A DNA stretch of 49,713 nucleotides. It comes from a phage. Below, piece after piece: positions 1-49,713 of the stretch (within the stretch, counting starts at the first letter, position 1; the number at the start of each line of letters is the position of its first letter). The translations under genes were made by a program, and so were the position numbers. The notes below the pieces were generated by a model that ran no database searches, had not been told where the DNA came from, and saw nothing but the letters and a program-made list of their open reading frames with translations. Location: the sequence record NC_130088.1; one strand, written 5' to 3'.

Positions 1-17
1 TGCAACGCCAAAAGATA

Positions 18-40
18 ACCCGCCTTGCGCGGGTTTTTTT
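18..40 (+). terminator. Rho-independent terminator-like hairpin (ACCCGCC..GCGCGGG) plus T-run
   Basis: GC-rich dyad followed by TTTTTTT; near-identical hairpin recurs at 16233-16257. Confidence 0.55.
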
Positions 41-46
41 GTGTCT

Positions 47-68
47 GTAATTTAGCTGTAATTTAGCT
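47..68 (+). repeat. Perfect tandem duplication of an 11-bp unit GTAATTTAGCT (x2) upstream of the small terminase gene
   Basis: Direct reading: 47-57 and 58-68 identical; a related single-copy context occurs near 14117. Confidence 0.8.
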
Positions 69-100
69 ATAATCATGCCTCAACAATGGAGGATTCTATT

Positions 101-625
101 ATGTCGAAAAAAACAGAAGCGCCAGCGGCTGAAAGCCTGAATTTTAAGAAACTATGGAATAAGCAATATTCAGATCTCATTGGCACTAAACTTGATAAGC
201 GCACAACGCTAACGCCAGAGCAGGTTATGAATTTGATTGTTCAGTATTTTGAATGGGCTGAATCAAACGCAATAAAGGCTGGTGAAACTGCCACATTTCA
301 GGGGCGTGTTTATCAGGACACGATTCACAAGCCACGCATTTTCACATGGGAAGCGTTGAAGTTGTTTTGTGGTTTTTCCGGCACAGCACTAGCGAAATGG
401 AAATTAAAGCCTGGTTATGATGTTGTAATTGAATTTGCTGAATCGGTAATTAAAGAACAAAAATACCAGTTAGCGGCAAACGGAATGATTAACAGCACAA
501 TGATCGCAAAAGAGCTTGGAATTGATAAGGGCGACACGTTCAATATTAGTGCCAATGCTGAAACGGAAGTTAACACGGAAGAAGCAATGAAAAACGCCGT
601 CGCAAGCGTTCTAAGTAAAATTTAA
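101..625 (+). CDS. Putative terminase small subunit
   Basis: Position immediately upstream of the large terminase; GGAGGA SD before ATG at 101; no motif recognised, assignment by synteny. Confidence 0.45.
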   Translation: MSKKTEAPAAESLNFKKLWNKQYSDLIGTKLDKRTTLTPEQVMNLIVQYFEWAESNAIKAGETATFQGRVYQDTIHKPRIFTWEALKLFCGFSGTALAKWKLKPGYDVVIEFAESVIKEQKYQLAANGMINSTMIAKELGIDKGDTFNISANAETEVNTEEAMKNAVASVLSKI

Positions 626-636
626 AGGTGAATGCT

Positions 637-2208
637 ATGTTGATTTGGGAAGATTTAACAAAACTTGAAAAGCTGGCTATTAAGGAATTAAGCACACACG
701 ATTTTGATACTTTCGTTAAAATCTGGTTCCCGATCCAGCAGGGAGAAAAATGGATTCCTAACTGGCACCACCTTTATATTGCAAGGGCAATTGATGAAAT
801 TATTGAAGGTGTGCGCAAAGATACCATTTTTAACGTAACGCCAGGTTCAGGCAAAACAGAATTACTTTCGATCCACTTTCCGCCTTATTCATATTTGAAA
901 TTGAACAAGGTGCGAAATCTGAATATTTCGTTTGCTGATACACTGGTTAAACGTAACAGCAAGCGTGTGCGCGATCTGGTTAACTCGCGAGAATGGCAAG
1001 AGCTTTACCCCGCAAAAACTGGTACAAGCAAGGATGATGAATTCCAGATCCTTAATGACGCTGGCAAAGTTCGCCTGGAAATGATTAGTAAATCAATGGG
1101 CGGTCAGATTACTGGTAGTCGTGGCGGTTACATCACTCCAGGCGTTTATTCAGGTTGTGTGACGCTTGATGATCCAGAAAAGCCGGATGATATGTTTTCG
1201 AAGGTGAAACGTGAGCGCGGTCAAATGATCGCAAAGAACACAATTCGATCACGTCGCGCACATTCAGAAACGCCGATTATCGTTATTCAGCAGCGTCTAC
1301 ACGCGCAGGATATGACATGGTTTCTGATGAATGGCGGAATGGGTATTGAATTTGATCAGATATCAATTCCGGCGATGGTTACAGAGGAATACGGGAAATC
1401 GCTTCCTGATTGGTTACAGCCTCATTTTGAAAAAGATGTGCTTTCGTCTGAATACATCGTTATTGACGGCGTGAAGTATTATTCTTTCTGGCCTAGCAAG
1501 GAAAGCATTCATGATCTTAAAGCGCTACGCGATGCGGATTTGTACACGTTCCTTTCTCAGTATCAGCAAGAGCCAATTGCTCTTGGCGGTAACGCAATTA
1601 ACGTTGGATGGTTCCAGTATTACGGAACCGGAGAAAAATCAACGATGCCAAAACCGGATCGCTTTGATTATACGTTTATTACAGCAGATACCGCTCAGAA
1701 AGAAGGTGAGCTAAACGACTACAGCGTTTTATGTTATTGGGGCATGTTCAAAGGCCGTATATATTTTATTGACGGTGTGCGCGGAAAATGGGAAGCGCCA
1801 ATGTTAGAAACACAGTTTAAAGCGTTTGTTAAACAGTGCTGGAACCGTAACAAAGAATGCGGAAACTTGCGTAAAATTTACGTGGAAGATAAAGCGAGCG
1901 GTACAGGTTTGATCCAGAATTGCCGCAAAGCATTTCCGATAGAAATTACGCCAGTGCAACGCGATAAAGACAAAGTAACGCGCTGCATGGACGCTCAGCC
2001 AGTGATCAAGAATGGTTATGTTGTATTGCCTGAATCGCATCACATGCTTGCTGAATTTCTGGCAGAGGCGGCGGCATTCACTTATGATGATAGCCATCCT
2101 CATGATGATATTATGGATAACCTTTTTGATGCTGTTAATATTGAGCTTAACCTTGCTGATAATGCGGTTGATAGAATGAAGCGTTTAGCTGGATTAGCGA
2201 AGCGTTAA
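637..2208 (+). CDS. terL: Terminase large subunit
   Basis: About 520 aa with N-terminal P-loop-like VTPGSGKTE, acidic nuclease-like C-terminal half, position before portal. Confidence 0.8.
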   Translation: MLIWEDLTKLEKLAIKELSTHDFDTFVKIWFPIQQGEKWIPNWHHLYIARAIDEIIEGVRKDTIFNVTPGSGKTELLSIHFPPYSYLKLNKVRNLNISFADTLVKRNSKRVRDLVNSREWQELYPAKTGTSKDDEFQILNDAGKVRLEMISKSMGGQITGSRGGYITPGVYSGCVTLDDPEKPDDMFSKVKRERGQMIAKNTIRSRRAHSETPIIVIQQRLHAQDMTWFLMNGGMGIEFDQISIPAMVTEEYGKSLPDWLQPHFEKDVLSSEYIVIDGVKYYSFWPSKESIHDLKALRDADLYTFLSQYQQEPIALGGNAINVGWFQYYGTGEKSTMPKPDRFDYTFITADTAQKEGELNDYSVLCYWGMFKGRIYFIDGVRGKWEAPMLETQFKAFVKQCWNRNKECGNLRKIYVEDKASGTGLIQNCRKAFPIEITPVQRDKDKVTRCMDAQPVIKNGYVVLPESHHMLAEFLAEAAAFTYDDSHPHDDIMDNLFDAVNIELNLADNAVDRMKRLAGLAKR

Positions 2209-2221
2209 TGTGTAAAATCAA

Positions 2222-2247
2222 AGGCTGGAATATTCCGGCCTTTTTTA
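2222..2247 (+). terminator. Imperfect hairpin GGCTGGAAT/ATTCCGGCC plus T-run
   Basis: Dyad plus TTTTTT; near copy of the hairpin at 5894-5916. Confidence 0.4.
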
Positions 2248-2261
2248 TTATGGGGGTATTT

Positions 2262-3557
2262 ATGAGCGACAAGGTAAAGGCCATTACTAAAGAAGATGGT
2301 TACAACGAAATTTTCGGATCTAAAGATGGAACGTTTAGGCCAAATGCTTTTTACATGCAAAGTGCGGCATTTAAAACGTTATCGCAATTTTATGAAGAAG
2401 ATGGAATGGCGCGGCGCATTGTCGATGTTATTCCAGAAGAAATGGTGACGCCTGGTTTTAAAGTTGACGGCGTGAAAAATGAAAAGTCTTTTAAATCGCG
2501 CTGGGATGAATTGCGATTAAACGCTAAAATTATTGATGCGCTTTCATGGTCGCGTTTATTTGGCGGTTCTGCAATTCTTGCTGTTGTTGCTGATAACAGA
2601 ATGCTGAAATCACCTGTAAAGCCTGGTGCACAACTTGAAGATATTCGCGTATATGATCGCTATCAGATCACCATTCAGGAACGTGAAACTAATGCGCGGA
2701 GTGTTCGTTACGGTGAGCCGAAACTTTATAAGATCTCACCTGGCGGAGATATACCGGAATTCTTTGTTCATTACTCGCGTATTTGCATCATTGATGGTGA
2801 GCGCGTATCTAATGAAAAACGCCGTCAAAATGATGGTTGGGGCGCAAGCATTTTAAACAAGCGTTTGATTGAGGCGATTGTTGATTATAACTATTGCCAG
2901 GAATTAGCAACTCAATTGCTACGCCGAAAACAACAAGCAGTATGGAAAGCGCGTGATCTGGCTTTGATGTGCGACGATGAAGAAGGGCGCTATGCGGCGC
3001 GTTTGCGTTTGGCTCAGGTTGATGACGAAAGCGGAGTTGGTAAGGCAATTGGTATTGATGCCACCGATGAAGAATATGAGGTTCTCAATTCTGACGTTTC
3101 CGGCGTTCCAGATTTCTTGCAGGAAAAGATTGATCGAATTGTTGCACTAACTGGCATTCATGAAATCATCCTCAAAAATAAGAACACTGGCGGCGTTTCA
3201 GCGAGTCAAAACACGGCGCTAGAGACTTTCTATAAGTTAATTGATCGCAAGCGCGGAGAGGATTACAAGCCGATTCTTGAATTCCTTTTGCCGTTCATGA
3301 TCTCAGAAGCGGAATGGTCGATTGAATTCGAGCCGTTAAGCGTTCCGAGTGATAAGGATAAAGCTGAAATCATGGCTAAAAACGTTGAGTCAATCGTTAA
3401 GCTGAAAGCAGAGCAAGCGATCGATCTTAAAGAAACGCGAGATACTTTGCGATCAATCTGCCCTGACATTAAAATTAGTGATGGTGACAACATTGAACTA
3501 CCAGATCCAGAAGAACAGGAACCGGAACCAGGAACGGAGGAATTAAACAATGAATGA
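2262..3557 (+). CDS. Portal protein
   Basis: About 430 aa, directly downstream of terL, acidic C-terminus; start moved to ATG after GGGGG SD. Confidence 0.75.
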   Translation: MSDKVKAITKEDGYNEIFGSKDGTFRPNAFYMQSAAFKTLSQFYEEDGMARRIVDVIPEEMVTPGFKVDGVKNEKSFKSRWDELRLNAKIIDALSWSRLFGGSAILAVVADNRMLKSPVKPGAQLEDIRVYDRYQITIQERETNARSVRYGEPKLYKISPGGDIPEFFVHYSRICIIDGERVSNEKRRQNDGWGASILNKRLIEAIVDYNYCQELATQLLRRKQQAVWKARDLALMCDDEEGRYAARLRLAQVDDESGVGKAIGIDATDEEYEVLNSDVSGVPDFLQEKIDRIVALTGIHEIILKNKNTGGVSASQNTALETFYKLIDRKRGEDYKPILEFLLPFMISEAEWSIEFEPLSVPSDKDKAEIMAKNVESIVKLKAEQAIDLKETRDTLRSICPDIKISDGDNIELPDPEEQEPEPGTEELNNE

Positions 3558-4290
3558 TGTCTCATGGAGATTTCCAGAGGCAACGAGGCGCGACGTTGAT
3601 CGCGCCTTACAATTGCTTGTGAGGGATCTTGTTGTAAGAATGCGCCGTAACACAAAGCGCCTTAAATTTGATGATCAGGTTAGTGAGGCGGCGGCAGATA
3701 ATGAATCATACGCAGAGGAATTAATTTCAGCATTCATCGCGCTACTGCCAACTTTCGCGATATCCATCTATAAATTCAACTCAAAGGAATTTATCAGGAT
3801 CGCAAATAAGACAGGAGGCAAGAATAATTTAGCCGTCCTGTTGCTGATTGGTCGAGGTGCTAACGCTGGTGAATCGTGGTACGCGCCTAAATATCACGTA
3901 TGGCGGCAAATGGTGCGCGACTCTATCAGAAAGATGGTTGACAATATTCTTGACGATTGGGAAATGCAAGTAAGGTTAGCCGAATTGCACGAAGCGGATC
4001 AGAAAAGATTAAACGCAATTATCGAAAGGCGATTTAAGGTCTATAAAAATTGGGCGTCACGTCGCACTTCTGGTATAGTTGGCGCTTGGAATAGCGTGTT
4101 AATGTATCAGCGTTGTGTTGATGCTGGCGTTACCCATTATATTTGGCGCGGTCAGTTAGATGATCGCGAGCGTGAAAAACATTTGATGTGGGAAAAGAAA
4201 CGGATCGCCTTAACATCTAATCACGTTTTTCCTGGTGAGGAATTTAATTGTCGTTGTTGGGCGCAACCGGATTGGGAGACAGCAAAATGA
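3550..4290 (+). CDS. Head morphogenesis protein (Mu F-like minor head protein)
   Basis: Follows portal; C-terminal ...FNCRCWAQPD motif typical of Mu F-like proteins. Confidence 0.6.
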   Translation: MNDVSWRFPEATRRDVDRALQLLVRDLVVRMRRNTKRLKFDDQVSEAAADNESYAEELISAFIALLPTFAISIYKFNSKEFIRIANKTGGKNNLAVLLLIGRGANAGESWYAPKYHVWRQMVRDSIRKMVDNILDDWEMQVRLAELHEADQKRLNAIIERRFKVYKNWASRRTSGIVGAWNSVLMYQRCVDAGVTHYIWRGQLDDREREKHLMWEKKRIALTSNHVFPGEEFNCRCWAQPDWETAK

Positions 4291-5396
4291 AAAAGGTGCA
4301 ACGTTTTGATAGCGTAAGAGTAAAGGCGCATTTTGATGAACATGGTTTTTTAGTTGATCGGCCTATTGTAGCGCGGATTGGTTTGCAGATTTACCAAACG
4401 CCATTTGGAGAGCGTAGGGAGTTCAGGCCAGCAAGTGAAGTATTCAAGGCTGATTCACTGGCAACCTATGCAGGAAAACCAATCACAGTAGGTCACGTCA
4501 CCGTAACGCCGGAAAATGCGCGTAATGTTGTTGTTGGTACTTGTTCAGGCGCTGGCATTCCAAATGGGATCGGAGTTGAAGCGCCTTTGAATATTTACGC
4601 AAAGGATGCAATTGAAAGCGCGAAGAAAAAACAAACGGCTGAAATCAGCGTTGGCTATACTTCAATTGATATTGATAAGCCAGGTTGGGGGTCTAATGAA
4701 ACGGGCGAATACATCTTTGAAGAAGATCTAAAAGATGGTGAGCAGCCGCCGAAAGATTGGGTTAAGTTTGATGCGCTACAAACAAACATTAGCGTAAACC
4801 ATATCGCGCTTGTTTTTAAAGGTCGTGCAGGAATTGCAAAATTGAATCTTGATAGCGAGCAGGAATTCCCGTATGATACTGACGTTAAATTAAATAAAGA
4901 GGACGAAGTTATGACCGTTAAAATTAAACTGGATGGTGCTGTTGAATTTGACGTACCAAAAGAGGTTGCTACCTTTATCGAAACCGTAAAGGCAGATGCT
5001 GAAAAAGCCAAAACCAAAGCCGACAGCCTGGAGGCAGAGCGTGACGCGCTACAGTCGAAAGTTGACGGCATTCCGGCGCAGATTGAAGAAGCAGTGAAAA
5101 AAGCAAAAGCTGACGCTGATGAACATGCCGCACTGGTCGCTACCGCTTCCGAAGTTGGCGTAAAATGCGACGGACTAACAGCCAAAGAAATTAAGATCGC
5201 ATATGTGAAAGAGGTCATGGGTAATGACATTAGCGCAAAGGCTGATGCATATATTGATACCGCTTTTGATATCGCGAAAGAATCTGATAAAATGGCGGCT
5301 CAACGTATTGCACTGAAAGGCGATTCAGCAAAAGAAAAAGAAGATGGCGCGGATTCTGTTTTAAATCCTTCCGCGCGTCTGAACAAAGCTAAATAA
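4287..5396 (+). CDS. Putative prohead protease / scaffolding protein
   Basis: ATGA overlap with upstream gene; globular N-terminal half and Ala/Lys/Glu-rich coiled-coil C-terminal half typical of scaffolds; position between head morphogenesis and capsid genes. Confidence 0.5.
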   Translation: MKKVQRFDSVRVKAHFDEHGFLVDRPIVARIGLQIYQTPFGERREFRPASEVFKADSLATYAGKPITVGHVTVTPENARNVVVGTCSGAGIPNGIGVEAPLNIYAKDAIESAKKKQTAEISVGYTSIDIDKPGWGSNETGEYIFEEDLKDGEQPPKDWVKFDALQTNISVNHIALVFKGRAGIAKLNLDSEQEFPYDTDVKLNKEDEVMTVKIKLDGAVEFDVPKEVATFIETVKADAEKAKTKADSLEAERDALQSKVDGIPAQIEEAVKKAKADADEHAALVATASEVGVKCDGLTAKEIKIAYVKEVMGNDISAKADAYIDTAFDIAKESDKMAAQRIALKGDSAKEKEDGADSVLNPSARLNKAK

Positions 5397-5408
5397 GGAG
5401 AAAATATT

Positions 5409-5897
5409 ATGGCTCAGATTTCAGCAAGTTATCATGTTGCAATGGCTCGCGCCTTGCCTGGTCAAGTTTCCGACACTTCCGCGTATAACATCGACGGAGC
5501 TTGTGTTCTTGAGAATGCAGCAGGCAATCAGAATAAGCCTGTTTTTGTTGGTGTGGCGGTCCAGCATGGCGGCGTTGACGCCATGGGCAATAAGCTGATT
5601 AAGCCGATGGCGGCAAGCGGCAAGGCTTACGGCGTTGCTATTCGATCCAACTTCCAGACCACATCTAAAGATGGTCGCATGGTTTATGAAGCTGGTAGCG
5701 GAATTAACGTAATGACTAAAGGGCGCGTTTGGATGTTATCTGTAGAGTCGGAAGCGCCAGCATTCAAAACAGCTATCAAACTTGATGATTCAGGACAGGT
5801 TGATTTAACGTCTGGATTAATTGAAACCACTTGGATCGCAACTGGAGACTTTACGGAATTCCAAGGTCTAAAACTCGTTGAGGTTCAACTGGTATAA
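5409..5897 (+). CDS. Head-module protein, paralog A (possible decoration/structural protein)
   Basis: 162 aa; shares blocks (YNIDG, GRVW/GRIW, C-terminal VQL) with the next gene. Confidence 0.45.
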   Translation: MAQISASYHVAMARALPGQVSDTSAYNIDGACVLENAAGNQNKPVFVGVAVQHGGVDAMGNKLIKPMAASGKAYGVAIRSNFQTTSKDGRMVYEAGSGINVMTKGRVWMLSVESEAPAFKTAIKLDDSGQVDLTSGLIETTWIATGDFTEFQGLKLVEVQLV

Positions 5898-5916
5898 TAA
5901 TAAGGCCGGATTATTC
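5894..5916 (+). terminator. Perfect hairpin GGCCGGATTATTCCGGCC plus T-run
   Basis: 18-bp palindrome followed by TTTT. Confidence 0.6.
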
Positions 5917-5940
5917 CGGCCTTTTATATATGGTGGTTTT

Positions 5941-6381
5941 ATGTCTGATTACGGTTCTATAATAGGTATAGTTGAAAATGGGTGCTTGGTAGATTCAAGC
6001 CTTTATAATATAGATGGCTCGCCAGTTATGGATGTTTCAGCCGTGATAGGTAAGGCCGTATGTGTTGATCGCATATCTTGCGGTTACAAAATAATCAGCC
6101 ACAATTTTAATGAAAACTCAAAGCATTACGGAATCGTTACGCGTGATTATATTGATTTTTGCAAAGAATATTACGACGCCGGAGATCCTGTTAACGTAAT
6201 AACTCATGGTCGAATTTGGGTAATCACTCAGGACGAACAGGATATTCCATCGTATAAAGATCCTGTTTTTGTTAAAGACAATGGCTCTATATCAACAAGT
6301 GGATTTCCTACTAGTTGGTTTTTTACTGGCGAATACGTAAGATATTCACACGGATATATTTTACTATCAGTTCAGTTGTAG
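5941..6381 (+). CDS. Head-module protein, paralog B
   Basis: 146 aa from ATG after GGTGG SD; paralogous to 5409-5897. Confidence 0.45.
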   Translation: MSDYGSIIGIVENGCLVDSSLYNIDGSPVMDVSAVIGKAVCVDRISCGYKIISHNFNENSKHYGIVTRDYIDFCKEYYDAGDPVNVITHGRIWVITQDEQDIPSYKDPVFVKDNGSISTSGFPTSWFFTGEYVRYSHGYILLSVQL

Positions 6382-6430
6382 CGTGCTAACACAAAAAACA
6401 CTTGAACGTTTAACAAAAAATGCTATATTA

Positions 6431-6454
6431 AAGCCGTTATTGTGACGGCTTTTC
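6431..6454 (+). terminator. Hairpin GCCGT..ACGGC plus TTTT
   Basis: Dyad plus T-run before capsid gene. Confidence 0.4.
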
Positions 6455-6470
6455 TATGAGGGGAAATATT

Positions 6471-7448
6471 ATGTCTAAAGAAAAAATTAAATTTGATGAA
6501 TTTGAAGCGTCTGTGATTTCTAATCACCTGCAACTGCAAGGCGCTAAAAACGATGCGTCTGATATGGGGATTTGGACGGCTCAAGAGCTACACAAAATTA
6601 AGTCTCAGGCTTATGAGAAAGAATATCCGGCAGGTTCCGCACTGCGTGTATTCCCTGTAACGTCCGAGCTTTCCGATACTGATAAAACTTTTGAATACCA
6701 GACTTTCGACAAAGTAGGTCACGCAAAAATCATCGCTGATTATACTGATGATCTGCCAACTGTTGACGCGATGATGACTTCTGAATTTGGTAAAGTGTTC
6801 CGCCTTGGTAATGCGTTCCTGATTTCCATTGACGAAATCAAAGCAGGTCAACGCACTGGCAAGAGCCTTTCCACTCGCAAGGCAAACGCCGCACAGAATG
6901 CGCATGATCAGCTTGTCAATCACCTGGTTTTCAAAGGCTCTAAGCCGCACAAAATTATCAGTGTGTTTGAACATCCGAACATCGCAACTATCAACTCCGC
7001 AGGTTGGAACAACGCCGCAGGTACTGGTAAAAAGCCGGAAACAGCACAGGATGAATTAGAGCAAGCGATTGAAAAAATCGAAACGCTGACCAACGGGCAG
7101 CACCGCGCTACTCACATTCTGATCCCGCCGTCAATGCGTAAGGTTTTGAGCGTTCGTATGCCGGAAACCACCATGAGCTATCTTGATTACTTCAAGCAGC
7201 AGAATGGAGGTATCACTATCGAATCCATTTCCGAGCTTGAAGATATTGACGGCGCAGGGACTAAAGCGGCGCTGGTTTACGAAAAAGATCCGATGAACAT
7301 GAGCATTGAGATTCCAGAAGCGTTTAACATGCTGACCGCGCAACCTAAAGACCTGCATTTCAAAGTGCCTTGCACCTCTAAATGTACTGGCCTGACGATT
7401 TACCGTCCGTTGACGCTGGTTCTGATTAAAGGTCTTGTAGTAGGCTGA
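6471..7448 (+). CDS. Major capsid protein (probable)
   Basis: 325 aa, strong SD GAGGGG, strong terminator directly after, position in head module. Confidence 0.65.
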   Translation: MSKEKIKFDEFEASVISNHLQLQGAKNDASDMGIWTAQELHKIKSQAYEKEYPAGSALRVFPVTSELSDTDKTFEYQTFDKVGHAKIIADYTDDLPTVDAMMTSEFGKVFRLGNAFLISIDEIKAGQRTGKSLSTRKANAAQNAHDQLVNHLVFKGSKPHKIISVFEHPNIATINSAGWNNAAGTGKKPETAQDELEQAIEKIETLTNGQHRATHILIPPSMRKVLSVRMPETTMSYLDYFKQQNGGITIESISELEDIDGAGTKAALVYEKDPMNMSIEIPEAFNMLTAQPKDLHFKVPCTSKCTGLTIYRPLTLVLIKGLVVG

Positions 7449-7464
7449 TAATTCAATTAATATA

Positions 7465-7491
7465 GGGAACCGTTAAAAGGTTCCCTTTTTT
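7465..7491 (+). terminator. Strong rho-independent terminator (GGGAACC..GGTTCCC plus T6)
   Basis: Perfect 7-bp stem and T-run after capsid gene. Confidence 0.7.
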
Positions 7492-7509
7492 ATATATGGA
7501 GAAAAACAA

Positions 7510-7782
7510 ATGGCTAAAGAAAAAGAAATTACACTGGTTAACACTGGCGTTGCACTGATTATTATTGATCGCGTTGACGTTATGCCAGGTAAAGAAATTA
7601 CCGTTGCGGAAAGCGTGTTAGAGCGTCAAGGCACTAAAGCACTTATGGCAGAAGGTAAGCTAACAATCAAAGATAACAGCGATCTCAATGCTGAAATCGT
7701 TGAAGCGTTTAAGAGCAAGCGCAAAAAAGATCCGAACGAAGGCAAGACAAAAAAAGAGCTTGAGGACGGCGGCGAGTATTAA
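7510..7782 (+). CDS. Small head-associated protein (hypothetical)
   Basis: 90 aa, SD GGAG, flanked by terminators. Confidence 0.4.
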   Translation: MAKEKEITLVNTGVALIIIDRVDVMPGKEITVAESVLERQGTKALMAEGKLTIKDNSDLNAEIVEAFKSKRKKDPNEGKTKKELEDGGEY

Positions 7783-7787
7783 TTAAT

Positions 7788-7814
7788 AAAGGCGCTTATT
7801 TAGTGCCTTTTTTA
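7788..7814 (+). terminator. Hairpin AGGCGC..GTGCCT plus T-run
   Basis: Dyad plus TTTTTT. Confidence 0.5.
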
Positions 7815-7827
7815 TTGGGGGTAAATC

Positions 7828-8232
7828 ATGAATGATATTGAGATCTTAGAGCAGATTTATAAACTTGCTCCAGCATTTAAAAAAGTAGATCCTGAATTGA
7901 TTCAGGCATGGATCGAATTAGCAAAAGATTTCGTTTGCGTTAACCACTTCAAAGACAAGTACAATCGCGCTGTTGCTCTTTATACGTTGCACCTGATGAC
8001 TCTTGACGGCGCAATGAAACAGGAAGGTGAAAGCGTAGAAAGCTACTCGCATCGTATAGCGTCATTTTCCCTGACTGGTGAGTTTTCTCAGACATTCAGC
8101 AAAGTTAGTGACGACACAAGCGGTAACACGTTGCGCCAAACGCCGTGGGGTAAAATGTATGAAGTTCTTAACAAGAAAAAAGGCGGCGGATTTGGCCTTA
8201 CAACTGCCTTTCGTCGGAGGTGCTCACGATGA
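7828..8232 (+). CDS. Head-tail connector / head completion protein (by synteny)
   Basis: 134 aa, SD GGGGG, translationally coupled to next gene. Confidence 0.4.
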
Positions 8233-8600
8233 ATTATGAACAAATCAGATCTATGGCATCGGCTGGAATTAATTTTTTTAGCGATGGAACTGGTGAATTT
8301 GATTGCATTACTCAGCCTGGAAGCGTTGAAATTGTTGGCGGTATTGAGGTTGAAAAACCTGAAATAAAGGTGAAGATTAAAGGTCTTGTGAGAGCACCAC
8401 GGACGCGAGAAGTTGACGGAGAGACAATTAGAGTTACCGACAAGTTAGGCGTTTTTAATGCTGATGTAGAGCTTAAAAACGGATATCAGATTGATATCGA
8501 CGGCGAGCGTTATGTTATGGTTGAAACAAGACCAATCAGACCAACAAGCATTACCGTTGCTTACCGTCCAATAATGCGGAGGGTTGCGGTTCATGGCTGA
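8229..8600 (+). CDS. Head-tail joining protein (by synteny)
   Basis: ATGA overlap, SD GGAGG. Confidence 0.4.
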
Positions 8601-9033
8601 TTATTCGATCCGAGAATTTCATGGCAATGTTGATAAATGGATCGAGCAAGTAGAAAGCGGATTGAATGACGTGATTCAGATTTTTGGTGAAAAGGTTCAC
8701 GGCGCATTAGTTGATATTGCGCCAGTGGACACAGGACGATTCAAAGCCAATATGCAGATCACAGCAAACAAGCCGCCTCTTTACGCGCTCAATCAATATG
8801 ATCCTGATGGTGAGAAAACAAAGGCGGAAGGTCGCAGGACGCTTTATGCTTTATTGCATGGCGGCGGCGCTATTAAATCAATATACTTTTCCAATATGCT
8901 GATTTACGCTAATGCTCTTGAATATGGTCATTCAAAGCAAGCGCCAGCGGGGGTATTTGGTATTGTTGCGATCCGGTTGCGCTCTTACATGGCGGAAGCG
9001 ATAAGGGAGGCGAGAAAGAAAAATGCACTATGA
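8593..9033 (+). CDS. Head-tail joining / tail attachment protein (by synteny)
   Basis: Overlapping start, SD GGAGGG. Confidence 0.4.
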   Translation: MADYSIREFHGNVDKWIEQVESGLNDVIQIFGEKVHGALVDIAPVDTGRFKANMQITANKPPLYALNQYDPDGEKTKAEGRRTLYALLHGGGAIKSIYFSNMLIYANALEYGHSKQAPAGVFGIVAIRLRSYMAEAIREARKKNAL

Positions 9034-9412
9034 ATTATCTGTTGCGGCAAGAATGGCGCTGGCTCAAGAATACGAAAGCGAATATATGATCGCTTATGAA
9101 AACGTTGAATTTACGCCACCAAAAGGCGGCGGCATTTGGCTGAAATATGACTACAAAGAAGCAGATACAATAATTCATGATCTGAAAAGGAAATGCATTA
9201 GTTATATTGGAATGGTTCAGATCGGAATTGAATTCCCGCCAGGATCAGGAATTGATAAGGCTCGCAAGCTGGCAAAAAATATTGCTGATTTCTTTGAAGA
9301 TGGTAAAATGCTTGCGAATGGTTATATTTCAGAAGGTGCGAAAGTGCATCCAGTTCAGAAATCAGAATCAGGCTGGTTTTATCCAGTACGTTTTTATGTT
9401 CGTTACGATTAA
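9023..9412 (+). CDS. Tail completion protein (by synteny)
   Basis: 129 aa, SD GGGAGG. Confidence 0.4.
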   Translation: MHYELSVAARMALAQEYESEYMIAYENVEFTPPKGGGIWLKYDYKEADTIIHDLKRKCISYIGMVQIGIEFPPGSGIDKARKLAKNIADFFEDGKMLANGYISEGAKVHPVQKSESGWFYPVRFYVRYD

Positions 9413-9426
9413 TAAAGGGGGCTATT

Positions 9427-10086
9427 ATGCACTTACCTAACGGAGCACAGATTTTTATTGAGAATACTCGCGGCTCAGAAATCAAAGCAACAGCAATCAG
9501 CAACGCAACAGATCCGGTGTTTACCGCGTCTAATACTGGCGGATTGAAAAAAGGTGATTATGTGATTGTCACTGTATCAACATGGGGTAAACTTCTTGAT
9601 CGTGTACTGCGAGTTAAAGAGGTTAGCGATAACACAAGTTTCACGCTTGAAGGTATCGACACCACTGATGAAAACGTTTTTCCGTCCGGCGCTACTGGTA
9701 GCGTTATGAAAATTGAATCATGGACAGAGATCCCATGCGTACAGGACTTGGGGCAGGACGGCGGCGAGCAGCAGTATTACAATTACCAGTGCTTGAGCGA
9801 TGACCAGGAGCAGCAGTTACCAACCTATAAAAGCGCGGTGTCACTGACTTACACCTTTGCGCATGAGTACGATAATCCGATTTATCCGCTCTTGCGTAAG
9901 GCTGACGAATCCGGCGACGTTAAAGCATTGCGCATGTATGTACCAAAAGCAAAAGAAATGCGACTTTGGGCTGGTGTGCTTTCTTTCAACGAGATCCCAC
10001 AAACGGCGGTAAACGAAATGGAAACCGTTTCTTTGTCGGTATCCCTGAAAGGTCGCTTTACTTTCTTGCCTTCTACTCAGGCTTAA
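9427..10086 (+). CDS. Major tail protein (probable)
   Basis: 219 aa, precedes chaperone G/GT and tape measure; followed by terminator. Confidence 0.55.
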   Translation: MHLPNGAQIFIENTRGSEIKATAISNATDPVFTASNTGGLKKGDYVIVTVSTWGKLLDRVLRVKEVSDNTSFTLEGIDTTDENVFPSGATGSVMKIESWTEIPCVQDLGQDGGEQQYYNYQCLSDDQEQQLPTYKSAVSLTYTFAHEYDNPIYPLLRKADESGDVKALRMYVPKAKEMRLWAGVLSFNEIPQTAVNEMETVSLSVSLKGRFTFLPSTQA

Positions 10087-10090
10087 TTTA

Positions 10091-10117
10091 AAGGGGCGCA
10101 TTGCGTCCCTTTTTTAT
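10091..10117 (+). terminator. Terminator hairpin with embedded TTGCGT -35 and TAATAT -10 17 bp downstream
   Basis: GGGGCGC..GCGTCCC plus T6; TTGCGT-17-TAATAT. Confidence 0.5.
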
Positions 10118-10157
10118 TTGATGTAATATCACCTCAATATTTAACCACTCAGGAGAA

Positions 10158-10478
10158 ATGACAATGGCTAAAATGAAATTGACTCTTGCCCCGCTTCCAG
10201 ATTTCAAACTTCCAGTTAAATTTGTATTGCCGGATGGTAACGAGCAAAAAATTGTGTTTACCGTTAAGCATAAAAAGGCCAGCGAGATTCAAGAGCTTTA
10301 CCAGAAAGAAGGTATTAAAGATTCTGAATTCATCATGAATGTTGCCGTGGGTTGGGATCTGGAAGAAGAATTCAACGAAGAAAACGCGCAACTGTTAGTT
10401 GATTATTATCCTGGCGCGGCGCTGGCTCTTATGGGATCTTATTTAAGTGCGCTGGCAGGGCAACGCGTAAAAAACTAA
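10158..10478 (+). CDS. Tail assembly chaperone (lambda G-like)
   Basis: 106 aa acidic protein immediately upstream of tape measure gene. Confidence 0.65.
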   Translation: MTMAKMKLTLAPLPDFKLPVKFVLPDGNEQKIVFTVKHKKASEIQELYQKEGIKDSEFIMNVAVGWDLEEEFNEENAQLLVDYYPGAALALMGSYLSALAGQRVKN

Positions 10479-10795
10479 AAAGGGCGGTTTATCTGTATTA
10501 TCAGAAACCGCCGACAGATGCAGAATTGCAAGCCGTAGGATTAACCCGCGCAGACTATGAAGGAGAAGATCCGCCAGAGGTCATATTTGATGAAAGTATG
10601 ATGCAATCATGGGATATATTTTGCGCGATGGGTACACAGTGGCGTAGTGCTGGCGCTGGTGCTTACGGTTTTGATTATAATGTTTTGCCTATGTTATTCA
10701 GAATCTATAAAATAGACGATGAAGAAATGGCCTTAAATGACTTGCGCATCATGGAACAAAAAGCACTGGAAATGATGCAAGCAAATAACAAATAA
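10158..10795 (+). CDS. Tail assembly chaperone GT-like fusion made by -1 programmed frameshift at A_AAA_AAC (10469-10475)
   Basis: -1 frame is open from before the slippery heptamer through 10795; no independent SD/ATG for the downstream ORF. Confidence 0.5.
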
Positions 10796-10818
10796 AGCGC
10801 CTACGGGCGCTTTTTTTA
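10795..10818 (+). terminator. Hairpin AGCGCC..GGCGCT plus T7
   Basis: Dyad plus T-run. Confidence 0.5.
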
Positions 10819-10832
10819 TGAGGGTAAAATAT

Positions 10833-13742
10833 ATGGCTGAACAATTTGCAGGTTTAACACTTGGCGTGAACGTCGAGCAGTTAAACAAAGCTGTTAAGTC
10901 GTTACAGGACTTTAAAAAAGCCAACGACGAAGCAAAGAAAGGCGTTGAGAGCTTTGTTAACGAGGAAGAAGTTGCAAAGCAAAAGGCTAAACAGTTAGCC
11001 GATGAATTAGCGAAACAGAGCCGTGAATTTAAGAGAATTCAGGATACAGTTGATCCGACAGCGGCAAAAATGCGCAAGCTGTCACAGGCAGCAAGTGATC
11101 TTGATAAGCTATGGCAAAAAGGGATTGTACCTGATGAAACATTCTTCCAATTAGGGAGCATGTTGGAAACTCAGATCAGTAAATTGGAGCGCAACAAAAA
11201 GGCGCTTACGGAAGAAGGCCGCGCAGCGTTGGAAGAATCACGCGCCAAAGAGAAAGCAGCGGCAGCAGGAAAGAGCTTCCTTGCGGATCTAGAATCACAA
11301 GCGGCGGCTCTTGGAAAAACCAAATCTGAATTACTGGAAATGAAAGCGGCGCAACTTGGCGTAAGTGCTCAGGCCGCACCATTCATTGCACAGCTTAAAG
11401 CGCAAGAAAAACAGATGAAGTTAACCGGAATTAGCGCAGGGCAATATAACCAGGCAATGCGAATGCTTCCGGCTCAGATCACTGACGTTGTAACGTCGCT
11501 GGCTTCCGGTATGCCTGTTTGGTTGGTTGCAATCCAGCAGGGTGGACAGATTAAAGATTCTTTCGGCGGTGTTGGTAATACGTTTAAAGCGCTGTTGTCG
11601 TTTCTGAATCCGGTAAACGTTGGCCTTGCCGCATTAGCCGTTTCAATGGGTGCTCTTGTTAAGGCTGGTTATGATGCGTATAAATCGCAACGTGACTTGC
11701 AAGAGGCGTTGGTGCTGACTGGTGGATATGCTGGCACAAGCGGCGCACAGTTCGATAAGCTGGCGCAGGACATTAATAACAGCACTGATGCGACGATAGG
11801 AAACATCCGATCCATCGCAACAGAGCTTGCAAAATCCGGCAAATTCACTATTGATCAGATTAAATCGATCACAAAGACTACCGCTCAGTGGTCAACGGTA
11901 ACGGGTGAATCAAGCGATAAGATTACTGGTTACTTTGATAAGATTGCTGGCGATCCGGTTAAAGGTCTTGCAGAGCTAAACGAGCAATTCAACTTTTTAA
12001 GCGAAGGGCAGTTAACTTATATTGCAGACCTGGAGAAAACGAAAGGAAAAACGGAAGCAGTGACGGCGGCGACAAAGTTATTTGCTGATGTTATGGATCA
12101 GAGATTAGCTAAACTGGCAGACTCCGCAACGCCATTAGAAAAGATGTGGACGAACATTAAAAAATGGGCGTCAGATGCTTGGGGATGGGTTGGAGATCAC
12201 ACGCTGGCGGCGCTTAACCTGATTATCGACGTTGTAGCCGGAACGGTTGAGCAGGTTAGATACTTGCTTAATCAGGGTGATATTCTCATTGGTGAATTTA
12301 TTGTGTCGGCAACTAAGACGATGCAAAAAATACCAGGTCTTGATAATGTTGGCGATTCTGTAATTTCGCAACAACAGAAGATCATTAATAACGCCAAAGA
12401 GAACAACAAGGAGTTATTAAAATCAATTGCCGAACGTAACGAGCGAGTCAAAAAAGGCGAGCAGGGTTACATTGACATGATGAAAAATCGTGCGGCGGTT
12501 GAACAGCAATATGCTACTAAAACAAAGGAGAATGTCAGGAAGGAAGCCGAGGAATTAGCCAAACGCGATAAAAAGCAAAAGGCTGAAAAAGTTAAGGTAT
12601 CGGCTGGCGATAAGCTGGAAGAACAATATCAGCGTGATATCCTGGCGTTAGAAACTCAATTAAGAGTTTTGAAAGAGCATAAGACGATCACTGATACCAT
12701 AAGCCAGCAACGTAAATCTTTATGGGCTGAACAGGCTAAAATTCAGATTCTGCAAGAAGCCTCAACAAAGCGGCAACTTACTGATGAAGAAAAAAGCATT
12801 TTAGCCAACAAAGATAAGATCCTGGCGATGGCTGAACAAAAAGCTATTTTAGGAGATCAGATTGTTGCACAAACGCGACTTAATCAGTTGCAAGATAGCT
12901 CAATCAAGTTTATCCAGCAGCAGAAAGCAGCAACAGAAGCACTAGCCAAAACCAGAGGGTTAAGTGAACGTGAAGCAGCAAGAGCGGCGGAACGTGCAAA
13001 GGTTGAGGCTGATTATCTTGCCAAAGGAGGCAAGGAAGGAGATCCGCAACTCACCGCAATGATGGATGCATTAGACAATCGCTATAAAGAGGAAGATGCT
13101 AAACGTGCTGATTGGTTGGCTGGCGCTAAAAATGCCTTTGCGGAGTACGGCGAGGAAGCAATGAACATGTATGATAATATCGGCAACATTGCGAGCCAGG
13201 CGCTAAACGGCCTATCGCAACAAATGGCTGATTTTTTGACTACTGGACAAGCAAACTTCAAAGACTTTGCAAAATCGATCATTAGCCTTATTGTTCAGAT
13301 GATCACAAAGATGGTTATCTTCAATAGCATTTCCGGCATGATGGGCGGCTCAACCTGGACGCTTGGAAGCCTTTTAAGCGGTGCTGGTTTTGCTGGCGGC
13401 GGTTATACTGGCGACGGTGGCAAATATGATCCGGCTGGCGTTGTTCATAAGGGTGAGTTTGTTTTCACCAAAGAGGCAACGCAAAGAATCGGAGCTAAAA
13501 ACCTGTATCGCATGATGCGAGGTTATGCAAACGGCGGTCAAGTAGGAAGCGTGACAACTGGCGGCGCTGGCATCAATCGCGGTGCATCGCAATTTGCATT
13601 TGGTGATATCAACGTTAACATTGACAACGGTCAAGATCCAAAAGGGATGGAAACTGGTATCAAGATGATTTTCACTGAAATGATTCAACGGTCATGCTCG
13701 CAAGGTGGCGAGGTTTATAATTTTGTTCATGGGAGGGCTTAA
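10833..13742 (+). CDS. Tail tape measure protein
   Basis: About 970 aa, long coiled-coil Ala/Lys/Glu/Gln-rich, Gly-rich C-terminus, position after G/GT. Confidence 0.85.
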   Translation: MAEQFAGLTLGVNVEQLNKAVKSLQDFKKANDEAKKGVESFVNEEEVAKQKAKQLADELAKQSREFKRIQDTVDPTAAKMRKLSQAASDLDKLWQKGIVPDETFFQLGSMLETQISKLERNKKALTEEGRAALEESRAKEKAAAAGKSFLADLESQAAALGKTKSELLEMKAAQLGVSAQAAPFIAQLKAQEKQMKLTGISAGQYNQAMRMLPAQITDVVTSLASGMPVWLVAIQQGGQIKDSFGGVGNTFKALLSFLNPVNVGLAALAVSMGALVKAGYDAYKSQRDLQEALVLTGGYAGTSGAQFDKLAQDINNSTDATIGNIRSIATELAKSGKFTIDQIKSITKTTAQWSTVTGESSDKITGYFDKIAGDPVKGLAELNEQFNFLSEGQLTYIADLEKTKGKTEAVTAATKLFADVMDQRLAKLADSATPLEKMWTNIKKWASDAWGWVGDHTLAALNLIIDVVAGTVEQVRYLLNQGDILIGEFIVSATKTMQKIPGLDNVGDSVISQQQKIINNAKENNKELLKSIAERNERVKKGEQGYIDMMKNRAAVEQQYATKTKENVRKEAEELAKRDKKQKAEKVKVSAGDKLEEQYQRDILALETQLRVLKEHKTITDTISQQRKSLWAEQAKIQILQEASTKRQLTDEEKSILANKDKILAMAEQKAILGDQIVAQTRLNQLQDSSIKFIQQQKAATEALAKTRGLSEREAARAAERAKVEADYLAKGGKEGDPQLTAMMDALDNRYKEEDAKRADWLAGAKNAFAEYGEEAMNMYDNIGNIASQALNGLSQQMADFLTTGQANFKDFAKSIISLIVQMITKMVIFNSISGMMGGSTWTLGSLLSGAGFAGGGYTGDGGKYDPAGVVHKGEFVFTKEATQRIGAKNLYRMMRGYANGGQVGSVTTGGAGINRGASQFAFGDINVNIDNGQDPKGMETGIKMIFTEMIQRSCSQGGEVYNFVHGRA

Positions 13743-14089
13743 TGTTAGATGAATTTACCTGGTGTACGCAGATTCAGAGCGGCGGCGGTGTAATGACAAC
13801 TACCAATAACGACAGGGAAGTTGTTTTTGGTAACGGCTATCGCCAAAAGGCATCTTCTGGATTTAACACGGAAAGGAGGGAGTTTTCTATTGTATATGTT
13901 GGCAATGATTATAAGGCTGTTAAAGCATTTATGACGGATCACAGGTTAAAGCCTTTCTTGTGGAAAACTCCAGACGGTAGTTTTGGGTTGTTTACCGTAA
14001 AAGCCGGAACGGTTGGACTAACACCAATTAGCCGAACCGCTCAGGAAGTCAAAGCAACTTTTACGGAAGAATTTACATCAATGCGATAA
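13742..14089 (+). CDS. Minor tail protein M (lambda gpM-like)
   Basis: 115 aa; blocks FGNGYRQ, FLWKTPDG and TFTEEF resemble lambda M as recalled from memory. Confidence 0.75.
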   Translation: MLDEFTWCTQIQSGGGVMTTTNNDREVVFGNGYRQKASSGFNTERREFSIVYVGNDYKAVKAFMTDHRLKPFLWKTPDGSFGLFTVKAGTVGLTPISRTAQEVKATFTEEFTSMR

Positions 14090-14093
14090 ATCA

Positions 14094-14117
14094 AAGCCGC
14101 CTTGTGCGGCTTTTTTA
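14094..14117 (+). terminator. Terminator hairpin GCCGCC..GCGGC plus T6 with embedded TTGTGC -35 and TATAAT 17 bp downstream
   Basis: Dyad plus T-run; TTGTGC-17-TATAAT. Confidence 0.5.
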
Positions 14118-14155
14118 TTGTGTCTATAATGGTGCTTTATTGGAGGGCATAAAAT

Positions 14156-14914
14156 ATGGCTGAAAAACAGATCAAAAAGACTTTTGAAAATTGTCTGCAA
14201 TCGCTTTTTCCTGGTGAGATTATTACTCTTATCGAGGTTGACGGCACGAAATTTGGTGCTCAGGTTTACCGATTTCACGCTGAAAATATCGCATACACGC
14301 CAGAGGAATTAATGCAAGCGCGTGAAACTGGAATATTGCCTCCGAAAGATATTAAGTTTCGCGGTGAAATTTACGGGGCGCGGCCTTTTGGCATCACAGG
14401 GATCGGATTTACCAGTAACGGGAAAGCAGAAAAACCACAATTAGCGCTTTCTAATTTAGATAGCCGTGTATCCGCTTTAATCAGATCCTATAATGGCATG
14501 ATGCAAGCAAAGGTTACAATATGGGTTACATCGGCTGATTTAATTGATGATGAAGGTAATGTGGAGGACGGCGCATATAGAAAGTTGGTTTATTATATTG
14601 AGCGTCCGAATTTTGTTAATCAGACAGTTGCACGTTTTGAATTAACATCACCTTATGATATGGATGGAATTATGATCCCGCCACGACTTACGCAAAGCGT
14701 TTGTTATTGGGCGCAACGTGGATGGTATAGAAGCGGTAAAGGTTGCGGATATAACGGATCTGCAATGTTCGATAAAGATAATAATCCTGTAACAGATCCG
14801 AGTAAGGATTATTGCGCCGGAACGGTAACAGCTTGCAAATTGCGTTTTGGTCCTGAAAATGAATTAGATTTCGGCGGAGCGGCTGTTGCTTCACTGTTGA
14901 GGAAAAACCAATGA
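14156..14914 (+). CDS. Minor tail protein L (lambda gpL-like)
   Basis: 252 aa, C-terminal cysteine cluster as in Fe-S containing L proteins; synteny. Confidence 0.75.
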   Translation: MAEKQIKKTFENCLQSLFPGEIITLIEVDGTKFGAQVYRFHAENIAYTPEELMQARETGILPPKDIKFRGEIYGARPFGITGIGFTSNGKAEKPQLALSNLDSRVSALIRSYNGMMQAKVTIWVTSADLIDDEGNVEDGAYRKLVYYIERPNFVNQTVARFELTSPYDMDGIMIPPRLTQSVCYWAQRGWYRSGKGCGYNGSAMFDKDNNPVTDPSKDYCAGTVTACKLRFGPENELDFGGAAVASLLRKNQ

Positions 14915-15633
14915 TTAATGCAAAAATTAAACTTGAAATTATGCGACACGCTAATGATGTTTATCCTAATGAATGTTGCGGCCTGGTAACTCAAAAATCA
15001 CGCGTCCAGAAATATCACCGGATCGATAACGTAAGCAAAGAGCCGGAAAAGCATTTTGAAATGGACGCGACACAATACGCAGAGGTTGAGGATAGCGGCG
15101 CGGATATTATCGCCATAGTTCACAGCCACACAGGGGAAGGGGCAACAACAATCCCTAGCGCACACGATTTGTGCATGTGTGATGAAACTGGTGTTTCTTG
15201 GGTTATCGTTTCGATACCAGAAGGAGACATGAGAATCATAGAGCCACAATCACGGCCTTTGATTGGTCGCCCCTGGTCGCTTGGTGCTTATGATTGTTGG
15301 GGTCTTATTATGGCATGGCATAAAGAGCAAGGCGTGATCCTGAATGATTTCCGCAAGCAGTATGAATGGTGGAAGCCGGAACATGGCGAAAACCTTTATC
15401 AAGATAATTACTTGAAAGAAGGTTTTATAGAAACAGGTGAACCGCCAAAGCCAGGTGATATGATCATAATGCAGTTGCAAGCGCCAGTATGGAACCACGC
15501 CGGAATTTATTTAGGCAACAATCAACTATTGCATCATGCATTCGGCAAGTTGTCGCGAGTTGATTTATATTCTGGATGGTATCAGGAACACACAACAATG
15601 ATTTGCAGACATAAGGATCTGAAAAATGAATAA
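14911..15633 (+). CDS. Tail assembly protein K (MPN/JAMM plus NlpC/P60-like)
   Basis: HSHT..H..D metal motif and Cys/His peptidase-like C-terminal half; ATGA overlap with L. Confidence 0.75.
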   Translation: MINAKIKLEIMRHANDVYPNECCGLVTQKSRVQKYHRIDNVSKEPEKHFEMDATQYAEVEDSGADIIAIVHSHTGEGATTIPSAHDLCMCDETGVSWVIVSIPEGDMRIIEPQSRPLIGRPWSLGAYDCWGLIMAWHKEQGVILNDFRKQYEWWKPEHGENLYQDNYLKEGFIETGEPPKPGDMIIMQLQAPVWNHAGIYLGNNQLLHHAFGKLSRVDLYSGWYQEHTTMICRHKDLKNE

Positions 15634-16225
15634 GGTTATCAACGTAAAATTATCAGGCTCATTAGGTCGCCGCTTTGGTGTTTTCCATAAATACGCCGTT
15701 GAGAGTTGGCCTGAATGCGTAAGGGCATTATCAAGCCAGGTTGAAGGATTCAAAGAATTTATGCAAAGTGAAATCGGATCAAAGATGAAATTTGCAATTT
15801 TCGTTGATGGTAAAAATGTTGGTCTGAATAATGATAGCGCATGGCGTTGCGCTCGCGAGGTTCGAATTGTTCCGGTTCCAACAGGTTCAAAAAGCGGCGG
15901 TTTATTTCAGGTTGTTTTGGGTGCTGTTATTATGGTTACTGCGTTTTTCACTGGTGGTGCATCGCTGGCGGCTATGGGTGCTTTTTCATCGGCTGCATTT
16001 ATGATGGGTGGCGCAATGGCTCTTGGCGGAGTAATGCAGATGATTAGCCCACAACAAGGAGGAATGAGAATGGAGAGCCAAAGCGCAGCAAATAAACCAT
16101 CATATGCGTTTGGTGGTGCTGTTAATACTACGGCGGCAGGTTATCCGGTTCCGTTGCCTTATGGTTATAGAACTGTTGGAGGCGCTATATTCAGTGCTGG
16201 CTCATACGCAGAAGATAAACTTTAA
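15626..16225 (+). CDS. Tail assembly protein I (lambda gpI-like)
   Basis: 199 aa, Gly/Ala-rich hydrophobic C-terminal half, overlaps K. Confidence 0.65.
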   Translation: MNKVINVKLSGSLGRRFGVFHKYAVESWPECVRALSSQVEGFKEFMQSEIGSKMKFAIFVDGKNVGLNNDSAWRCAREVRIVPVPTGSKSGGLFQVVLGAVIMVTAFFTGGASLAAMGAFSSAAFMMGGAMALGGVMQMISPQQGGMRMESQSAANKPSYAFGGAVNTTAAGYPVPLPYGYRTVGGAIFSAGSYAEDKL

Positions 16226-16232
16226 TTATATA

Positions 16233-16257
16233 AACCCGCCGTTGCGCGGGTTTTTTG
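16233..16257 (+). terminator. Terminator hairpin with embedded TTGCGC -35 and TACAAT 17 bp downstream
   Basis: CCCGCC..GCGGG plus T6; TTGCGC-17-TACAAT. Confidence 0.55.
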
Positions 16258-16306
16258 TTACATGTACAATGGCAGCACGTTTAAATAGCACAAAAGGTTA
16301 AAAGCT

Positions 16307-19300
16307 ATGATCAAAAATATGATAACTGGCAGTAAGGGCGGTTCTTCAAAGCCTCATACACCTGTTGAAATGGAAGATAACCTAATTTCAATTAACAGGA
16401 TCAGAATTCTTTTAGCTGTTTCTGATGGTGAAGTTGATCCAGACTTTTCATTGAAAGATTTATATTTTGATGACGTTCCGGTTATGAATCATGATGGTTC
16501 ACTAAACTTTCAGAATGTTAAGGCAGAATTCAGACCAGGGACGCAAACGCAGGATTATATTCAGGGGTTTACTGATACAGCCAGCGAAATTACAGTTGCT
16601 CGCGATCTGACAGCCGCAACGCCTTATATTATTTCCGTGACTAATAAAAACCTTTCCGCGATCCGTATTAAAATTTTAATGCCGCGAGGGTTTACGCAGG
16701 AGGATAACGGAGATTTAACAGGCGTTCGCGTTGAATATGCAGTTGATATGGCTATTGATGGCGCTGAATATAACGAGGTTTTGCATGATGTGATCGAAGG
16801 TAAAACAATGAGCGGTTACGACAGAAGCCGCAGAATTGATTTACCTGCTTTCAATGAGCGTGTTTTATTGCGCGTTCGTCGCCTGACAGACAGCACGTCA
16901 GCGAGAGTTACCGATCTGATTAAAATGCAAAGCTATGCGGAAGTTGTAGACGCTAAATTTCGTTACCCATTGACTGGTTTAGTATATGTTGAGTTTGACA
17001 GCGAATTATTCCCTAATGCGTTGCCGAATATCAGCATTAAGAAAAAATGGAAAATCATTAATGTTCCGTCAAATTATGATCCTATTTCCCGCACTTATTC
17101 AGGGTCATGGGATGGAACATGGAAAAAGGCATGGAGTAATAACCCTGCTTTTGTTCTGTATGATTTGATTACCAATCAGCGTTACGGACTCGATCAAAGA
17201 GAATTAGGCATCGCGCTTGATAAATGGAGCATTTACGAATGTGCGCAGTATTGCGATCAGATGGTTCCAGACGGTAAAGGCGGAACAGAGCCGCGCTATC
17301 TTTGCGACGTTGTGATCCAGAGCCAGGTAGAAGCGTATCAGCTTGTGCGTGATATTTGTTCAATCTTCCGTGGAATGAGCTTTTGGAATGGTGAGAGCCT
17401 TTCAATCGTGATCGATAAGCCTCGCGATGCGTCATACATCTTTACTAATGACAACGTGGTTAACGGCGATTTCAGCTACACGTTTGCCAGCGAGAAAAGC
17501 ATGTACACGCAATGCAACGTGACTTTCGACGACGAACAAAACATGTATCAACAGGACGTTGAGGGTGTTTTTGAAACAGAGGCAGCGTTACGTTTTGGAT
17601 ATAACAGTACGTCAATAACTGCTATCGGTTGCACACGACGCAGCGAAGCCAACCGCCGTGGACGCTGGATTTTAAAAACCAACGTCAAGAGCACAACAGT
17701 AAACTTTGCTACTGGCCTGGAAGGTATGATCCCAACGGTAGGCGATGTAATTGTTGTTTCGGATAACTTCTGGTCAAGCGCTTTGACGCTGAATCTATCA
17801 GGTCGATTGATGGAGGTTAACGGGTTGCAGGTGTTCACGCCGTTTAAGGTTGACGCAAGAGCAGGTGATCGCATTCTGGTAAATAAGCCGGATGGTAAGC
17901 CAGTTGGTCGAACCATTGCGCGTGTGAGTGATGACGGTAAAACGCTAACGCTAAACACGACATTTGGCTTTGACGTTCAGCCGGATACCATTTTTGCAAT
18001 TGAGCGAACAGATATTGCACAGCAACGATATGTTGTAACCGGAATCACTAAGGGTGACGGTGATGAAGAATTTACCTACAACATAACGGCTGTTGAATAC
18101 GATCCTAACAAATACGATGAAATTGATTATGGCGTAAACATTGATGACCGTCCGACTTCAATCGTGCAGCCTGACATTTTGCCAGCACCGCAAAACGTCA
18201 AGATCGAATCTTATTCGCGAGTTGTTCAGGGTGCGAGCGTGGAAACAATGCACGTTTCATGGGATAAGGTTGAATATGCAAGCCTTTATGAAATGCAGTG
18301 GAGAAAAGACAATGGCAACTGGAACAACACGCCGCGCACAGCCAACAAGGAAACGGAAGTTGAAGGTATTTACGCAGGAAACTATCACGTAAGGGTTAGA
18401 TCTGTTGCAGCTAATGGTTCAGCGTCTGGATGGTCAGCAATTGTTAGCGCCGGATTAACTGGCAAAGTTGGCGAGCCAGAAAAGCCGATTAACCTTACAG
18501 CGTCTGACAATGAGGTTTTCGGCATTCGCGTAAAATGGGGTATGCCGGAGGGTTCTGGTGATACAGCTTACATAGAGTTGCATCAAGCGCCGAACGGTGC
18601 TGATGGTCATCCTATTGTTGATGAAGCAACGCTCTTAACGCTGATACCGTTCCCGCAATATGAGTATTGGCATTCAATACTGCCAGCGGGTCATGTTGTC
18701 TGGTACAAGGCAAGGGCAGTTGACAAAATCGGGAATGTGTCTGATTGGACTGACTTTGTGCGCGGCATGGCTTCCGACGATACGAGCATTATCACGGATC
18801 ATATTAAGGTCGATATTGAAAATTCTGATGGATATAAGTGGTTACAGGAAAACGCAATAAAGGCCAATGATAAGATCCACAGCACAGCGGAATCAGTGAT
18901 TGAAAACGCATTAGCGAATGATAAAGATGTGCGACGTATGCGAGTTGAAAACGGCAAGCGTAAAGCGGAGTTCTTGCAATCGCTGAAACTCATTGCAGAC
19001 GAAACAGAAGCAAGGGTAACGCAGGTCACTCAAATGAGTGCGCAATTTGACGAGAAATTAACGGCTCAAAATAGCGAATTGAGAGAGGTAATTGCTAACA
19101 GCACTGAAACCATTAGCCAAAGGATTGATCAGCTTACAGCTACGTTTGAGAGCGAAATTGATGGTGTTAAGCAGGATATCAAAGCACAGATAACTGATGT
19201 TAACCAGGCAATCACCAATGAAGCGGAAGCGCGAGCGTCAGCGGATAGGGCGTTATCAACTCAAATTGGTGATACCCAATCAGCGGTTAACCAGAAACTT

Positions 19301-20083
19301 GATTCATGGGTTAACGGTACAAGCGTTGGTGCGATGTACGGCGTTAAGTTGGGGATCAGGTATAACGGGCAGGAATATAGCGCAGGCATGGCGCTTTCTC
19401 TTGTCGCTGATGGTGGAGGAGTTAAATCACAATTCCTGTTTGATGCTGGACGATTCGCGATCATCAACAATGCTCAAAGCGGAGCCTTTACATTGCCGTT
19501 TGTAGTTGAGAATAACCAGGTGTTTATCAATAGCTTGCTTGTGAAAAACGGCTCTATTGGAAATGCTCAGATTGCGGATCAGATTAACTCTAACAACTGG
19601 CAGAGCGGCGCGGCTGGATGGATGATTAATAAGAATGGTTATGCTGAATTTAACCAGATAACGGTAAGGGGTACGGTGTACGCAAACGCCGGATCATTCA
19701 CTGGTAACGTTTACGCTACAGATGGTTGGTTTAGGGGTACTGTTTACGCTGAAAAAATTGAGGGTGACGTTGCAAAGGCTGTTGTTCTTCCGTTTAACGG
19801 ATCGGTTCACATTCCGGCGGTTAACTACAACAGACATCTTGTGATCCCTTATGTTGGTATTCATGGGTACACATATTCAGGTGGTACATGGGGCGGCGGT
19901 ACTGTTTGGGTTGATTCAACATATGGCGGTCGCCTTGCTAACGTTCAGGCAACTGCAATGCATGGCGGATCAAGTGGTTATGTTCTGTTGCCAGCAGGTA
20001 ACGCAACTACGCTTTCATATGGTGGAAATCTAAACCACGCAAACGCAGTACCGATCTTAACAGTTCTGCTATTCAAAGCATAA
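16307..20083 (+). CDS. Tail tip / host specificity protein J-like central fibre
   Basis: 1258 aa directly after M-L-K-I; Gly-rich C-terminal receptor-binding-like region. Confidence 0.85.
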   Translation: MIKNMITGSKGGSSKPHTPVEMEDNLISINRIRILLAVSDGEVDPDFSLKDLYFDDVPVMNHDGSLNFQNVKAEFRPGTQTQDYIQGFTDTASEITVARDLTAATPYIISVTNKNLSAIRIKILMPRGFTQEDNGDLTGVRVEYAVDMAIDGAEYNEVLHDVIEGKTMSGYDRSRRIDLPAFNERVLLRVRRLTDSTSARVTDLIKMQSYAEVVDAKFRYPLTGLVYVEFDSELFPNALPNISIKKKWKIINVPSNYDPISRTYSGSWDGTWKKAWSNNPAFVLYDLITNQRYGLDQRELGIALDKWSIYECAQYCDQMVPDGKGGTEPRYLCDVVIQSQVEAYQLVRDICSIFRGMSFWNGESLSIVIDKPRDASYIFTNDNVVNGDFSYTFASEKSMYTQCNVTFDDEQNMYQQDVEGVFETEAALRFGYNSTSITAIGCTRRSEANRRGRWILKTNVKSTTVNFATGLEGMIPTVGDVIVVSDNFWSSALTLNLSGRLMEVNGLQVFTPFKVDARAGDRILVNKPDGKPVGRTIARVSDDGKTLTLNTTFGFDVQPDTIFAIERTDIAQQRYVVTGITKGDGDEEFTYNITAVEYDPNKYDEIDYGVNIDDRPTSIVQPDILPAPQNVKIESYSRVVQGASVETMHVSWDKVEYASLYEMQWRKDNGNWNNTPRTANKETEVEGIYAGNYHVRVRSVAANGSASGWSAIVSAGLTGKVGEPEKPINLTASDNEVFGIRVKWGMPEGSGDTAYIELHQAPNGADGHPIVDEATLLTLIPFPQYEYWHSILPAGHVVWYKARAVDKIGNVSDWTDFVRGMASDDTSIITDHIKVDIENSDGYKWLQENAIKANDKIHSTAESVIENALANDKDVRRMRVENGKRKAEFLQSLKLIADETEARVTQVTQMSAQFDEKLTAQNSELREVIANSTETISQRIDQLTATFESEIDGVKQDIKAQITDVNQAITNEAEARASADRALSTQIGDTQSAVNQKLDSWVNGTSVGAMYGVKLGIRYNGQEYSAGMALSLVADGGGVKSQFLFDAGRFAIINNAQSGAFTLPFVVENNQVFINSLLVKNGSIGNAQIADQINSNNWQSGAAGWMINKNGYAEFNQITVRGTVYANAGSFTGNVYATDGWFRGTVYAEKIEGDVAKAVVLPFNGSVHIPAVNYNRHLVIPYVGIHGYTYSGGTWGGGTVWVDSTYGGRLANVQATAMHGGSSGYVLLPAGNATTLSYGGNLNHANAVPILTVLLFKA

Positions 20084-20096
20084 AAGGAGGTAAATC

Positions 20097-20135
20097 AATG
20101 CCCTGGCTTAACGGTCGGGGCATTTGTTTTCTTTT
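20097..20135 (+). terminator. Putative terminator after J (stem AATGCCC/GGGCATT plus T-rich tail)
   Basis: 7-bp stem, 14-nt loop, TGTTTTCTTTTG tail. Confidence 0.35.
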
Positions 20136-20487
20136 GTTCCATGATGTTCACAACTTAATCCGGCGTAAAATTGAAAACGTCTTGATAACAAAAAGAACAA
20201 ATGAAATATCTATATAATAACATACACTTAGAGTTTAATTATTATTATATATATCTATTTGTATTCTTCTTGTTTCTATTGTTCTCTATGGTTTGTGGTT
20301 GTTGTGTGTTTTGTATTGGTTGATGGTTATATATCACATGGTATGTATTTATATATGGTATGCGGCGTAAATGCGTGAACAATGTAACACAAAAACAACA
20401 ATCAGTAAAATCATAAACTTACGATGTGATTTTGTTGTCAGTGCCTACTTTGAACGTATGCAAAACAAAAAGAACACATAAAACATA

Positions 20488-20515
20488 TTGACTACATGAA
20501 ACATTCGCATATAAT
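20488..20515 (+). promoter_or_regulatory. Near-consensus sigma70 promoter TTGACT-16-TATAAT (early promoter A)
   Basis: Hexamers read directly; A-rich UP-like tract upstream; precedes the exonuclease gene. Confidence 0.7.
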
Positions 20516-20543
20516 GCAGACATACCAACGAGAGGATGACCAA

Positions 20544-21599
20544 ATGAGCGATTTTAAAGTTTACACCTTTGACCAGTTAACCAACGGTGAATATCACGAT
20601 CCGAAAGGCTGGGCGGCTGAATACGTTAGCGGTTCAAGCCTGGCAGAAATCTTTGCAAGTTGTCCGGCAGCATGGAAATACAGACCACGCGAGGAAAGCA
20701 AAGCGCTTGTTTTCGGTACGCAGTCACACACAAACTTCCAGAGTAGTGAGCTATTCGCAAAAGAGTACCGCAGAGCGCCAGCGCCGGAAGATTATGAAAA
20801 CCTGATTACGAGCCAGGCAGCATTGGCAGCGAAATTAAAATCTTTTGGCCTGACTGGTACAAGCGGTAAAACGTATCCAGATCTGATTAAGATGATGGTT
20901 GATTGTGGTGAGGATCTAAATGTGCAATGGCTCATTGAAATGATCGCAGAAAGCCAGGCGCGAGCGGATAACGTTGAATTGGTTCCGGCTAAAGATTACG
21001 ACGCTTGCGTTACCATGCGCCGCGTACTGGAAAGCATACCTGAACACAACGCTTGCATGAATAGCCCAACAGCACAACGCGAGCTATCAATTTTCGGCAC
21101 TATAAAAGGCGTGAAAGTCAAAGTAAGGCTTGACCATGTTGATATTTGCAAGGATGTGCTTGCAACGGTGATTTCCGGCTATGACGGTGAAGGGAATCCG
21201 GTTTATGAAACCACGCGATTTGATGAAGCGATTGTGATCACTGATTATAAAACAACGTCAAGCGCTAACCCGTCAGAGTTTGCAAGGCTGGCATTCAATC
21301 ACGGATACTACTTGAAAATGGCATTGCAGCATGACCTATTCAAGAAAGCGTATCCAGAAGAAACGCGCCCCGTAGTAGTCAGATTGCTGGCGCAGGAAAA
21401 GAAAGAGCCTTATTTACCGATTGCATACCGCATGACAGACGAACAATTGAAGATCGGACGTCTGCAATACATGAGCGTTATCAACCAGTTTGCAGAATGC
21501 CAGGCTAATGACGTTTGGCCTTCATATGCAAACGGTGAGCCGGAAATTGACCTGCAAACGCCTGATTGGGTACGCAGACAATACAAAGGTTTTTTATAA
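20544..21599 (+). CDS. Putative recombination exonuclease (PD-(D/E)XK-type)
   Basis: 351 aa; D..D(V) and ITDYKT motifs consistent with a PD-(D/E)XK nuclease; followed by Erf-like and SSB genes. Confidence 0.5.
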   Translation: MSDFKVYTFDQLTNGEYHDPKGWAAEYVSGSSLAEIFASCPAAWKYRPREESKALVFGTQSHTNFQSSELFAKEYRRAPAPEDYENLITSQAALAAKLKSFGLTGTSGKTYPDLIKMMVDCGEDLNVQWLIEMIAESQARADNVELVPAKDYDACVTMRRVLESIPEHNACMNSPTAQRELSIFGTIKGVKVKVRLDHVDICKDVLATVISGYDGEGNPVYETTRFDEAIVITDYKTTSSANPSEFARLAFNHGYYLKMALQHDLFKKAYPEETRPVVVRLLAQEKKEPYLPIAYRMTDEQLKIGRLQYMSVINQFAECQANDVWPSYANGEPEIDLQTPDWVRRQYKGFL

Positions 21600-21600
21600 A

Positions 21601-21642
21601 TAGCACTTTTTGCTAAAACAGCCATTCGATGCGTGGTATACT
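21601..21642 (+). promoter_or_regulatory. Conserved 19-bp box plus -10-like TATACT (class-2 promoter-like unit)
   Basis: TAGCACTTTTTGCTAAAAC, 21-nt gap, TATACT. Confidence 0.5.
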
Positions 21643-21674
21643 ACACGCATCAACCAACAAGAGAGGAAATAAAA

Positions 21675-21965
21675 ATGGAACAGCAATTCAATGAACAAGA
21701 CACTCAAGACGTGCGCGATCATGTAGGCGGATTTGTAAGCGCATTAGGCATTATGCAACGCCAGTTCTTACGAGTAATTGATCCAAGCGAATCACCGGAA
21801 ACTCTTGAATACGTTCGCAAGGTTGCATATTCGATTGATAGCGTTGTGTTAACAGTTCTTCAAATGGAGAATAACGAAGAACACCGCAAGATGATTAATC
21901 AGGCAAGTGAAATCATGATCCAGAATTTGATTGATTATCACAACGAGAACAAAGAAAAGCATTAA
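21675..21965 (+). CDS. Hypothetical protein
   Basis: 96 aa from ATG after AGAGAGG SD. Confidence 0.4.
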   Translation: MEQQFNEQDTQDVRDHVGGFVSALGIMQRQFLRVIDPSESPETLEYVRKVAYSIDSVVLTVLQMENNEEHRKMINQASEIMIQNLIDYHNENKEKH

Positions 21966-22011
21966 TTAACACGGCGGCGCAAGCCGCCATTATTAAACCG
22001 GAGTCAATGAA

Positions 22012-22674
22012 ATGAAATTTTCCGATCAAAACGCAAACGTAATTAAGGCATTGTTTGAGGCGCGTCAGTTATTCACAAAAGTAAAAAAGGATAAGCAAAA
22101 CACGCACCTGAAAAACAAATATGCAACTCTTGACAGCGTTCTTGATGCTATTATGCCTGGCCTTACTGATAAGGGTTTATTCCTTACTCAAGATCAGAAA
22201 GTTGGCGAAGATTTGAAATCAATGACGGTTTTAACTCGCTTCATTCACGTTGAATCAAATGAATGGGTTGAATATAGTTTCACGTTGCCAATGCAGAAAT
22301 TAGATCCGCAAGGTGGCGGCTCAACAAACAGCTATGCGAGACGTTATGCACTTTGTACCGCTCTTGGACTGGCAACAGCTGACGATGACGCAAATCTTGC
22401 CACCAAAAACGCGCAGGATTGGAAAAAAGATCTTGATGCTTGCGATAACCTTACAGACTTGCAAGAAACGTTTAAAACGGCTTACAAGCAATCTGACGCA
22501 GCAAACCGCCGAATCATTAAAGAGCATTACGACAAGCTGAAAGCAAAAATGGAAATCGGAAAGGCTCGTGGTTTTAATCCGGCTGAACCAGCGGCAAATG
22601 TTGCGAAGAATGAAAAAGTTGAAAACAAACCGCAACAGGAAGTAAAATCACAGTCTATCACTGACTTTGAATAA
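22012..22674 (+). CDS. Erf-like single-strand annealing protein (probable)
   Basis: 220 aa between exonuclease and SSB; sequence pattern consistent with the Erf family as recalled. Confidence 0.5.
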   Translation: MKFSDQNANVIKALFEARQLFTKVKKDKQNTHLKNKYATLDSVLDAIMPGLTDKGLFLTQDQKVGEDLKSMTVLTRFIHVESNEWVEYSFTLPMQKLDPQGGGSTNSYARRYALCTALGLATADDDANLATKNAQDWKKDLDACDNLTDLQETFKTAYKQSDAANRRIIKEHYDKLKAKMEIGKARGFNPAEPAANVAKNEKVENKPQQEVKSQSITDFE

Positions 22675-22675
22675 T

Positions 22676-22706
22676 TTATCGCGGGGCGATAACGCCCCGA
22701 TAAGGA
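22676..22706 (+). promoter_or_regulatory. GC-rich hairpin (CGGGGCG..CGCCCCG) directly upstream of the SSB ribosome-binding site
   Basis: Perfect 7-bp GC stem with ATAA loop, no T-run after it. Confidence 0.35.
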
Positions 22707-22712
22707 AATAAA

Positions 22713-23138
22713 ATGCACGTAATCACCGGAGAAATTCGCAAAGAGCCATTTGTAAAGCAAGGCGCAAACGGCACATTATACATCGTTGAGCTTTCGGAGT
22801 CATTTAAAGATCGTGAAGGTAATCGACAATACACCAATTACAAATTCTTCTTTAATGCTAAAAGCGACGGCATGAATAATTGGTATCGTGAAGCATTTCA
22901 GCAGGGTAAAGTTATTTCTGTATCATGCGATCAGTTACGCATTGATAGCCAGGAATACAACGGGCAGATTTATAACACATTGACGGCGGCGGGCTTTCCT
23001 AATCTTTTATTCAGTCAACGCGGAGAAGGGCAAGCGCCACAACAGCAGCAACCTCGACAGCAACAACAATCGCCACGCCAGCAAGCGCCTCAAAACAACG
23101 AGCCGCCTATGGATTTTGATGATGATATCCCATTCTGA
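22713..23138 (+). CDS. ssb: Single-stranded DNA-binding protein
   Basis: 141 aa; Gln/Pro-rich linker and acidic C-terminal tail MDFDDDIPF characteristic of SSB. Confidence 0.85.
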   Translation: MHVITGEIRKEPFVKQGANGTLYIVELSESFKDREGNRQYTNYKFFFNAKSDGMNNWYREAFQQGKVISVSCDQLRIDSQEYNGQIYNTLTAAGFPNLLFSQRGEGQAPQQQQPRQQQQSPRQQAPQNNEPPMDFDDDIPF

Positions 23139-23140
23139 TA

Positions 23141-23172
23141 AAAGAAAAGGAGCCGAAAGGCTCCTTTTTTAT
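23141..23172. terminator. Bidirectional terminator (AAGGAGCC..GGCTCCTT flanked by A-run and T-run)
   Basis: Between convergent ssb and tail-fibre genes. Confidence 0.7.
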
Positions 23173-25541
23173 TACTTAGCAATCTGAATAAACATTGATT
23201 GCATTTCCTCGATCATCTTTTTCATTTCTGCTACTTCATTTTTTAGCTCATTGATTTCATCTTGTTGCTTCTGAATGGTTTCATTCTGCTTATCTGAATC
23301 ATCAATCATTTCATTAATTGCGTTAACCAAAAGAGCAGTTACACCGCCATAGCTAACACCTAAATATTCTGAATCTGAAATCTTGTAAACCGCTTCCGGT
23401 AAAACAGTTTGCACGTCTTGAGCTATTACACCAGCCTCCTCAGAATAGAAAGAATATTCATCTTCATCAAGATTGTTGCGCTTAAAATAAGTGTAACCTT
23501 TTATTGATTTCACTTTTTCTTTAGCGCTTTCAATCTCTTTTAGGTTTGCTTTCAGGCGAATATCGGAAGTGTTAACCCATTGCACAGCAGACGCATAACC
23601 AGCATCGTTAAACCCATAAACAGCGCCCCTTACATTAAAATGAGCCTCGCAACCTCCAGCGCTATATCTGACAACATCAAGACCAGCAGCCCAATCGCCA
23701 CCCCATCGAACAACCTTAAAGACGTTTGCGGCAGCATCATCACCAGGTAACTCAACAAGAAGGCCGCAAGCACGATCGCGCCAAGCATCCCAACCTCCAG
23801 CGGCAATCTGACCACCAATTAGCGCATTACCGCCGCCAGTTCTAGCACCTGAAACTCTAATGCCGTTAGCGTTATTATCAACAGGCCATATATTTAAAAG
23901 TCCGTTAAGGTGCATGTTTTGAGCATCGAATGAAGACACATTTCTACCGTTGCACATTACTTGCAAAATGCCATCACCGCCCCACTTAAAGCCTGTATCA
24001 GTGTCACCAATTACTAACGCATTACTTCCAAGCGCATTACCAATACCCCTACCGATAACTATTGAATTGTAATTTAGCGCGTTGCCACTTTCATCAAACT
24101 GATAATAGTTTGTGTCGCCACCTTCTCTAGTTACTTGAATAGTTGCCTTTGCAATCCCACCCTGAATTTCGTTGTAAATTCTTGAGTATGAAAGCTGTAC
24201 ATTTTCTGGACTTTTGTTTATTAAATAAAGAATTCCAGAGTTTGCAGAGTTTGCAGAGTTTTTTTCTGTTAGGCTTATTCCTCTAAAAACAGGAATGTCA
24301 GTTTCACCAATGCCAAAGTTATTCCTTGCTTGGCTTACGTTTGCTGCACCTGTGCCGCCCTGTAGAATTCCAAGAGGAATATACTGTTGCGATGCGATAT
24401 TCCAGTAACCCCAACCATCGTTACCAACTGTAAGGTATTTGATCTTATCCGGCGACCGAATAAACGTTTCACCATCGCCCTGATCAAATCGGTCAATCTG
24501 GAAATTAATTCTTGCTTGCGTTACGTTTTCCGCACCAGTACCGCCAGCACCAACAGAAAGAGCGGATGTGCTGTTATCGCTATTTCTTGCAACTCGCCAC
24601 TCGCCGTTGTTTGCGATCCGTAATTCATAAGTCCATGCAGGGTTACGAAATGAGTTATAATCACCTGGATTTTGACCCTTAACTGAATTAACAGCCTCAA
24701 CTTTCAGCGCCTCCCTTGCTAAATCTTTATTAGCAAGATCATTAAGATTCTGATCCTTATGCAGAAGGTTTTCAGGGTTAACTTGTTGTGCCCATTGGCG
24801 AGCTTCATCACGCGCAGTTTCAGCGCCTTGTTTAGCGTTTCCGGCTGCAACGTTTGATTGTTCAGCGGCAAGTTGTGATTCCTTTGCTGCATCGCGAGCA
24901 TTAACAGCCTCGTTTTTAATTGATCCAATTTCAGCAACGGCGCTATCTTTTATTTGTTGCGTCTGCGTTTTTATTGCGTCAGTGTCTGCCTTAATCTGAT
25001 TGGTTTCATTGACGGCAGCATCCTTAATCTGTTGAGTTTCTGCAATCGCAGTATCTTTAATTTGCGTAGTCTCAGAAACAGCGGCATCCTTAATAGCTTG
25101 CGTGTCGTTTTTTAATTGCTCAGTTGCGGCGCGATCTGCATCCGTTTTTTGTGCGGAAGACTCAGCGCGAGCAACAAGATCCTGTAATGTTTTAAGGTCA
25201 AAGTTTTTGAAGAATTCAATTGCTTCCTCAATAACCGTTTCTTTACTTTGGTAATATCTCAGCGTTTCCGCTACATCTTGCGCCATTCCATCGACAGTTA
25301 GCGAGTCATTCAACAGGATTACATAATTTCCGTTTGCTACTGGCTCGCCGTCAGTCTGGATCGCTTTCATTTCCGTGTCGCTTACAATATCGCTGATAAC
25401 CGCCAGCTTTAAAGGCGTGGTTAAAAAAACGATTGTTGCGCCAGTGCGAATAAGAGAAAGCGGCTCACGCCATTTTGTGCCAGTACCAGTGATAACGCCT
25501 TGTGCGTCCATTGCAGCCGTACCAGTGCGATATAAAGCCAT
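23172..25541 (-). CDS. Tail fibre protein with C-terminal intramolecular chaperone (S74-like) domain
   Basis: 789 aa; N-terminal anchor, repeated IKDxAVxET coiled-coil units, Gly-rich beta-helix-like region, C-terminal SDIRLK... chaperone-like block. Confidence 0.75.
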   Translation of the reverse strand: MALYRTGTAAMDAQGVITGTGTKWREPLSLIRTGATIVFLTTPLKLAVISDIVSDTEMKAIQTDGEPVANGNYVILLNDSLTVDGMAQDVAETLRYYQSKETVIEEAIEFFKNFDLKTLQDLVARAESSAQKTDADRAATEQLKNDTQAIKDAAVSETTQIKDTAIAETQQIKDAAVNETNQIKADTDAIKTQTQQIKDSAVAEIGSIKNEAVNARDAAKESQLAAEQSNVAAGNAKQGAETARDEARQWAQQVNPENLLHKDQNLNDLANKDLAREALKVEAVNSVKGQNPGDYNSFRNPAWTYELRIANNGEWRVARNSDNSTSALSVGAGGTGAENVTQARINFQIDRFDQGDGETFIRSPDKIKYLTVGNDGWGYWNIASQQYIPLGILQGGTGAANVSQARNNFGIGETDIPVFRGISLTEKNSANSANSGILYLINKSPENVQLSYSRIYNEIQGGIAKATIQVTREGGDTNYYQFDESGNALNYNSIVIGRGIGNALGSNALVIGDTDTGFKWGGDGILQVMCNGRNVSSFDAQNMHLNGLLNIWPVDNNANGIRVSGARTGGGNALIGGQIAAGGWDAWRDRACGLLVELPGDDAAANVFKVVRWGGDWAAGLDVVRYSAGGCEAHFNVRGAVYGFNDAGYASAVQWVNTSDIRLKANLKEIESAKEKVKSIKGYTYFKRNNLDEDEYSFYSEEAGVIAQDVQTVLPEAVYKISDSEYLGVSYGGVTALLVNAINEMIDDSDKQNETIQKQQDEINELKNEVAEMKKMIEEMQSMFIQIAK
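24236..24260 (-). repeat. In-frame 9-bp tandem repeat (CAGAGTTTG x2.8) encoding NSANSANS within the tail-fibre gene
   Basis: Direct reading. Confidence 0.8.
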
Positions 25542-25582
25542 AATTTCACCTCATAGCATTTTTTGTTAAAATAGGTCATGTA

Positions 25583-25611
25583 ATTATGCTACAGCCATTT
25601 GTTACATGCAA
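25583..25611 (-). promoter_or_regulatory. Sigma70-like promoter TTGCAT-17-CATAAT for the tail-fibre gene
   Basis: Read on minus strand; GAGGTG SD follows. Confidence 0.55.
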
Positions 25612-25634
25612 TAAAAAACCCCGCCGAAGCGGGG
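25612..25634 (-). terminator. Rho-independent terminator (CCCCGC..GCGGGG plus T-run on minus strand) after the primase gene
   Basis: Perfect 6-bp GC stem, A6 on plus strand. Confidence 0.65.
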
Positions 25635-25701
25635 CATCGTTAACGACAACGAGAAGTCAATGAAACAGATTCATCGAAAAGTGTTAGTAGCAGGATGAAT
25701 A

Positions 25702-26628
25702 TTATAATAAGTCACTTGCCTTGTAAAGCCTCCGCTCTATTCCATTTTTGAATTTACCGTTAATTGGTAACATTACGTCTAATTCGCGATCATCAGCAGC
25801 AATCAAAGTATCGCGATCATTAGCATGGCACACAACGCGCATTTTGCGATCACCTTTGTAGCGATACGCTACTATTTCAAGATTCGACGCAGAAAAACAA
25901 GCCCACACCTCTTGTCCAGTTGCCAAGTGGATGTGTTGCGCATCAATCCAATCAACGCAAAGGTAAATTGTTTTGTCAGTCTTGCCAGTTACTGCAACAG
26001 AGCCTCGCGTATAATCCTTAGCGTAAAAACTGCTTTGACCTTCCTCATTGACGAAAAGAATATTACACATATCATCGTCCAATTCATCACTATGCACTAG
26101 GTGGCAAGGAATGGCGTGAATATGTTCGCAATATCCGTTGTCGTGAGTTTTTACGCCAACTTGATACGATTCGCCGCCTAATGGATAAAACGCCTCAAAA
26201 ACGCTTAGATTTGTTATTTCCATGCGTTCAGTTTTATCCATAACCTCAACACATTTTTCATGAGTTGCTTGCGATCCGAAATTGTAACCGGAGTCACGTT
26301 TTGCCGCTTTGTTAGCCTTGTTGACAACCTCAACCGGAACCAGGTTTAACCATTCGCCTAGAGTGTCGATTGCTTCACTGTAATTTTCACCACGTATGCG
26401 CATGAATAATCCGATCCCTGAATCATTCCCGCATTGGTTGCAAATGTTGCCGCCGTCGCCTTTCTCGTTGATTTTGTCCGTCCATCTGAAACGGTCTTTA
26501 CCTCCACAATAAGGGCATGGTTGATGCTTTCCGTTAAAGGTTAATTGAGGAATATCACAAAGTTTCATCAATGCCGCTTGCCACATTCCGCGCATCTTTG
26601 GGATCACTTCTTCTTTCTGGTAATGCAT
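25702..26628 (-). CDS. DNA primase (zinc-ribbon plus TOPRIM-like)
   Basis: CPYCGG..C..C zinc ribbon at N-terminus, acidic DxD-like motifs later; GGAGG SD. Confidence 0.6.
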   Translation of the reverse strand: MHYQKEEVIPKMRGMWQAALMKLCDIPQLTFNGKHQPCPYCGGKDRFRWTDKINEKGDGGNICNQCGNDSGIGLFMRIRGENYSEAIDTLGEWLNLVPVEVVNKANKAAKRDSGYNFGSQATHEKCVEVMDKTERMEITNLSVFEAFYPLGGESYQVGVKTHDNGYCEHIHAIPCHLVHSDELDDDMCNILFVNEEGQSSFYAKDYTRGSVAVTGKTDKTIYLCVDWIDAQHIHLATGQEVWACFSASNLEIVAYRYKGDRKMRVVCHANDRDTLIAADDRELDVMLPINGKFKNGIERRLYKASDLL

Positions 26629-26645
26629 TTCTCAACCTCCAAATA

Positions 26646-26676
26646 AAAAAACCTGGCACGATGATAAACCATGCCA
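26646..26676 (-). terminator. Terminator hairpin (CCTGGCA..TGCCAGG) with T-run on minus strand
   Basis: Dyad plus A7 on plus strand. Confidence 0.55.
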
Positions 26677-26687
26677 GGCCGGAATTT

Positions 26688-27296
26688 TTAGCAATCAGTG
26701 CTATCGACGGAAATCACAACGCGTTTCTTCTGATTGGCTTCCTTTGCTTTGCGCCGTTCTTCTTTCGCCTTATCGCGTTCAGCTTTGCGCCGCGCTTTCT
26801 CCTTCTCGCGTTCTTCTGGACTCATAGACCGCAACGGATCGTAAGGCCGCACAAATCCTCTTGCTTCCGCCTCCTCTTTGGTTACAAATCGCATCAGCTT
26901 TCTGTTGCTGCAACGATTCTCTAATGGCTTGCCGTTATTATCAAATTTGATATCTGGACGGCAATATGAAGCGCGGAAGCCGTTAAAACCTTTGCGTCTG
27001 TAATCTTTCTGGATCAGTTCAGCGCCTTTAGTTGAAATCATGCCGCGCTCTTTCCATCCCCATACTGTTTTAAGGTTAACGCCAATTTCACGCGCCAGGG
27101 CAGCGCAACCGCCATAAGCGCTAACCACTTCATCAAGCCTAGCTTTTAATCCTGCCCTTACTTCTTCCTTTAGTACCAGATAACCGCTAACAGGTGCGCG
27201 GCGCTTCCTGTCTTTACCACGCCTTACGCCGTTGTTACCATTGATTGTGCGTTTGTCGATTTCTCCCGTTGAGGCCGCAATTTTGATTTCGCTCAT
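26688..27296 (-). CDS. HTH DNA-binding protein with basic Lys/Arg/Glu-rich C-terminal tail
   Basis: HTH-like segment GGCAALAREIGVNLKTVWGW; AGGTGA SD; divergent from helicase gene. Confidence 0.45.
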   Translation of the reverse strand: MSEIKIAASTGEIDKRTINGNNGVRRGKDRKRRAPVSGYLVLKEEVRAGLKARLDEVVSAYGGCAALAREIGVNLKTVWGWKERGMISTKGAELIQKDYRRKGFNGFRASYCRPDIKFDNNGKPLENRCSNRKLMRFVTKEEAEARGFVRPYDPLRSMSPEEREKEKARRKAERDKAKEERRKAKEANQKKRVVISVDSTDC

Positions 27297-27307
27297 ATTT
27301 TCACCTA

Positions 27308-27349
27308 TAGCACTTTTTGCTAAAACTATTGAGTAAGTTTGTGTATGAT
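27308..27349 (+). promoter_or_regulatory. Conserved 19-bp box plus TATGAT (class-2 unit) upstream of helicase
   Basis: TAGCACTTTTTGCTAAAAC, 21-nt gap, TATGAT. Confidence 0.5.
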
Positions 27350-27384
27350 ATGGTGCAAATGGCATTTAGTCAAAAGGATAAGTA

Positions 27385-29358
27385 ATGATTCCTAACATTG
27401 AAAAACAGATTGAAGAACTTGGAGCGGAAAAGATAAAGGCAATACAAAAACGCTTCACAGTTGGTGAAATTGTGCCTTACGAATATCAATGCGTTGCATA
27501 CGTTGAGATCGCAAAGCGTTTAAGCCGTTATGAACATCCGTTTTTTGTTAAGGCGGCTGTATCGGCAGGTAAAACAATCATCTTTGCTATGGTTGCGGCT
27601 CAGTGCCGTAAAATGGGGTTGAAAGCGTTATTTCTGGCGCGTCAATCTGAAATTGTGGATCAGGATTCAAAAGAGATTAGCGCCTTTGGTGTTCCGAATT
27701 CCGTTTATTGCGCTGGCCTGAATACCAAAAGCGCTTATTTCCCGATTGTTGTCGGATCGGAAGGCACTGTAATTGGTGGATTGAATAAAGCGTTGGGTGA
27801 TTACGTCCCGCAAGTTTTAGGTATAGACGAATGTCATCAAGTCAACTGGAATGATATTGTTGAAGCCGAGGAAAACGGCGAAAGCATAGAGCAAATGATG
27901 ACACCGAAAGGTGAACCAGTTGAAGGCAATCCGTTGCTGATTGGTTCAGGCCGCGCACAATACACCATTATCATTGCAGAAATGCGCCGCCGTTGTCTTG
28001 AGACTTACGGTCATCAGTTGCGTATATTTGGAATGACCGGATCTGAATATCGCGGAATTGAGCCGATACTTGTCGAAGATAAAAGAATTCCTGGGTTTTG
28101 GCGTGAGCAGATCACAAACATTGATACTGATTACCTGGTAAAATTTGGTTCAGTTGTTCCCACTTATTTTGGCAATGTTGGTGATTTGGGTTACGACTTA
28201 TCAGAATTTACGCCAGTGAATGAATTTGGCGTTGCTGATTATGACCAGAAGCAATTAAAGGCCATGAGTGACAAGATTCACCAATCAGGAACCATGACGC
28301 AGAAAATAATGCAGATGGTTCACGAGGTGATGAAAAACCGCTTGTGCGCTCTTGTTACTTGCGCTGACGAAAGGCACTGCAAAGAGGCGGCGGCGGCGCT
28401 TCCGCCTGGCACGAAATATCACATTATCACCGGAAAAACTGGAGAGAAACAGCGGCGCTTATGGCTTGAGGATGCATATGAAGGGCGCGTTAAATACATC
28501 TTCCAGGTTCAGGCGCTAACAACTGGCGTGAACGTTCCTCCGTGGGATACTTCTGTTATTTTGCGCAAGATCGGAAGCCTGACGCTATTAACTCAGCTTT
28601 TGGGGCGCGGTATGCGTCAATTAAAAACTTACCATAAAGAAGTATTGGGAATGCACAAAACAGATCATCTTGTTTTGGACTTTTCCGGCACGATGTTTGA
28701 AATGGGTAATTTGTATTTCGATCCGATGTTAGAGCAAGCGCAATTCCAGTTACGTAAATCACAGGACAAAGATCCGAAATATTGCCCGATTTGCGGTACA
28801 GAAAATTCATTCTATGCTCGCCGTTGCATTAATGAGGATGAAAACGGAAATCGTTGTGAACATTTCTGGACGTTCCAGGAATGTGAGGATCAGATTGATG
28901 ACCGCACAAAGAAAGTTATTGTAAAAGGTTGCGGCGCAAAAAATGACGTTGCGGCGCGTGTATGCCGTTGCTGTAATGTTCAGTTACGCGATCCAAATGA
29001 TAACTTATCCGGCAAGATGTACCGTAAAAACGATTGGTGCGACGTGTTAGATTTTAATGTGACGCTGACAAAAAACCAGGCTGGCGTAATATTCTGCTAC
29101 ACGTTACGTGATAGTGGCGGCGTAGAATTCAGGGCATACGAAAAATATTTCCCTGAATCAGAACACAAGATATGTAAAACGCTTTGGACAAAGGCGGTTA
29201 GAACACATGTTATAGATCGCCAAGCCGCAAACTTTATGATCACTTGCCGCAATGCAATTAAGATCATGAGTTATGCGGGGCAAATATTGCCGCCAAAACG
29301 TGTTACCCATCGCAAGAACACAAAGAAAGAAGATTTGATCGCACAGAAGGAGTTTTAA
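27385..29358 (+). CDS. SF2 (DEAD/DEAH-like) helicase with C-terminal zinc-ribbon motifs
   Basis: Walker A SAGKT, DECH box, CxxC..CxxC clusters near C-terminus. Confidence 0.75.
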   Translation: MIPNIEKQIEELGAEKIKAIQKRFTVGEIVPYEYQCVAYVEIAKRLSRYEHPFFVKAAVSAGKTIIFAMVAAQCRKMGLKALFLARQSEIVDQDSKEISAFGVPNSVYCAGLNTKSAYFPIVVGSEGTVIGGLNKALGDYVPQVLGIDECHQVNWNDIVEAEENGESIEQMMTPKGEPVEGNPLLIGSGRAQYTIIIAEMRRRCLETYGHQLRIFGMTGSEYRGIEPILVEDKRIPGFWREQITNIDTDYLVKFGSVVPTYFGNVGDLGYDLSEFTPVNEFGVADYDQKQLKAMSDKIHQSGTMTQKIMQMVHEVMKNRLCALVTCADERHCKEAAAALPPGTKYHIITGKTGEKQRRLWLEDAYEGRVKYIFQVQALTTGVNVPPWDTSVILRKIGSLTLLTQLLGRGMRQLKTYHKEVLGMHKTDHLVLDFSGTMFEMGNLYFDPMLEQAQFQLRKSQDKDPKYCPICGTENSFYARRCINEDENGNRCEHFWTFQECEDQIDDRTKKVIVKGCGAKNDVAARVCRCCNVQLRDPNDNLSGKMYRKNDWCDVLDFNVTLTKNQAGVIFCYTLRDSGGVEFRAYEKYFPESEHKICKTLWTKAVRTHVIDRQAANFMITCRNAIKIMSYAGQILPPKRVTHRKNTKKEDLIAQKEF

Positions 29359-29360
29359 AA

Positions 29361-29768
29361 ATGGTTACTGATAAAGGCGATTATCTGGAGTATTACGACA
29401 AATCAGATCCAGATGACAGAAAAGAGGAAGCGCACCAGGTTGATTCTTATTCATGGTTAACATATGAGTTTCCAATGTGGCTTGTTTGGCACACTAAAAA
29501 CGAAGGGAAGAAAACAATAGGCACAGCAGTAAAGGATCAGCAAGCAGGTGTAAAAAAGGGAGTAAGCGACATTCTAATCCTGACTGGTTTTATTGGCTGC
29601 AAATATGCATTCATTGCAATTGAGCTTAAACGAGCCAACAAGAAAGGAACTAAAGTAAGCCAGGAACAAAGGGAATTCTTGCGCCGCGTTAGGGAATGCG
29701 GAGGATTTGCCGCAGTATGCTATGGTGTAGATCAAGTAAAATTGGCTATCGCAGACGCTACAAAATAG
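29361..29768 (+). CDS. VRR-NUC domain nuclease
   Basis: 135 aa; D..IELK PD-(D/E)XK-like core; directly follows helicase. Confidence 0.55.
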   Translation: MVTDKGDYLEYYDKSDPDDRKEEAHQVDSYSWLTYEFPMWLVWHTKNEGKKTIGTAVKDQQAGVKKGVSDILILTGFIGCKYAFIAIELKRANKKGTKVSQEQREFLRRVRECGGFAAVCYGVDQVKLAIADATK

Positions 29769-29808
29769 CACTTTTTGTTAAAACAGGCGCGACGGAATGC
29801 GCCATAAT
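29766..29808 (+). promoter_or_regulatory. Conserved 19-bp box plus CATAAT (class-2 unit)
   Basis: Box starts at the TAG stop of the upstream gene. Confidence 0.5.
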
Positions 29809-29839
29809 GCACACATCAGAACGAAACGGAGAATTAACC

Positions 29840-30118
29840 ATGAAAAAGATGTTATCAGTAGTTGCTTTATCACTTGCCATTGTCGGTTGCATGGATAAAC
29901 CAAAAACATATATTTGCGGAAATGAAGCGTTTGAGGTTACAAGCGAATATATGAAAGTTGTGCAAGGTAAAAGCACAGGCGTTGTAATGGATAATATCAG
30001 CAAAAATCAATATAAGCTGTTTACGCCAATTGGAACGGCTTTTTACACTGTTAACGATAGCACCATTGATATTAAAGTTGGCGTTTATCAGAACACTCTA
30101 ACTTGCGAGGTAAAATAA
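29840..30118 (+). CDS. Small lipoprotein, candidate superinfection-exclusion protein (Cor/Llp-like)
   Basis: 92 aa; signal peptide with lipobox AIVGC; GGAG SD. Confidence 0.5.
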   Translation: MKKMLSVVALSLAIVGCMDKPKTYICGNEAFEVTSEYMKVVQGKSTGVVMDNISKNQYKLFTPIGTAFYTVNDSTIDIKVGVYQNTLTCEVK

Positions 30119-30119
30119 A

Positions 30120-30860
30120 ATGGCTAAGGATTTTCAGGACAAAGCAACCATTGATACTTTTGAGCCGGAAATGGATTTTCATGAACTGCAACACGGCAGA
30201 TATTCAGATATTGCTTTACGTTCAGGCGGTCATTATCAGCCAGTTAGAGAAAACCCATTATTTAAGGTTAGCGGCAACCGTTATGCAGGAAGTAAAACGC
30301 CGGACGTAGTGCGCGACTTGTGGGAAACTCCAGATGAAATTGTTGAATACCTTGCTGAACGTTACGGCAAATATGATCTTGACGCAGCAGCAACGGAAGA
30401 TAATAAAAAATGCGATAAATTTTACAGCAAAGAAACAAACTGCTTAAAGCGTTGGTGGGGTAGCAATAAGCACGTTTGGTTAAATCCACCATACAGCAAT
30501 CCAGATCCATTTATCAAAAAAGCAATTGAGCAGATGGAACACGGAAACCAGATTGATATTTTACTTCCGGCTGATAATTCAACTGCATGGTTTAGTGACG
30601 CACAAAAACACGCGGCAGAAATTATCTGGATTACTGGTGAAACCTGGAAGGATGAAGAAGGTCGCGAATATTCCAGAACTGGTCGAGTAGCGTTTATTTC
30701 TGGCATGACAGGTGAGCCAGTTAGCGGAAACAATAAAGGTAGTGTAATTTTTATCATGCGCCAATTGGAAGAAGGTGAGCAACAGCAAACGCACTATGTG
30801 AAGATTAGCGACATTTGCCCTTCCGTAAAAAATAAACGAGCCAAAGCGCGGAGTATTTAA
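30120..30860 (+). CDS. dam: N6-adenine DNA methyltransferase (phage Dam-type)
   Basis: NPPY motif (LNPPYSN) and overall pattern of phage N6-adenine methyltransferases. Confidence 0.8.
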   Translation: MAKDFQDKATIDTFEPEMDFHELQHGRYSDIALRSGGHYQPVRENPLFKVSGNRYAGSKTPDVVRDLWETPDEIVEYLAERYGKYDLDAAATEDNKKCDKFYSKETNCLKRWWGSNKHVWLNPPYSNPDPFIKKAIEQMEHGNQIDILLPADNSTAWFSDAQKHAAEIIWITGETWKDEEGREYSRTGRVAFISGMTGEPVSGNNKGSVIFIMRQLEEGEQQQTHYVKISDICPSVKNKRAKARSI

Positions 30861-30861
30861 A

Positions 30862-31092
30862 ATGAGCATTCGATTAGCCGATCACATGAAATGGGATTTA
30901 TTTGTCGGTATGACAATTCGCTTACTTGATAAGCATGGTTATAACGATGATAAAATGGAGTTGATAAACTGCCTGGATATGACATTTGACGAAATCAAAG
31001 TTGCGCCTTTGTACATGTGGGAAAGAAAAATTGAGCACGACCTGATACAATACAAACGCAGAGAGGGCGCACGATTTTTCAATGTGAAATAG
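30862..31092 (+). CDS. Hypothetical protein
   Basis: 76 aa, overlapping start/stop with dam. Confidence 0.4.
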   Translation: MSIRLADHMKWDLFVGMTIRLLDKHGYNDDKMELINCLDMTFDEIKVAPLYMWERKIEHDLIQYKRREGARFFNVK

Positions 31093-31142
31093 CACTTTTT
31101 GTTAAAACCCGCTACGGCGGGTTTTGTATTATGTGCTTAACG
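31090..31142 (+). promoter_or_regulatory. Conserved 19-bp box plus hairpin plus TATTAT (class-2 unit)
   Basis: Box begins at the TAG stop; CCCGC..GCGGG hairpin in spacer. Confidence 0.5.
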
Positions 31143-31162
31143 GAAAACAAGAGGATTTAAAA

Positions 31163-31327
31163 AATGAAAATCGTAAACGTCGAATACTTCAAAGATGCGC
31201 AATGGCTGGCTAAAGAATCATTGTTTATGCTTGATCGCAAAAATCCAAAGGTTATTGCACAAATACTTTGGAATGACGCAATGGAGTTACTTAAAAAGGC
31301 TTACGGTTATGAAAGTGAAGAAAGGTA
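31163..31327 (+). CDS. Small hypothetical protein (54 aa, below ORF-track cutoff)
   Basis: ATG with AAGAGGA SD; continuous with neighbouring operon. Confidence 0.35.
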
Positions 31328-31551
31328 AAAAGGAAACTTGGGAGCTTGCTAAAAAAGGCGGTCTTGATGAAGGGATCGCCAAAATAGCAAAGTATTTCGA
31401 TATTAAAGACGTGTGCGTTATTGTTGGTGACGAAATGGCGTATGTTGAAGAAAAGCCGCGACGTGTTCACCGTGTTCCAGCAATACCAACAACAATCGAC
31501 TATAAAGAAGTTATTAACAAAACCAAAGAGCAGAAGAAATATTACAAATGA
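31309..31551 (+). CDS. Hypothetical protein
   Basis: 80 aa from internal ATG (MKVKK...). Confidence 0.35.
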   Translation: MKVKKGKKETWELAKKGGLDEGIAKIAKYFDIKDVCVIVGDEMAYVEEKPRRVHRVPAIPTTIDYKEVINKTKEQKKYYK

Positions 31552-31634
31552 GATACATTTCTGTTATTTTGTTGCCGCCTGTTATCGCTTGGGTTATTAT
31601 GTACGCCGTTGTTATGAATTAAGAGGATGTTAAA

Positions 31635-32750
31635 ATGAGTTTAAAAAAGATTACCGACGAGCAATTGATCGCTGAACGTGAGGCGGGTTTAAAACTGCGT
31701 GAGATTGCGGAAAAATACGGAATGAGCTTGCGCCAGGTTGAGCACCGCCACAGCAAATTAGCAAAGCGTGGCGAGATCTCAACTATCGGATCACCTGGCT
31801 TTGCGGTAATTGGCGAGTCAAAGTTAGTTGATAAAAACGGCAATACTAAACTAACCTGGATTAAGACGCACAAAGATAAAGACCAGTTAGAGGCAATAAT
31901 GCAAGCGGCTATGGCTGCATTTTCTGGCGAGTTGCCACGCCTGGAACCACAGCCGGAAAAGATTGCTGACTATTCGAAAACCCTTGCGCTATATCCGATC
32001 TTTGATATTCATATTGGTGCAATGGCTCATAAGCATGAAAGCGGCGAGAATTACGACACGGCAACGGCAGAAAAGATCATGAATGAATTCTTTGATTATG
32101 CCGTCGATAAAGCACCGAATAGCGAAAAGGCTGTATTGCTGATTGGTGGTGATATGATTCACAGCGACGGCCTGGAGGCTGTAACACCTGCAAGCGGTCA
32201 CGTTTTGGATCAGGATTCGCGATATGCGAAACTTGTTTATGTTGCCATTCGAGCCACGCGCAGAGCAGTAAGCCGAATGCTGGAAAAACATAAAGAGGTT
32301 GAATTGCAGATCATTGAAGGTAATCACGACCAATCAGGAATGATCTGGCTACGTGCTGCAATGGCGGCGGCGTATGAGAATGAGCCACGCGTAAAGGTTG
32401 ATGTTTCTCCGCGTGTCGTGCATCACACTCAATATGGTAAAACTTTCCTGGCTTATCATCATGGTCACACTGTACGCAAGCCAGAAACGCTTTTAATGAT
32501 GTGTGCAGCGGATTGGCGGGAAGATTTCGGAAACTCCAATTCAATGTATGCGCATGTAGGGCATTGGCATCACCAGACTGTTACAGAAACGAGCCTTGGC
32601 ATTGTTGAGGTGCATAGCACTATGGCAGCAAAAGACGCTTACGCCGCGCGTGGTGGCTGGCGTTCACGTCGCAGGGCGGCGGTAATTATTTATGATAAGG
32701 AATATGGCGAAATAGGGCGCTTTATGTTTTACCCTGAAATGATTGCTTAA
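31635..32750 (+). CDS. Metallophosphoesterase (calcineurin-like) with N-terminal HTH-like segment
   Basis: Motifs D-x-H, GGDMIH, GNHD, GHWHH; N-terminal LKLREIAEKYGMSLRQV. Confidence 0.6.
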   Translation: MSLKKITDEQLIAEREAGLKLREIAEKYGMSLRQVEHRHSKLAKRGEISTIGSPGFAVIGESKLVDKNGNTKLTWIKTHKDKDQLEAIMQAAMAAFSGELPRLEPQPEKIADYSKTLALYPIFDIHIGAMAHKHESGENYDTATAEKIMNEFFDYAVDKAPNSEKAVLLIGGDMIHSDGLEAVTPASGHVLDQDSRYAKLVYVAIRATRRAVSRMLEKHKEVELQIIEGNHDQSGMIWLRAAMAAAYENEPRVKVDVSPRVVHHTQYGKTFLAYHHGHTVRKPETLLMMCAADWREDFGNSNSMYAHVGHWHHQTVTETSLGIVEVHSTMAAKDAYAARGGWRSRRRAAVIIYDKEYGEIGRFMFYPEMIA

Positions 32751-32761
32751 TTAAATTATCA

Positions 32762-32792
32762 AGAAAAAGGCTGGCTAAGTGCTGGCCTTTTT
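32762..32792 (+). terminator. Terminator-like hairpin plus T7
   Basis: Imperfect dyad and T-run. Confidence 0.45.
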
Positions 32793-32861
32793 TTGTTTTT
32801 GTGGTTAACATATTCACACTAATTTTGGCATTGACATTTTAATTTAATTGAGGATCAGATT

Positions 32862-33086
32862 ATGAGAGACTTTCTTTTAATGGCGCAAAACTCTTTCGGA
32901 GGTGCAACGGTAGTTGGAACTTTTACTGGTGAGTTTTTGCTTGCACTTGCTACGTTTATTTTGTTCGCTATTTTCGGCTGTTGGGGCGCATGGCTGAAAT
33001 GGCGTGATAGTAAAGCGATCCGAGAGGCTTTAGATTCAGGGGATTTAAAAACGGCGCTTAATCTACGGCAGAAAGAGAGGGTGTAA
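32862..33086 (+). CDS. Putative holin
   Basis: 74 aa, hydrophobic TM segment(s), charged C-terminus, immediately upstream of and overlapping endolysin. Confidence 0.55.
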
Positions 33087-33580
33087 TGACAATCAAGAAA
33101 GGTATAGCCGCCACCGTCACAGGGGCGGCTTTAATGTTGGCATCGCCTTTGATTGAAGAAATTGAAGGCGTAAAGTATAAGCCTTACAAGGATATTGCGG
33201 GGATCTGGACTGTATGCCACGGCATTACAGGAAAGGATGTGATTCTTGGAAAGGAATATACCAGGCGAGAATGTGACGCGCTATTAGCAAAACACATGAA
33301 AGTAGCGGCTGACGCTGTTGATAAGGCTGTTAATGTTGAAATTCCTTTATCAATGCGAGCGGCTCTATACTCATTCACTTTTAATGCTGGTACTGGCGCG
33401 TTTCGTAAGTCAACCATGCTGAAAAAGATCAACAATGGTGATCTATGGGGCGGTTGTGGTGAGCTATGGAACTGGACATACTACCGGAACCCTAAAACTG
33501 GCAAGAAGGAAAAATCAAGAGGATTGAAGAATCGCCGCGCCGTCGAATATAAATATTGTGTAAGGGATCTGAATAAATGA
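33086..33580 (+). CDS. Endolysin (lysozyme-like) with N-terminal signal-anchor-release-type hydrophobic segment
   Basis: Lysozyme-like block [22 protein letters not shown]; N-terminal hydrophobic stretch. Confidence 0.8.
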
Positions 33581-33966
33581 AAAGAAAATTACTGGCTATT
33601 ATGATGTGCATTGCTCTTTCTGGTTGTTCAGCTTCAAGCGTGTTACCTGGTCTGATTGGTAGCAAGCCTGATATAACGGCACAGGCTGGAGCGGAGAATG
33701 TGAAACAGACTGTTGGTGTAACCGCAAAGCAGGATACATCAAGCAAGCAGGAAACCACATTCAAAGAATCGGCAGTTGGTCAAGTTGACACATCCAATAA
33801 AAAGCAGGTTAGCACTTCAAGCATTAAGGCAGATAACATCACAGCGGAAAGAATAGAGATCAGAAATAATGATGGTCTTAATGTTCCGGCAATCGCAATG
33901 GGTATATTGATGTTTATTGCTGGTATGCTGGCAGGTTGGACACTAAAACGTAATAAGGCGGCATAA
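33577..33966 (+). CDS. Unimolecular spanin (N-terminal lipoprotein signal plus C-terminal TM helix)
   Basis: Lipobox LSGC at N-terminus and C-terminal TM segment; overlaps endolysin stop. Confidence 0.7.
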
Positions 33967-33981
33967 GCCGCCTTTTCTTTT
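33955..33981. terminator. Bidirectional terminator (AAGGCGGC..GCCGCCTT)
   Basis: Between convergent lysis cassette and leftward operon. Confidence 0.6.
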
Positions 33982-34204
33982 AAAAAATATTGTTCATTAA
34001 GTCTTGGAAACTATTACCGCTATAATCCTTTTCCTCAATAATGTGAGCACCTTTCTTTTTTATATCCCACAGCATTTTTTCATATTCGCAGCGGTTAATG
34101 CCAAACGCACTACCATCATCAACATATGCGGTTCCTTTGTTGTTGAAAACGTCAAATGTAACATTAACAACGCGAGTGGTTTTGATGGAATATTTTAATG
34201 ACAT
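33980..34204 (-). CDS. Hypothetical protein
   Basis: 74 aa, preceded by class-2 box and SD. Confidence 0.45.
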   Translation of the reverse strand: MSLKYSIKTTRVVNVTFDVFNNKGTAYVDDGSAFGINRCEYEKMLWDIKKKGAHIIEEKDYSGNSFQDLMNNIF

Positions 34205-34237
34205 TTTGAATTTCCTTTTGTTCGTTTCGATGAAACA

Positions 34238-34280
34238 ACTATACCCGATACAAGATCGGGTGTTTTAACAAAAAGTGCTA
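34238..34280 (-). promoter_or_regulatory. Conserved 19-bp box plus TATAGT (class-2 unit, minus strand)
   Basis: Box/gap/-10 read on minus strand; CATCGAAAC leader follows. Confidence 0.5.
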
Positions 34281-34475
34281 TTCGAATTTTCTTACGTGAA
34301 TAAGCAATTCACCATCTTGATTTGTCAGTTGATGCTCTTGATCTTCAAACGCTCTCATATCACTGTAAAGCAACAGCATTAGCGCATAGACAAAATCATC
34401 ATGCTGAATTTGCATTGCTGAACTTTCTTTCAAAATAAGATCTATCAAATGCTGGCTTGCTGAATAATTCTTCAT
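34278..34475 (-). CDS. Hypothetical protein (start uncertain)
   Basis: ORF overlapping the upstream gene end; may start at an internal ATG. Confidence 0.3.
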   Translation of the reverse strand: MKNYSASQHLIDLILKESSAMQIQHDDFVYALMLLLYSDMRAFEDQEHQLTNQDGELLIHVRKFE

Positions 34476-34791
34476 CGCTCATTTTCTCAATGTTCATCAT
34501 TTCTGAAATGTACACATTTTTATCACCTTCCAGGCTATGCAACTCAAAATTGAAAGGGCGTTTAATTTTGTTCTTACACCAGTATTCAAGATTAATGCCG
34601 TCCAAATATCCAAAACCCATAAGGCGAGAAATAAACTCTTTACTCACACTTGATGCGAAATAGCGGGGCGTTACCCCCGCATTTTTGGCGAGCCTTTCAC
34701 ATTCACGGTGACGGAATATAAATCTTGCAAACTCTTGGCGATTGAATTTCTCTCTAGACTCGCAAAAGCGATACAGATCTAATAAGAACAT
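34399..34791 (-). CDS. Hypothetical protein
   Basis: 130 aa. Confidence 0.4.
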   Translation of the reverse strand: MFLLDLYRFCESREKFNRQEFARFIFRHRECERLAKNAGVTPRYFASSVSKEFISRLMGFGYLDGINLEYWCKNKIKRPFNFELHSLEGDKNVYISEMMNIEKMSDEELFSKPAFDRSYFERKFSNANSA

Positions 34792-34793
34792 GA

Positions 34794-36374
34794 TTACCCC
34801 ATTAACGCCGGATTGACATAAACAAATTTACCCACGCTGCAAACATAATTCTTTTCTTCAAGCATTGGCAATAATTGTTCCTCAATTCGTTTCATCACGC
34901 CTGATTGACCTGTAAACGGCTTAACCTTACGCGCACTTTCATAGATAGCTCTTGCATTGGTAACGCCTTTATTTTGACGTGAGATCTTAATGATGATTTC
35001 AATTAACTTGCTCATTTCGGCATCATCGCCAGCGTGACCGGAAGCATTCGCGGCGTTGATATATGTTTTGCTTAATTCGCTGAACATCACCAAAGCCTCT
35101 TGCATTGTCTCAACTTCAATTTCTCGCGACTTTTGCGGCGTACCGTTTGGATTAAACCAATTGCGGATCGTGTGCAATACTGACGCAATGCGGATCACTT
35201 GCTTATCCATTTTACCCAAAGCACCACGCAACATTGTATGTGAATATTTCCCGCCGTCTGCTAAATCTGGCTCTAATTGCTGGCGAGCAATATTAAGAAC
35301 ACGCATTGCAGAACGTGACGGCTTCAATACCACATTTTGTTCAGTCATGATGTTATGAATCAACTGGAAATATTGCGCCTTTAATTCTTTATCAACTGGC
35401 GTGTAATCAAGATCACCATTTTCATCAATAAATACACGCTCTCCTAACATTGTTTTTTCACGTACAAGCAAGAAACGTTCACTAACACCAATACCACGCG
35501 CCCCTGCATCCATTATCCCTTTTATCGTTTCATCCTGGGCAATTACGCTCATGCAGCCCAACGCAACAAAACTCATATTATTTTCAGAGTTGGCGCGAGC
35601 TATTGAAACGTGTCCGGCGTCCCATGCTTTTAGAACCAATTCGCTGTTAGTCTTGCGATCACTGTTAGCGTAAGTCAATCCGAGTAAGCTGTTGATGCTT
35701 GTTGCTTCATCTGAAATGACAGCAAAGTTACCCTGGCGATTGTTGATCTTTGCTAAACCTTCCGGCGTGGTGTCTGATACCGGAAAAACGATATCGCACA
35801 TTTTTTCTAACTTTTCCTCTAATTCCTCCTTTTCCTCAAACAACGCCGCTAACTCAGTGCCGGAACGCTCAGCTTTCAATTCCTTTTCAACGCCTTTTAA
35901 TTTCGCTGCGATCTTCTTTCGCTCTTTCTTGCGTTGTTCGTTGATTCGCTCAACTTCACAGACCATTGGCGCAATAGCCAGGCTGTTGATTGCTGATTTA
36001 CCAGTTGATGGCGGCTGACTGGTTACAACATAAAGAGCCGTTGGTTGTTCAGTGTCGTGGTACTCAACTTGGAAGCGTCCAACCATAGCGGCGGAAACGC
36101 AACCTATGAAATGCATATAGGCCGATGATTCAGGAAATTGAACAGATTGCGCAATGCTACGTGACAGTTTACCCACAACATCAACATCATTACCCAAAGA
36201 GATCACAGGATAACGGTCATTAGCGCCGTTGATATCCTTCACAGGTTCCCAAAAGCTGGACGATTGGCGGTAGCCGTTCGACTGAATAGCAACGCGAAGC
36301 GGCGATGTTCCCTGCGATTCTGCAATGGCTATAACTTGTTGAGGTGTCAATTTGTTGGTGTCAAAGTCAAACAT
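34794..36374 (-). CDS. Large hypothetical protein (526 aa) with P-loop-like PPSTGKS segment
   Basis: AAGGAG SD; first gene after class-2 unit at 36402-36444; function not recognised. Confidence 0.5.
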   Translation of the reverse strand: MFDFDTNKLTPQQVIAIAESQGTSPLRVAIQSNGYRQSSSFWEPVKDINGANDRYPVISLGNDVDVVGKLSRSIAQSVQFPESSAYMHFIGCVSAAMVGRFQVEYHDTEQPTALYVVTSQPPSTGKSAINSLAIAPMVCEVERINEQRKKERKKIAAKLKGVEKELKAERSGTELAALFEEKEELEEKLEKMCDIVFPVSDTTPEGLAKINNRQGNFAVISDEATSINSLLGLTYANSDRKTNSELVLKAWDAGHVSIARANSENNMSFVALGCMSVIAQDETIKGIMDAGARGIGVSERFLLVREKTMLGERVFIDENGDLDYTPVDKELKAQYFQLIHNIMTEQNVVLKPSRSAMRVLNIARQQLEPDLADGGKYSHTMLRGALGKMDKQVIRIASVLHTIRNWFNPNGTPQKSREIEVETMQEALVMFSELSKTYINAANASGHAGDDAEMSKLIEIIIKISRQNKGVTNARAIYESARKVKPFTGQSGVMKRIEEQLLPMLEEKNYVCSVGKFVYVNPALMG

Positions 36375-36401
36375 CTAAAAATCTCCTTCTTGTTGCCGCT
36401 A

Positions 36402-36444
36402 ATTATAACGGCAACATTCTACAGCCTTTTAGCAATTCGTGCTA
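36402..36444 (-). promoter_or_regulatory. Conserved 19-bp box plus TATAAT (class-2 unit, minus strand)
   Basis: Box contains the TAG stop of the upstream gene. Confidence 0.5.
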
Positions 36445-36690
36445 TTTGATCGGCTCAACCCTGGCTAATAACTTTCCGTCTATAATGCTATGACATTCAA
36501 GAGTTTTAGGATCGAATGCAAGCGAACGATGGAACGTATGACCAATCAGCAAATATGAATGCTTATCCCTGATGCGATAGACCGTTTCACCTTCCTTTAA
36601 TGACGATATCGCACTAAAAACAACCTTGTAACGATATTTTTGCATAGCCTCAGAACGGTGAGGAATGTAATCTTTTTCCGGTAAACTCAT
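36442..36690 (-). CDS. Hypothetical protein
   Basis: 82 aa. Confidence 0.4.
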   Translation of the reverse strand: MSLPEKDYIPHRSEAMQKYRYKVVFSAISSLKEGETVYRIRDKHSYLLIGHTFHRSLAFDPKTLECHSIIDGKLLARVEPIK

Positions 36691-37049
36691 GAGTATTTGG
36701 CCTCAAACAGATAAGCACCGCCAGCGGCTGAAAATCCAACTTCTTCCCGATACAGAGTGAAACGGTCGCCGTTTTCGTCGAAAACATATCCAGCAACAGC
36801 ACCTAACACGCGGCCTTGTTCGATCTGGTAACGCTTATCGGCTTTGAAAGTTTTCTTGATCTGCATGGAGTGGTTTACCCGTGTGCATTTAATGGTTTTG
36901 GTCTTAACATTTCGGAATGTTAATCCTGTTAAGTTGGCGTGAATCCATTTCCCATCTAACTTAACGAAAGTATCATCATTTTCGTCTACCCGCGCTTTGT
37001 ATAGGCGGTTATCAGATCCGATAAGTTTGATTGATTTGAATTTAGCCAT
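36687..37049 (-). CDS. Hypothetical protein
   Basis: 120 aa. Confidence 0.4.
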   Translation of the reverse strand: MAKFKSIKLIGSDNRLYKARVDENDDTFVKLDGKWIHANLTGLTFRNVKTKTIKCTRVNHSMQIKKTFKADKRYQIEQGRVLGAVAGYVFDENGDRFTLYREEVGFSAAGGAYLFEAKYS

Positions 37050-37081
37050 TTGATTTATCTCCTTTTGTTTTCGTTGAAATC

Positions 37082-37124
37082 ATTATGCCGGATACGTGAT
37101 CCGGCGTTTTAACAAAAAGTGCTA
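37082..37124 (-). promoter_or_regulatory. Conserved 19-bp box plus hairpin plus CATAAT (class-2 unit, minus strand)
   Basis: GCCGGAT..ATCCGGC hairpin in spacer. Confidence 0.5.
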
Positions 37125-37817
37125 TTTCTGATTTGCCAGGCATACAGCAAGCGCAAAGCCGCGCGGAGTGAGTGAGCGGATCAGCTTTGTTCGCTTAGAC
37201 TTGCCGCCGAGCTTTTGCCAGCCTGGATTGTTGTTCCCTGTTGGCAATACTGCGTTTGTATCCGGCATTACAAAGCCGTTACCCGTCCAAAGACAAGTTT
37301 TTTTGGTGTACGCATCGCGAGCGGGAATGATTTCAGGAAAGTGAGGATGTTTATCATCTTCCGGCAACAGACCTCCAAACGCGCAAGGATGAAAGATAAA
37401 ATCAGGTTGCCGCCACATTGACGACAGAACACTAACAGGATTCTCAATCATATATGGAACGTTAAACCGATCCGCAATATTGGCAGCAATCTTTGCCGTT
37501 TCAACCGCCTTTTTCTGGAAGTCTGGATCACGTTCACGCTTTGCTGCAAAGTGACGCGATCCGCTAACAGCTAAATCAGTGCATGGAGGGAATGCAATAA
37601 TAAAATCTGGAGTGCCAAAGACGCGCATCATTGCGTTATGCTGGAATGATAATCCGATCCACTCATTCAAATAAACGATGTTGGGATGAGTCACGCGCAC
37701 TGATTGGTAATCACCATGATCAGCACCGTCGAAATTAAAGCACAGCACTTTGTGACCACGTTCAGCCCACGGCAACGCAGCATAACCAGAACCATCAAAT
37801 AGTGAGAAAATAAGCAT
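37122..37817 (-). CDS. Putative DNA cytosine-5 methyltransferase-like protein
   Basis: FDGSG (motif I-like), FPPC (PC catalytic motif-like), ENP (ENV-like); start set at internal ATG with AAAGGA SD; unusually short for this family. Confidence 0.4.
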   Translation of the reverse strand: MLIFSLFDGSGYAALPWAERGHKVLCFNFDGADHGDYQSVRVTHPNIVYLNEWIGLSFQHNAMMRVFGTPDFIIAFPPCTDLAVSGSRHFAAKRERDPDFQKKAVETAKIAANIADRFNVPYMIENPVSVLSSMWRQPDFIFHPCAFGGLLPEDDKHPHFPEIIPARDAYTKKTCLWTGNGFVMPDTNAVLPTGNNNPGWQKLGGKSKRTKLIRSLTPRGFALAVCLANQK

Positions 37818-38015
37818 GTTTAAATCCTTTCTGTATGACCTTGTAAGGCGTTTTGTTTGTAGGTGTGACAATCGTATTAGTTACGGCCTGAAATCGCGAC
37901 ATAATGCGAAACAGGCCGCTATTTTTTACTTACAGAATGGGCATGTTGTTTTATCACCGCTTCCGCCGTGTTTTGGACAGCAAATTTTTTCGATAGGTGT
38001 CATTTTAAATACTCC

Positions 38016-38258
38016 TTAGAATGGGAAACAGCGCTTGCAAGATGGATCGAAGTTACAACCGCAATCATTGATTATTGCGTTAGGATCAGCAAGCATCACG
38101 CTACTTTCTTGATCCATATCCATAGCGCCTAATGCGTCATCAAGCGTTATTTCAAGATAGGCAACTTTAAGCGCCCATTCCTTGTTGAGTCCAGCCGCCT
38201 CCGCTTCATGTAGGCGAGCAAAGAAAGCATCTTGAACCATATCAACCCCACTTCTCAA
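38016..38258 (-). CDS. Hypothetical protein
   Basis: 80 aa. Confidence 0.35.
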   Translation of the reverse strand: MRSGVDMVQDAFFARLHEAEAAGLNKEWALKVAYLEITLDDALGAMDMDQESSVMLADPNAIINDCGCNFDPSCKRCFPF

Positions 38259-38463
38259 TAAACATGCTCATTTCGTCAATCATCGCGTAAGCATCGCTTT
38301 CAGTCATGCGACGGATTCTTCCGCCTGGGTGTTCGCCAACAGCGTAACCAGTTTTTACGCGGGTAATCGTTAACTGATGGAATCCAGAATCGCGATCCAT
38401 TTTCAAAACTACTTTCCCGTGAGCTTTGACAATGTTCATGATGGATTCAGTTTTCAGTTTCAT
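38242..38463 (-). CDS. Hypothetical protein
   Basis: 73 aa. Confidence 0.4.
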   Translation of the reverse strand: MKLKTESIMNIVKAHGKVVLKMDRDSGFHQLTITRVKTGYAVGEHPGGRIRRMTESDAYAMIDEMSMFIEKWG

Positions 38464-38494
38464 TTTTGATTCTCCATTTTGTTTATGTGAAAGT

Positions 38495-38537
38495 ATGATA
38501 CCAATCAGAGCGTTATCGTTTTTAGCAATTCGTGCTA
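38495..38537 (-). promoter_or_regulatory. Conserved box (GAATTGC variant) plus TATCAT (class-2 unit, minus strand)
   Basis: Box overlaps the last codons (NSTNC*) of the upstream small ORF. Confidence 0.5.
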
Positions 38538-38689
38538 TTTACGGCGATAAACGGATATCCTGTTAAATCTGCATTTCTATAACGTGCAGACCTAACCCAA
38601 CAGCCGCCTTTGCTCATAATTAAAGCGTTTTTATGGCGAATGTTCACGCGGTAAATTCTTCCGGTTTTTATGTTTTTGAAGTAGGTCAT
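38522..38689 (-). CDS. Small hypothetical protein (55 aa, below ORF-track cutoff) ending NSTNC
   Basis: TGATG-type coupling to the upstream gene; hand-translated; C-terminus encoded by the conserved box. Confidence 0.35.
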   Translation of the reverse strand: MTYFKNIKTGRIYRVNIRHKNALIMSKGGCWVRSARYRNADLTGYPFIAVNSTNC

Positions 38690-38919
38690 AATTTAACCTC
38701 ATGATACTCTATAAACTCTTGCACATATGCGCATTCGCGCGGCGACTCCTGGCCTTTTATCACCTCACAGCCACCATTAAACAGATAGCAGTGCTGGCAA
38801 AGGTTGCCACCTGCGTTTTCCTCAGCGATCTGAATTCCGGTACACAAACCGCCACCAAACCTATGAGGAAAATCGTAAGCCTGGCAGCGGCACGTTGCTT
38901 GATTCCGCTTACGTTTCAT
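38686..38919 (-). CDS. Small cysteine-rich (zinc-binding-like) protein
   Basis: 77 aa with about 8 Cys in CxC / CxxC arrangement. Confidence 0.4.
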   Translation of the reverse strand: MKRKRNQATCRCQAYDFPHRFGGGLCTGIQIAEENAGGNLCQHCYLFNGGCEVIKGQESPRECAYVQEFIEYHEVKL

Positions 38920-39200
38920 TAGATGTTCTCGCTAATAAACTGGATAACCTGGCGAAGATGTTTTTCATCTTTAATTAATGCTGGCAATTCTTCCATAACT
39001 TCTTTTTTAAGATAAATGTTTGCATTCCAGGTGAATGAGCCATCACCATTTACGCGGTAAGAGCAAAGCCATTCGCAATCATTATCAGATTCCCAAATGC
39101 ACAGCGTTTCAAATTCTTCAAACTTGTTGTAACCCGTTTCAATGCTTAACTCAATGCCACGTTTGCCAGCGAAGTTAGTAGTTGTTTTTGATACCATCAT
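38919..39200 (-). CDS. Hypothetical protein
   Basis: 93 aa. Confidence 0.4.
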   Translation of the reverse strand: MMVSKTTTNFAGKRGIELSIETGYNKFEEFETLCIWESDNDCEWLCSYRVNGDGSFTWNANIYLKKEVMEELPALIKDEKHLRQVIQFISENI

Positions 39201-39232
39201 TTTAAAATTCTCCGGTTCGTTTCGATGAATGC

Positions 39233-39275
39233 ATTATGCCAAAACAAACCGGATCGCTTTTAACAAAAAGTGCTA
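39233..39275 (-). promoter_or_regulatory. Conserved 19-bp box plus CATAAT (class-2 unit, minus strand)
   Basis: Box/gap/-10, CATCGAAAC leader. Confidence 0.5.
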
Positions 39276-39377
39276 TTTAATTAAAATACGAATACCTTTT
39301 CGCACGCTTTCCGTCGCCTCCGTAATGGTCATTAGCAACAGCAAGAATCCAAGCGTTAGGAATAAAAAATAGCTTCA

Positions 39378-39572
39378 TCAATCACTCTCCATGACAATTA
39401 CAGGCTCCAGGCGCTCAAGCACCACTTTGAAATCGGAGTAAAAAGTAGGGCGACGTTTTGTTAATTCCTCATATGTATCAGTTGCCAGGCAAGCGCGATC
39501 ACCTTCATAGCACACAACTCGCTTACCATTTGCGCGACTGATTGCAACGACGCGATAAGTATTATTGATCAT
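39378..39572 (-). CDS. Hypothetical protein
   Basis: 64 aa. Confidence 0.35.
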   Translation of the reverse strand: MINNTYRVVAISRANGKRVVCYEGDRACLATDTYEELTKRRPTFYSDFKVVLERLEPVIVMESD

Positions 39573-39805
39573 TTCATCACCTCAATTGAATAAATACTTT
39601 CAACTCCTGGCGCGTATAACCGATCTCCATCTTCAGTTATGCAAAGACAAAGGGCAAGGCCGCGATTGTCTGAAATATGCAAGTCATTTTGTCTATCCAT
39701 CAAAATTTCATATTCGCGATCTTCATCAAAGCGCCAAACGCTTAACATGCACTTTCCAGATGATTTAACTTTTACTTTCTTTCCGGCGAAATTTAAACGA
39801 CTCAT
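39569..39805 (-). CDS. Hypothetical protein
   Basis: 78 aa. Confidence 0.35.
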   Translation of the reverse strand: MSRLNFAGKKVKVKSSGKCMLSVWRFDEDREYEILMDRQNDLHISDNRGLALCLCITEDGDRLYAPGVESIYSIEVMK

Positions 39806-40020
39806 TGCGCCACCTCCACAGTTTCAAATACGGTATTGAATGCCAGAAGTTTAAATTTCTTGCCAGGCTCAACCACTGCGATATTCCAGGTAATGCCGCC
39901 GTGATATGCAACCATATCATCAATATCAACAGTAACCTCAGTACCTTTTTTGAACAATCCTTTTTCGTGGCTCGCATCGCGTACAGTAACCACAGTTTCG
40001 AATTGAGTTTGAATTTCCAT
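39802..40020 (-). CDS. Hypothetical protein
   Basis: 72 aa. Confidence 0.4.
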   Translation of the reverse strand: MEIQTQFETVVTVRDASHEKGLFKKGTEVTVDIDDMVAYHGGITWNIAVVEPGKKFKLLAFNTVFETVEVAQ

Positions 40021-40051
40021 CGTTAATCTCCTGATTGGTTTCGATGGGGTA

Positions 40052-40094
40052 ATTATATCAAGATACCCCGATCCGGTTTTAACAAAAAATGCTA
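40052..40094 (-). promoter_or_regulatory. Conserved 19-bp box plus TATAAT inside a hairpin loop (class-2 unit, minus strand)
   Basis: GGGGTA..TACCCC stem around the -10. Confidence 0.5.
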
Positions 40095-40095
40095 T

Positions 40096-40530
40096 TTACA
40101 GCCATTCGCCGGAAACAATGAAATCAGTGAAATCGTCATGATCCAAAATGCTGTGATAGCCAGTGCAATAATCATTTTTAACCATGTTACCACGCAAACG
40201 CACATAATCATCCTTTCGATCCGTAATCCAACGAATAAAGCGAGCGTTACGTTGTGGTATCGTTCCGGCGTAAGCCTCTTTGAATCCAATGTGTGCGATG
40301 AATGCCACAAAGCGGATTTGCAAGCCTGGATTGTCTTTCTTTGCCTCGTTAACCAGGTCGCGGAAGTTTTCACGCGTTGGCTTTACCGGAACCAATTCGC
40401 CTAACTCGATCATGCGGTTGAAGTCTGAAATGCTGGAATATGATTGCATAAACAGCCCATCGCTACCAAACATCACAACTCCGTTTTCGATGAAGTAAGT
40501 TTGTCCGTTGTATTTGTTTGTGTATTTCAT
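40096..40530 (-). CDS. Hypothetical protein
   Basis: 144 aa from internal ATG with GAGG SD. Confidence 0.45.
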   Translation of the reverse strand: MKYTNKYNGQTYFIENGVVMFGSDGLFMQSYSSISDFNRMIELGELVPVKPTRENFRDLVNEAKKDNPGLQIRFVAFIAHIGFKEAYAGTIPQRNARFIRWITDRKDDYVRLRGNMVKNDYCTGYHSILDHDDFTDFIVSGEWL

Positions 40531-40561
40531 CGTGAATTCCTCAGTTAGTTTCGATGAAGTA

Positions 40562-40604
40562 ATCATAGCAATTCGTGACTGATTGGTTTTAACAAAAAGT
40601 GCTA
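40562..40604 (-). promoter_or_regulatory. Conserved 19-bp box plus TATGAT (class-2 unit, minus strand), first unit of the leftward operon
   Basis: Box/gap/-10, CATCGAAAC leader. Confidence 0.5.
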
Positions 40605-40613
40605 TTCATGCAG

Positions 40614-40643
40614 TAGACCGATTGGTCTAGACCGTTTGGTCTA
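40614..40643. promoter_or_regulatory. Operator-like composite palindrome TAGACC-gatt-GGTCTAGACC-gttt-GGTCTA
   Basis: Three GGTCTA half-sites in alternating orientation; a fourth GGTCTA at about 41086. Confidence 0.4.
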
Positions 40644-40700
40644 ATGAACGCATCGTTTTGTGTATCGAACGCATTCATGATCCTGTTACGTGATCGTTAT

Positions 40701-40781
40701 ATGATCAGATGATGATTGATGTGTGAGATTTTGTGATTGAAATTGATTTGATTTGATTAGATTTGAGTAGTGAGTGAGTAG
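40701..40781. repeat. Iteron-like array of short direct repeats (GATT / TGATTGA / GTGAGT units) in AT-rich DNA
   Basis: Direct reading; no ORF. Confidence 0.5.
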
Positions 40782-41247
40782 AAATAATCACACCTTGCCG
40801 ATCAGTGAAAACTTTTCCCGCAAAACATCACTCCAGGCTACGCGCTGTTATCTTCCGTTCATGGGTGTTCACAAATCTATCCGGCGTAGTTCTCCGACGG
40901 TTCTATGTGTTAGCCACACAAAAAGAACAAAATAAAACTCTATATAATAATAATTAAAACAGTAAGTTATCTATATATATGTATTTATTTGTTTCTATAC
41001 TGTTTCTAATGTTCCATATGGTTAGTGGTGGGTGATATATTGTTGATGGTGGTATTTGGTTAATATTTAGCCTATTGCGCCTGGTCTAGTGGTGGATTGA
41101 GAAAAATATATTTATATATAGGAATCCGCGAAAATTCATGAACGTATGAACAGCCAAAGAACGCGTTTTCAATTTCAAGTAAAACATTCACTTACGCTGA
41201 AAATTTGTTCCACTATAGGTATGGAACGTAAGCACACAAAAAACTAC

Positions 41248-41276
41248 TTGACGAGAACAAATGGCGGCGATAATAT
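41248..41276 (+). promoter_or_regulatory. Sigma70-like promoter TTGACG-17-TAATAT (early promoter B)
   Basis: Hexamers read directly; leader and SD paralogous to promoter A. Confidence 0.65.
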
Positions 41277-41312
41277 GCCACAACGAACTAACCAACAGGA
41301 GGATAACCAATC

Positions 41313-41762
41313 ATGGCAACTACCAAAGAGTTTTGCGACAGCTTGCGTGAACTGGCGAAGAAGTTAGCAAGCGGAGAGCTTGATAATTACATCATTGCCG
41401 ATGCTCTTATCGAGGACAATCTCGACGAGCAAGACCGGAAGAAGGTCAACGCCTCATACATTCGCACGATCATGAATCGCGTCCCTGACGTGAAGGAGAT
41501 CGGAACGGTTTCAATTACTCGCACTGATCCGGTTGAGGAAGCGCCAGGGTTTAAGGTGGCAATCAACCGCGAGGCAAAGCGACAGGTATTCACAAAAAAT
41601 GATATTCCTGCACTGGAAAAGCGGATCGGTGAGCGAATCGCCAAGCGACTGCTAAACACAATGCCAAATATCACGGATCTGGAAGGTGAACAACTCCAGG
41701 GCGCGGCAATAGGAATTAAACGTTATCAGGATCTGATTAAGTCATTTGCAACGGGGGAATAA
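41313..41762 (+). CDS. Hypothetical protein
   Basis: 149 aa, SD AGGAGG. Confidence 0.5.
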   Translation: MATTKEFCDSLRELAKKLASGELDNYIIADALIEDNLDEQDRKKVNASYIRTIMNRVPDVKEIGTVSITRTDPVEEAPGFKVAINREAKRQVFTKNDIPALEKRIGERIAKRLLNTMPNITDLEGEQLQGAAIGIKRYQDLIKSFATGE

Positions 41763-41765
41763 ACC

Positions 41766-42014
41766 ATGAATTACGAAACCAAGGAAAATATTGCAAAGGT
41801 AATTATTGGCTCATTGGGTAAAGTTGAGCTAACCCAAAAGCAATGGGAGGAAATACAGGAAATTCACCGTAACATGATCTCGCCGCGAATCATCGTTAGA
41901 TCGAAAGGCAATGAGTTTAAATATGTTGCTGGTTCGCCAGCACTTAAAACGACAGTTAACGTGCTACTCAATAGCGGTGAAGAATTCGAAGTTGTCAAGG
42001 AGCGCGTAGATTGA
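41766..42014 (+). CDS. Hypothetical protein
   Basis: 82 aa. Confidence 0.45.
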   Translation: MNYETKENIAKVIIGSLGKVELTQKQWEEIQEIHRNMISPRIIVRSKGNEFKYVAGSPALKTTVNVLLNSGEEFEVVKERVD

Positions 42015-42110
42015 AAGCATTCGCCTTTGTCGCTGCAATGTGGTGTGTTGTTATTGATAGTACTGGCGTGGCGCTGGTTGTGTTAGGTCTGATTTTGTTG
42101 GGGGTGTTTG

Positions 42111-42224
42111 ATGAATAAGAAACTTTTAGATCATGCCGTGGTGTTCTTTATCGCTGCTGCTGGATTTTCGCTGTTGTCAATTGCTTTTTCAATCCTTGCT
42201 TTTGCCGTGTCAATGCTGAAATGA
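42111..42224 (+). CDS. Tiny hydrophobic peptide (37 aa, single predicted TM helix; below ORF-track cutoff)
   Basis: GGGGTG SD; hand-translated MNKKLLDHAVVFFIAAAGFSLLSIAFSILAFAVSMLK. Confidence 0.3.
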   Translation: MNKKLLDHAVVFFIAAAGFSLLSIAFSILAFAVSMLK

Positions 42225-42247
42225 CGGATTACATCCTGATTGGTAAA

Positions 42248-42290
42248 TAGCACTTTTTGTTAAAACTCAATTGGGGTGGTTTGGCATAAT
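42248..42290 (+). promoter_or_regulatory. Conserved 19-bp box plus CATAAT (class-2 unit)
   Basis: Box/gap/-10, CATCGAAAC leader. Confidence 0.5.
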
Positions 42291-42321
42291 TACCCCATCG
42301 AAACGAAACGAGGAAAACACA

Positions 42322-42480
42322 ATGACTACATTAATCACCTGGGAACACGAAGCAAGCCAGCCAGTAACCCGCGAGTTTGAAACTCTTAGCCAGGCTTATC
42401 TGCTGGCTGCTAACGGTGGTTATTACAAGGCGCAAGTCATTGATGAAATTGGGGTGATTGTTTATGAGTTTAAAGCGTGA
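42322..42480 (+). CDS. Small hypothetical protein
   Basis: 52 aa from ATG after GAGG SD. Confidence 0.35.
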   Translation: MTTLITWEHEASQPVTREFETLSQAYLLAANGGYYKAQVIDEIGVIVYEFKA

Positions 42481-42664
42481 TGTGGCCTACCAGAGTGCAT
42501 ACGGTACGCGCCAATACAAATGGGACGGCGTGAACGTTTGGACTCGCGGATTCCCTGGAGAGATCTGGAAGCAAGCAATTGGCTGGCCTCAACCGAACAT
42601 GACAAAAAATGATTTGGAATACTACGTTAACAAGGGTGAATTTAAGGAGTGTGAAAATGTTTGA
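42464..42664 (+). CDS. Hypothetical protein
   Basis: Overlapping start with upstream gene. Confidence 0.35.
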   Translation: MSLKRDVAYQSAYGTRQYKWDGVNVWTRGFPGEIWKQAIGWPQPNMTKNDLEYYVNKGEFKECENV

Positions 42665-42926
42665 ACTGAAACGCGTAACTGTTGAGATCCTGAATGATGG
42701 CTCTTACGATAGAATGAAACACTTAACCTTCCCGATCCGCATTGAGAATTGCATTGATTACGGTATTGAAGTTGGCATGGTTGACGTTCCTCTTGATGCA
42801 CTTATCGCGGCTGGCTATGACAAAGAGAAGGCCAATGTGCTGATATACCTGATAGCTATGAAAGCGACACACATTTTCCGTTCACCTATGGTGAATGCCG
42901 GATTGTTGATTGAGGTTATAAAATGA
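42657..42926 (+). CDS. Hypothetical protein
   Basis: 89 aa, SD AGGAGTG. Confidence 0.4.
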   Translation: MFELKRVTVEILNDGSYDRMKHLTFPIRIENCIDYGIEVGMVDVPLDALIAAGYDKEKANVLIYLIAMKATHIFRSPMVNAGLLIEVIK

Positions 42927-42987
42927 GCAGTTGGCACAATGAACATGTAATGCAATTCTACCGCCACAGAATAAAGAAAATGATCAA

Positions 42988-43030
42988 TAGCACGAATTGC
43001 TAAAACTAAATCATGGGCATTTGTTATAGT
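42988..43030 (+). promoter_or_regulatory. Conserved box (GAATTGC variant) plus TATAGT inside a hairpin (class-2 unit)
   Basis: GGGCA..TGCCC stem around the -10. Confidence 0.5.
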
Positions 43031-43064
43031 GCCCATCGTTGAGTTAAGCAAAGGAGAATCAACA

Positions 43065-43637
43065 ATGTTAAAAGCGAATGAAATCAACTTCCCGATCATC
43101 TTTAATTTTCCTGCTGATTATACAATGAAGAACATAACATTCGAAAATGATTCAGGCAATGGCACCTGGGCCAATGGGAATAAAAGCGGATTGCCGCTAT
43201 CATATTTCATTAAACAGCATAATGCTCAAAACCCATACAACACAGAGGGTAAGCCATATTTTTACAAAATGGCGGCAAAGAAAGAGAAAAAGCGAGAAGA
43301 TAACGATCTGTTAGATGCGCTGAAATATTTAAATATCAGGACTGGCCATGTTAATTTAAACGGTGCTGTATTTACTGCGTCAGTCGGATCTAAAGATTAC
43401 GATTACATTTGCAAGGTTGAAAATATGCCAGTTGGCGCAGCGCTTTTAGGTGTTCAGCGTGAAAGTGGCGAATGGGACGAGTTGAAATTTAAACCTCGCC
43501 GCATTGAAGTACACGACGATGTTATTTGCTTGCTTTCCGGTTATTCTGGAGGTTACAAGAGCGGCAATAATTACGGCGCTGAAATCAACATTAAGCGCGG
43601 CACTAACGTAAAAATCAAAAACAGCACGAATTGCTAA
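43065..43637 (+). CDS. Hypothetical protein ending NSTNC
   Basis: 190 aa, SD AAAGGAG; C-terminus encoded by the conserved box. Confidence 0.5.
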   Translation: MLKANEINFPIIFNFPADYTMKNITFENDSGNGTWANGNKSGLPLSYFIKQHNAQNPYNTEGKPYFYKMAAKKEKKREDNDLLDALKYLNIRTGHVNLNGAVFTASVGSKDYDYICKVENMPVGAALLGVQRESGEWDELKFKPRRIEVHDDVICLLSGYSGGYKSGNNYGAEINIKRGTNVKIKNSTNC

Positions 43638-43664
43638 AACAGAATTTTGGGCTTGCGGTATAGT
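43622..43664 (+). promoter_or_regulatory. Conserved box (GAATTGC variant) plus TATAGT (class-2 unit)
   Basis: Box/gap/-10. Confidence 0.5.
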
Positions 43665-43696
43665 AAGCCCATACCAAACAACGAGAGGATCACAAA

Positions 43697-44023
43697 ATGG
43701 AATTAGCACGTAACGCGGTTTATGGCTTACACCTTAAAGGCGGCAAAGGCTCAACTTATGCGCACCTTTTTCATGTTAACGAGCGTGGTCAGATGGATAT
43801 CGCAATGTTTGTTGACCAAAGGGTTAAGAAAGGTGGTGAGGGTGATTGTGATACATTCCGACCGGATTTAGTTGAATACGATCACACATACAGTCATGAT
43901 CACTGGATTGGTCACGGTCGCAAGTTTGTAATGGTTAATAGCCACGTTACCGACACAAGCAAAATCACTGCATCGCAGTATAAGCGCATGGCTCGCAAGG
44001 TTATGAAGTTAGAAGCGCAATAG
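43697..44023 (+). CDS. Hypothetical protein
   Basis: 108 aa, SD GAGAGGA. Confidence 0.45.
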   Translation: MELARNAVYGLHLKGGKGSTYAHLFHVNERGQMDIAMFVDQRVKKGGEGDCDTFRPDLVEYDHTYSHDHWIGHGRKFVMVNSHVTDTSKITASQYKRMARKVMKLEAQ

Positions 44024-44063
44024 CACGAAATGTTAAGCGGCCATGTGTGCTGATTGGTACAAT
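44021..44063 (+). promoter_or_regulatory. Degenerate conserved box plus TACAAT (class-2 unit)
   Basis: TAGCACGAAATGTTAAG, 22-nt gap, TACAAT. Confidence 0.4.
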
Positions 44064-44095
44064 GACCGCATCAACCAACAATAGAGGATAGAAAA

Positions 44096-44203
44096 ATGTC
44101 AAAAGAATCAATTAAGCAGTTTCTGAAATACGGCTCTATGATTGTGCTCGCTACCGTTGTGCTGGCTGGCATAGCTTACAGTGTCATCGAATTTGTGGGG
44201 TAA
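44096..44203 (+). CDS. Tiny membrane peptide (35 aa; below ORF-track cutoff)
   Basis: SD AGAGGA; hydrophobic core MIVLATVVLAGIAY. Confidence 0.35.
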   Translation: MSKESIKQFLKYGSMIVLATVVLAGIAYSVIEFVG

Positions 44204-44206
44204 TGG

Positions 44207-44749
44207 ATGTTTAAGATCGAATTGTGGGGGAAGGAATACGCTAATCACTACGTTGCAACAAAACAGCGTTTCGTGATTTTCGACCTGGATGGCACATTGT
44301 CAAATGGTGAGCACCGCTTGCACCTGTTGCCAACGGTTGATTTGCATCTTACTGAAAGCTGGAGTGAGTTTAATCGCGCCGCAAAGGATGATTCACCATT
44401 CATGGATAACATTTCCGTGTGCAACGCCATGTTTGACGCAGGATACCTGGTTATCATCCTAACTGGTCGAAGCGATGAAGTCGAAACGGAAACGCGATCA
44501 TGGTTGGCTGAAAACGGCGTTTCTTTCGATTGGCTGATTATGCGCCGCTCAAGCGATAATCGGAAAGATACCGTAATCAAAGAGGAAGTTTTACGGACTA
44601 TCGGCCTGGAGAATATCGTTGCGTGTTGGGATGACTCGCCAAACGTTATTGCGCACTTGCGCGGCATGGGATTGACTGTTTACCAGGTTATTGACTACGG
44701 CGACCAGTTGCACGATCACTTAAAGTCTCACGGAGTTGAAAAGCTATGA
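44207..44749 (+). CDS. HAD-superfamily phosphatase (possible polynucleotide 3'-phosphatase or nucleotidase)
   Basis: HAD motif I FDLDGT, motif II ILTGRS, motif IV WDDSPN. Confidence 0.7.
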   Translation: MFKIELWGKEYANHYVATKQRFVIFDLDGTLSNGEHRLHLLPTVDLHLTESWSEFNRAAKDDSPFMDNISVCNAMFDAGYLVIILTGRSDEVETETRSWLAENGVSFDWLIMRRSSDNRKDTVIKEEVLRTIGLENIVACWDDSPNVIAHLRGMGLTVYQVIDYGDQLHDHLKSHGVEKL

Positions 44750-44922
44750 AACTAAAATGCATCGGTGAATATCCAGGTTTTACGGTTGGCAACATGTACA
44801 ATGCAACAATCGGAATGGATCACACATTTTGTTATGAATGCTATGTTGTCATTGATGATGATGGTGATTCACGTAGCATTGATTTCGAAACAGAGGATTT
44901 TATAGAGGATCGTTATCTGTGA
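44746..44922 (+). CDS. Small hypothetical protein (58 aa; below ORF-track cutoff)
   Basis: ATGA coupling to upstream gene; acidic C-terminal half. Confidence 0.3.
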   Translation: MKLKCIGEYPGFTVGNMYNATIGMDHTFCYECYVVIDDDGDSRSIDFETEDFIEDRYL

Positions 44923-45019
44923 TTGAAAACTATGATCCAATGGCGTTTGCCTGGGGCGTTGGTGCTTTCGTGGTGGCGGTTGTGATTTGCTTATGGGATA
45001 TAAACCGGATGGATAGATA

Positions 45020-45205
45020 ATGCTTACTGCTTTTTTAATTTTGATTGTCATTATGCTTTACGTTTGCGGCGCTTTCCTGATGCGAGCGCTACTAAAAGAG
45101 GCTGACGCTGATGATAAGGATAGTTGGAAGCCGATTATTTTATGGCCTGGATATATCATCGTGCCGATTTACGAACTAATCCGCGATGGTGAGTTTAAGT
45201 GGTAA
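45020..45205 (+). CDS. Small membrane protein
   Basis: 61 aa, N-terminal TM helix. Confidence 0.4.
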   Translation: MLTAFLILIVIMLYVCGAFLMRALLKEADADDKDSWKPIILWPGYIIVPIYELIRDGEFKW

Positions 45206-45206
45206 A

Positions 45207-45249
45207 TAGCACTTTTTGCTAAAACTTGCTAAGGCACATTTGATAAAGT
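45207..45249 (+). promoter_or_regulatory. Conserved 19-bp box plus TAAAGT inside a hairpin (class-2 unit)
   Basis: GGCACA..TGTGCC stem. Confidence 0.5.
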
Positions 45250-45282
45250 GTGCCTTGTCGAGACAAGCAAGGAGAATGACAC

Positions 45283-45579
45283 ATGAAAGTTTTTATGATT
45301 AAACAGTTTGGAAGCACTGCATATTATATCATCAACGACGAGGGAGATATTTTCATTTCGAACTATCCGACTCTTGAAGTTGGGCGTCATTTCAGAAGTT
45401 CAGTTGACGAAAAAGGAATTATCAATATGGTTGAGTGTGGAATGATGGTTCCCTTCAATAAAGAAGCGGCTGAATTATTCCAGCAATCACAGATCCGAAA
45501 GCGCAACCGCAATATTATTTGCTTTACCGTCGCAATGGTTGTAACTGTTGGCTCAATCTTACTTGGAGTGTGGGCGTGA
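45283..45579 (+). CDS. Hypothetical protein with C-terminal TM segment
   Basis: 98 aa, SD AAGGAG. Confidence 0.45.
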   Translation: MKVFMIKQFGSTAYYIINDEGDIFISNYPTLEVGRHFRSSVDEKGIINMVECGMMVPFNKEAAELFQQSQIRKRNRNIICFTVAMVVTVGSILLGVWA

Positions 45580-45761
45580 TGAATCTTGATAATAAAGTTG
45601 AAACGCAAAAGACGATTGATTATCTGCGTGACCTTGCCGACAAGCTGGAGAATAACCAGATTCATTTAAATGAGATCGTTATTGAATCGCGCAACGTTTG
45701 TTGGAACGTTGAAGAAGAAACATTGACAATGCAAGTTTTAAAGGCGGTAGACAATGGCTAA
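45579..45761 (+). CDS. Hypothetical protein
   Basis: 60 aa from ATG overlapping upstream stop. Confidence 0.35.
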   Translation: MNLDNKVETQKTIDYLRDLADKLENNQIHLNEIVIESRNVCWNVEEETLTMQVLKAVDNG

Positions 45762-46329
45762 AATTATCATCCTTAACGCGCCTCCAGGTGCTGGTAAAGA
45801 CACAATCGGCAAGATGATTTCTTTCTATTCGCCTGGTGAGCAATGCCGCATCATTAGCTTTAAAGAGCCAATGTTTGACATTGCATTAGCTATCCTGGGC
45901 AAAGAGAACTATAAGCGCTTCATGTTGGCTTATGATGACAGAGAGCAGAAAGAAAGGCCGCAAACATTCCTGATGGGTATGTCACCGCGTGAGTTCATGA
46001 TCTGGATTAGCGAGGATGTAATCAAACCTAAATTCGGCAAGGATTATTTCGGCGTAAGGTTTAACCAGAAAGTAAAAGAGTGTGATGCTCCTGTTGTTTG
46101 CACTGATGGTGGTTTTCCAGATGAAATTATCGCTCTAATCAATGCTGGTAATGAGGTTAAGCTATGTCGATTGCATCGCGACGGGTTCACGTTTGCAGGT
46201 GATAGCCGCAACTACATTCGAATCAATCCATATTACCAGAAAAACGGATATAGTGAGCACGATTATAAATTGGTTGATAAGCAACCGAATGTAACTGTAA
46301 AGGAAATTATTAGCGATCACCTTAAATAG
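45754..46329 (+). CDS. P-loop nucleotide kinase (dNMP-kinase-like)
   Basis: Walker A PPGAGKDT near N-terminus; size about 190 aa. Confidence 0.55.
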   Translation: MAKIIILNAPPGAGKDTIGKMISFYSPGEQCRIISFKEPMFDIALAILGKENYKRFMLAYDDREQKERPQTFLMGMSPREFMIWISEDVIKPKFGKDYFGVRFNQKVKECDAPVVCTDGGFPDEIIALINAGNEVKLCRLHRDGFTFAGDSRNYIRINPYYQKNGYSEHDYKLVDKQPNVTVKEIISDHLK

Positions 46330-46369
46330 CACGAATTGCTAAAACTTGCGCAAGGCCATTTGTTATAGT
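46327..46369 (+). promoter_or_regulatory. Conserved box (GAATTGC variant) plus TATAGT inside a hairpin (class-2 unit)
   Basis: GGCC..GGCC stem around the -10. Confidence 0.5.
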
Positions 46370-46409
46370 GGCCTTATTCAAGAGAAGCAACCAATCAGAG
46401 GAATAAGCG

Positions 46410-46607
46410 ATGAAAATCAAATGCACAAAATCAAACACCCTGAATCTGACAGTTGGCGCGATTTACCACATGGAAGAAGGTGTAAACGGGTTTAGCCCAA
46501 CTGTAACGCATGAATACGGCGGTCACTTCTTCTTAAACGGTAAAGACGGATTATCTGTAAACGTTGGCTCTTTCGTACTTGCAGAATTTGAGATCGTGGA
46601 GGAATAA
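46410..46607 (+). CDS. Hypothetical protein
   Basis: 65 aa, SD AGAGGA. Confidence 0.4.
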   Translation: MKIKCTKSNTLNLTVGAIYHMEEGVNGFSPTVTHEYGGHFFLNGKDGLSVNVGSFVLAEFEIVEE

Positions 46608-46609
46608 AA

Positions 46610-46774
46610 ATGTTCTGGATTCATTCGCCGCAAGGGTTGCTTTATGTGCCTGGAGTTGAATTAGAAGAACGACGCGACGGCGACACGGTAAACATCATAA
46701 CGAAGGATTCAAAAGGCCACACTCTTAAAACGTATGTTTTTAACACTCCGGTTAAGGTCGAAAAAGATGATTAG
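46610..46774 (+). CDS. Small hypothetical protein (54 aa; below ORF-track cutoff)
   Basis: SD GGAGGA. Confidence 0.35.
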   Translation: MFWIHSPQGLLYVPGVELEERRDGDTVNIITKDSKGHTLKTYVFNTPVKVEKDD

Positions 46775-46949
46775 ATTTATTGGTTTTGTGGCATTGCTTA
46801 TGTGCGGAATATTGCTTACTGACAATGACACTTGGCAAAGCGCTGTTGGCGGTTTACTTATTTTTCTTGCTGGTGGCATGGTTGGCAGTGATGACGCAGC
46901 AAACAAGAATAAACTTTCCGATCATTTACGCAGAGAGACAAAACGATGA
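46767..46949 (+). CDS. Small membrane protein
   Basis: 60 aa with two hydrophobic segments. Confidence 0.35.
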   Translation: MIRFIGFVALLMCGILLTDNDTWQSAVGGLLIFLAGGMVGSDDAANKNKLSDHLRRETKR

Positions 46950-47191
46950 ATAGAAAAATGCTGGTACGCGCATTCGCGAAGATTGCTAAAAGATGGGGTG
47001 ATTCAGCTAAAACACCTTACACGTTTAGTATGTACGGTTACAAGAATGCTCGCGCATGGGGTCGCATCATTGCAGATAACTATGAATCCGAAATGCTGGA
47101 TGCTTACGCAAGCTGGATTGATACGCCGCTAAATGAATGGGGCCAGGCTGAATATGATTGTTTTGCTGATGAAGAAATTTCTTGTTGGTAA
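46946..47191 (+). CDS. Hypothetical protein
   Basis: 81 aa. Confidence 0.4.
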   Translation: MNRKMLVRAFAKIAKRWGDSAKTPYTFSMYGYKNARAWGRIIADNYESEMLDAYASWIDTPLNEWGQAEYDCFADEEISCW

Positions 47192-47203
47192 GGAGAACAA
47201 AAT

Positions 47204-47701
47204 ATGAAAGCTAAAAATGATTTTTATAACTACCTGACAAAAGGCCGTGACTATACCGTTTTGAATAGCATAGATACTCTTTACCTGGTTGTTGCTGATA
47301 ATGGCGTTAGAGTTTGGCTTGATAAAACTCTTTTCGAAAGCGAGCACCTAAGTAACGCAAAGCGGATCGCAGATGAAGCAAGCGCATTAGCAGAGCGTGA
47401 ACGAATTCGCGATATAGTAGCGGAGCAGGTTAGAAATTCATGTTCACCTGGTGGCGATATCTTCAAATCAATGCGCGGTGAAATGACGGTTGGAATTCAA
47501 GATCGCGTAATTTCAAAGTCAGTTGATTCTGTAATTGAGAATGCGCGATTCAATGCGTTGATTAACTCAGAGCATAACGAATACGTCAAAGTATTAGAGC
47601 AACTGCGTGAAGTGCTGCGAGTGCCGGAAGGTGAAAATATAGTGACTCATGCAAAGGTTGTAAGAGCGTTGGCTGATGCGCTGATTGGCCTGCAAAAATA
47701 G
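47204..47701 (+). CDS. Hypothetical protein
   Basis: 165 aa, SD AAGGAG. Confidence 0.5.
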   Translation: MKAKNDFYNYLTKGRDYTVLNSIDTLYLVVADNGVRVWLDKTLFESEHLSNAKRIADEASALAERERIRDIVAEQVRNSCSPGGDIFKSMRGEMTVGIQDRVISKSVDSVIENARFNALINSEHNEYVKVLEQLREVLRVPEGENIVTHAKVVRALADALIGLQK

Positions 47702-47741
47702 CACTTTTTGTTAAAACTTCCGCGAGGGCATTTGTTAAAGT
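47699..47741 (+). promoter_or_regulatory. Conserved 19-bp box plus TAAAGT inside a hairpin (class-2 unit)
   Basis: Box starts at the TAG stop of the upstream gene. Confidence 0.5.
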
Positions 47742-47774
47742 GTCCTCATTGAAGCGAAACATGGAGATTACGAA

Positions 47775-47978
47775 ATGGCTGTATACACTGGCAAGATGTT
47801 TGAATGTCACAATCCGATTTACGGCGGCAACTATGAGCTAATCATTGATGATGATCGCGTTATTCTTGCTGATGATGACGCTGAAGAATATCACGAGGTT
47901 GTAGCGGATAAGTACGATAATGACGTTATGATCTTGGCAGGAAACAACCGCATCAAGTTTTACGCAGTGGAGGAATAA
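47775..47978 (+). CDS. Hypothetical protein
   Basis: 67 aa. Confidence 0.4.
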   Translation: MAVYTGKMFECHNPIYGGNYELIIDDDRVILADDDAEEYHEVVADKYDNDVMILAGNNRIKFYAVEE

Positions 47979-47981
47979 CAG

Positions 47982-48233
47982 ATGATCGCAATCAACCTAT
48001 CAGAAGAACAAGCGAAATCGTTGCTAAATAGCCTGGGATGGCGTTATGGCTCGGGTGAATATGAGCGATTGGATGTTAAAAGCGATGTTGCAAAAGAGGT
48101 TTTCATCCAGCTTGAGCAGCAATTAATGCCACGCTCAACAAGTGCGGCAGAGTTGGCAGTGTGGCGGCACGAAAACGGATTGAACGAAATGGATGTTGAA
48201 AAGTGGAAGCGTAAAAACGAGGTGTTAGCATGA
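47982..48233 (+). CDS. Hypothetical protein
   Basis: 83 aa, SD GGAGGA. Confidence 0.4.
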   Translation: MIAINLSEEQAKSLLNSLGWRYGSGEYERLDVKSDVAKEVFIQLEQQLMPRSTSAAELAVWRHENGLNEMDVEKWKRKNEVLA

Positions 48234-48556
48234 TTTACATTCACTCTTACGGCGTTGGCAAGTTTGGCAGAAAGCAGATCAGAAACATTCACGACACGTT
48301 AGAAGAAGCGCAAGCACAGCAACGCGTTTTAGGTGGAGTTGTTCAGGCTTTCGAACCAGTGGAAGATCTGGAAATGCAAGAGGCCATAAAGGAAATCGTT
48401 GTTGATGAAGTTTCATGTATAATCGACGAATTGAGCACTGACGCGCCAGGGTTCGCAAGAACATTTGAACCAGGCTCAACAGAATGGGATTGCTGGAAGG
48501 TGAAAACCTTAAACAACATTCGAGCAATCTTGGATGGAAAATTTAACGAAAATTGA
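48230..48556 (+). CDS. Hypothetical protein
   Basis: 108 aa. Confidence 0.4.
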   Translation: MIYIHSYGVGKFGRKQIRNIHDTLEEAQAQQRVLGGVVQAFEPVEDLEMQEAIKEIVVDEVSCIIDELSTDAPGFARTFEPGSTEWDCWKVKTLNNIRAILDGKFNEN

Positions 48557-48569
48557 TAGCTCAAATAGC

Positions 48570-48600
48570 GCCTCAATCGCATTATAAGAGGCGCATTTTT
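48570..48600 (+). terminator. Terminator hairpin (AGCGCCTC..GAGGCGC plus T6)
   Basis: Dyad plus T-run. Confidence 0.55.
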
Positions 48601-48615
48601 TAGGAAGGTGATTCT

Positions 48616-48744
48616 ATGCCTGAATACATAAAACCGTCGCAGTGGTGCGCACAGAAGCAAGAAGAAGCATTAGAGCGCGGCGACACTGACACAGCATTGC
48701 ACTACTTTGAAATGTTTCAACTTTGGAAATCAAGAGGACTTTAA
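48616..48744 (+). CDS. Small hypothetical protein (42 aa; below ORF-track cutoff)
   Basis: SD GGAAGGTG. Confidence 0.3.
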   Translation: MPEYIKPSQWCAQKQEEALERGDTDTALHYFEMFQLWKSRGL

Positions 48745-48745
48745 A

Positions 48746-48973
48746 ATGTTTGGACTTAATGAGGCTGAATACAACATTGTTAAACGCGCTGCAAAAGAGT
48801 GCATGAAGGATCTGAAAGTTGAAGTTACGAGCGGCAACAAATACGATCATATTGCGGCTGGCATTATCACCAAACATCACACGCCAATTTCTACCTTAAT
48901 CACTCGCACAAAGTTTGTATGGCTTGCTGGTTATATAGCTGGTCGATGGGGTAAGCCTGGCGAGTACGAATAA
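48746..48973 (+). CDS. Hypothetical protein
   Basis: 75 aa, SD AGAGGA. Confidence 0.4.
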   Translation: MFGLNEAEYNIVKRAAKECMKDLKVEVTSGNKYDHIAAGIITKHHTPISTLITRTKFVWLAGYIAGRWGKPGEYE

Positions 48974-49155
48974 TAAGCACTTGAATCAATGAAGGTTGAC
49001 GGCGTGTTGTATGATTGGTAGATTAAACGCCGTGAACATAAGAGGCTCAATAGAGCAAAGCGCGGCGCGTTAGCCGTAAAACTAAATCGGATTGGATCGC
49101 AAGGCGAATGACAATCGCGGGAACCGTAACCCGCAACCATTCAGGAGAATTCACA

Positions 49156-49317
49156 ATGCAAAACAAAGAAATCGCAAAGGTAACTATCATCGTCGAGCGT
49201 GACGGAAAGAAAACGCGATACAAGAAGCGATTTAAACAAGGCGAGGCGGTATTAGGCCGGATCGGTGATTTCATGGTGAAATTGCAAGAGGATAAGCCGG
49301 ATGGTATTCAAAGTTAA
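49156..49317 (+). CDS. Small hypothetical protein
   Basis: 53 aa from ATG after CAGGAG SD. Confidence 0.35.
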   Translation: MQNKEIAKVTIIVERDGKKTRYKKRFKQGEAVLGRIGDFMVKLQEDKPDGIQS

Positions 49318-49483
49318 GTTAACTATCAGGCGCATGGGTCGTAATTGCGGATCATGTAAACAAGATTTCGAATGCGAGGTTGCAGCATTTGACGAACATC
49401 ACGCCGTCAACCTTGCAAAGCGTTTATCTGGTGCTAACCCTGAAACGCACCAATTTTCAATCAACTATGTGAGGGCTATATAA
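49301..49483 (+). CDS. Small Cys-containing hypothetical protein (start uncertain)
   Basis: 60 aa with CGSC..C cluster. Confidence 0.3.
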   Translation: MVFKVKLTIRRMGRNCGSCKQDFECEVAAFDEHHAVNLAKRLSGANPETHQFSINYVRAI

Positions 49484-49713
49484 TGCTGATGTTCATTGCG
49501 GGTTTTGGTTTTTGTGCGATTATCTGTTTCTTTCTTTATCTTTGTGTTTCGTGGGGTGTGCAGCGTTGCGTAAAAGACAACGAATTAGTGATCGCCATTT
49601 ACGAAAACAAAACTGATAAATGGAAGATTACTAAAAACTTTGAAAAGATTGCTGATGAAATTGCATTTCGTCGCAAGTTTGGCAAGCCTGGAAGCATCAA
49701 GTATATTGATTGA
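49483..49713 (+). CDS. Small membrane protein (N-terminal TM helix)
   Basis: 76 aa; ends at the last base of the window. Confidence 0.4.
   Translation: MLMFIAGFGFCAIICFFLYLCVSWGVQRCVKDNELVIAIYENKTDKWKITKNFEKIADEIAFRRKFGKPGSIKYID

Follow-up and report, generated by a model that had tools for sequence, protein, structure and literature searches.

Predicted stop and start signals in the tail genes of Devorator

The window (the whole stretch of DNA that we analyzed, 49,713 nucleotides) is sequence record NC_130088.1, from Citrobacter phage Devorator, which is a T1-like phage (Drexlerviridae, Tlsvirus). Three of the boundaries between gene modules in its tail region each have a predicted stop signal for transcription and a predicted host-type start signal packed into about 45 bp. 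These composite units span 10090-10129 (unit 1, before the tape-measure chaperone gene), 14093-14130 (unit 2, before the L-like gene), and 16232-16270 (unit 3, before the J-like gene). Each has a GC hairpin, a T6 run, and a TAnnnT hexamer that lies exactly 17 bp past a -35-like hexamer (Table 1).

An earlier interpretation of this DNA, which we will call the sequence-only reading, had described the core layout of the tail-region units as a terminator hairpin, a -35 element in the hairpin, a T-run that serves as the spacer, and then a -10 element, and the sequence is as it stated. It had also assigned the whole -35-like hexamer to the hairpin's 3' arm. This is correct for just the last 2-4 bases of the hexamer (in all four units, if we include a similar element at the window start); in units 2 and 3, the TTG is in the loop and the remaining bases are in the 3' arm, and in unit 1 the TT is in the loop. 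The earlier coordinates did locate the units, but the ends given for units 2 and 3 (14128 and 16265) fall short of the ends of the -10 hexamers.

Table 1. Positions of the composite units, the window-start element, and nearby features in the window
Feature	Position	Strand	Details
Window-start terminator hairpin	17..35	+	before terS; TTGCGC at 25-30, T7 at 34-40; T28 of the TLS annotation
11-bp tandem repeat, CTGTAATTTAG	45..73	+	2.6 copies; ends in conserved TATAAT at 68-73
Unit 1 terminator hairpin, AAAGGGGCGC-ATT-GCGTCCCTTT	10090..10112	+	after major tail protein gene; -14.9 kcal/mol; T42 of the annotation of phage TLS
Unit 1 -35-like hexamer TTGCGT	10101..10106	+	TT in loop, GCGT in 3' arm
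Unit 1 T6 run	10110..10115	+	terminator U-tract and upstream half of 17-bp spacer
Unit 1 -10-like hexamer TAATAT	10124..10129	+	predicted start ~10136
Tape-measure chaperone gene start	10164
Unit 2 terminator hairpin	14093..14113	+	after M-like minor tail gene; -11.6 kcal/mol; T46 of the TLS annotation
Unit 2 -35-like hexamer TTGTGC	14102..14107	+
Unit 2 T6 run	14111..14116	+	terminator U-tract and spacer
Unit 2 -10 hexamer TATAAT	14125..14130	+	PWM rank 17 of 99,356; predicted start ~14137
L-like gene start	14156
Unit 3 terminator hairpin	16232..16253	+	after I-like tail assembly gene; -12.1 kcal/mol; T49 of the TLS annotation
Unit 3 -35-like hexamer TTGCGC	16242..16247	+
Unit 3 T6 run	16251..16256	+	terminator U-tract and spacer
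Unit 3 -10 hexamer TACAAT	16265..16270	+	PWM rank 21 of 99,356; predicted start ~16277
Family direct repeat (degenerate copy), ATAGCACAAAAGGTTAAAA	16285..16303	+	DR8 of TLS
J-like gene start	16307

Terminators and the chance expectation

Folded as RNA, the four hairpins (those of units 1-3 and the one at the window start) have energies of -10.9 to -14.9 kcal/mol, with z-scores of -2.7 to -4.2, and stems of 7-10 pairs. At all four sites, a co-oriented stop codon lies 3-12 nt upstream and a run of T6-T7 begins at the end of the stem. No Rfam family matches anywhere in the window. There are ten terminators on the + strand within 1-20124. Five other late terminators on this strand (at 2220, 5902, 7464, 7788, and 10794) lead directly into a ribosome-binding site and an ATG. 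Only the TTG-bearing terminators of the late region have an additional 40-55 nt of leader with a -10 box.

The bare motif (TTGNNN, 16-18 bp that contain T5, and TANNNT) is not enriched in the whole genome: there are 4 matches, and the mean across 300 first-order Markov simulations was 4.7. So, the case for these units rests on conditional and comparative tests. All 4 matches are on the coding strand, are intergenic, have a spacing of 17 bp, and lie inside terminator hairpins. The spacer is 17 bp in 4/4 units if the window-start element is counted via TAATTT at 48-53, which is 17 bp from its TTGCGC. The probability of finding TANNNT at exactly 17 bp in 4/4 TTG-bearing terminator hairpins is ~5e-8 (~4e-6 for 16-18 bp). 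The association also holds when the genome's 17 strong hairpins are compared (P = 0.002, Fisher exact test).

The promoter-like elements are modest. The -35-like hexamers match TTGACA at 3/6 positions (TTG only). The -10 hexamers (TAATAT, TATAAT, and TACAAT) carry the T1, A2, and T6 that are invariant for sigma-70. With weighted scoring against a sigma-70 PWM, unit 1 ranks only 172 of 99,356 positions (see Table 1 for units 2 and 3). A generic promoter scan of the window called none of the units, but the scan demands 4/6 matches in the -35, so it misses all of them and is uninformative here. In the literature that we searched, there was no mapping of transcription start sites, Term-seq, or other mapping of 5' or 3' ends for T1-like phages. 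We infer termination, initiation, promoter strength, and timing at units 1-3 from sequence.

Spacing in related phages

The sequence-only reading had suggested comparing the hexamer spacing across related phages, and this comparison strongly supports the layout: the 17-bp distance from the TTG to the -10 is kept in divergent T1-like phages. TTG-17 bp-TA(T/C/G/A)AAT is retained even where the flanking proteins are only 40-80% identical. The distance is 17 bp in ~27/35 unique upstream regions at site 1 and in 24/30 at site 3; at site 2, it is 17 bp in 17 regions, 16 bp in 4, and 18 bp in 1. (The relatives are phylogenetically related, so these counts overstate the number of independent events.) At site 1, the -35-like hexamer is kept as TTGCG(C/T) in 35 unique relatives, and the -10 at 17 bp may be TAATAT, TAGAAT, TAAAAT, TACAAT, or TATAAT. 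In most other genera, the counterpart of unit 3 has TATAAT at 17 bp. In an IMG/VR-wide scan that allowed a gap of 6-26 between the hairpin and TATAAT, the gap was 14 (which corresponds to the 17-bp spacer) in 36 of the 44 matches.

In contrast to units 1-3, the window-start element is not what had been proposed, which was the same unit with an inserted duplication. Relatives that lack the duplication have the TATAAT at 26 bp from the TTG (versus 37 bp in Devorator, after a strain-specific 11-bp duplication), whereas what stands at 17 bp varies (TAATTT or CAATTT) and is not a conserved hexamer. We consider the window-start element to be a different, -35-less arrangement.

For units 1-3, we think it likely that they are intrinsic terminators fused to modest sigma-70-type promoters, within the same ~45 bp.

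Alternative explanations

Another explanation is that the -10 is a real promoter element but the TTG in the hairpin is there by accident and is not its -35, so that initiation would need no -35 or would rely on some factor from the phage or the host. In ~80 unrelated contexts, the identical hairpin is just a plain terminator, so the TTG in its loop is not diagnostic by itself. A few lineages retain a -10 box without the TTG (L034, L036, and L037, with TACAAT, TATAAT, or TATACT; also the L011 type at site 2, where TTGTGC is at 15 bp), which suggests that contact with a -35 may be dispensable. At the terS site, besides the 26-bp distance, the hairpins of T1 and L048 have no TTG. And most of the other promoters of Devorator have no -35, but have a direct repeat and an extended -10 instead.

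That last arrangement does not fit units 1-3, which have no TGn immediately before the -10. The composition of the spacer also argues against an accidental TTG. The remainder of the stem (2-4), the T-run (5-8), and the tail (6-10) vary, and we observed splits of (3,6,8), (3,7,7), (4,6,7), (3,8,6), (2,6,9), and (2,5,10), but the total is 17. The distance from the end of the stem to the -10 ranges from 13 to 15 while the distance from the TTG stays at 17, so the distance is measured from the TTG and not from the stem end. Furthermore, the hairpin of unit 1 has the opposite polarity (its 5' arm is G-rich) and its sequence is unrelated to that of the other units, and still TTGCG(C/T) is at 17 bp. 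We consider an accidental TTG to be unlikely.

It is very unlikely, in our view, that these are terminators only and that the TAnAAT boxes are just AT-rich leader without promoter function. The bare motif does occur at the frequency expected by chance, and besides the generic scan, two curated annotations call no promoter at these sites: the 2024 re-annotation of TLS has only three intergenic sigma-70 promoters and gives T28, T42, T46, and T49 as terminators only (PMC11447400), and the GenBank record for T1 has terminators at 8322, 22793, and 24972 with no promoter annotated there. However, the columns of the -10 (TA.AAT) and of the TTG are near-invariant while the neighboring spacer tail and leader are variable, and the spacing is fixed despite changes in the length of the T-run. 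Among the ~80 unrelated viral contexts with the identical hairpin and T-run, none has TAnnnT at 17 bp. Also, the two functions are separable in the relatives. In the T1 group, TTGC(A/G)C-17-TAAAAT is kept even though the T-run has decayed, and conversely, in the lineage of L027, L029, L030, and L063, the terminator is kept and the -10 is lost or degraded at sites 1 and 2.

A CUUG tetraloop was also considered as the reason for the TTG in the loop. We rejected it because the loops are 3-6 nt with closing positions that do not pair, and loop size varies while the distance from the TTG to the -10 is constant at 17.

How the units might work

If units 1-3 are fused terminators and promoters, then RNA from the upstream gene would fold into the GC hairpin, and the polymerases would pause at the U6 tract, where some of them would release. 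On the duplex DNA, the host RNA polymerase holoenzyme would recognize a weak -35 made up of the TTG of the loop and the start of the 3' arm. The 17-bp spacer would consist of what remains of the arm, the T-run, and another 6-10 free bases, and TAnAAT would be the -10. Initiation would be ~7 nt downstream of the -10 (the predicted starts in Table 1), and the new transcript would have a 20-30-nt leader that carries the ribosome-binding site. Because this transcript would not include the hairpin, it would escape the unit's own terminator. Each downstream tail module would get attenuated read-through plus a fixed local input. Our best reading is that the predicted restart of transcription serves the chaperone/tape-measure module (unit 1), the L-K-I module (unit 2), and the J module (unit 3). 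The arrangement is kept across the phage family, and it probably re-supplies the distal tail genes with transcripts. We know of no antiterminator for the 20-kb late region, which has ten co-oriented terminators, and the units offer a possible account of how genes distal to these terminators are expressed without one.

A plain sigma-70 promoter leaves the late timing unexplained. To our knowledge, neither a late activator nor an antiterminator is known for T1-like phages.

A more speculative idea, which we doubt, is that the overlap itself is functional: after RNA release at the U-tract, a polymerase would restart ~25 bp downstream without leaving the DNA. A polymerase on the U-tract would already be sitting on the promoter's spacer and could rebind sigma. 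If so, the unit would couple termination to re-initiation, and strong upstream transcription would yield downstream transcripts that lack the hairpin, in a fixed proportion. Under the same idea, the hairpin-embedded promoters, together with direct-repeat sites, could be the early-to-late switch of T1-like phages. As described in PMC6978380, PMC6978322, and PMC9934669, polymerase can remain on the DNA after its RNA has been released at an intrinsic terminator and can restart at a nearby promoter. There, recycling is a general phenomenon, seen in vitro and with single molecules, while in the Devorator units, the predicted promoter overlaps the release site.

Comparison with known systems

Among known systems, the units most resemble the promoter-terminator cassettes called PeSLs (promoter-early stem-loops) in T4-like phages. 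Like the units, PeSLs are intergenic composites in which a sigma-70-type promoter is joined with a stem-loop that acts as a terminator or attenuator, and in one of the five subclasses described, the stem-loop overlaps the -35 box (PMC2839356, PMC4122927). Devorator also has other PeSL-like placements, with a hairpin around the -10, between an upstream element and the -10, or at the start site. PeSLs, which were tested with reporters, drive strong early transcription and have AT-rich DNA upstream; numerous copies occur in hyperplastic regions beside orphan genes, and they are implicated in recombination and in mini-circles (PMC2839356, PMC4122927). In contrast, the Devorator units are predicted elements at three syntenic sites within a conserved siphovirus tail module, and they show no sign of mobility. 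Their -35 is weak, and the spacer is also a canonical U-tract.

We consider it very unlikely that the units are kept mainly as PeSL-like recombination cassettes, whose short common sequences would allow module swaps between co-infecting T1-like phages, with regulation being secondary. The hairpins at the window start and at sites 2 and 3 are nearly identical within one genome, and there is variation next to the units (the C-terminal codons of the major tail protein differ in close relatives beside an identical unit 1, the region upstream of J is replaced in L016 and L017, and site 2 of L027 has gained an HNH gene), but there are only 3-4 copies, which are syntenic and lie between conserved tail genes rather than by orphan genes; we saw no unit-flanked cassettes and no duplicated units around the L027 insertion; and the unit 1 hairpin has the same geometry with an unrelated sequence, which points to function rather than common descent.

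In lambda, there is a single late promoter, and the polymerase is modified once, at pR' (Q antitermination). Lambda and Devorator face the same problem: the host polymerase has to get past terminators to express a long operon of head and tail genes. Unlike lambda, Devorator has no known antiterminator, and transcription appears to be replenished from internal promoters.

T1-like phages (Drexlerviridae) are widespread coliphages and candidates for therapy, and their transcription program is essentially unmapped. The 2024 re-annotation of TLS was unable to establish the organization of the late region (PMC11447400). As summarized there, Roberts et al. (2004) proposed "transcriptons" for the late region of T1, and the TLS paper could not confirm them (PMC11447400). 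In that summary, as in Devorator, Rho-independent terminators divide the late region into modules, with RpoD-type promoters within. By anatomy only, Devorator has a transcripton-type organization, with ten + strand terminators, the promoter-like units at 10101, 14102, and 16242, and a major capsid promoter (6402-6429). The accessible transcripton literature does not state the overlapping geometry of terminator and promoter or its conservation. The units are three conserved and specific candidates for the missing promoters of the tail genes.

The same design is found upstream of an HNH endonuclease gene in an unrelated group of phages (L053, L096, L097, and L106), so it may be a general and compact way to insulate adjacent transcription units. 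If it is general, then it could be used in annotation and as a small part for synthetic biology.

A direct repeat downstream of unit 3

Several late promoters contain a direct-repeat site or have one just downstream. The copy near unit 3 begins 14 nt past the -10, and the ribosome-binding site for the J-like gene falls partly within it; an operator and a 5'-UTR element are both conceivable roles. Candidates for a protein that binds the repeat are the C2-like regulator at 26688-27365 (- strand) and the GntR-like protein at 47204-47701. In the literature that we searched, the repeat's string matched only the TLS paper (PMC11447400). Upstream of J, we also considered and rejected a mini-ORF whose start would be the ATG within TACAATG or TATAATG: it has no ribosome-binding site and is just 4 codons in L027, L029, and L030. 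It is in frame across many lineages because the direct repeat lies at a constant distance of 14 nt.

Promoter-like spacing at terminator hairpins

Over bases 9000-17000, the window was 100% identical to Citrobacter phage vB_CfrD_Devorator (OL539461; Drexlerviridae, Tempevirinae, Tlsvirus) and 95-99% identical to TLS-like phages. The sequences are as the sequence-only reading gave them. All four elements (units 1-3 and the window-start element) have a TTGNGN hexamer, a 17-bp spacer with a run of 6-7 T, and a TAnnnT hexamer. RNA folding gave energies of -10.9 to -14.9 kcal/mol for the hairpins, far lower than for shuffled controls. The hexamer had been placed in the 3' arm, which needs correcting: in the predicted structures, TTG (just TT in unit 1) belongs to the loop and only the rest of the hexamer to the arm. 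Rfam had no families at gathering score across 1-49713.

The bare motif (TTGNNN, 16-18 bp with T5, TANNNT) is not above chance: the genome has 4 occurrences, and Markov simulations gave 4.7 on average. These four matches are all on the coding strand, at exactly 17 bp, and inside intergenic terminator hairpins. With four TTG-bearing terminator hairpins taken as given, TANNNT would lie at 17 bp in every one of them with a probability of about 5e-8 (about 4e-6 if 16-18 bp is allowed). Carrying TTG and having a -10 at 17 bp were associated among the genome's 17 strong hairpins (P = 0.002, Fisher exact test). The late-region terminators at 2220, 5902, 7464, 7788 and 10794 have a ribosome-binding site and start codon directly downstream, so a promoter would not fit; 40-55 nt lie downstream of each TTG-bearing terminator. 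By a position-weighted sigma-70 score, units 2, 3 and 1 ranked 17, 21 and 172 among 99,356 positions, and the TAATTT version of the window-start element ranked 360.

As a control, we scanned viral contigs for the hairpin with its T-run, CCGCCTTGCGCGGGnTTTTT (at least 120 stretches). It was found in many unrelated contigs and appears to be a generic terminator. Among the matches listed, 39 of 123 unique contexts had TAnnnT at exactly 17 bp (35 from T1-like phages and 4 from one unrelated group), and none of the remaining 80 or so did. Specific to T1-like phages, then, is the position of the -10, 17 bp from TTG. The same design, with CCCCGCCTTGCGCGGGG and its T-run followed at 17 bp by TATAAT or TATGAT, is present in an unrelated phage group (L053, at 3397-3439, L096, L097 and L106), where an HNH endonuclease gene and a major head gene flank it. 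Its spacer tails vary, but the spacing stays at 17 bp; similarity between this group's major head protein and Devorator's was not detectable.

Conservation in relatives

For the L-like gene region we compared 38 IMG/VR loci and for terS 11, together with phage T1 and further loci from pattern scans. The 17-bp spacing seen in Devorator is kept in most regions upstream of J and L and downstream of the major tail gene. Upstream of J (proteins 60-99% identical), 24 of 30 unique regions have TTG(C/T)G(C/G), 17 bp, and TA(T/C)AAT. Of the unique regions upstream of L, 17 show a 17-bp spacing, 4 show 16 bp and 1 shows 18 bp; downstream of the major tail gene, the spacing is 17 bp in about 27 of 35. 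When we scanned all IMG/VR contigs for CCGCCTTGCGCGGG followed by TATAAT within 6-26 bases, the gap was 14, equal to a 17-bp spacer, in 36 of 44 stretches; the others had gaps of 23 (n = 6), 22 or 24 (n = 1 each).

In TTG-anchored alignments, TTG and TA.AAT hardly vary, in contrast to the leader and the 3' part of the spacer. Lineages differ in how the spacer is made up, but its stem remainder (2-4 bases), T-run (5-8) and tail (6-10) always sum to 17, and the distance from the stem end to the -10 ranges from 13 to 15, so the conserved distance is counted from TTG. In one 41-kb contig (L006, IMGVR_UViG_2706796530), T8 instead of T6 at units 2 and 3 gives 19-bp spacers. This variant is confined to that contig, whose flanks are otherwise near-identical, and is probably due to homopolymer sequencing errors.

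The two halves are separable. After the major tail gene, the T1 group has a decayed T-run (ccccttattcattt), and the T1 record has no terminator annotation there, yet TTGC(A/G)C-17-TAAAAT is retained. In the lineage of L027, L029, L030 and L063, the terminator is retained; at the position of unit 2, the -10 is lost and the ribosome-binding site abuts the hairpin, at that of unit 1, the -10 is degraded to TTTAAT, and at that of unit 3, it is retained. (L027 also has an HNH endonuclease gene at 5514-6023, inserted between the M-like and L-like genes at the position of unit 2.) The hairpin of unit 1 has the opposite polarity (a G-rich 5' arm) to those of units 2 and 3, so it was not copied from them. 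That its geometry is nevertheless the same argues for selection on function.

At the window start, the 11-bp tandem duplication is confirmed, but the idea that it was inserted into a unit like the others came undone. Relatives without it, including L039 with an identical TerS, have TTGCGC-17-(T/C)AATTT-agc-TATAAT. The conserved box is TATAAT, 26 bp from TTG, and the 17-bp hexamer is not conserved. The hairpin loops TACG (in L048) and TCCG (in T1) lack TTG, and T1 has TGgTAAAAT at the equivalent place. In Devorator, the duplication shifts TATAAT to 37 bp from TTG, so any hairpin-borne -35 would be destroyed. The duplication would be harmless only if the promoter, if real, bypasses the hairpin.

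A probable composite terminator-promoter

In the best-supported reading, the units are intrinsic terminators fused to modest sigma-70 promoters; from the sequence, we infer how they would act. The hairpin would fold in upstream transcripts and cause partial termination on the U-tract. For holoenzyme, TTG and the arm would serve as a weak -35 and TAnAAT as the -10, with the T-run as the spacer. Transcription would start about 7 nt downstream, and the new RNA would not contain the hairpin. The first 20 kb has ten co-oriented terminators, the close relative TLS is without a phage RNA polymerase or sigma factor (PMC11447400), and no antiterminator is among the annotated Devorator products, so internal promoters would be needed for the distal tail genes. 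A plain sigma-70 promoter does not account for late timing. Our literature search found no mapping of 5' or 3' ends for T1-like phages.

The four hairpins correspond to TLS terminators T28, T42, T46 and T49; the TLS re-annotation reported just three intergenic sigma-70 promoters, located elsewhere, and could not confirm the "transcriptons" that, as it describes them, were proposed for T1 (terminator-flanked modules containing RpoD promoters) (PMC11447400). The T1 GenBank record has terminators before terS, L and J and no promoters there. The closest described class is the promoter-early stem-loops (PeSLs) of T4-like phages, which are composite promoter-terminator motifs validated by reporter assays; their stem-loop may overlap the -35 or the -10 or lie between the boxes, upstream or downstream (PMC2839356, PMC4122927). 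In their predicted function the units match PeSLs, but they are not present in many copies, do not lie in hyperplastic regions and show no evident mobility. We consider the units to be probable composite terminator-promoter elements, a kind already known.

Features in the window and in phage T1
Feature	Position	Strand	Remark
Unit 1	10090-10129		between major tail protein and tape-measure chaperone genes (record annotation)
Unit 2	14093-14130		between M-like and L-like minor tail genes (record annotation)
Unit 3	16232-16270		between I-like assembly and J-like tail fibre genes (record annotation)
Window-start element	17-35 (hairpin), 45-73 (repeat)		between last rightward early gene and terS (record annotation)
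Copies of ATAGCACnnnTTGnTAAAA, examples	21600, 27307, 29765, 31089, 42247, 42987, 43621, 45206, 46326, 47698	+	
Copies of ATAGCACnnnTTGnTAAAA, examples	40605, 40095, 39276, 38538, 37125, 36445, 34281, 26704	-	
GC inverted repeats at -10 of candidate direct-repeat promoters	42273-42296, 43009-43028, 46349-46370 and 40069-40046 (-)		
Full terminator hairpin	26680-26650	-	T7 run; TATCAT in loop
Terminator hairpin	31103-31126		fills 19-nt gap between direct repeat and TATTAT
Candidate major-capsid promoter	6402-6429		TTGAAC-16-TGcTATATT; spacer is a reverse-oriented direct repeat
Direct-repeat copy at J gene	16285-16303		14 nt after -10 in most lineages
Direct-repeat copy, tail-fibre region	25553-25571		
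Direct-repeat copies in T1 (L051)	8362 and 18850 (-)		
Doubtful annotated start, portal	2208-2264		
Doubtful annotated start, gp7	5878-5943		

Candidate direct-repeat promoters

A 19-nt direct repeat, ATAGCACnnnTTGnTAAAA, was reported for TLS (PMC11447400). It contains the palindrome TAGCA-N5-TGCTA. Exactly 19 nt after the repeat, 16 of 21 copies in the window, and also 16 of 21 in T1, have a (T/C)AnnnT hexamer, immediately preceded by TGn in 12 of 21 copies in each. With this spacing, the repeat would span about -50 to -32 (centre near -41) of predicted extended -10 promoters without a -35, the place of a class II activator site. They look like a class of activator-dependent promoters, not identified as promoters in the TLS paper (PMC11447400).

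In many of these candidates the -10 is enclosed or directly preceded by a GC inverted repeat, which in two cases, 26680-26650 (-) and 31103-31126, is a full terminator; transcripts from these promoters would miss the 5' arm and escape termination. At the predicted start site of what is likely the major-capsid promoter, a hairpin with T4 (6433-6453) begins, and the T1 region equivalent to 6402-6455 has an annotated promoter and then a terminator.

Several predicted late promoters have a copy of the repeat within the core promoter or shortly after it: the major-capsid candidate, the J gene, the tail-fibre region around 25553, and T1 at 8362 and 18850. Such a copy may act as an operator or in a promoter-competition switch. 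At the T1 position of unit 1, a reversed repeat with its own TGaTAAGAT abuts the + strand TAAAAT, a putative pair of overlapping divergent promoters. Speculatively, these placements of the repeat suggest one DNA-binding protein that would activate early and middle promoters and block late ones.

Upstream of the 789-aa tail fibre gene, at 25635-25578 (- strand), a terminator (GCCCCGCTTCGGCGGGGT and a T-run) has TTGCAT-17-CATAAT directly after it, a candidate promoter that is adjacent rather than overlapping. A reversed direct repeat lies between this -10 and the ribosome-binding site.

Two annotated gene starts put terminator hairpins inside coding sequence: the portal start at 2208 (hairpin 2220-2243) and the gp7 start at 5878 (hairpin 5902-5923). 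More plausible starts are the in-frame ATGs at 2262 and about 5941, each of which has a ribosome-binding site.

Follow-up and report, generated by a model that had tools for sequence, protein, structure and literature searches.

A probable programmed -1 ribosomal frameshift joins two tail assembly chaperone reading frames in a Tlsvirus phage genome

In the phage DNA analyzed here, the tube (major tail protein) and tape measure genes flank two overlapping reading frames. These are very probably joined by a programmed -1 ribosomal frameshift, of the type known from lambda G/GT, that operates at the heptamer A_AAA_AAC. We place the probability of this reading, which draws on comparative sequence analysis, at roughly 0.9. 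The DNA is sequence record NC_130088.1, and its whole length of 49,713 nucleotides is referred to below as the window. The anatomy of the sequence around the slip site, its conservation among relatives, and protein-coding selection in the -1 frame from the slip site onward were all established directly. A preliminary description of the window had proposed that a -1 frameshift joins the two tail-chaperone ORFs, and the proposal was upheld by Pfam matches, by gene order, by 74 distinct relatives, and by joined coding sequences (CDSs) in close phages. The frameshift has already been annotated and published for nearly identical phages, and the only new point concerns the two-gene annotation of one of them, Devorator.

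The region at 10100-10850 of the window was 100% identical to Citrobacter phage vB_CfrD_Devorator (OL539461; 49,712 bp), a member of the Drexlerviridae, Tempevirinae, genus Tlsvirus. Window coordinates are those of OL539461 plus 6. Many other TLS-like phages matched the same region at 98.9-99.9% nucleotide identity; for TLS itself, Stevie, LL5, U136B, and Sazh the range was 98.9-99.6%. The genes and flanking signals of the tail module are as follows.

9023-9412: tail terminator protein gene, the upstream neighbor of the tube gene
9427..10086, + strand: major tail (tube) protein gene; Pfam Phage_tail_3, E 3.9e-65; so annotated in Devorator, Stevie, and T1
10090..10120, + strand: hairpin resembling an intrinsic terminator, with a T run; 10-bp stem at 10090-10112 followed by TTTATTT (terminator scan); between the tube and chaperone genes
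10152..10156, + strand: Shine-Dalgarno sequence AGGAG of the chaperone gene, 7 nt ahead of ATG 10164; equivalent ribosome-binding site annotated in Stevie and U136B
10164..10478, + strand: zero-frame product, a G-like short tail assembly chaperone of 104 aa; Pfam Phage_TAC_4, E 1.6e-37
10475..10795, + strand: -1 frame extension (T-like, 106 codons plus stop), giving a predicted GT-like fusion of 210 aa; Pfam DUF1799
10794..10820, bidirectional, no single strand: terminator-like hairpin (terminator scan); between the stop of the extension and the tape measure gene
10818..13742, + strand: tape measure protein gene, starting at ATG 10818 or, more likely, ATG 10833; TMP_2, E 4.1e-67, and Tape_meas_lam_C, E 1.1e-21
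13742-14089: lambda M-like minor tail protein gene, downstream of the tape measure gene

The order of genes is thus tail terminator, tube, chaperone pair, tape measure, and lambda M-like minor tail protein, with the tube and tape measure genes on the + strand. The short chaperone matched Phage_TAC_4 (PF08748) over profile positions 1-124 of 124 with a score of 128.9 bits, against a cut-off of 21.1, and a protein identical to it is deposited as UGO53531.1 under the name 'tape measure chaperone protein'. Its homologues numbered 93, with ALAGQRVKN as the most conserved block. The gene most likely starts at ATG 10164, which has AGGAG upstream and is the choice of the deposited records, and not at ATG 10158 of the mechanical ORF list. 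The second half of the predicted fusion (residues 126-205) matched DUF1799 (PF08809) with 46.1 bits, against a cut-off of 26, over profile positions 2-80 of 80. Phage_TAC_4 and DUF1799 were the only families returned by the Pfam scan at E 0.01 or better. The family phrog_17368 (213 positions) covers both chaperone halves, so fused proteins of this type are already present in phage databases. No match at an E of 1 or better was obtained when the 210-aa fusion was searched against PDB sequences, and a Foldseek search gave no match with E below 0.5, including to the HK97 tail assembly chaperone (PDB 2ob9) and other small phage or prophage proteins; structural kinship to these proteins is suggested at most.

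We also observed that the chaperone gene is bracketed by two strong terminator-like hairpins with T runs, and both of these (10090-10120 and 10794-10820) are annotated as terminators in Stevie and T1. Terminators within a late structural operon could tune how much transcript is made of the tube, chaperone, and tape measure genes. At the frameshift site itself, an Rfam scan covering 10050-10900 returned no family, and its three sub-threshold matches fell on the flanking terminator hairpins. The start of the tape measure gene varies between records: the Devorator record uses ATG 10818, and the position chosen in Stevie and LL5 corresponds to ATG 10833, which is preceded at 8 nt by GAGGG.

The elements at the junction of the two chaperone frames are the following.

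10469..10475, + strand: slippery heptamer A_AAA_AAC, the last two sense codons, in zero-frame phase by direct reading of the sequence
10476..10478, + strand: zero-frame stop TAA, abutting the heptamer; TAA in 72 and TGA in 2 of 74 distinct relatives
10483..10512, + strand: hairpin, a possible frameshift stimulator, 7 nt past the heptamer; stems 10483-89/10506-12 and 10492-95/10502-05
10526..10528, + strand: TTG, an internal Leu codon that the Devorator record takes as the 'start' of its second CDS; Leu codon in relatives

The first ORF had been described as ending GTA AAA AAC TAA, and direct reading agrees, with GTA at 10467-69, AAA at 10470-72, AAC at 10473-75, and TAA at 10476-78 in the local context ...CAA CGC GTA AAA AAC TAA AAA GGG CGG.... 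The preliminary description had called A_AAA_AAC at 10469-10475 a canonical slippery site. Its phase with the zero frame is indeed that of an X_XXY_YYZ heptamer, but the term 'canonical' holds mainly for eukaryotic ribosomes (PMC5009743). The -1 frame, which had been said to be open from before the heptamer to 10795, was found to have its upstream stop at 10400-10402, to be open from 10403, and to end with TAA at 10793-10795. It opens 24 codons ahead of the shift point and provides 106 new codons beyond it; the +1 frame is closed 27 codons past the zero-frame stop. Within the last 30 codons of the first ORF, A_AAA_AAC is the sole in-phase heptamer.

By itself the heptamer is weak evidence for recoding. 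This is because the chance of an in-phase X_XXY_YYZ heptamer within the 24-codon overlap is, by our estimate with uniform base composition, roughly 5-10%. We also counted the X_XXY_YYZ heptamers (Y = A or T) that stand in phase within the window's ORFs, taking every ORF of 80 aa or more on either strand. There were 48 in-phase heptamers, and only that at 10469-10475 is followed by a long -1 run past the zero-frame stop (105 codons, the runner-up having 18).

Both this count and a comparison with relatives put the site above what chance would give. Two scans of IMG/VR yielded 81 loci with relatives of the short chaperone, down to about 41% identity; 78 were scorable (79 with the window; chaperone identity down to about 42%), representing 74 distinct 240-nt segments. 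The search patterns of the second scan included ALAGQR[VA]K, so that conservation of the peptide is partly built in, but codon choice, frame arrangement, and downstream sequence are not. The -1 ORF extended 103-106 codons past the stop in 79 of 79 loci, and the +1 frame was shut after 4-38 codons. The slip site always occupied the last one or two sense codons (79 loci, 74 distinct), and a stop directly behind the last sense codon of the G frame was present in all 74 distinct relatives. Among these 74, codon -3 was GTA in 45, GCA in 28, and ACA in 1, its third base always being A, and the four-fold degenerate codons -9, -7, -6, and -4 had all four third bases in use. Codon -2 (Lys) was AAA in 69 and AAG in 5, and codon -1 was AAC (Asn) in 63. 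The arrangement and the slip site are kept among diverged relatives beyond the needs of the protein sequence, with codon -3 always NNA while its neighbors vary.

The sequence beyond the stop carries its own record of selection. The peptide LKRAVYL, encoded in the -1 frame straight after the heptamer, was at least 90% conserved, while identity over the whole extension falls to 49%. Its codons vary synonymously, Lys being AAA or AAG and Arg being CGG (32), AGG (25), CGC (11), or CGA (3). Differences from the window, sorted by codon position in the -1 frame, numbered 503 at third positions and 207 and 152 at the other two. As judged from these substitution patterns, the comparison shows -1-frame translation of the segment between the zero-frame stop and TTG 10526, and across the relatives aligned here the slip site is the only conserved entry into that frame.

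The relatives are not uniform at the slip site itself. Two lineages (L044, L051, L053, L055, L056, and L076-L082 except L080) were found without the full heptamer, reading GCA AAG GTC TAA or GCA AAA GTT TAA at this point. They keep only an A_AAG or A_AAA tetramer, and yet have a -1 ORF of about 104-105 codons, which suggests slippage by a single tRNA-Lys. The exact mechanism of slipping is accordingly not uniform across the family, a point we count against the main reading.

Other explanations for the two frames were weighed against a ribosomal frameshift. The second ORF could be an independent gene that starts at TTG 10526, or by termination-reinitiation after the TAA, with no frameshift involved. 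The database contains many stand-alone DUF1799 proteins, the Devorator record (OL539461) has two separate CDSs with the second beginning at that TTG, and the T1 record (NC_005833) likewise has two CDSs, the T1 phage having a separate 55-aa ORF. The preliminary description had noted that the downstream ORF has no convincing Shine-Dalgarno sequence or ATG of its own, and we found the same: the 20 nt ahead of TTG 10526 (aaccgccgacagatgcagaa) have no Shine-Dalgarno-like run. TTG 10526 behaves as a synonymously varying Leu codon, being CTT in 26 relatives, TTG in only 22 of 74, TTA in 18, CTG in 7, and CTA in 1, and the first 40 codons of the -1 frame contain neither ATG, GTG, nor TTG in 31 of 73 distinct sequences. 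The starts chosen by annotators are inconsistent, giving nine lengths of the second ORF in database records (48, 55, 63, 65, 87, 89, 98, 99, and 104 aa). The 17 codons ahead of the TTG are moreover conserved as -1-frame protein from the heptamer on, which would be unexpected of an untranslated spacer. Based on these observations we consider two independent genes very unlikely.

Slippage could also occur during transcription, if RNA polymerase added one A in the A6 run at 10469-10474 and so produced a subpopulation of mRNA with the two ORFs in frame. Six consecutive A residues are present at the site, slippage on A or T runs is a known bacterial route to the same outcome (PMC5009743), and two relatives have A5 in place of A6, indicating that the length of the run is unstable, at least in sequencing. 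What polymerase slippage cannot explain is the retention of the -1 arrangement with GCA AAG GTC or GCA AAA GTT, where only 3-4 A are present. In bacteria, productive transcriptional slippage is not known to occur on runs as short as A6. The strict phase of the run, NNA AAA AAC, and the hairpin of this clade at a spacing of 7 nt are features of ribosomal slippage, and we regard a transcriptional origin as highly improbable. The arrangement might, lastly, be an artefact or a sign of decay: a single base gained or lost, by sequencing error or in a pseudogene, would have split one ancestral chaperone gene, and no recoding would be involved. Homopolymer runs are prone to error, and the two relatives with A5 do differ by one A; but the same stop and the same -1 offset occur in 74 distinct sequences from many independent isolates and metagenomes, at about 42-99% protein identity, and purifying selection has been retained on both halves. 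This last explanation is scarcely credible.

A programmed ribosomal frameshift would proceed as follows. The majority of ribosomes would translate 10164-10478 and stop at the TAA, producing the 104-aa tail assembly chaperone. A minority would slip back one base on A_AAA_AAC, either with tRNA-Lys and tRNA-Asn both re-pairing on AAA_AAA or with tRNA-Lys alone re-pairing on A_AAA, and would continue in the -1 frame through CTA AAA AGG GCG... to 10795. The product would be a 210-aa fusion, ...QRVK(N or K)LKRAVYLYYQKPP..., with the DUF1799 domain as its C-terminal half. The residue at the junction is predicted to be Asn if both tRNAs slip (...SALAGQRVKNLKRAVY) and Lys if tRNA-Lys slips alone (...QRVKKLKRAVY). 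The deposited fusions write VKK followed by LKR at this point, whereas a tandem slip after decoding of Asn would give VKN followed by LKR. If the lambda system is a guide, the N-terminal part common to both products would coat the tape measure protein, and the tail tube protein would be brought in by the extension. A low and fixed rate of shifting would determine in what ratio the two products are made, and the virion would contain neither of them. The stop next to the heptamer and the hairpin 7 nt downstream probably boost a heptamer that is intrinsically weak in enterobacteria. We infer that the shift occurs, as we do its rate, the residue at the junction, what the stop codon and the hairpin contribute, and which proteins the products bind. 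Our literature searches on T1/TLS-like phages yielded genome announcements only, with no experimental detection of the fusion (by protein gel, mass spectrometry, or reporter assay) and no data on the ratio of products, on the need of both for tails, or on their absence from virions.

Folding of the RNA downstream of the heptamer, which had been put forward as a check for a stimulatory structure, gave a stable hairpin at 10483-10512, at a spacing canonical for such stimulators, with a minimum free energy of -18.4 kcal/mol (z -4.3; 0 of 200 shuffles as good). An equivalent hairpin was present in about 27-30 of 50 distinct downstream segments, from TLS, T1, and allied clades, and was absent in about 20 that retain the heptamer. 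In the alignment, 72% of cells at the positions of the hairpin were paired, compared to 36-48% in slid controls; compensatory changes were few, and the sequence also encodes a conserved peptide. It is plausible that the hairpin is a lineage-specific enhancer and not an essential element. An upstream Shine-Dalgarno-like stimulator, AGGG at 10457-60, was rejected, because it falls in GCN GGN codons and the relatives differ freely at the third bases of these.

The combination of heptamer and hairpin resembles E. coli dnaX in its A-rich lysine heptamer, short spacer, stable hairpin, and enterobacterial ribosomes. The dnaX cassette consists of A_AAA_AAG, an upstream Shine-Dalgarno-like element, and a downstream hairpin. 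The window's heptamer, in contrast, ends in AAC and not AAG, it has no conserved upstream Shine-Dalgarno-like element, and the hairpin occurs in some clades only. The effect of shifting also differs, in that the dnaX shift truncates its protein and the shift in the window would extend it. We did not assign the site to the dnaX type: only the hairpin of that cassette is present, the heptamer having the AAC ending and AGGG showing no conservation at synonymous sites.

According to the review of Atkins et al. 2016 (PMC5009743), ribosomes of E. coli shift far less readily on A_AAA_AAC than on A_AAA_AAG. Such weakness fits a low-level shift, but it also means that the efficiency of the site cannot be assumed; because the lambda products are needed at about 30:1, a weak site is compatible with the biology. 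The stop codon that always abuts the slip site may itself be a stimulator, and the 'shifty stop' idea, in which termination is slow after a slippery run, is well established and is cited in Atkins et al. 2016 (PMC5009743). We tentatively suggest, as a possibility that we consider rather doubtful, that A_AAA_AAC, the abutting stop, and the hairpin form a distinct 'shifty-stop' cassette of the Drexlerviridae, in which slow termination and the hairpin would offset the weak heptamer, and that sister lineages would have re-solved the same problem via bare tetramers (A_AAG_GTC TAA, A_AAA_GTT TAA) or even by +1 shifting (the A5 variants). If this were true, the family would offer a natural series in which the tuning of frameshift efficiency could be studied. 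In any event, the family keeps a heptamer that is weak in E. coli directly against a stop, with shorter motifs in some lineages, and this could be used in studies on the tuning of chaperone ratios.

The gpG/gpGT pair of lambda occupies the same place as the pair in the window, between the major tail protein and tape measure genes, and the rest of the window's tail module is lambda-like. In pairs of this class (Xu, Hendrix and Duda 2004) the second ORF overlaps the first in the -1, rarely the +1, frame and has no translation start to itself, and the window's pair shows this arrangement in the -1 frame. The slip site of lambda is G_GGA_AAG. The window differs from it in its heptamer, A_AAA_AAC, in the stop that abuts the heptamer, and in the hairpin of its clade. 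No match to the sequence families of lambda gpG or gpT was found in the pair by the Pfam scan (E 0.01 or better), and since that scan returned Phage_TAC_4 and DUF1799 only, the pair stands outside lambda's own families. At the sequence level, then, the pair is no member of those families, although it would work like lambda G/GT. The -1 frameshift of lambda gpG/gpGT was described by Levin, Hendrix and Casjens (1993) and by Xu, Hendrix and Duda (2004, 2013, 2014), as summarized in PMC5009743. The lambda 30:1 ratio of products and the binding partners are experimentally established (PMC5009743); for the window's pair we assume them.

Joined forms of this locus are already on record. In the type phage TLS, the genes tfmA, tfmB, and tfmS occupy the same locus, and tfmS is annotated as a two-piece CDS over tfmA and tfmB. 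The records of Citrobacter phage Stevie and of Escherichia phages LL5 and U136B show a 'tape measure chaperone' CDS joined from two pieces and carry remarks such as "frameshift product"; Citrobacter phage Sazh has the joined CDS too. The Stevie paper also refers to the frameshift (PMC4319613). These Tlsvirus relatives, TLS included, have the same heptamer, stop codon, and hairpin as the window. There is no biological difference between them, and the difference is one of annotation only. The deposited 210-aa fusions of Sazh and U136B are each two residues away from the fusion predicted for the window. In an exact-sequence look-up of the window's two possible fusions, neither was found to be deposited, and the near-identical fusions of Sazh and U136B were in the same cluster. 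The listing of two CDSs in the Devorator and T1 records is an annotation gap and does not reflect biology. We propose that a joined 210-aa CDS replace the stand-alone TTG-initiated ORF in Devorator OL539461 and in records like it, such as T1 NC_005833. Frameshifts of this kind are textbook knowledge for long-tailed phages, and this one is on record for Tlsvirus; its significance beyond annotation is small.

During these comparisons we noted several irregular records. Two loci, L042 at about 1806-1870 (IMGVR_UViG_2974632794) and L058 at about 1800-1858 (IMGVR_UViG_2974785742), read GTA AAA ACT AAA AAG GGC..., with A5 where others have A6. Their first ORF runs about 20 codons further, and the extension is in the +1 and not the -1 frame. 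The sisters of these loci (L038-L041; protein P0083) have the normal A6, and the A5 represents either a homopolymer sequencing error or a real +1 variant. In Salmonella phage 36 (L026; IMGVR_UViG_2706796530), the chaperone ORF is frameshifted after residue 38, and the database holds a 57-aa fragment (P0093); this interruption is likely a sequencing error in that genome. The Tlsvirus region also matched 19 'Campylobacter' phage records and, at 99.3% identity, 'Streptococcus phage MBBL140' (OR786094.1; host S. agalactiae); all of these probably represent mislabelled hosts or contaminant phages in a public collection.

What the first reader, a model, noticed from the sequence alone, without database searches (positions are those of the whole stretch)
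20139..20543. Early control region A is a diverged paralog of region B (40858-41312)
About 400 bp upstream of the exonuclease operon and about 450 bp upstream of the right-arm operon align block by block in the same orientation: CATGxTGTTCACAA..ATCCGGCGTA, CAAAAAGAACAAA..TCTATATAATAA, a GT-rich TTGTTTCTAT..GGTT.GTGGT tract, TATATATGG..GCG..AA.T..TGAAC, then the promoter, leader and SD (CCAACGAGAGGATGACCAA versus CCAACAGGAGGATAACCAA). Retention of two copies of a long non-coding module implies function beyond the core promoter.
Basis: seen in the sequence. Interest (0 to 1): 0.7.

Follow-up and report, generated by a model that had tools for sequence, protein, structure and literature searches.

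The report
Twin iteron modules at early promoters
Two ~430-bp non-coding stretches of this T1-like phage are ancient duplicates built from short phased repeats around the most easily melted DNA in the genome, which makes them the best candidates so far for the family's unidentified replication origins, or failing that its early-gene control sites.

Summary
Region A (20125-20546) and region B (40845-41315) align collinearly, far above chance (local score 97 against 22±2.7 for shuffles), and there is no third copy. The window is a Tlsvirus phage (Drexlerviridae, 99.9% identical to Citrobacter phage Devorator). Every Tempevirinae genome examined carries exactly these two copies: A upstream of recE, B upstream of the right-arm early operon next to pac. 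T1 and a Webervirus have the same architecture with different short repeats.

Each module is an array of 7-bp iterons (TGTTnnn) phased at 9-10 bp, in opposed clusters around a (TA)n core. It also holds a direct repeat (CGGCGTAAA), IHF-like sites and an internal TATAAT box, and it ends in one of only three sigma-70 promoters predicted for these phages. In four genomes the two cores are the two least stable duplex segments.

There is no ORF, Rfam hit or conserved RNA fold. The phage encodes an MCM-like AAA+ helicase with a C-terminal winged helix, a primase related to P4 alpha, and a Cro-like protein.

Best reading (about 0.5): iteron-type replication origins for a self-loading helicase, helped by adjacent early transcription. 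Main rival (about 0.3): operator/enhancer arrays controlling the early promoters. Function was not tested.

The parts
20097..20124 (+). Intrinsic terminator of the tail-fibre operon. Its T-run runs into the first iterons of module A.
   Evidence: annotated as a terminator in phage Stevie and as T50 in TLS
20125..20151 (+). Module A left arm: three iterons (TGTTTTC, TGTTCCA, TGTTCAC) with a 10-bp period.
20158..20170 (+). Direct-repeat element, copy 1 (ATCCGGCGTAAAA).
20184..20199 (-). Inverted iteron pair (GATAACAAAAAGAACA), lying where a -35 would be for the internal TATAAT.
   Evidence: (family D13)
20213..20218 (+). Internal TATAAT box in the context CTATATAAT, conserved from T1 to Tlsvirus. 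No -35 hexamer.
20205..20264 (.). (TA)n-rich core of A, one of the two least stable 60-bp duplex segments of the genome (DUE-like).
   Evidence: -57.3 kcal/mol; genome mean -80.9, sd 4.7
20270..20286 (+). Iteron pair (TTGTTTCTATTGTTCTC) on the right flank of the core, opposite in direction to 20184-20199.
20287..20328 (+). G+T-rich tract, variable in sequence and length between genera; contains the GGTTTGTGGT block.
20346..20358 (.). Second TA block (TATTTATATATGG).
   Evidence: (TATTTATA in 6 of 6 modules, about 70-fold enriched)
20362..20372 (+). Direct-repeat element, copy 2 (GCGGCGTAAAT).
20375..20401 (-). Module A right arm: inverted iterons (GTGAACA, ATGTAACA, CAAAAACA, ACAACAA). It is the reverse complement of the left arm.
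   Evidence: (reverse-strand self hit, E = 1e-6)
20409..20421 (+). IHF-like site (AATCATAAACTTA), one mismatch to WATCARNNNNTTR. The consensus is perfect at the same position in 8 of 14 A modules of relatives.
20461..20485 (-). Three inverted iterons forming an A-rich, UP-like element (AAAACAAAAAGAACACATAAAACA) that abuts the -35.
   Evidence: (D13)
20488..20515 (+). Early sigma-70 promoter of the recE operon (TTGACT-16-TATAAT), conserved throughout Drexlerviridae.
   Evidence: equals P51 of TLS
20525..20546 (+). Leader, SD (GAGAGGA) and the likely true recE start codon (ATG 20544).
40586..40606 (-). 21-nt ATAGCAC..TTGnTAAAA motif serving the leftward operon. In other genera such a motif abuts the left arm of the module directly.
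   Evidence: motif described in PMC11447400
40700..40790 (.). Short GATT/GTGA tandem repeats between the leftward motif and module B. Position 1 of the TLS record (pac assignment, AGATTT) maps here, at about 40727.
   Evidence: module B lies at 120-518 in TLS locus L052
40845..40872 (+). Module B left arm: iterons TGTTATC, CGTTCAT, TGTTCAC with a 10-bp period.
40879..40890 (+). Direct-repeat element, copy 1 of B (ATCCGGCGTAGT).
40915..40931 (-). Inverted iteron block (CACACAAAAAGAACAAA).
   Evidence: (D13)
40943..40948 (+). Internal TATAAT box of B.
40929..40988 (.). (TA)n-rich core of B, the least stable 60-bp duplex segment of the genome.
   Evidence: -57.2 kcal/mol
40989..41016 (+). Three iterons (TGTTTCT, TGTTTCT, TGTTCCA) on the right flank of the core.
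41017..41108 (+). G+T-rich tract of B, with TGGTGG three times and a 30-nt insertion relative to A that carries TGGTCTAGTGG.
41109..41121 (.). Second TA block of B.
41124..41134 (+). Direct-repeat element, copy 2 of B (ATCCGCGAAAA).
41138..41153 (-). Module B right arm: inverted iterons (ATGAACG, TATGAACAG).
41182..41194 (+). IHF-like block of B (AAACATTCACTTA), degenerate.
41248..41276 (+). Early sigma-70 promoter of the right-arm operon (TTGACG-17-TAATAT).
   Evidence: equals P01 of TLS
41292..41315 (+). Leader, SD and start codon of the first right-arm gene (ATG 41313).
34794..36374 (-). Candidate trans factor: DUF3987 protein, predicted to be an MCM-like AAA+ helicase with a C-terminal winged helix.
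25702..26628 (-). Candidate trans factor: primase homologous to the N-terminal primase domain of P4 alpha.
   Evidence: blastp 7e-14
26688..27296 (-). Candidate trans factor: Cro-like HTH protein in an operon with the primase, driven by the third sigma-70 promoter (27373-27345, minus strand).
   Evidence: P57 of TLS

Best explanation
A and B are two copies of an ancient cis-acting module on which a nucleoprotein complex assembles. Most likely they are the phage's origins of DNA replication, of the iteron type served by a self-loading helicase.

**Proposed mechanism**
1. Host RNA polymerase fires the near-consensus early promoter at the right end of each module. In most genera a divergent promoter also fires from the left end. 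This transcription makes the early proteins and drives negative supercoils back into the module.
2. A phage-encoded, lineage-specific DNA-binding protein binds the 7-bp iterons. The best candidate is the winged helix of the MCM-like helicase gp44; the alternative is the Cro-like gp29. The iterons are phased at one helical turn and point in opposite directions on the two sides of the (TA)n core. IHF-like sites would help to bend the DNA.
3. The core, the least stable DNA in the genome, melts. Helicase is loaded on both sides.
4. The P4-alpha-like primase primes synthesis, or a transcript from the internal TATAAT box does, and host polymerase III extends.

**Shown here:** the duplication, the anatomy, the conservation, the stability minima, the protein folds, and the recurrence of this architecture next to DUF3987 replication genes in unrelated phages.

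**Inferred:** who binds the iterons, that melting and helicase loading occur there, and why there are two copies (two origins as in SPP1 oriL/oriR, or an origin plus an enhancer as in P4 ori/crr).
For: **Anatomy**
- TGTT-type iterons recur at 9-10 bp (95 pairs against about 6 expected) and at 19-20 bp.
- They form opposed arms and opposed pairs flanking the AT core.

**Duplex stability**
- In this window, W011D, haarsle and T1, the two module cores are the two least stable 60- and 100-bp segments of the whole genome.
- They lie about 5 sd from the mean and well clear of the third-ranked segment. The Sushi B region shows the same.

**Lineage-specific iterons**
- The architecture is family-wide but the iteron changes with phage lineage, not with host: TGTTCAC-type in Tempevirinae, TGTWACA/GATTAC in T1, TTTGTGG in Webervirus.
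- This is expected for a co-evolving initiator-origin pair.

**Candidate trans factors**
- The helix-loop-helix of that domain is 44% identical to T1, against 64% for the AAA+ core. It is 82% identical within Tempevirinae.
- The primase is homologous to the P4 alpha primase domain.

**Match to a known origin type**
- The SaPI origin rule fits: short iterons, an AT-rich centre, at least two iterons per side in opposite directions, and a Rep protein with a C-terminal winged helix (PMC9371898).

**Recurrence in unrelated phages**
- Three distant phages with DUF3987 homologues (37-38% identity) each have an iteron / (TA)n / iteron region.
- Each has its own iterons, and the region is the least stable DNA of the locus. 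It sits at the head of the operon that holds the helicase.

**Literature**
- No origin has been identified in T1-like phages.
Against: - No replication data of any kind were available here.
- The module is always fused to an early promoter, and one iteron cluster abuts the -35. A purely transcriptional role is therefore just as natural.
- In Drexlerviridae neither copy is adjacent to gp44. SaPI origins lie next to rep.
- The conserved iteron core is short (TGTT) and degenerate. In T1 the A and B iterons differ from each other.
- The binder was not identified. The winged-helix divergence is only suggestive.
- A perfectly conserved internal TATAAT suggests a promoter as much as a melting site.
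- AT-rich, curved, IHF-bound DNA is also typical upstream of strong phage promoters.
- The regions in distant phages are also divergent early-promoter regions, so their recurrence does not separate the two models cleanly.
Confidence: 0.5

Rival explanations
1. The modules are transcriptional control regions only. The arrays would be operators or enhancer sites through which a phage early protein (for example the Cro-like gp29) shuts off or modulates the two early promoters. An UP-like A-rich element and IHF bending would give high initial activity. This would be a virulent-phage counterpart of lambda OL/OR.
For: - The modules sit at two of the only three predicted sigma-70 promoters.
- Three iterons, or A-tracts, occupy about -40 to -65.
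- IHF consensus sites are conserved about 77 bp and about 257 bp upstream of the -35 hexamer in many relatives.
- gp29 homologues carry P22_Cro/YdaS HTH domains, and gp29 is expressed from the third early promoter.
- Two paralogous operator regions at the early promoters is exactly the lambda design.
Against: - The promoters are near consensus and must fire before any phage protein exists, so they need no activation.
- No iteron cluster overlaps the -35/-10 or the start site, where repressors normally act.
- About 350 bp with two opposed arms around the genome's least stable DNA is far more than shut-off requires.
- The third early promoter has no such module.
- The same architecture heads DUF3987 replication operons in unrelated phages.
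Confidence: 0.3
2. The module holds extra promoters and/or a non-coding transcript. The conserved internal TATAAT, with the iteron pair standing in for a -35, would be an activator-dependent promoter. It would produce a GU-rich RNA or a second, later transcript of the downstream operon.
For: - CTCTATATAAT is conserved from T1 to Tlsvirus in both copies.
- The iteron pair covers the -35 position.
- This layout resembles T4 middle promoters, and also the T4 oriF/oriG design (from memory).
Against: - There is no -35 hexamer.
- Rfam gives no hit.
- RNAalifold finds no conserved pair in 12 modules.
- The plus-strand fold is no better than shuffles, z = -0.8.
- The tract downstream of the box varies in sequence and length between genera.
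- This reading is compatible with the origin model as primer or activating transcription, so it is not a true exclusive rival.
Confidence: 0.1
3. The modules serve packaging or DNA entry. They would be recognition or pause sites related to pac or to DNA injection, since B lies next to the mapped pac site.
For: Position 1 of the TLS record, assigned to pac by restriction mapping, lies about 120 bp left of module B.
Against: - A lies in the middle of the genome, far from pac, and only one pac fragment was seen in TLS.
- The pac-proximal repeats (40700-40790) lie outside the region shared by A and B.
Confidence: 0.04
4. The similarity is chance similarity of AT-rich DNA, or the remains of a mobile element (MITE) with terminal inverted repeats.
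For: - The modules have low-complexity TA and GT tracts.
- They have roughly 28-bp inverted arms.
Against: - z = 28 against dinucleotide shuffles.
- Both copies are at fixed, syntenic positions across genera.
- A and B are only 59-67% identical within a genome, there are no target-site duplications, and nothing similar is found in plasmids or E. coli genomes.
Confidence: 0.02

Closest known systems
SaPI replication origins with Rep self-loading helicases (Staphylococcus pathogenicity islands)
   Same: - Short iterons (5-7 nt), six or more per origin.
- An AT-rich centre.
- At least two iterons on each side, pointing in opposite directions.
- Initiator specificity that varies between lineages.
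- A AAA+ helicase with a C-terminal winged helix (PMC9371898).
   Different: - Here there are two copies per genome, each about 430 bp.
- Each is fused to a sigma-70 early promoter, and neither is adjacent to the helicase gene.
- The helicase is of the DUF3987/MCM-like family rather than the SaPI Rep family.
- Binding was not shown.
Satellite phage P4 ori and crr with alpha protein
   Same: - Two separate cis elements.
- Octamer iterons (TGTTCACC) at 10-11 bp spacing in both orientations, nearly the same word as TGTTCAC(A) here.
- The phage primase is homologous to the alpha primase domain (7e-14).
   Different: - There is no significant alignment of A or B with P4 ori or crr.
- No alpha-like fused primase-helicase-origin-binding protein is present, and gp44 shows no sequence similarity to alpha.
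- The iteron is degenerate, and T1 and Webervirus use other words.
Bacillus phage SPP1 oriL and oriR (from memory; not checked with tools)
   Same: A pac-type siphovirus with two homologous origin copies, far apart, each with initiator-binding repeats next to an AT-rich region.
   Different: - The initiator is of a different kind (G38P).
- One SPP1 origin lies inside the initiator gene.
- There is no fusion to early promoters.
T4 oriF/oriG and the T7 primary origin (from memory)
   Same: A promoter followed by an easily unwound AT-rich element. Here the internal TATAAT is followed at once by the least stable DNA.
   Different: Those origins have no iteron arrays, and their transcripts are shown to prime. 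Here no transcript has been shown.
Lambda OL/OR early control regions
   Same: Two paralogous regulatory arrays at the two early promoters, with a Cro-like protein encoded.
   Different: - Lambda operators are 17-bp pseudo-palindromes that overlap the core promoters.
- Here 7-bp phased iterons lie upstream of the -35 and surround a melting-prone core.

Membership tests
Iteron-type origin of a self-loading helicase (SaPI-like) | Multiple short iterons on both sides of an AT-rich region, at least two per side, in opposite directions | tested here: met
   A has inverted iterons at 20187 and 20196, the core at 20205-20264, and forward iterons at 20271 and 20280, plus the outer opposed arms. B has 40926, the core, then 40990, 41001 and 41010.
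Iteron-type origin of a self-loading helicase (SaPI-like) | AT-rich centre of low helical stability (DNA unwinding element) | tested here: met
   The two cores are the two global stability minima in four genomes.
Iteron-type origin of a self-loading helicase (SaPI-like) | Cognate helicase-initiator with a C-terminal winged-helix DNA-binding domain | tested here: inconclusive
   The fold is predicted (MCM-like AAA+ plus winged helix), and the winged helix diverges where the iterons differ. Binding to the iterons is not testable here.
Iteron-type origin of a self-loading helicase (SaPI-like) | Origin located next to the initiator gene | tested here: not met
   gp44 is at 34794-36374, about 14 kb from A and 4.5 kb from B. 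The feature is met in distant DUF3987 phages.
Iteron-type origin of a self-loading helicase (SaPI-like) | Replication initiates there, or the element supports replication in trans | not testable with these tools
   This needs marker-frequency analysis, 2D gels or origin-plasmid assays.
P4 ori/crr system | Type-1 iteron TGTTCACC in multiple copies | tested here: inconclusive
   TGTTCAC occurs at 20145, 20375 (minus strand) and 40866; the other iterons are degenerate TGTTnnn. The P4 repeats were verified from the record.
P4 ori/crr system | Alpha-type fused primase-helicase-origin-binding protein | tested here: not met
   Only the primase domain has a homologue (gp28, 7e-14). gp44 is unrelated in sequence.
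P4 ori/crr system | Sequence homology of the cis elements | tested here: not met
   Local alignments of A and B against P4 ori and crr fall within the range of shuffles.
Sigma-70 early promoter with UP element and IHF enhancer | Near-consensus -35/-10 with 16-18 bp spacing | tested here: met
   TTGACT-16-TATAAT and TTGACG-17-TAATAT, conserved family-wide.
Sigma-70 early promoter with UP element and IHF enhancer | IHF consensus site WATCARNNNNTTR upstream | tested here: inconclusive
   The window copies have 1-2 mismatches. The consensus is perfect at the aligned positions in many relatives.
Lambda-type duplicated operator regions | Operators overlapping the core promoter; palindromic sites for a dimeric repressor/Cro | tested here: not met
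   The iterons are 7-bp units, mostly in direct arrays upstream of the -35.
Structured non-coding RNA | Rfam family match or a conserved secondary structure with covariation | tested here: not met
   No Rfam hit. RNAalifold gives 0 pairs in 12 modules. The plus-strand fold has z = -0.8.
MITE / mobile element | Terminal inverted repeats with target-site duplication, and near-identical dispersed copies | tested here: not met
   Inverted arms exist, but the copies are 59-67% identical, sit at fixed syntenic positions, and are absent from plasmids and E. coli genomes.

The most novel reading that the evidence does not exclude
The modules are dual-purpose switches. They would be the phage's two replication origins, and loading of the MCM-like helicase (or its partner) on the iterons that abut the -35 would also shut off the early promoter. 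The onset of DNA replication would then itself trigger the early-to-middle transition. Lineage-specific iteron/winged-helix pairs would define 'replicon specificity groups' within Drexlerviridae and in other phages with DUF3987 helicases.
Probability: 0.15. Interest if true: 0.8.

Novelty: new variant of a known kind. Interest (0 to 1): 0.62.

Why it matters
- **An open question becomes testable.** T1 is one of the original Delbrück phages, yet the replication origin and the early regulatory logic of T1-like phages have never been defined. The 2024 TLS re-annotation and other genome papers state that no origin was found.
- **Two precise candidate elements.** This analysis gives two elements per genome, a repeat grammar, and candidate binding proteins. 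The question can now be addressed by coverage profiling, origin-plasmid assays and EMSA.
- **Possible wider reach.** The same grammar (own iterons, a (TA)n core, own iterons) at the head of DUF3987 replication operons in unrelated phages suggests a general way to predict origins for a widespread, uncharacterised helicase family.
- **Practical use.** These are the regions to keep or to swap when engineering Drexlerviridae for therapy or as cloning and containment tools.

Tried and rejected
- **Viral-contig pattern scan.** TATATRTATYTATTTGT was too low in complexity.
- **Flanking-protein searches for B.** Searches with gp58 and gp57 returned 3-4 loci, because the genes around B vary. B copies were collected instead through BLAST hits and whole genomes.
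- **Rfam at gathering thresholds on the whole window.** Nothing.
- **RNA folding.**
  - The plus strand folds no better than shuffles.
  - The minus strand gives z = -3.7. This comes from the inverted iteron arms and the TA palindromes.
  - RNAalifold on 12 modules gives no pairs, so a structured RNA was dropped.
- **Strict IHF consensus.** No perfect match in the window's modules, only in relatives.
- **gp44 against PDB sequences.** No hit. The fold search was needed.
- **P4 ori/crr against the modules.** No significant alignment, so homology to P4 origins was dropped and only a motif-level resemblance is kept.
- **Module against plasmids and E. coli genomes.** No match.
- **gp29 recognition helix against iteron type.** Differences exist but are not informative with four sequences.
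- **GC skew.** It follows gene orientation only and says nothing about origins.
- **Literature.** Searches for T1-like transcription start sites or origin mapping found no relevant data. The Rtp genome paper is not held.

Full report
**Context**

The window is 99.9% identical to Citrobacter phage vB_CfrD_Devorator (Drexlerviridae, Tempevirinae, Tlsvirus), a virulent T1-like siphovirus.
- Region A fills the gap between the tail-fibre gene with its terminator (20097-20124) and the recE-erf-ssb operon.
- Region B is the right part of the 780-bp divergent intergenic region between the leftward operon, which ends at about 40566, and the rightward operon of small genes, which starts at 41313.
- Neither region holds an ORF longer than 53 codons.

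**Observation check**

- The local alignment score of A against B is 97. Dinucleotide shuffles give 22.2±2.7 (z = 28). The best match to A anywhere else in the window is B.
- A profile built from recE-upstream regions of 11 phages finds B over model positions 8-350 (E = 5e-29) and finds no third copy.
- The promoter/leader/SD resemblance is real but is shared with other leaders of this phage. The specific paralogy is the roughly 350 bp upstream.

**Anatomy of module A** (B is collinear)

| Element | Coordinates | Sequence or note |
|---|---|---|
| Left arm, three iterons, 10-bp period | 20125-20151 | TGTTTTC, TGTTCCA, TGTTCAC |
| Direct repeat, copy 1 | 20158-20170 | ATCCGGCGTAAAA |
| Inverted iteron pair | 20184-20199 | GATAACAAAAAGAACA |
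| Internal TATAAT | 20213-20218 | no -35; the iteron pair lies where a -35 would be |
| (TA)n core | 20205-20264 | least stable DNA |
| Forward iteron pair | 20270-20286 | TTGTTTCTATTGTTCTC |
| G+T-rich tract | to about 20328 | variable between genera |
| Second TA block | 20346-20358 | TATTTATATATGG |
| Direct repeat, copy 2 | 20362-20372 | GCGGCGTAAAT |
| Right arm, inverted iterons | 20375-20401 | reverse complement of the left arm |
| IHF-like site | 20409-20421 | one mismatch to the consensus |
| Three inverted iterons / A-tracts | 20461-20485 | abut the -35 |
| Promoter | 20488-20515 | TTGACT-16-TATAAT |

Across 20 non-redundant modules, same-strand TGTT..TGTT spacings pile up at 9-10 bp (57 + 38 pairs against about 3 expected for each spacing). 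They pile up again at 19-20 bp. These counts are inflated by shared ancestry, but the phasing is unmistakable.

**Comparative evidence**

Every Tempevirinae genome examined has exactly two full-length copies, at the same two positions. This covers Tlsvirus, Changchunvirus W011D, several Hanrivervirus phages, unclassified phages and two metagenomic contigs.

| Comparison | Identity |
|---|---|
| A copies within a genus | 91-97% |
| A copies between genera | 55-65% |
| B copies between phages that differ at B, even within a genus | 49-68% (89% for SFP17 and B1.3) |
| A against B in this phage | 67% over the model columns |
| This phage's B against A copies of other genera | 53-58% |

- Within a genus, A is as well conserved as the flanking genes.
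- The A-B figure for this phage suggests some co-evolution or gene conversion.
- In genera other than Tlsvirus, the left arm of A abuts a leftward copy of the 21-nt ATAGCAC..TTGnTAAAA motif. The ancestral module therefore sat between divergent transcription units, as B still does.
- T1 and other Tunavirinae keep the same layout at both positions: about 450-700 bp of non-coding DNA, a central CTCTATATAAT..(TA)n, repeat clusters in both orientations, and a TTGAC promoter. Their repeats differ (TGTWACA, GATTAC, three tandem CGATTAACA).
- Klebsiella phage Sushi (Webervirus) uses TTTGTGG/CCACAAA.
- T1 and TLS-like phages share hosts and share the 21-nt motif. The changing iteron therefore points to a phage-encoded, lineage-specific binder, distinct from whatever reads the 21-nt motif.

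**Physical property**

A nearest-neighbour stability scan was run on four genomes: this window, W011D, haarsle and T1.
- In each, the two module cores are the two least stable 60- and 100-bp segments of the entire genome.
- In this window they score -57.2 and -57.3 kcal/mol. The genome mean is -80.9 (sd 4.7) and the next-ranked segment scores -66.6.

**What it is not**
- It is not coding.
- It is not a known RNA family.
- It is not a conserved RNA structure. RNAalifold finds no pair in 12 modules, and the plus-strand fold has z = -0.8.
- It is not a recent mobile element, and it is not present in plasmids or E. coli genomes.
- It is not homologous by alignment to P4 ori or crr.

**Candidate trans factors**
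- *gp29.* The P57 equivalent here (27373-27345, minus strand) drives a Cro-like HTH protein, followed by a primase. Homologues of gp29 carry P22_Cro/YdaS domains. The true gp29 start is probably 27296.
- *Primase.* It is homologous to the primase domain of P4 alpha (7e-14).
- *Winged-helix divergence.* The helix-loop-helix of that domain is 82% identical within Tempevirinae. It is only 44% identical to T1, against 64% for the AAA+ core. This fits a change of specificity but is weak evidence.

**Recurrence outside the family**

Three distant phages carry DUF3987 homologues at 37-38% identity.
- Each has a divergent intergenic region with its own iterons on both sides of a (TA)n core: GGGGGTA/CCCCCCA, ACACGCCCACG seven times, or TTTTGGGG with CCTTACCGGAA.
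- That core is the least stable DNA of the locus.
- The region sits at the head of the operon containing the helicase, an SNF2-type helicase, recombination genes and SSB.

**Interpretation**

The anatomy matches the published rule for origins served by self-loading helicases. That rule comprises short iterons, an AT-rich centre, at least two iterons on each side in opposite directions, and an initiator-helicase with a C-terminal winged helix (PMC9371898). The P4 record shows the same kind of grammar, with nearly the same word (TGTTCACC, 10-11 bp spacing, two cis elements).

I therefore favour replication origins at about 0.5. The adjacent, often divergent, early transcription would supply negative supercoiling and possibly a primer.

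The main rival, at about 0.3, is a purely transcriptional operator/enhancer array for the early promoters, analogous to lambda OL/OR with a Cro-like protein.
- For the rival: the fixed fusion to the promoters, the iteron/A-tract cluster abutting the -35, and the IHF-like sites.
- Against the rival: no sites overlap the core promoter, the third early promoter has no module, and the apparatus is far larger than shut-off needs.

The two readings are not exclusive. Nothing here measures function.

**Novelty**

The promoters and the 21-nt repeats are published. The ~430-bp duplicated module, its iteron grammar, its stability minima and its family-wide conservation were not found in any paper searched. 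Those papers state that the origin of T1-like phages is unknown. This is a new variant of a known kind of element (an iteron/DUE control region), and it is directly testable.

Noticed in passing
window, about 20 sites, e.g. 21599-21619, 29764-29784, 31088-31108, 42245-42265, 45204-45224, 47696-47716 (+); 34262-34282, 37106-37126, 39258-39278, 40078-40095, 40586-40606 (-): A 21-nt motif, AATAGCACnnnTTGnTAAAAC, always points the same way as the downstream genes. About 20 nt further on there is a TATAGT/TAAAGT-like box. The motif is already described for TLS (18 intergenic copies, function unknown). T1 has the same motif even though its module iterons differ, so the two repeat systems probably have different readers.
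   Followed up: partly
window 40618-40650 and 41083-41093: A perfect GGTCTAGACC palindrome and a neighbouring TTGGTCTAA resemble GntR/HutC-type operators. A related TGGTCTAGTGG lies in the 30-nt insertion that B has relative to A. The protein annotated 'GntR-family regulator' (47204-47701) gave no Pfam hit.
   Followed up: partly
window 40700-40790: Short tandem repeats (GATGATGATTGATG, GATTTGATTTGATTAGATTTGAG, GTGAGTGAGTAG) lie just left of module B. Position 1 of the TLS record (pac assigned at AGATTT) maps here. T1 and Sushi have comparable GATT/GTGATT repeats at the same place.
   Followed up: partly
window 20496-20543 and 27297-27365: Two annotated start codons in the Devorator record look too far upstream. 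The long recE ORF starts inside the promoter (-35 at 20488, -10 at 20510); the likely true start is ATG 20544 with SD GAGAGGA. The long gp29 ORF overlaps its own promoter (27373-27345); the likely true start is ATG 27296, matching T1.
   Followed up: partly
window 34794-36374 (-): The DUF3987 'hypothetical protein / helicase' is predicted with high confidence to be an MCM-like AAA+ helicase with a C-terminal winged helix. This gives a fold assignment for a widespread domain of unknown function.
   Followed up: yes
window 41026-41031, 41047-41052, 41090-41095 (+): Three TGGTGG words lie within 70 bp of the G+T tract of module B, spaced 21 and 43 bp apart. Each is a 7-of-8 match to Chi (GCTGGTGG). 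Webervirus uses TTTGTGG as its iteron, so these may be a second class of repeat.
   Followed up: no
L049 1252-1815 (IMG/VR contig of 53145 nt): In this relative, module A is split by an insertion of about 210 bp in the G+T-rich tract (model positions 2-206 and 227-366 are found separately). That tract therefore tolerates large insertions.
   Followed up: no
(hmmalign identity matrices); L052, L005, L177, L183: Module B evolves much faster than module A, or is exchanged much more often. B copies are only 49-68% identical between phages whose A copies are 91-97% identical. The variable first genes of the right-arm operon show the same pattern.
   Followed up: partly
phage records MG065636-MG065680 ('Campylobacter phage', UNVERIFIED) and OR786094 ('Streptococcus phage MBBL140'): These records carry Tempevirinae/Tlsvirus modules and genes. 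They are probably coliphage-type contaminants or mislabelled hosts.
   Followed up: no

Follow-up and report, generated by a model that had tools for sequence, protein, structure and literature searches.

The window (NC_130088.1; 49,713 nucleotides) comprises the complete genome of Devorator, a T1-like Citrobacter phage belonging to the genus Tlsvirus of the Drexlerviridae. We identified 19 matches to the box TAGCACKWWTTGYTAAAAC with at most two mismatches between positions 21601 and 47717, where 0.01 would be expected. Eleven are on the plus strand and eight on the minus strand; the initial annotation had the plus-strand number right but listed seven minus-strand copies and thus 18 in total, having probably overlooked the one at 26685. 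The boxes are located exactly at gene boundaries, where they often provide the upstream stop codon, and about 18 box promoters precede replication, recombination, and small early genes at 21.6-47.7 kb (Table 1). The late structural block (1-20 kb) contained no box promoter with the standard layout. Two more degenerate copies lie beyond the range covered initially; T1 and TLS have a copy at the position equivalent to that upstream of the capsid gene, and the copy at gp22, which has no -10 at 17-18 nt, has an equivalent in TLS. Eighteen of the 19 boxes face the downstream gene, as had been claimed for all, the exception being the copy at 25553 (Table 1). The repeated box is genuine and marks about 19 predicted promoters of a T1-like phage. 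The same repeat was already described in phage TLS, where its function was left open (German et al. 2024, PMC11447400).

Table 1. Predicted promoter modules and related features of the Devorator genome
Feature	Position	Strand	Details
Extra reversed copy ATAGCATTTTTTGTTAAACG	6407..6426	-	between gp7 and major capsid gene gp8
Extra degenerate copy ATAGCACAAAAGGTTAAAAG	16285..16304	+	adjoins start codon of tail-fibre gp22
Promoter module, gp24	21600..21642	+	putative marbox ATAGCACTTTTTGCTAAAAC; 17 nt; -10 TATACT (TG extended); hairpin z -3.6
Atypical copy ATAGCATTTTTTGTTAAAAT	25553..25595	+	poor -10 TACAGC; no plus-strand gene downstream; lies reversed, directly upstream of Shine-Dalgarno site of tail-fibre gp27 (- strand)
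Promoter module, primase gp28	26661..26704	-	putative marbox ATAGCACTGATTGCTAAAAA overlapping last gp29 codons; 18 nt; -10 TATCAT within strong terminator-like hairpin (z -5.4)
gp29, conserved Cro-like helix-turn-helix regulator	26688..27296	-	rival candidate box binder
Promoter module, helicase gp30	27307..27349	+	17 nt; TATGAT
Sigma70-type promoter TTGACT-17-TATCAT, gp29	27345..27373	-	overlaps helicase box promoter (-10 on -10, opposite strands)
Promoter module, gp32	29765..29808	+	box TAG is gp31 stop codon; spacer hairpin; -10 CATAAT
Promoter module, gp35	31089..31132	+	box TAG is gp34 stop codon; -10 TATTAT; spacer hairpin CCGC..GCGG plus T run scores as intrinsic terminator
Promoter module, gp41	34238..34281	-	terminator-like spacer hairpin; -10 TATAGT; leader CATCGAAAC
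Promoter module, gp44 (DUF3987)	36402..36445	-	GAA-type box; -10 TATAAT in hairpin loop, z -5.3
Promoter module, gp46	37082..37125	-	spacer hairpin; -10 CATAAT
Promoter module, gp49	38495..38538	-	GAA-type box overlapping gp50 end; TG extended TATCAT; no hairpin
Promoter module, gp52	39233..39276	-	TG extended -10 CATAAT; leader CATCGAAAC
Promoter module, gp56	40052..40095	-	TG extended -10 TATAAT in hairpin loop; leader CATCGAAAC
Promoter module, gp57	40562..40605	-	first of leftward early operon; TG extended TATGAT; leader CATCGAAAC
Sigma70-type promoter TTGACG-17-TAATAT	41248..41276	+	before gp58, start of rightward early operon
Promoter module, gp63	42247..42290	+	first box promoter of rightward operon; TG extended CATAAT in hairpin; leader CATCGAAAC
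Promoter module, gp66	42987..43030	+	GAA-type box; TG extended TATAGT in hairpin, z -3.9
Promoter module, gp67	43621..43664	+	box ACAGCACGAATTGCTAAAAC overlapping gp66 end; -10 TATAGT in hairpin, z -4.2
Promoter module, gp71	45206..45249	+	TG extended TAAAGT in hairpin, z -4.2
Promoter module, gp74	46326..46369	+	box TAG is gp73 stop codon; TG extended TATAGT in hairpin
Promoter module, gp79	47698..47741	+	box TAG is gp78 stop codon; TG extended TAAAGT in hairpin, z -3.6

The distance from the box end to the start of the -10-like hexamer is 18 nt in 16 of the 19 copies and 17 nt in three; the 21-22 nt given earlier is valid only when counted from the internal TTGYTA. The hexamers include good matches to the -10 element (TATAAT, TATAGT, CATAAT, TATGAT, TATCAT, TATTAT, TATACT, TAAAGT), which is TG extended in eleven of 19 promoters, and at no legal spacing does the sequence at the -35 position agree with TTGACA in more than three of six bases. 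The core idea of the initial annotation was borne out: these are predicted promoters that combine a good -10 with a conserved box at the place expected for a class II activator and have no usable -35. Phased A-tracts flank the box, which includes a 5-N5-5 pseudo-dyad, TAGCA/TGCTA, with its centre near -42. The leader said to follow the box frequently, CATCGAAAC, is exact in five of 19 promoters (about 0.4 exact copies expected by our own arithmetic), its first base lying 1 nt ahead of the predicted start site in each. Both early operons had been thought to start with sigma70 promoters, which is correct for the rightward one but not for the leftward one, where a box promoter takes this place (Table 1).

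Hairpins in the spacer or the -10 were confirmed: of the 45-nt segments downstream of the 19 boxes, 13 gave a fold with z <= -2, far better than shuffles; every stem differs in sequence, so that pairing and not sequence is kept. Four of these hairpins score as intrinsic terminators, and the T1 annotators labelled the same hairpins rho-independent terminators, in line with a conserved unit that acts mainly at the RNA level, as an intergenic terminator or processing hairpin of which box and -10 would merely be parts. We regard this as very improbable, because five modules without a significant hairpin still hold box and -10, the box itself is outside the stems, and the TG at -15/-14, the fixed 18 nt to TAnnnT, and a start codon that regularly follows at about 55 nt characterise promoters.

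A motif search across related phages, as suggested initially, found the layout kept in T1, TLS, Klebsiella phage Snook, and phage Motto, which together with Devorator gave 71 promoters over five phages; 60 of these have forward boxes with an 18-nt spacer to the -10. Aeromonas and Vibrio phages sharing the helicase are without boxes. E. coli phage Sortsne has its replication module in common with Devorator, yet no boxes; an enteric host by itself is therefore no predictor of boxes.

The box could also serve without a specific protein, as a cassette boundary for module exchange by short homology or as a UP-like or bent-DNA aid to an extended -10, which we consider unlikely. Its location exactly at gene boundaries, often with the upstream stop codon, the RecE-like and Erf-like recombinases encoded by the phage, the extended -10 elements, and the phased A-tracts beside the box are compatible with such roles, as are three Devorator/TLS similarity breakpoints at most 12 nt from a box. 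Against this, only three of 24 breakpoints fall within 60 nt of a box, versus 2.0 expected (P = 0.32), and this absence of enrichment leaves the linker alternative of the initial annotation weakly supported. One of the three box-adjoining breakpoints stems from two paralogous box promoters matching on opposite strands, and the others are probably similarity resuming at a conserved box. Moreover, a linker needs neither the fixed orientation nor the 18-nt distance seen across the five phages, the invariant GCAC and TG cores are unlike UP elements, and -50 to -31 is not a UP position.

The 20-mer marbox consensus, AYnGCACnnWnnRYYAAAYn, is the site of the host stress activators MarA, SoxS, and Rob. 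At the level of sequence, the box with its preceding A (ATAGCACnnWTTGYTAAAAC) is such a consensus marbox. The published MarA motif GCAHWWWWTGYYAAA gave 14 matches in Devorator and 11 in T1 at zero mismatches (shuffles, 0-0.1), and at most one mismatch was found in 21, 22, and 21 matches in Devorator, T1, and TLS, respectively (3.3 expected). Outside this search motif, at positions 1 and 2, 94% of the 71 boxes carry A and 99% carry Y, respectively, as demanded by the 20-mer. Conservation is lowest at box positions 8, 9, 10, 14, and 20, where the consensus itself is degenerate (n, n, W, Y, and n). Phage boxes have one mismatch to the 20-mer, as do E. coli mar and micF, compared to two in nfo and three in inaA. 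The spacer from marbox to -10 in E. coli is 18 nt in micF, inaA, and nfo and 17 nt in fumC. Published class II marboxes are forward, near -41/-41.5, and overlap the -35 region of promoters whose -10 is canonical but whose -35 cannot be recognised; the phage boxes likewise face the -10 and take the place of the -35. From the information content of the consensus, we calculated a chance of about 1e-6 or less that an unrelated operator matches all 15 marbox positions, the orientation, and the micF spacing. The match thus points to host MarA/SoxS/Rob rather than to a phage-specific activator. The literature searched contained no link between T1-like phages and marbox, MarA, SoxS, or Rob; the marbox identity is a new reading that the initial annotation had overlooked, as it had the published TLS repeat.

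From the observed sequence match, geometry, and conservation we infer, with a probability of roughly 0.55, that the boxes belong to class II promoters bound and activated by host MarA/SoxS/Rob-type proteins, which suggests that the phage may run its early genes on these proteins. Every box would be the activator site of a sigma70-dependent promoter, bound at ATAGCAC..TTGYTAAAAC by a monomeric host activator of the MarA/SoxS/Rob (RamA) group with two helix-turn-helix motifs. The GCAC end would be directed away from the -10 and the YAAA end would lie over the -35 position, so that the site would be centred near -41. The bound activator would recruit RNA polymerase to the often TG-extended -10. 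Transcripts would begin at the A of CATCGAAAC, some 7 nt past the hexamer, and carry a Shine-Dalgarno site in a leader of roughly 30 nt. The hairpins would work on RNA transcribed through from the preceding gene, some of them being intrinsic terminators, making the unit a compact stop codon/terminator/promoter/leader cassette. In favour of host activation are the lack of boxes in the Aeromonas and Vibrio phages and the fact that phages with gp29 homologues come overwhelmingly from Enterobacteriaceae hosts. P. aeruginosa is not known to have MarA/SoxS/Rob orthologues, yet phage Motto, whose published host it is, has the same boxes. This counts against host activation, as do the boxless E. coli phage Sortsne, the co-occurrence of gp29 with the boxes, and the half of the promoters with an extended -10, which may be activator-independent.

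The reported growth of Motto on Pseudomonas would suit a phage-encoded regulator as box binder, and the best candidate is gp29, a conserved protein that would be made early from its own sigma70-type promoter. Neither an AraC-type domain nor a MotA or AsiA domain turned up in the scan of non-structural phage proteins, which covered gp23-gp86 except tail-fibre gp27. The true start of gp29 is likely the ATG at 27296. The protein is predicted with confidence to contain a single Cro-like helix-turn-helix; it has Pfam matches to P22_Cro/YdaS, and Foldseek matched it to Xfaso1 (probability 1.0) and N15 Cro (0.97), though at E values of at least 0.047 and a TM score of 0.26 on the query. Homologues co-occur with the boxes in Devorator, TLS, T1, Snook, and Motto, and the carrier phages are overwhelmingly from Enterobacteriaceae hosts. 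No homologue was detected by tblastn in the Aeromonas and Vibrio pieces, themselves without boxes, and the comparison with Sortsne, limited to the gap between primase and helicase, showed no gene there. The gene gp58 is missing from the box carriers T1 and Snook. If gp29 activated class II promoters in the manner of lambda cI at PRM or of restriction-modification controller proteins, it would drive the middle-gene cascade proposed initially; as a repressor or 'stoperator' binder it would shut off early genes. The likeness to the marbox would then be coincidence, in spite of the low chance of such a match, or competition with host proteins. The -10 region common to the gp29 and helicase promoters has a switch-like look, and the TAGCA-N5-TGCTA pseudo-dyad near -42 also suits a dimeric phage protein. 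However, crucial parts of the box lack symmetry: 31 of 71 boxes have TGTTA as their second arm, and the conserved flanks (A before, AAAAC after the box) have no mirror partners. The gp29 recognition helix varies among phages with identical boxes, and two perfect TAGACC-N4-GGTCTA palindromes at 40614-40643 are better candidates for dimer operators. A phage-encoded binder is the main rival reading but the less likely one.

In T4 middle promoters the TGCT core is about 14 nt from the -10, and the MotA box, with its centre at -30, is closer to the -10 than the Devorator box by about 9 nt. They resemble the Devorator promoters in the box replacing the sigma70 -35, the good -10, and a similar TTGCT core, but depend on the phage proteins MotA and AsiA. 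The analogy to MotA drawn earlier does not extend to membership, as the TGCT core is about 23 nt from the -10 here and MotA/AsiA domains were not found among the scanned proteins. The stoperators of mycobacteriophage L5 are likewise many asymmetric copies oriented with transcription in short intergenic gaps, but their ligand is the prophage repressor of a temperate phage, and no fixed distance ties them to a -10. The Devorator annotation contains no repressor or integrase, and its congener TLS is described as virulent (PMC11447400). Lambda cI at PRM and restriction-modification controllers show that a protein of the Cro/cI fold, which gp29 shares, can activate via sigma region 4 from near -42, but their operators are symmetric and few, whereas the Devorator site is asymmetric, present in about 19 copies, and equal to the host marbox.

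The 21-nt intergenic direct repeat aaATAGCACnnnTTGnTAAAA of TLS is the same element as the Devorator box; it occurs in 18 intergenic copies, all along the direction of transcription and about 76 nt before start codons, and was noticed by its authors in T1, Rtp, and Rogue1 too (PMC11447400). They proposed stoperators, enhancer-binding sites, or UP elements, and described neither the pairing with a -10 nor a link to the marbox (PMC11447400). The closest known promoter is E. coli micF, the archetypal class II promoter of MarA/SoxS/Rob (RamA). It differs in occurring once, on the chromosome, and in having its activation proven and cryo-EM structures solved, whereas the phage has about 19 near-identical predicted copies set against upstream stop codons, with spacer hairpins. 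Like the phage promoters, micF has a forward marbox 18 nt from the -10 (centre -41.5) and no usable -35, and its 20-bp marbox ACAGCACTGAATGTCAAAAC shares 15 of 20 bases with the phage box, among them GCAC, TG, and AAAAC.

By megablast, the window matches Citrobacter phage vB_CfrD_Devorator (OL539461.1) at 100% identity and covers its whole genome. This T1-like phage (hereafter Devorator) belongs to the family Drexlerviridae, genus Tlsvirus; window positions equal record positions +6 below ~20.3 kb and +7 above ~20.3 kb. We identified 19 copies of a conserved box with at most two mismatches (0.01 expected), 11 on the + strand and 8 on the − strand. The initial annotation had recognized the repeat but counted 18 copies, overlooking one on the − strand. 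An A precedes all 19 boxes, which gives the 20-mer ATAGCAC(T/G)(T/A)(T/A)TTG(C/T)TAAAA(C). A motif search across related phages recovered the box in T1, TLS, Klebsiella phage Snook, and phage Motto, but not in Aeromonas phage pIS4-A, Vibrio phage K221, or E. coli phage Sortsne. For pooled analyses we used the 71 boxes of the five box-bearing phages that have a −10 at 16–19 nt.

The spacer from the box end to the start of the best −10-like hexamer is 18 nt in 16 and 17 nt in three of the 19 Devorator copies; the 21–22 nt reported initially are obtained only when measuring from the inner TTGYTA. Eleven of the 19 box promoters carry a TG at −15/−14 (extended −10). Matches to TTGACA at spacers of 16–18 nt from the −10 do not exceed 3/6 (mean 2.4); the initial annotation had considered the spacing incompatible with a sigma70 −35/−10 pair. 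The forward orientation, in which AAA is the end nearer to the −10 and GCAC the farther one, is found in 18 of the 19 Devorator copies and in the 71 box/−10 pairs of the five phages. Boxes had been described as always facing the downstream gene, which applies to these 18 and not to the atypical copy (see table). Start codons follow the box end by ~55–58 nt, and the gene upstream of each box terminates inside or directly before it. The TAG of the box is the stop codon of the upstream gene in eight cases, while gp29, gp50, and gp66 extend 16 nt into the box and thereby end in the C-termini (D/N)ST(D/N)C. Transcription start sites of box promoters are predicted positions; the leader CATCGAAAC is exact in five promoters, where it begins one base upstream of the predicted start. 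The degenerate copy at the major capsid gene generates TGCTATATT on the + strand and is common to T1 and TLS; the gp22-type copy also occurs in TLS.

Positions of non-promoter box copies, deposited start codons inside promoter modules, and further features of the Devorator genome
Feature	Position	Strand	Context
Atypical box copy	25553–25572	+	Reversed against Shine-Dalgarno site of tail-fibre gene gp27; non-promoter layout
Degenerate box copy	6407–6426	−	Late region; reversed upstream of major capsid gene gp8; non-promoter layout
Degenerate box copy	16285–16304	+	Late region; abuts start codon of tail-fibre gene gp22; non-promoter layout
Deposited start of gp24	21633		Inside promoter module
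Deposited start of gp29	27365		Inside promoter module
Deposited start of gp32	29807		Inside promoter module
Deposited start of gp63	42271		Inside promoter module
Deposited start of gp66	43029		Inside promoter module
Sigma70-type promoter	20488–20515	+	gp23
Promoters sharing one −10 region	27296–27385	−/+	gp29 promoter (−), helicase box promoter (+)
gp56	39802–40020	−
Overlapping palindromes	40614–40643
G/T-rich repeats	40700–40790

Hairpins in the spacer or −10, as initially noted, were corroborated: 13 of the 19 segments downstream of boxes fold with z ≤ −2. The −10 lies in the hairpin loop or upper stem in about ten modules, and in four a spacer hairpin is followed by a T-rich −10 region, an arrangement that simple scanning scores as an intrinsic terminator; annotators of T1 labelled equivalent hairpins terminators. 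Stem sequences differ from module to module, and thus the pairing itself is the conserved feature. Since the 5′ arm is missing from transcripts that the promoter itself initiates, the hairpins can act only on read-through RNA. They would serve as terminators, stabilisers, or insulators, which is the least secure part of our account.

The module architecture also bears on gene annotation. The five deposited starts inside promoter modules lie 4–22 nt after the box; for gp24, gp32, gp63, and gp66, alternative start codons ~55 nt downstream of the box, which have a Shine-Dalgarno site, fit better, and gp29 likely starts at the ATG at 27296. Several start codons of the deposited annotation are thereby corrected. 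The label ‘tail length tape-measure protein’ given to gp24 seems erroneous for an early protein of 110 aa. Among the box-driven genes, gp56 encodes a small early protein with a Pfam hit to PF25180 (‘phage antiviral trigger protein Gp54’, E 2e-28). Within the scanned 20–40 kb, the best match to a sigma70-type promoter (TTGACT-16-TATAAT, 11/12) overlaps the start annotated for gp23, the exonuclease VIII gene, which probably begins further downstream. The divergent early operons are separated by 780 nt of non-coding DNA, in which short G/T-rich repeats, gatttgatttgattagatttgagtagtgagtgagtag, occur in runs that could be origin-related.

The box resembles the binding site of the enterobacterial activator MarA. 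The published MarA site is the 15-mer GCAHWWWWTGYYAAA, with which GCACTTTTTGTTAAA agrees at 15/15 positions. Devorator has 14 exact matches to this 15-mer and T1 has 11 (0–0.1 in shuffles), and allowing one mismatch raises the counts to 21 and 22, respectively, where expected figures for the 15-mer tests are ~0–1.3. At the same threshold we found 21 matches in TLS (3.3 expected), 13 in 42 kb of Snook (1.0 expected), and 8 in 22 kb of Motto (1.2 expected). The longer, 20-mer marbox consensus is AYnGCACnnWnnRYYAAAYn. Positions 1 and 2, which were outside the search motif, are A in 67/71 and Y in 70/71 of the pooled boxes, as the 20-mer requires, and the least conserved positions 8, 9, 10, 14, and 20 correspond to n, n, W, Y, and n of the consensus. 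Phage boxes have one mismatch to the 20-mer, as have the E. coli mar site ATGCCACGTTTTGCTAAATC and the E. coli micF site ACAGCACTGAATGTCAAAAC. Citrobacter and other Enterobacteriaceae encode MarA/SoxS/Rob-type activators, and the best-supported reading of the sequence, to which we assign a probability of roughly 55%, is that the boxes are class II marbox promoters used by these host proteins.

The repeat itself has already been described. German et al. 2024 (PMC11447400) reported the same element from TLS, where 18 intergenic copies of a direct repeat of 21 nt, aaATAGCACnnnTTGnTAAAA, all point along the transcription direction ~76 nt before start codons; they noted it in T1, Rtp, and Rogue1 as well. 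They considered that it might act as a stoperator, an enhancer-binding site, or an UP element and left the function as an open question. Only three sigma70-like promoters were found between TLS genes (PMC11447400), which leaves early-gene expression of T1-like phages unexplained. Our literature searches returned nothing relevant for the box sequence and nothing linking T1-like phages to the marbox, MarA, SoxS, or Rob; the supplement of PMC12052159 gives target genes without site sequences.

Several other readings disagree with the geometry of the box. Stoperators of the L5 type are temperate-phage repressor sites that are scattered in transcribed regions and unlinked to a −10, whereas the boxes are tied to a −10 at a fixed 17–18 nt; no repressor or integrase is annotated in Devorator or was detected by Pfam among the scanned proteins. 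An UP element is an A/T-rich alpha-CTD site at ~−40 to −60, upstream of the −35; the box, with invariant GCAC and G13, lies at ~−50 to −31, in place of the −35. The box resembles sigma54 promoters, whose consensus TGGCAC-N5-TTGCW places an invariant GG (−24) precisely 12 nt from an invariant GC (−12); it reads TAGCAC-N3-TTGC, with AG instead of GG in 71/71 copies and a spacing 2 nt too short. Its 3′ half, TGnTAAAAC, is a poor extended −10 because the last base (−7 equivalent) is C, and a far better hexamer follows at a fixed 18 nt. The T4 MotA box is centred at −30, ~12 nt from the −10, and requires phage MotA and AsiA. The initial annotation had invoked this type of middle promoter by analogy, which we abandoned: the TGCT core of the box lies 23 nt from the −10, and a Pfam scan of gp23–gp86 (tail-fibre gp27 excluded) yielded no MotA or AsiA domain. 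Its alternative, that the boxes are recombination linkers, was likewise dropped, as similarity breakpoints are not enriched overall near boxes.

The main rival explanation is that a phage regulator such as gp29, a Cro-like helix-turn-helix protein, binds the box, which we regard as unlikely. The protein is conserved across every box-bearing phage examined and has a P22_Cro/YdaS-like domain; in its structural model (pLDDT 82) the helix-turn-helix domain aligns to Cro proteins at ~2.1–2.9 Å over 55–67 residues, with E values of at least 0.047. Its promoter, TTGACT-17-TATCAT, has a −10 that overlaps the helicase box promoter on the opposite strand, and a lambda-cI-like activator would also fit the TAGCA-N5-TGCTA pseudo-dyad found in the box with its centre near −42. 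However, the pseudo-dyad is broken in 31/71 boxes, the box flanks are asymmetric, and the putative recognition helix of gp29 varies among phages with identical boxes. For a dimeric protein, perfect TAGACC-N4-GGTCTA palindromes elsewhere in the genome would also be a better target than the asymmetric box. These are two overlapping, genome-unique palindromes, TAGACCGATTGGTCTA and TAGACCGTTTGGTCTA, located 8 nt upstream of the first leftward box promoter; they are also present in TLS, are absent from the T1, Snook, and Motto pieces, and resemble an operator that a helix-turn-helix dimer would bind. The −10 region used on opposite strands by the gp29 and helicase promoters has the same arrangement in T1 (gp29-type promoter TTGAAT-17-TATAAT) and could be a two-way switch between regulator and replication genes.

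Other phage-encoded candidates were rejected. No AraC-type domain was detected by Pfam in the non-structural proteins of gp23–gp86 (tail-fibre gp27 excluded), which argues against a phage MarA mimic, and the helix-turn-helix of gp29 is single while that of MarA is double. The next gene downstream of the rightward sigma70 promoter, gp58 (DUF7174), lacks a homologue in both T1 and Snook, which nevertheless carry boxes; the winged-helix likeness of its model (pLDDT 76) is weak and not significant (E ≥ 0.06).

Phage distribution partly counts against a host activator. Motto has the same boxes as Devorator and was published as infecting P. aeruginosa, which would contradict this reading if the host report is correct. 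Sortsne, which shares the replication module with Devorator and has no boxes, also counts against it. Among the box-free phages, Sortsne has no gene between primase and helicase, and pIS4-A and K221 gave no tblastn hit to gp29; the lack of boxes in these three would thus fit a host factor as well as a phage factor. Two T1-like phages, Pseudomonas phage Motto (ON843697) and Vibrio phage Vc1 (NC_054898), have reported non-enterobacterial hosts and encode gp29 homologues. Either the host assignments of Motto and Vc1 need checking, or the boxes function without enterobacterial MarA/SoxS/Rob.

It is possible, albeit doubtful, that the Drexlerviridae as a virulent enterobacterial phage family run their early genes on host MarA/SoxS/Rob. 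Infection would then be tied to the antibiotic, oxidative, or bile-stress state of the host. Replicating phage DNA, with ~20 consensus sites per copy, could titrate the regulators and blunt the efflux and stress response, which includes TolC, the receptor of TLS. Rob is activated in the bile-rich gut, and such a dependence would bear on phage behaviour there as well as on phage therapy combined with antibiotics. The marbox reading also offers a concrete, quickly testable answer to the question raised for TLS, and it would link phage gene expression to the regulon of multidrug efflux, porins, and TolC.

Comparison with characterized promoters is consistent with class II architecture. Class II MarA/SoxS/Rob/RamA promoters have a forward site over the −35, centred near −41/−41.5, and retain a canonical −10 without a recognisable −35, including those of Salmonella. 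Relative to the predicted starts, the phage box likewise lies over the −35 at a short fixed distance from the −10. T1, a member of another subfamily (helicase 62% identical), has retained the boxes, the −10s, and the distance between them, while the intervening spacer sequences differ. In the E. coli micF promoter, exactly 18 nt separate the marbox from TAGAAT, and the RNA 5′ end is annotated 7 nt further on; the best forward marboxes of inaA and nfo are followed after 18 nt by TATAGT or TATCAT, and that of fumC has a 17-nt spacer. The spacer is 18 nt in 60/71 promoters of the five phages, as in micF, inaA, and nfo.

Follow-up and report, generated by a model that had tools for sequence, protein, structure and literature searches.

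The window analysed here, a stretch of 49,713 nucleotides, contains a minus-strand gene for a 789-aa tail fibre that lies apart from the tail genes and carries its own transcription signals. The original prediction took its layout for that of an exchangeable host-range cassette, and the question raised by this locus is what exactly is exchanged: the whole promoter-to-terminator unit, or parts of the gene. The window matches Citrobacter phage vB_CfrD_Devorator (Drexlerviridae, Tlsvirus) at 100%, and we assign a probability of about 0.88 to the reading that the feature is the ordinary, already annotated lateral tail fibre of this T1-like phage, at the family's usual place. The locus and the fibre architecture are already known from the BASEL papers, the gene is annotated, and its hypervariability has been published for the family. 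The alignments presented below indicate that the unit of exchange is patches inside the open reading frame (ORF), not the whole promoter-to-terminator cassette.

The fibre gene and its place in the genome

23172..25541, minus strand: lateral tail fibre gene, 789-aa ORF with ATG start; GenBank gp27
25547..25552, minus strand: Shine-Dalgarno sequence GAGGTG, 5 nt 5' of the ATG; 0 of 6 columns vary in 13 Tlsvirus genomes

The predicted 789-aa fibre gene agrees with both the ORF and a match of its product to PHROG 5481 'tail fiber protein' (E 5.7e-280). In the GenBank entry for gp27 the start is annotated 10 codons too late; the ATG at 25541 is supported by the Shine-Dalgarno sequence and by the MA(L/I)YR N-termini of relatives, which are found at 35 of 36 related loci and also in PDB 7VYV. 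The neighbours are Erf and SSB on the plus strand and primase and a regulator on the minus strand, which places the gene between the recombination and replication modules as had been proposed. Composition gives no sign of foreign origin, with a GC content of 0.42–0.43 across the fibre gene versus 0.37–0.47 in the rest of the window.

For comparison, 36 related loci were fetched. The fibre gene adjoins SSB in 35 of them, and the Devorator gene order is kept in all except three of Webervirus, a genus in which the exo-Erf-SSB block is inverted and the fibre or depolymerase gene stands differently relative to the block. The position is fixed in T1, TLS, Rogunavirus and Hanrivervirus (the same place in T1, TLS and at least 30 other loci), and the Drexlerviridae layout, with the fibre between the recombination genes and primase, has been published (PMC8594841, S1C Fig). 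The content of the locus varies among relatives from 1 to 5 genes, and some loci hold anchor-only stubs of 115–118 aa.

Transcription signals of the fibre unit

23145..23168, both strands: hairpin of a bidirectional intrinsic terminator, AAAAGGAGCC-GAAA-GGCTCCTTTT, common to the convergent SSB (plus) and fibre (minus) genes
25618..25635, minus strand only: upstream intrinsic terminator 3' of the primase gene, GCCCCGC-TTCG-GCGGGGT, then T5ATT
25583..25611, minus strand: predicted sigma70 promoter; -35 TTGCAT (25606–25611), 17-nt spacer, -10 CATAAT (25583–25588)

A bidirectional terminator had been proposed for 23141–23172, and the hairpin found there has a U-tract on both strands. Folding gives -18.4 kcal/mol (z -5.1) on the plus strand, where U6AUU comes next, and -16.1 kcal/mol (z -3.0) on the minus strand, where the terminator scan counts 10 pairs and UUUUCUUUUAU comes next; the hairpin lies between an A-run and a T-run (about 23140–23178). 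Counterparts of this SSB/fibre terminator are annotated in phage Stevie and T1. The terminator/promoter pair proposed for 25583–25634 was likewise recovered. Its terminator (-17.6 kcal/mol; 7 pairs, 6 of them G-C, then TTTTTATT) is without a U-tract on the plus strand, has a T-tract (25609–25617) that extends into the -35 hexamer, and has an annotated equivalent in Stevie. This primase-side terminator would insulate the fibre unit. An Rfam scan of 22900–25900 gave only sub-threshold matches, produced by the terminators. All elements of a self-contained minus-strand unit, in the order terminator, promoter, gene, terminator, are present.

The predicted promoter matches the consensus at 8 of 12 positions and falls under the promoter-scan threshold. 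Its hexamers do not vary at any of these 12 positions in 13 Tlsvirus genomes, while 7 of 17 positions vary in the spacer and 20 of 39 downstream; the spacer differences separate two alleles. This conservation footprint supports promoter function. The analogous fibre promoters of other genera have TGnTAAAAT or TGCTATTAT extended -10 elements and are better than that of Devorator. The claim that the fibre has its own sigma70-like promoter rather than a class-2 box is retained for a predicted promoter with invariant hexamers, and the gene indeed lacks a sense-oriented repeat box.

Regulator, primase and fibre all lie on the minus strand, a promoter matching 10 of 12 positions was found by the scan upstream of the regulator gene (27373–27345), and the Webervirus fibre is likewise co-directional with its upstream genes. 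Together with the 8-of-12 match of the fibre promoter, these observations would fit a fibre gene that lacks a functional promoter of its own and stands last in a leftward operon of regulator, primase and fibre, where partial read-through of two internal terminators would express it. We consider this arrangement unlikely, as the hexamers and their 17-nt spacing are kept while nearby bases diverge, a strong GC hairpin with a U-tract stands immediately upstream of the fibre promoter, better promoters occupy the equivalent place in other genera, and T1 late genes have been described as terminator-flanked 'transcriptons' (PMC11447400).

An inverted copy of the 21-nt repeat

About 25553..25572, plus strand: the 21-nt repeat of Drexlerviridae in inverted orientation; consensus aaATAGCACnnnTTGnTAAAA, here ATAGCATTTTTTGTTAAAA, which differs once (T for C)

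The antisense box foreseen in the fibre 5' UTR is thus present in near-consensus form. The repeat has 22 copies in the window, and a search with the fibre-leader copy as query (at most 3 mismatches) gave 14 matches versus 0.11 expected by chance. This copy lies antisense to the fibre, 12–30 nt from the ATG and at about +5 to +24 of the predicted transcript, and it departs from the usual arrangement in the family, in which the box runs along transcription about 76 nt before the start codon and 17–18 nt before a -10-like hexamer. No -10 was found beside it on the plus strand at that usual spacing. An antisense plus-strand transcript into primase, driven by the inverted box, was rejected because a -10-like hexamer is missing at 17–18 nt (ACAGCC/TACAGC in Devorator, ATACCT in T1). 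A role as second fibre promoter is unlikely in Devorator, in which TGCTATGAG overlaps the Shine-Dalgarno sequence. T1 and Rogunavirus have TGCTATTTA at 18 nt from the Shine-Dalgarno sequence on its 5' side, and there such a role is plausible. This inverted copy also occurs in the fibre leaders of T1, Rogunavirus and locus L029, and is absent from those of the TLS/Stevie allele, Hanrivervirus and Webervirus.

As a side observation that may be new, inverted copies are located in the promoter regions of late genes, those of the fibre and the major capsid protein. At the major capsid gene (promoter at 6402–6429 in the window), a good sigma70 promoter has its spacer and extended -10 formed by the inverted repeat in 5 of the 6 sampled genera, and in the fibre leader (about +5 to +24) this orientation is found in Tunavirus, Rogunavirus and part of Tlsvirus; in sense orientation the repeat is placed at about -49 to -31 in some 18 promoters of the early and middle classes. 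It is a speculative and rather doubtful possibility that the repeat is a two-way regulatory site, at which one putative box-binding factor would activate one promoter class and restrain the late capsid and fibre genes as a temporal switch. The function of the repeat in T1-like phages is a published open question, for which the inverted copies offer a concrete, testable handle. A literature search by box sequence gave nothing relevant, and the papers on the repeat were located by word search.

Domains of the fibre protein

25176..25541, minus strand: N-terminal virion-anchor domain, aa 1–122; the sole part of the protein conserved across Drexlerviridae
24762..25175, minus strand: α-helical coiled-coil shaft, aa 123–260; 11-residue (33-nt) repeats of the form xQIKDxAVxET
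23565..24761, minus strand: distal shaft and receptor-binding part, aa 261–659; two GGTGAxNxxxAR repeats
23673–24032, minus strand: hypervariable tip patch, aa ~504–623, from the mosaic maps
23175..23564, minus strand: C-terminal intramolecular chaperone Peptidase_S74, aa 660–789, with a coiled coil at the end; from Pfam and PDB matches

The architecture of anchor, coiled-coil shaft, distal receptor-binding part and chaperone is shown by homology at the sequence level. The anchor has 66–100% amino acid identity across all 36 loci, including 66% to T1 (gp26) and 69% to KP36 (gp50), and it matches Webervirus depolymerases with 65–69% identity (PDB 7VYV/7VZ3/7LZJ, E ~1e-49); PMC10581125 uses the name 'N-terminal anchor domain' for it. 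When the 122 residues of the anchor were searched against a database, just 19 short fragments (87–204 aa) came back, and the survey of C-termini was drawn from the 36 loci and Pfam scans. Among these relatives the same anchor carries C-termini of the Peptidase_S74, Phage_tail_C_2, depolymerase and unassigned types.

The coiled-coil repeats are visible in the translation as well as in a repeat search, in which family D9 has a 33-nt spacing at 24991–25106, and went undetected by Tandem Repeats Finder since the copies are too divergent. The length of this segment in relatives is 414, 381, 348, 330 or 297 nt. For the distal part, an AlphaFold2 model is β-rich, with pLDDT 80–92 for residues ~435–550. 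The chaperone is recognised by Pfam PF13884 at residues 659–719 (50.6 bits, cut-off 22) and matches PDB 6F45, gp37 of phage S16, with E 1e-17 when searched as a single sequence and 3e-29 as a profile. Its cleavage motif NTS/DIRLK has Ser 659 followed by D660-x-R-x-K, as in Peptidase_S74 chaperones, and the S, D, I, R and K of the motif are nearly invariant in an alignment of 88 sequences. Autocleavage of the fibre is predicted between Ser 659 and Asp 660 by analogy to these chaperones.

Exchange inside the reading frame

Compared at the same junction, relatives do not carry an identical gene free of signs of exchange: of about 25 Tlsvirus relatives, just 2 have nearly the same fibre gene. The Devorator distal allele recurs in UTK0006 and Supreme284 alone, and both still differ at residues ~414–493. 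Within the fibre ORF the relatives differ by replacement patches of 90–700 nt, at which the divergence jumps from 0% to about 40%, and the recurrent patches cover residues ~114–183, 224–253, 324–413, 504–623 and 754–789. SorkZaugg, for example, is identical to Devorator at residues 1–333 and 634–789 and 43–45% divergent between, while phSE-5 is identical at residues 1–173, 184–333 and 634–789, with the same 43–45% divergence between residues 333 and 634.

Sequences similar to the distal modules are found well outside the genus. The backbone of the Rogunavirus phage SRT8 is 50–61% identical to that of Devorator, yet residues 441–658 are 86% and the chaperone 90% identical. Over the distal three-quarters of residues 261–789, identity to the T5-like Salmonella phage UTK0010 is 78%, and fibres with a lambda-Stf-type N-terminus (PF08400), on 57–61-kb contigs, are 60–62% identical to the distal module. 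By these likenesses, the distal modules are common to other genera and families, including T5-like phages.

That the whole unit from promoter to terminator moves as a mobile cassette, swapped or gained and lost in one piece at this junction, is very unlikely, and this reading is largely refuted. Its own promoter and flanking terminators make the unit self-contained, the Webervirus fibre/depolymerase retains the terminator-promoter-terminator frame despite its different placement versus exo-Erf-SSB, and the gene content of the locus is variable, as described above. However, when Tlsvirus genomes are compared, the hexamers of the promoter, the Shine-Dalgarno sequence and codons 1 to ~113 track the flanking genes at 87–100% identity, apart from small divergent patches. 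Tracts of divergence on the 3' side often cross the terminator and reach into the 3' end of SSB. The breakpoints mapped against 11 relatives all lie inside the fibre ORF or SSB, and none coincides with either of the two terminators. Furthermore, the anchor is at least 66% identical at every locus, whereas the distal parts are sometimes without detectable similarity. The original description as an exchangeable host-range cassette therefore stands in so far as the unit is self-contained and the fibre gene is the host-range hot spot of the genome, and fails as to the unit of exchange, since the breakpoints fall in the ORF and SSB.

Exchange of patches inside the ORF can be drawn as a fine map, in which the anchor (residues 1–113) is fixed and the patches at residues 114–183, 324–413, 504–623 and 754–789 are swappable. 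For Tlsvirus phages of Citrobacter, Salmonella and E. coli, it shows the natural splice points at which host range could be engineered.

Proposed function of the fibre

In the mechanism that we propose, host RNA polymerase would start at the weak, conserved sigma70 promoter directly after the primase terminator and produce a monocistronic mRNA of ~2.4 kb with a 35-nt unstructured leader, which would stop at the terminator common to the convergent SSB gene. The chaperone, to judge from its family, would drive trimer folding and then cut itself off at S659/D660. By analogy to relatives, the fibre would form part of the virion, take a surface glycan (O-antigen or LPS) as its primary receptor and make the first, reversible contact with it, and the J protein, with its C-terminal extension, would bind the terminal receptor, probably TolC. 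Host range is shown to evolve by homologous recombination between short patches inside the ORF. The homology arms are the conserved anchor region at one end and, at the other, the chaperone domain or SSB. TLS Gp55 is a 78-kDa structural protein of the virion (PMC11447400), the CRES7/9 fibre of Drexlerviridae, which has the same chaperone-type architecture, sets the O-serotype range (PMC12090712), and the U136B orthologue of the fibre gained mutations during adsorption evolution (PMC10304864). For Drexlerviridae in general, the role of the O-antigen was described as 'never directly demonstrated' (PMC8594841).

That the protein is an enzymatic tailspike (depolymerase) or a terminal-receptor binder and not a non-enzymatic lateral fibre is highly improbable: Webervirus capsule depolymerases (PDB 7LZJ, 7VYV) ride on the same anchor, but Pfam and PHROGs give no β-helix or lyase/hydrolase domain in the 789-aa protein, in which a coiled coil is followed by fibre repeats and then the chaperone, its distal part has homologues among the fibre tips of T5-like and T4-like phages, and terminal-receptor specificity maps to J in close relatives, with gene 52 mutated in 5 of 5 evolved U136B isolates (PMC10304864) and a C-terminal extension on J in TolC phages (PMC8594841).

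Comparison with known systems

As regards transcription signals, the Devorator fibre unit resembles the T1 'transcriptons', which are terminator-flanked and have an RpoD-type promoter, as Roberts et al. 2004 are cited in the TLS and Stevie papers. Its box fits the published repeat consensus of T1-like phages. The published 21/22-nt repeats run along transcription (all 18 intergenic copies in TLS, predominantly in Stevie), whereas the copy in the Devorator fibre leader is inverted.

Like lambda Stf/Tfa, the Devorator fibre belongs to an accessory, losable type with modular recombination and distal parts found across phage families. A separate gene for a Tfa chaperone is absent, since the fibre protein includes its own chaperone, and, unlike lambda Stf, the fibre gene is detached from the tail operon and lies on the opposite strand. 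The Webervirus (KP36-like) depolymerases KP36 gp50, RAD2 DpK2 (7LZJ) and GH-K3 Depo32 (7VYV) have a homologous anchor and a gene that adjoins SSB; their distal part, unlike that of Devorator, is a β-helix depolymerase without chaperone, and owing to the inversion of exo-Erf-SSB the gene runs in the same direction as SSB and converges with J.

T5 pb1, the K1F endosialidase and S16 gp37 share with Devorator a C-terminal Peptidase_S74 chaperone with the start motif SD(I/V)R(L/M)K, and the Devorator distal part is 41–78% identical to fibres of T5-like Salmonella phages. No direct match in sequence or fold between the Devorator fibre and T5 pb1 (4UW8) was obtained. It differs from these chaperone fibres in its N-terminal anchor and its coiled coil, both of them Drexlerviridae-specific. 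Within that family, the same 'coiled coil plus T5-like tip plus chaperone' architecture has been described for phage JakobBernoulli (PMC11990801). The closest system is the Drexlerviridae lateral tail fibre locus itself (T1 gp26/ST26, TLS Gp55, BASEL Bas01-13; Maffei et al. 2021), for which position and fibre architecture have been described (PMC8594841, PMC11990801). It has the same position and strand and, as in Devorator, a conserved 5' end with a hypervariable remainder; nothing essential differs, and it is the distal allele that is specific, being shared by UTK0006 and Supreme284 alone.

Identity of the genome and start of the fibre gene

Region 22000–27500 of the window matched Citrobacter phage vB_CfrD_Devorator (OL539461.1; Drexlerviridae, Tempevirinae, Tlsvirus) at 100% over its full length by megablast, and window coordinates at the fibre locus equal those of the record plus 7. 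The Devorator genome was published among 22 T1-like phages (PMC9119101). The fibre locus is already known for Drexlerviridae, and the GenBank entry for the gene, gp27, is named 'tail fiber protein' and runs for 779 aa from a second ATG, 10 codons downstream of the ATG at 25541 (25511–25541). We assign the start to the upstream ATG, giving 789 aa, because it follows a conserved GAGGTG Shine-Dalgarno (25547–25552, without variation in 13 Tlsvirus genomes) and opens a family-wide MALYR N-terminus, which recurs in 35 of the 36 loci compared (15 from GenBank records, 21 from IMG/VR contigs) and agrees with residue 1 of PDB 7VYV. Within the recombination module, the 110-aa gp24 (21633–21965, plus strand), which has its own box promoter (21600–21642), is annotated 'tail length tape-measure protein'; no Pfam match supports this name, which was probably carried over during annotation.

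Organization of the minus-strand block

Every element listed in the original prediction (ORF, two terminators, promoter and box) was found in the sequence.

Features of the minus-strand block
23172..25541, minus: fibre gene ORF, 789 aa
23145–23168, both strands: bidirectional terminator hairpin, U-tract on each strand
25618–25635, minus only: upstream terminator hairpin
25606–25611 (TTGCAT) and 25583–25588 (CATAAT), minus: candidate fibre promoter, 17-nt spacer
26650–26680, minus: terminator hairpin ending the regulator gene, -19.8 kcal/mol
26686–26704, minus: sense box upstream of the primase gene
27373–27345, minus: regulator promoter, 10/12 consensus

Folding of the hairpin at the fibre 3' end (plus strand -18.4 kcal/mol, z -5.1; minus strand -16.1 kcal/mol, z -3.0) together with the U-tracts bears out a terminator acting on both strands. 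The candidate fibre promoter agrees with the consensus at only 8 of 12 positions, and a generic promoter scan omits it. When 13 Tlsvirus genomes were aligned, 0 of the 12 hexamer positions varied, as against 7 of 17 in the spacer and 20 of 39 between the -10 and the Shine-Dalgarno, a conservation footprint such as a functional promoter would leave. The 5' UTR occurs as two alleles in Tlsvirus. The block as a whole reads as three insulated units, for regulator, primase and fibre. The regulator terminator includes the primase -10 (TATCAT) within its loop and stem, so that terminator and promoter overlap (26650–26704). Read-through from the primase unit is a less probable rival source of fibre transcription than the predicted start. 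The favoured arrangement, with a terminator followed within about 30 nt by a promoter and then by the fibre gene, is present in every genus examined with differing promoter sequences, namely TTGC(A/C)N, 17 nt, TGnTAAAAT in T1 and Rogunavirus and TGCTATTAT in Webervirus and Hanrivervirus. Such a layout is in keeping with the 'transcripton' concept put forward for T1 (cited in PMC11447400).

Architecture of the fibre protein

The whole protein matches the PHROGs family 'tail fiber protein' (E 5.7e-280). Residues 1–122 form an anchor domain common to all Drexlerviridae fibres (66–100% identity in 36 loci), which is 65–69% identical to capsule depolymerases of Webervirus with solved structures (7LZJ from phage RAD2, 7VYV and 7VZ3 from phage GH-K3); the depolymerase structure papers term this segment the N-terminal anchor. 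A coiled coil of 11-residue repeats, coded by 33-nt DNA repeats and varying in length among relatives, spans aa ~123–260, and aa 261–659 comprise two GGTGAxNxxxAR fibre repeats and a β-rich distal part. Pfam Peptidase_S74, the intramolecular chaperone of endosialidases, matches aa 659–719 (50.6 bits, cut-off 22). The domain extends into a coiled coil at the C-terminus and aligns with its counterpart in phage S16 gp37. From the chaperone family, self-cleavage is predicted at NTS659|D660-IRLK.

Mosaicism and the unit of exchange

The fibre gene adjoins SSB in 35 of 36 loci, the exception (L036) being rearranged. Devorator gene order is kept in Tlsvirus, Tunavirus (T1), Rogunavirus and Hanrivervirus. 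The exo-Erf-SSB block is inverted only in Webervirus, and the fibre/depolymerase gene therefore follows SSB on the SSB strand. Some relatives carry 1–4 additional genes 3' of the fibre; others have only an anchor stub of 115–118 aa, as in contigs L022 (6001–6345), where the frame stops early but further fibre segments can be recognized beyond the stop, and L026 (6001–6354), where the remainder is deleted. Short anchor-only 'tail fiber' proteins of 150–200 aa are common in the protein database.

By tblastn, the whole fibre protein is at least 95% identical in only one other record. Across Tlsvirus, by contrast, the neighbouring genes for Erf, SSB, primase and regulator share 88–100% identity, and conservation is similar (87–100%) towards the 5' end of the fibre unit, in the promoter hexamers and first ~113 codons. 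In pairwise maps divergence jumps abruptly from 0% to ~40% within the ORF, in recurrent patches at aa ~114–183, 224–253, 324–413 (frequently an indel of one fibre repeat), 504–623 and 754–789. SorkZaugg is identical to Devorator at aa 1–333 and 634–789, and phSE-5 at aa 1–173, 184–333 and 634–789; both are 43–45% divergent in between. Devorator departs by 10–17% at aa ~414–493 even from its two nearest relatives, Salmonella phage UTK0006 and Citrobacter phage Supreme284. This patch (24063–24302) is Devorator-specific, with 0% divergence from either phage on both sides. Divergent chaperone alleles accompany a divergent SSB 3' end in ElisaCorrea, Stevie, YSP2, Henu4_2 and DanielBernoulli, and exchange tracts therefore cross the terminator.

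Distal modules evidently move between lineages. The backbone of E. coli phage SRT8 (Rogunavirus) is only 50–61% identical to that of Devorator, but its fibre reaches 86% at aa 441–658 and 90% in the chaperone; at 78% identity, the fibre of the 113-kb T5-like Salmonella phage UTK0010 matches the distal three-quarters of an aa 261–789 query; and contigs of 57–61 kb carry the distal module (60–62% identity) behind a lambda-Stf-type N-terminus (PF08400). Elsewhere the same anchor is joined to Phage_tail_C_2 (T1), a depolymerase (Webervirus) or domains without assignment.

Relatives thus carry a strongly mosaic gene rather than an identical one free of exchange. These comparisons show that domain-sized patches inside the gene are exchanged, with the conserved anchor and either SSB or the chaperone domain as homology arms. 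The original prediction of an exchangeable host-range cassette, accurate in its observations, was right on function and variability; it erred in taking the whole cassette as the unit exchanged.

The 21-nt repeat and its inverted copies

The box is the published 21/22-nt repeat of TLS, Stevie and T1 (consensus aaATAGCACnnnTTGnTAAAA), described as of unknown function (PMC11447400, PMC4319613), and has 22 copies in the window. With the fibre-leader copy as query, 14 matches were found at up to 3 mismatches, 0.11 being expected by chance. About 18 sense copies precede a -10-like hexamer at a constant 17–18 nt. The box thus covers about -49 to -31, where it evidently stands in for a -35 element. 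The only published spacing is about 76 nt from repeat to start codon.

Examples of sense copies
Plus strand: 21600, 27307, 29765, 31089, 42247, 45206, 47698
Minus strand: 34263, 37107, 39258, 40077, 40587

The hexamers often carry TGn, and many copies have a hairpin between box and -10 or around the -10, sometimes the terminator of the upstream gene. A short conserved motif, CATCGAAAC(G/C/T)AA, occurs in 5' leaders after many box promoters, ~10 nt before the Shine-Dalgarno (42291–42302; 34222–34233 and 40036–40047, both minus). A degenerate sense copy, ATAGCACAAAAGGTTAAAA (16285–16303, plus; 25021–25039 in T1, L014), abuts the start codon of the tail-tip protein gene J (gctATG) with no room for a promoter in Devorator or T1, and may supply a ribosome-binding site.

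Two copies in the window are inverted, each before a late structural gene.

Inverted copies and the capsid promoter
25553–25571, plus: inverted copy before the fibre gene
6408–6426: inverted copy before the major capsid gene
6402–6429, plus: capsid promoter, TTGAAC, 16 nt, TATATT, found by scan with TG motif
15068–15086 in T1 (L014): capsid inverted box

The antisense copy predicted in the fibre 5' UTR is present and near consensus. It has the same relative place, just past the predicted start, in T1, two Rogunavirus loci and contig L029; the TLS/Stevie leader allele, Hanrivervirus and Webervirus have no such copy, so fibre expression does not depend on it. Before the capsid gene, the inverted box supplies both the spacer and the TGn-extended -10 of a good sigma70 promoter, with equivalents in T1 (TTGACG-16-TATTAT), tonijn, CJ19 and Sushi and none in phiEB49; sampling of 6 Drexlerviridae genera thus showed the arrangement to be conserved in 5. 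A small hairpin (6431–6453) directly follows this promoter and would lie at the mRNA 5' end. No description of the inverted arrangement was found in the searchable literature, and this observation is the sole part of the analysis with some novelty. We hypothesize, rather than conclude, that the repeat might be functional in either orientation.

Comparison with receptor-binding systems of relatives

JakobBernoulli (Drexlerviridae) has the same architecture of coiled coil, T5-like tip and chaperone as the Devorator fibre (PMC11990801). In a Drexlerviridae fibre of this chaperone type, two residues switch Cronobacter O-serotype range (PMC12090712), and TLS Gp55 is a 78-kDa structural protein (PMC11447400). 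The U136B orthologue, gene 57, carried K688N in 3 of 5 evolved isolates, and J (gene 52) was mutated in 5 of 5 (PMC10304864). K688 falls in the region equivalent to the Devorator chaperone domain. E. coli K-12 lacks O-antigen. Populations of U136B on this host acquired frameshifting insertions near the 3' end of gene 57 (PMC10304864).

TolC recognition was assigned by BASEL to the C-terminal extension of J (PMC8594841). Devorator J (16307–20083, 1258 aa) is 94–99% identical to other Tlsvirus J proteins and resembles the TolC-binding J of TLS and U136B. Unlike other Drexlerviridae, which have a separate receptor-binding locus between J and the exonuclease gene, Devorator has no ORF of at least 60 aa in this gap (20084–20495). 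Together with the resemblance of J, this suggests that its terminal receptor is TolC.
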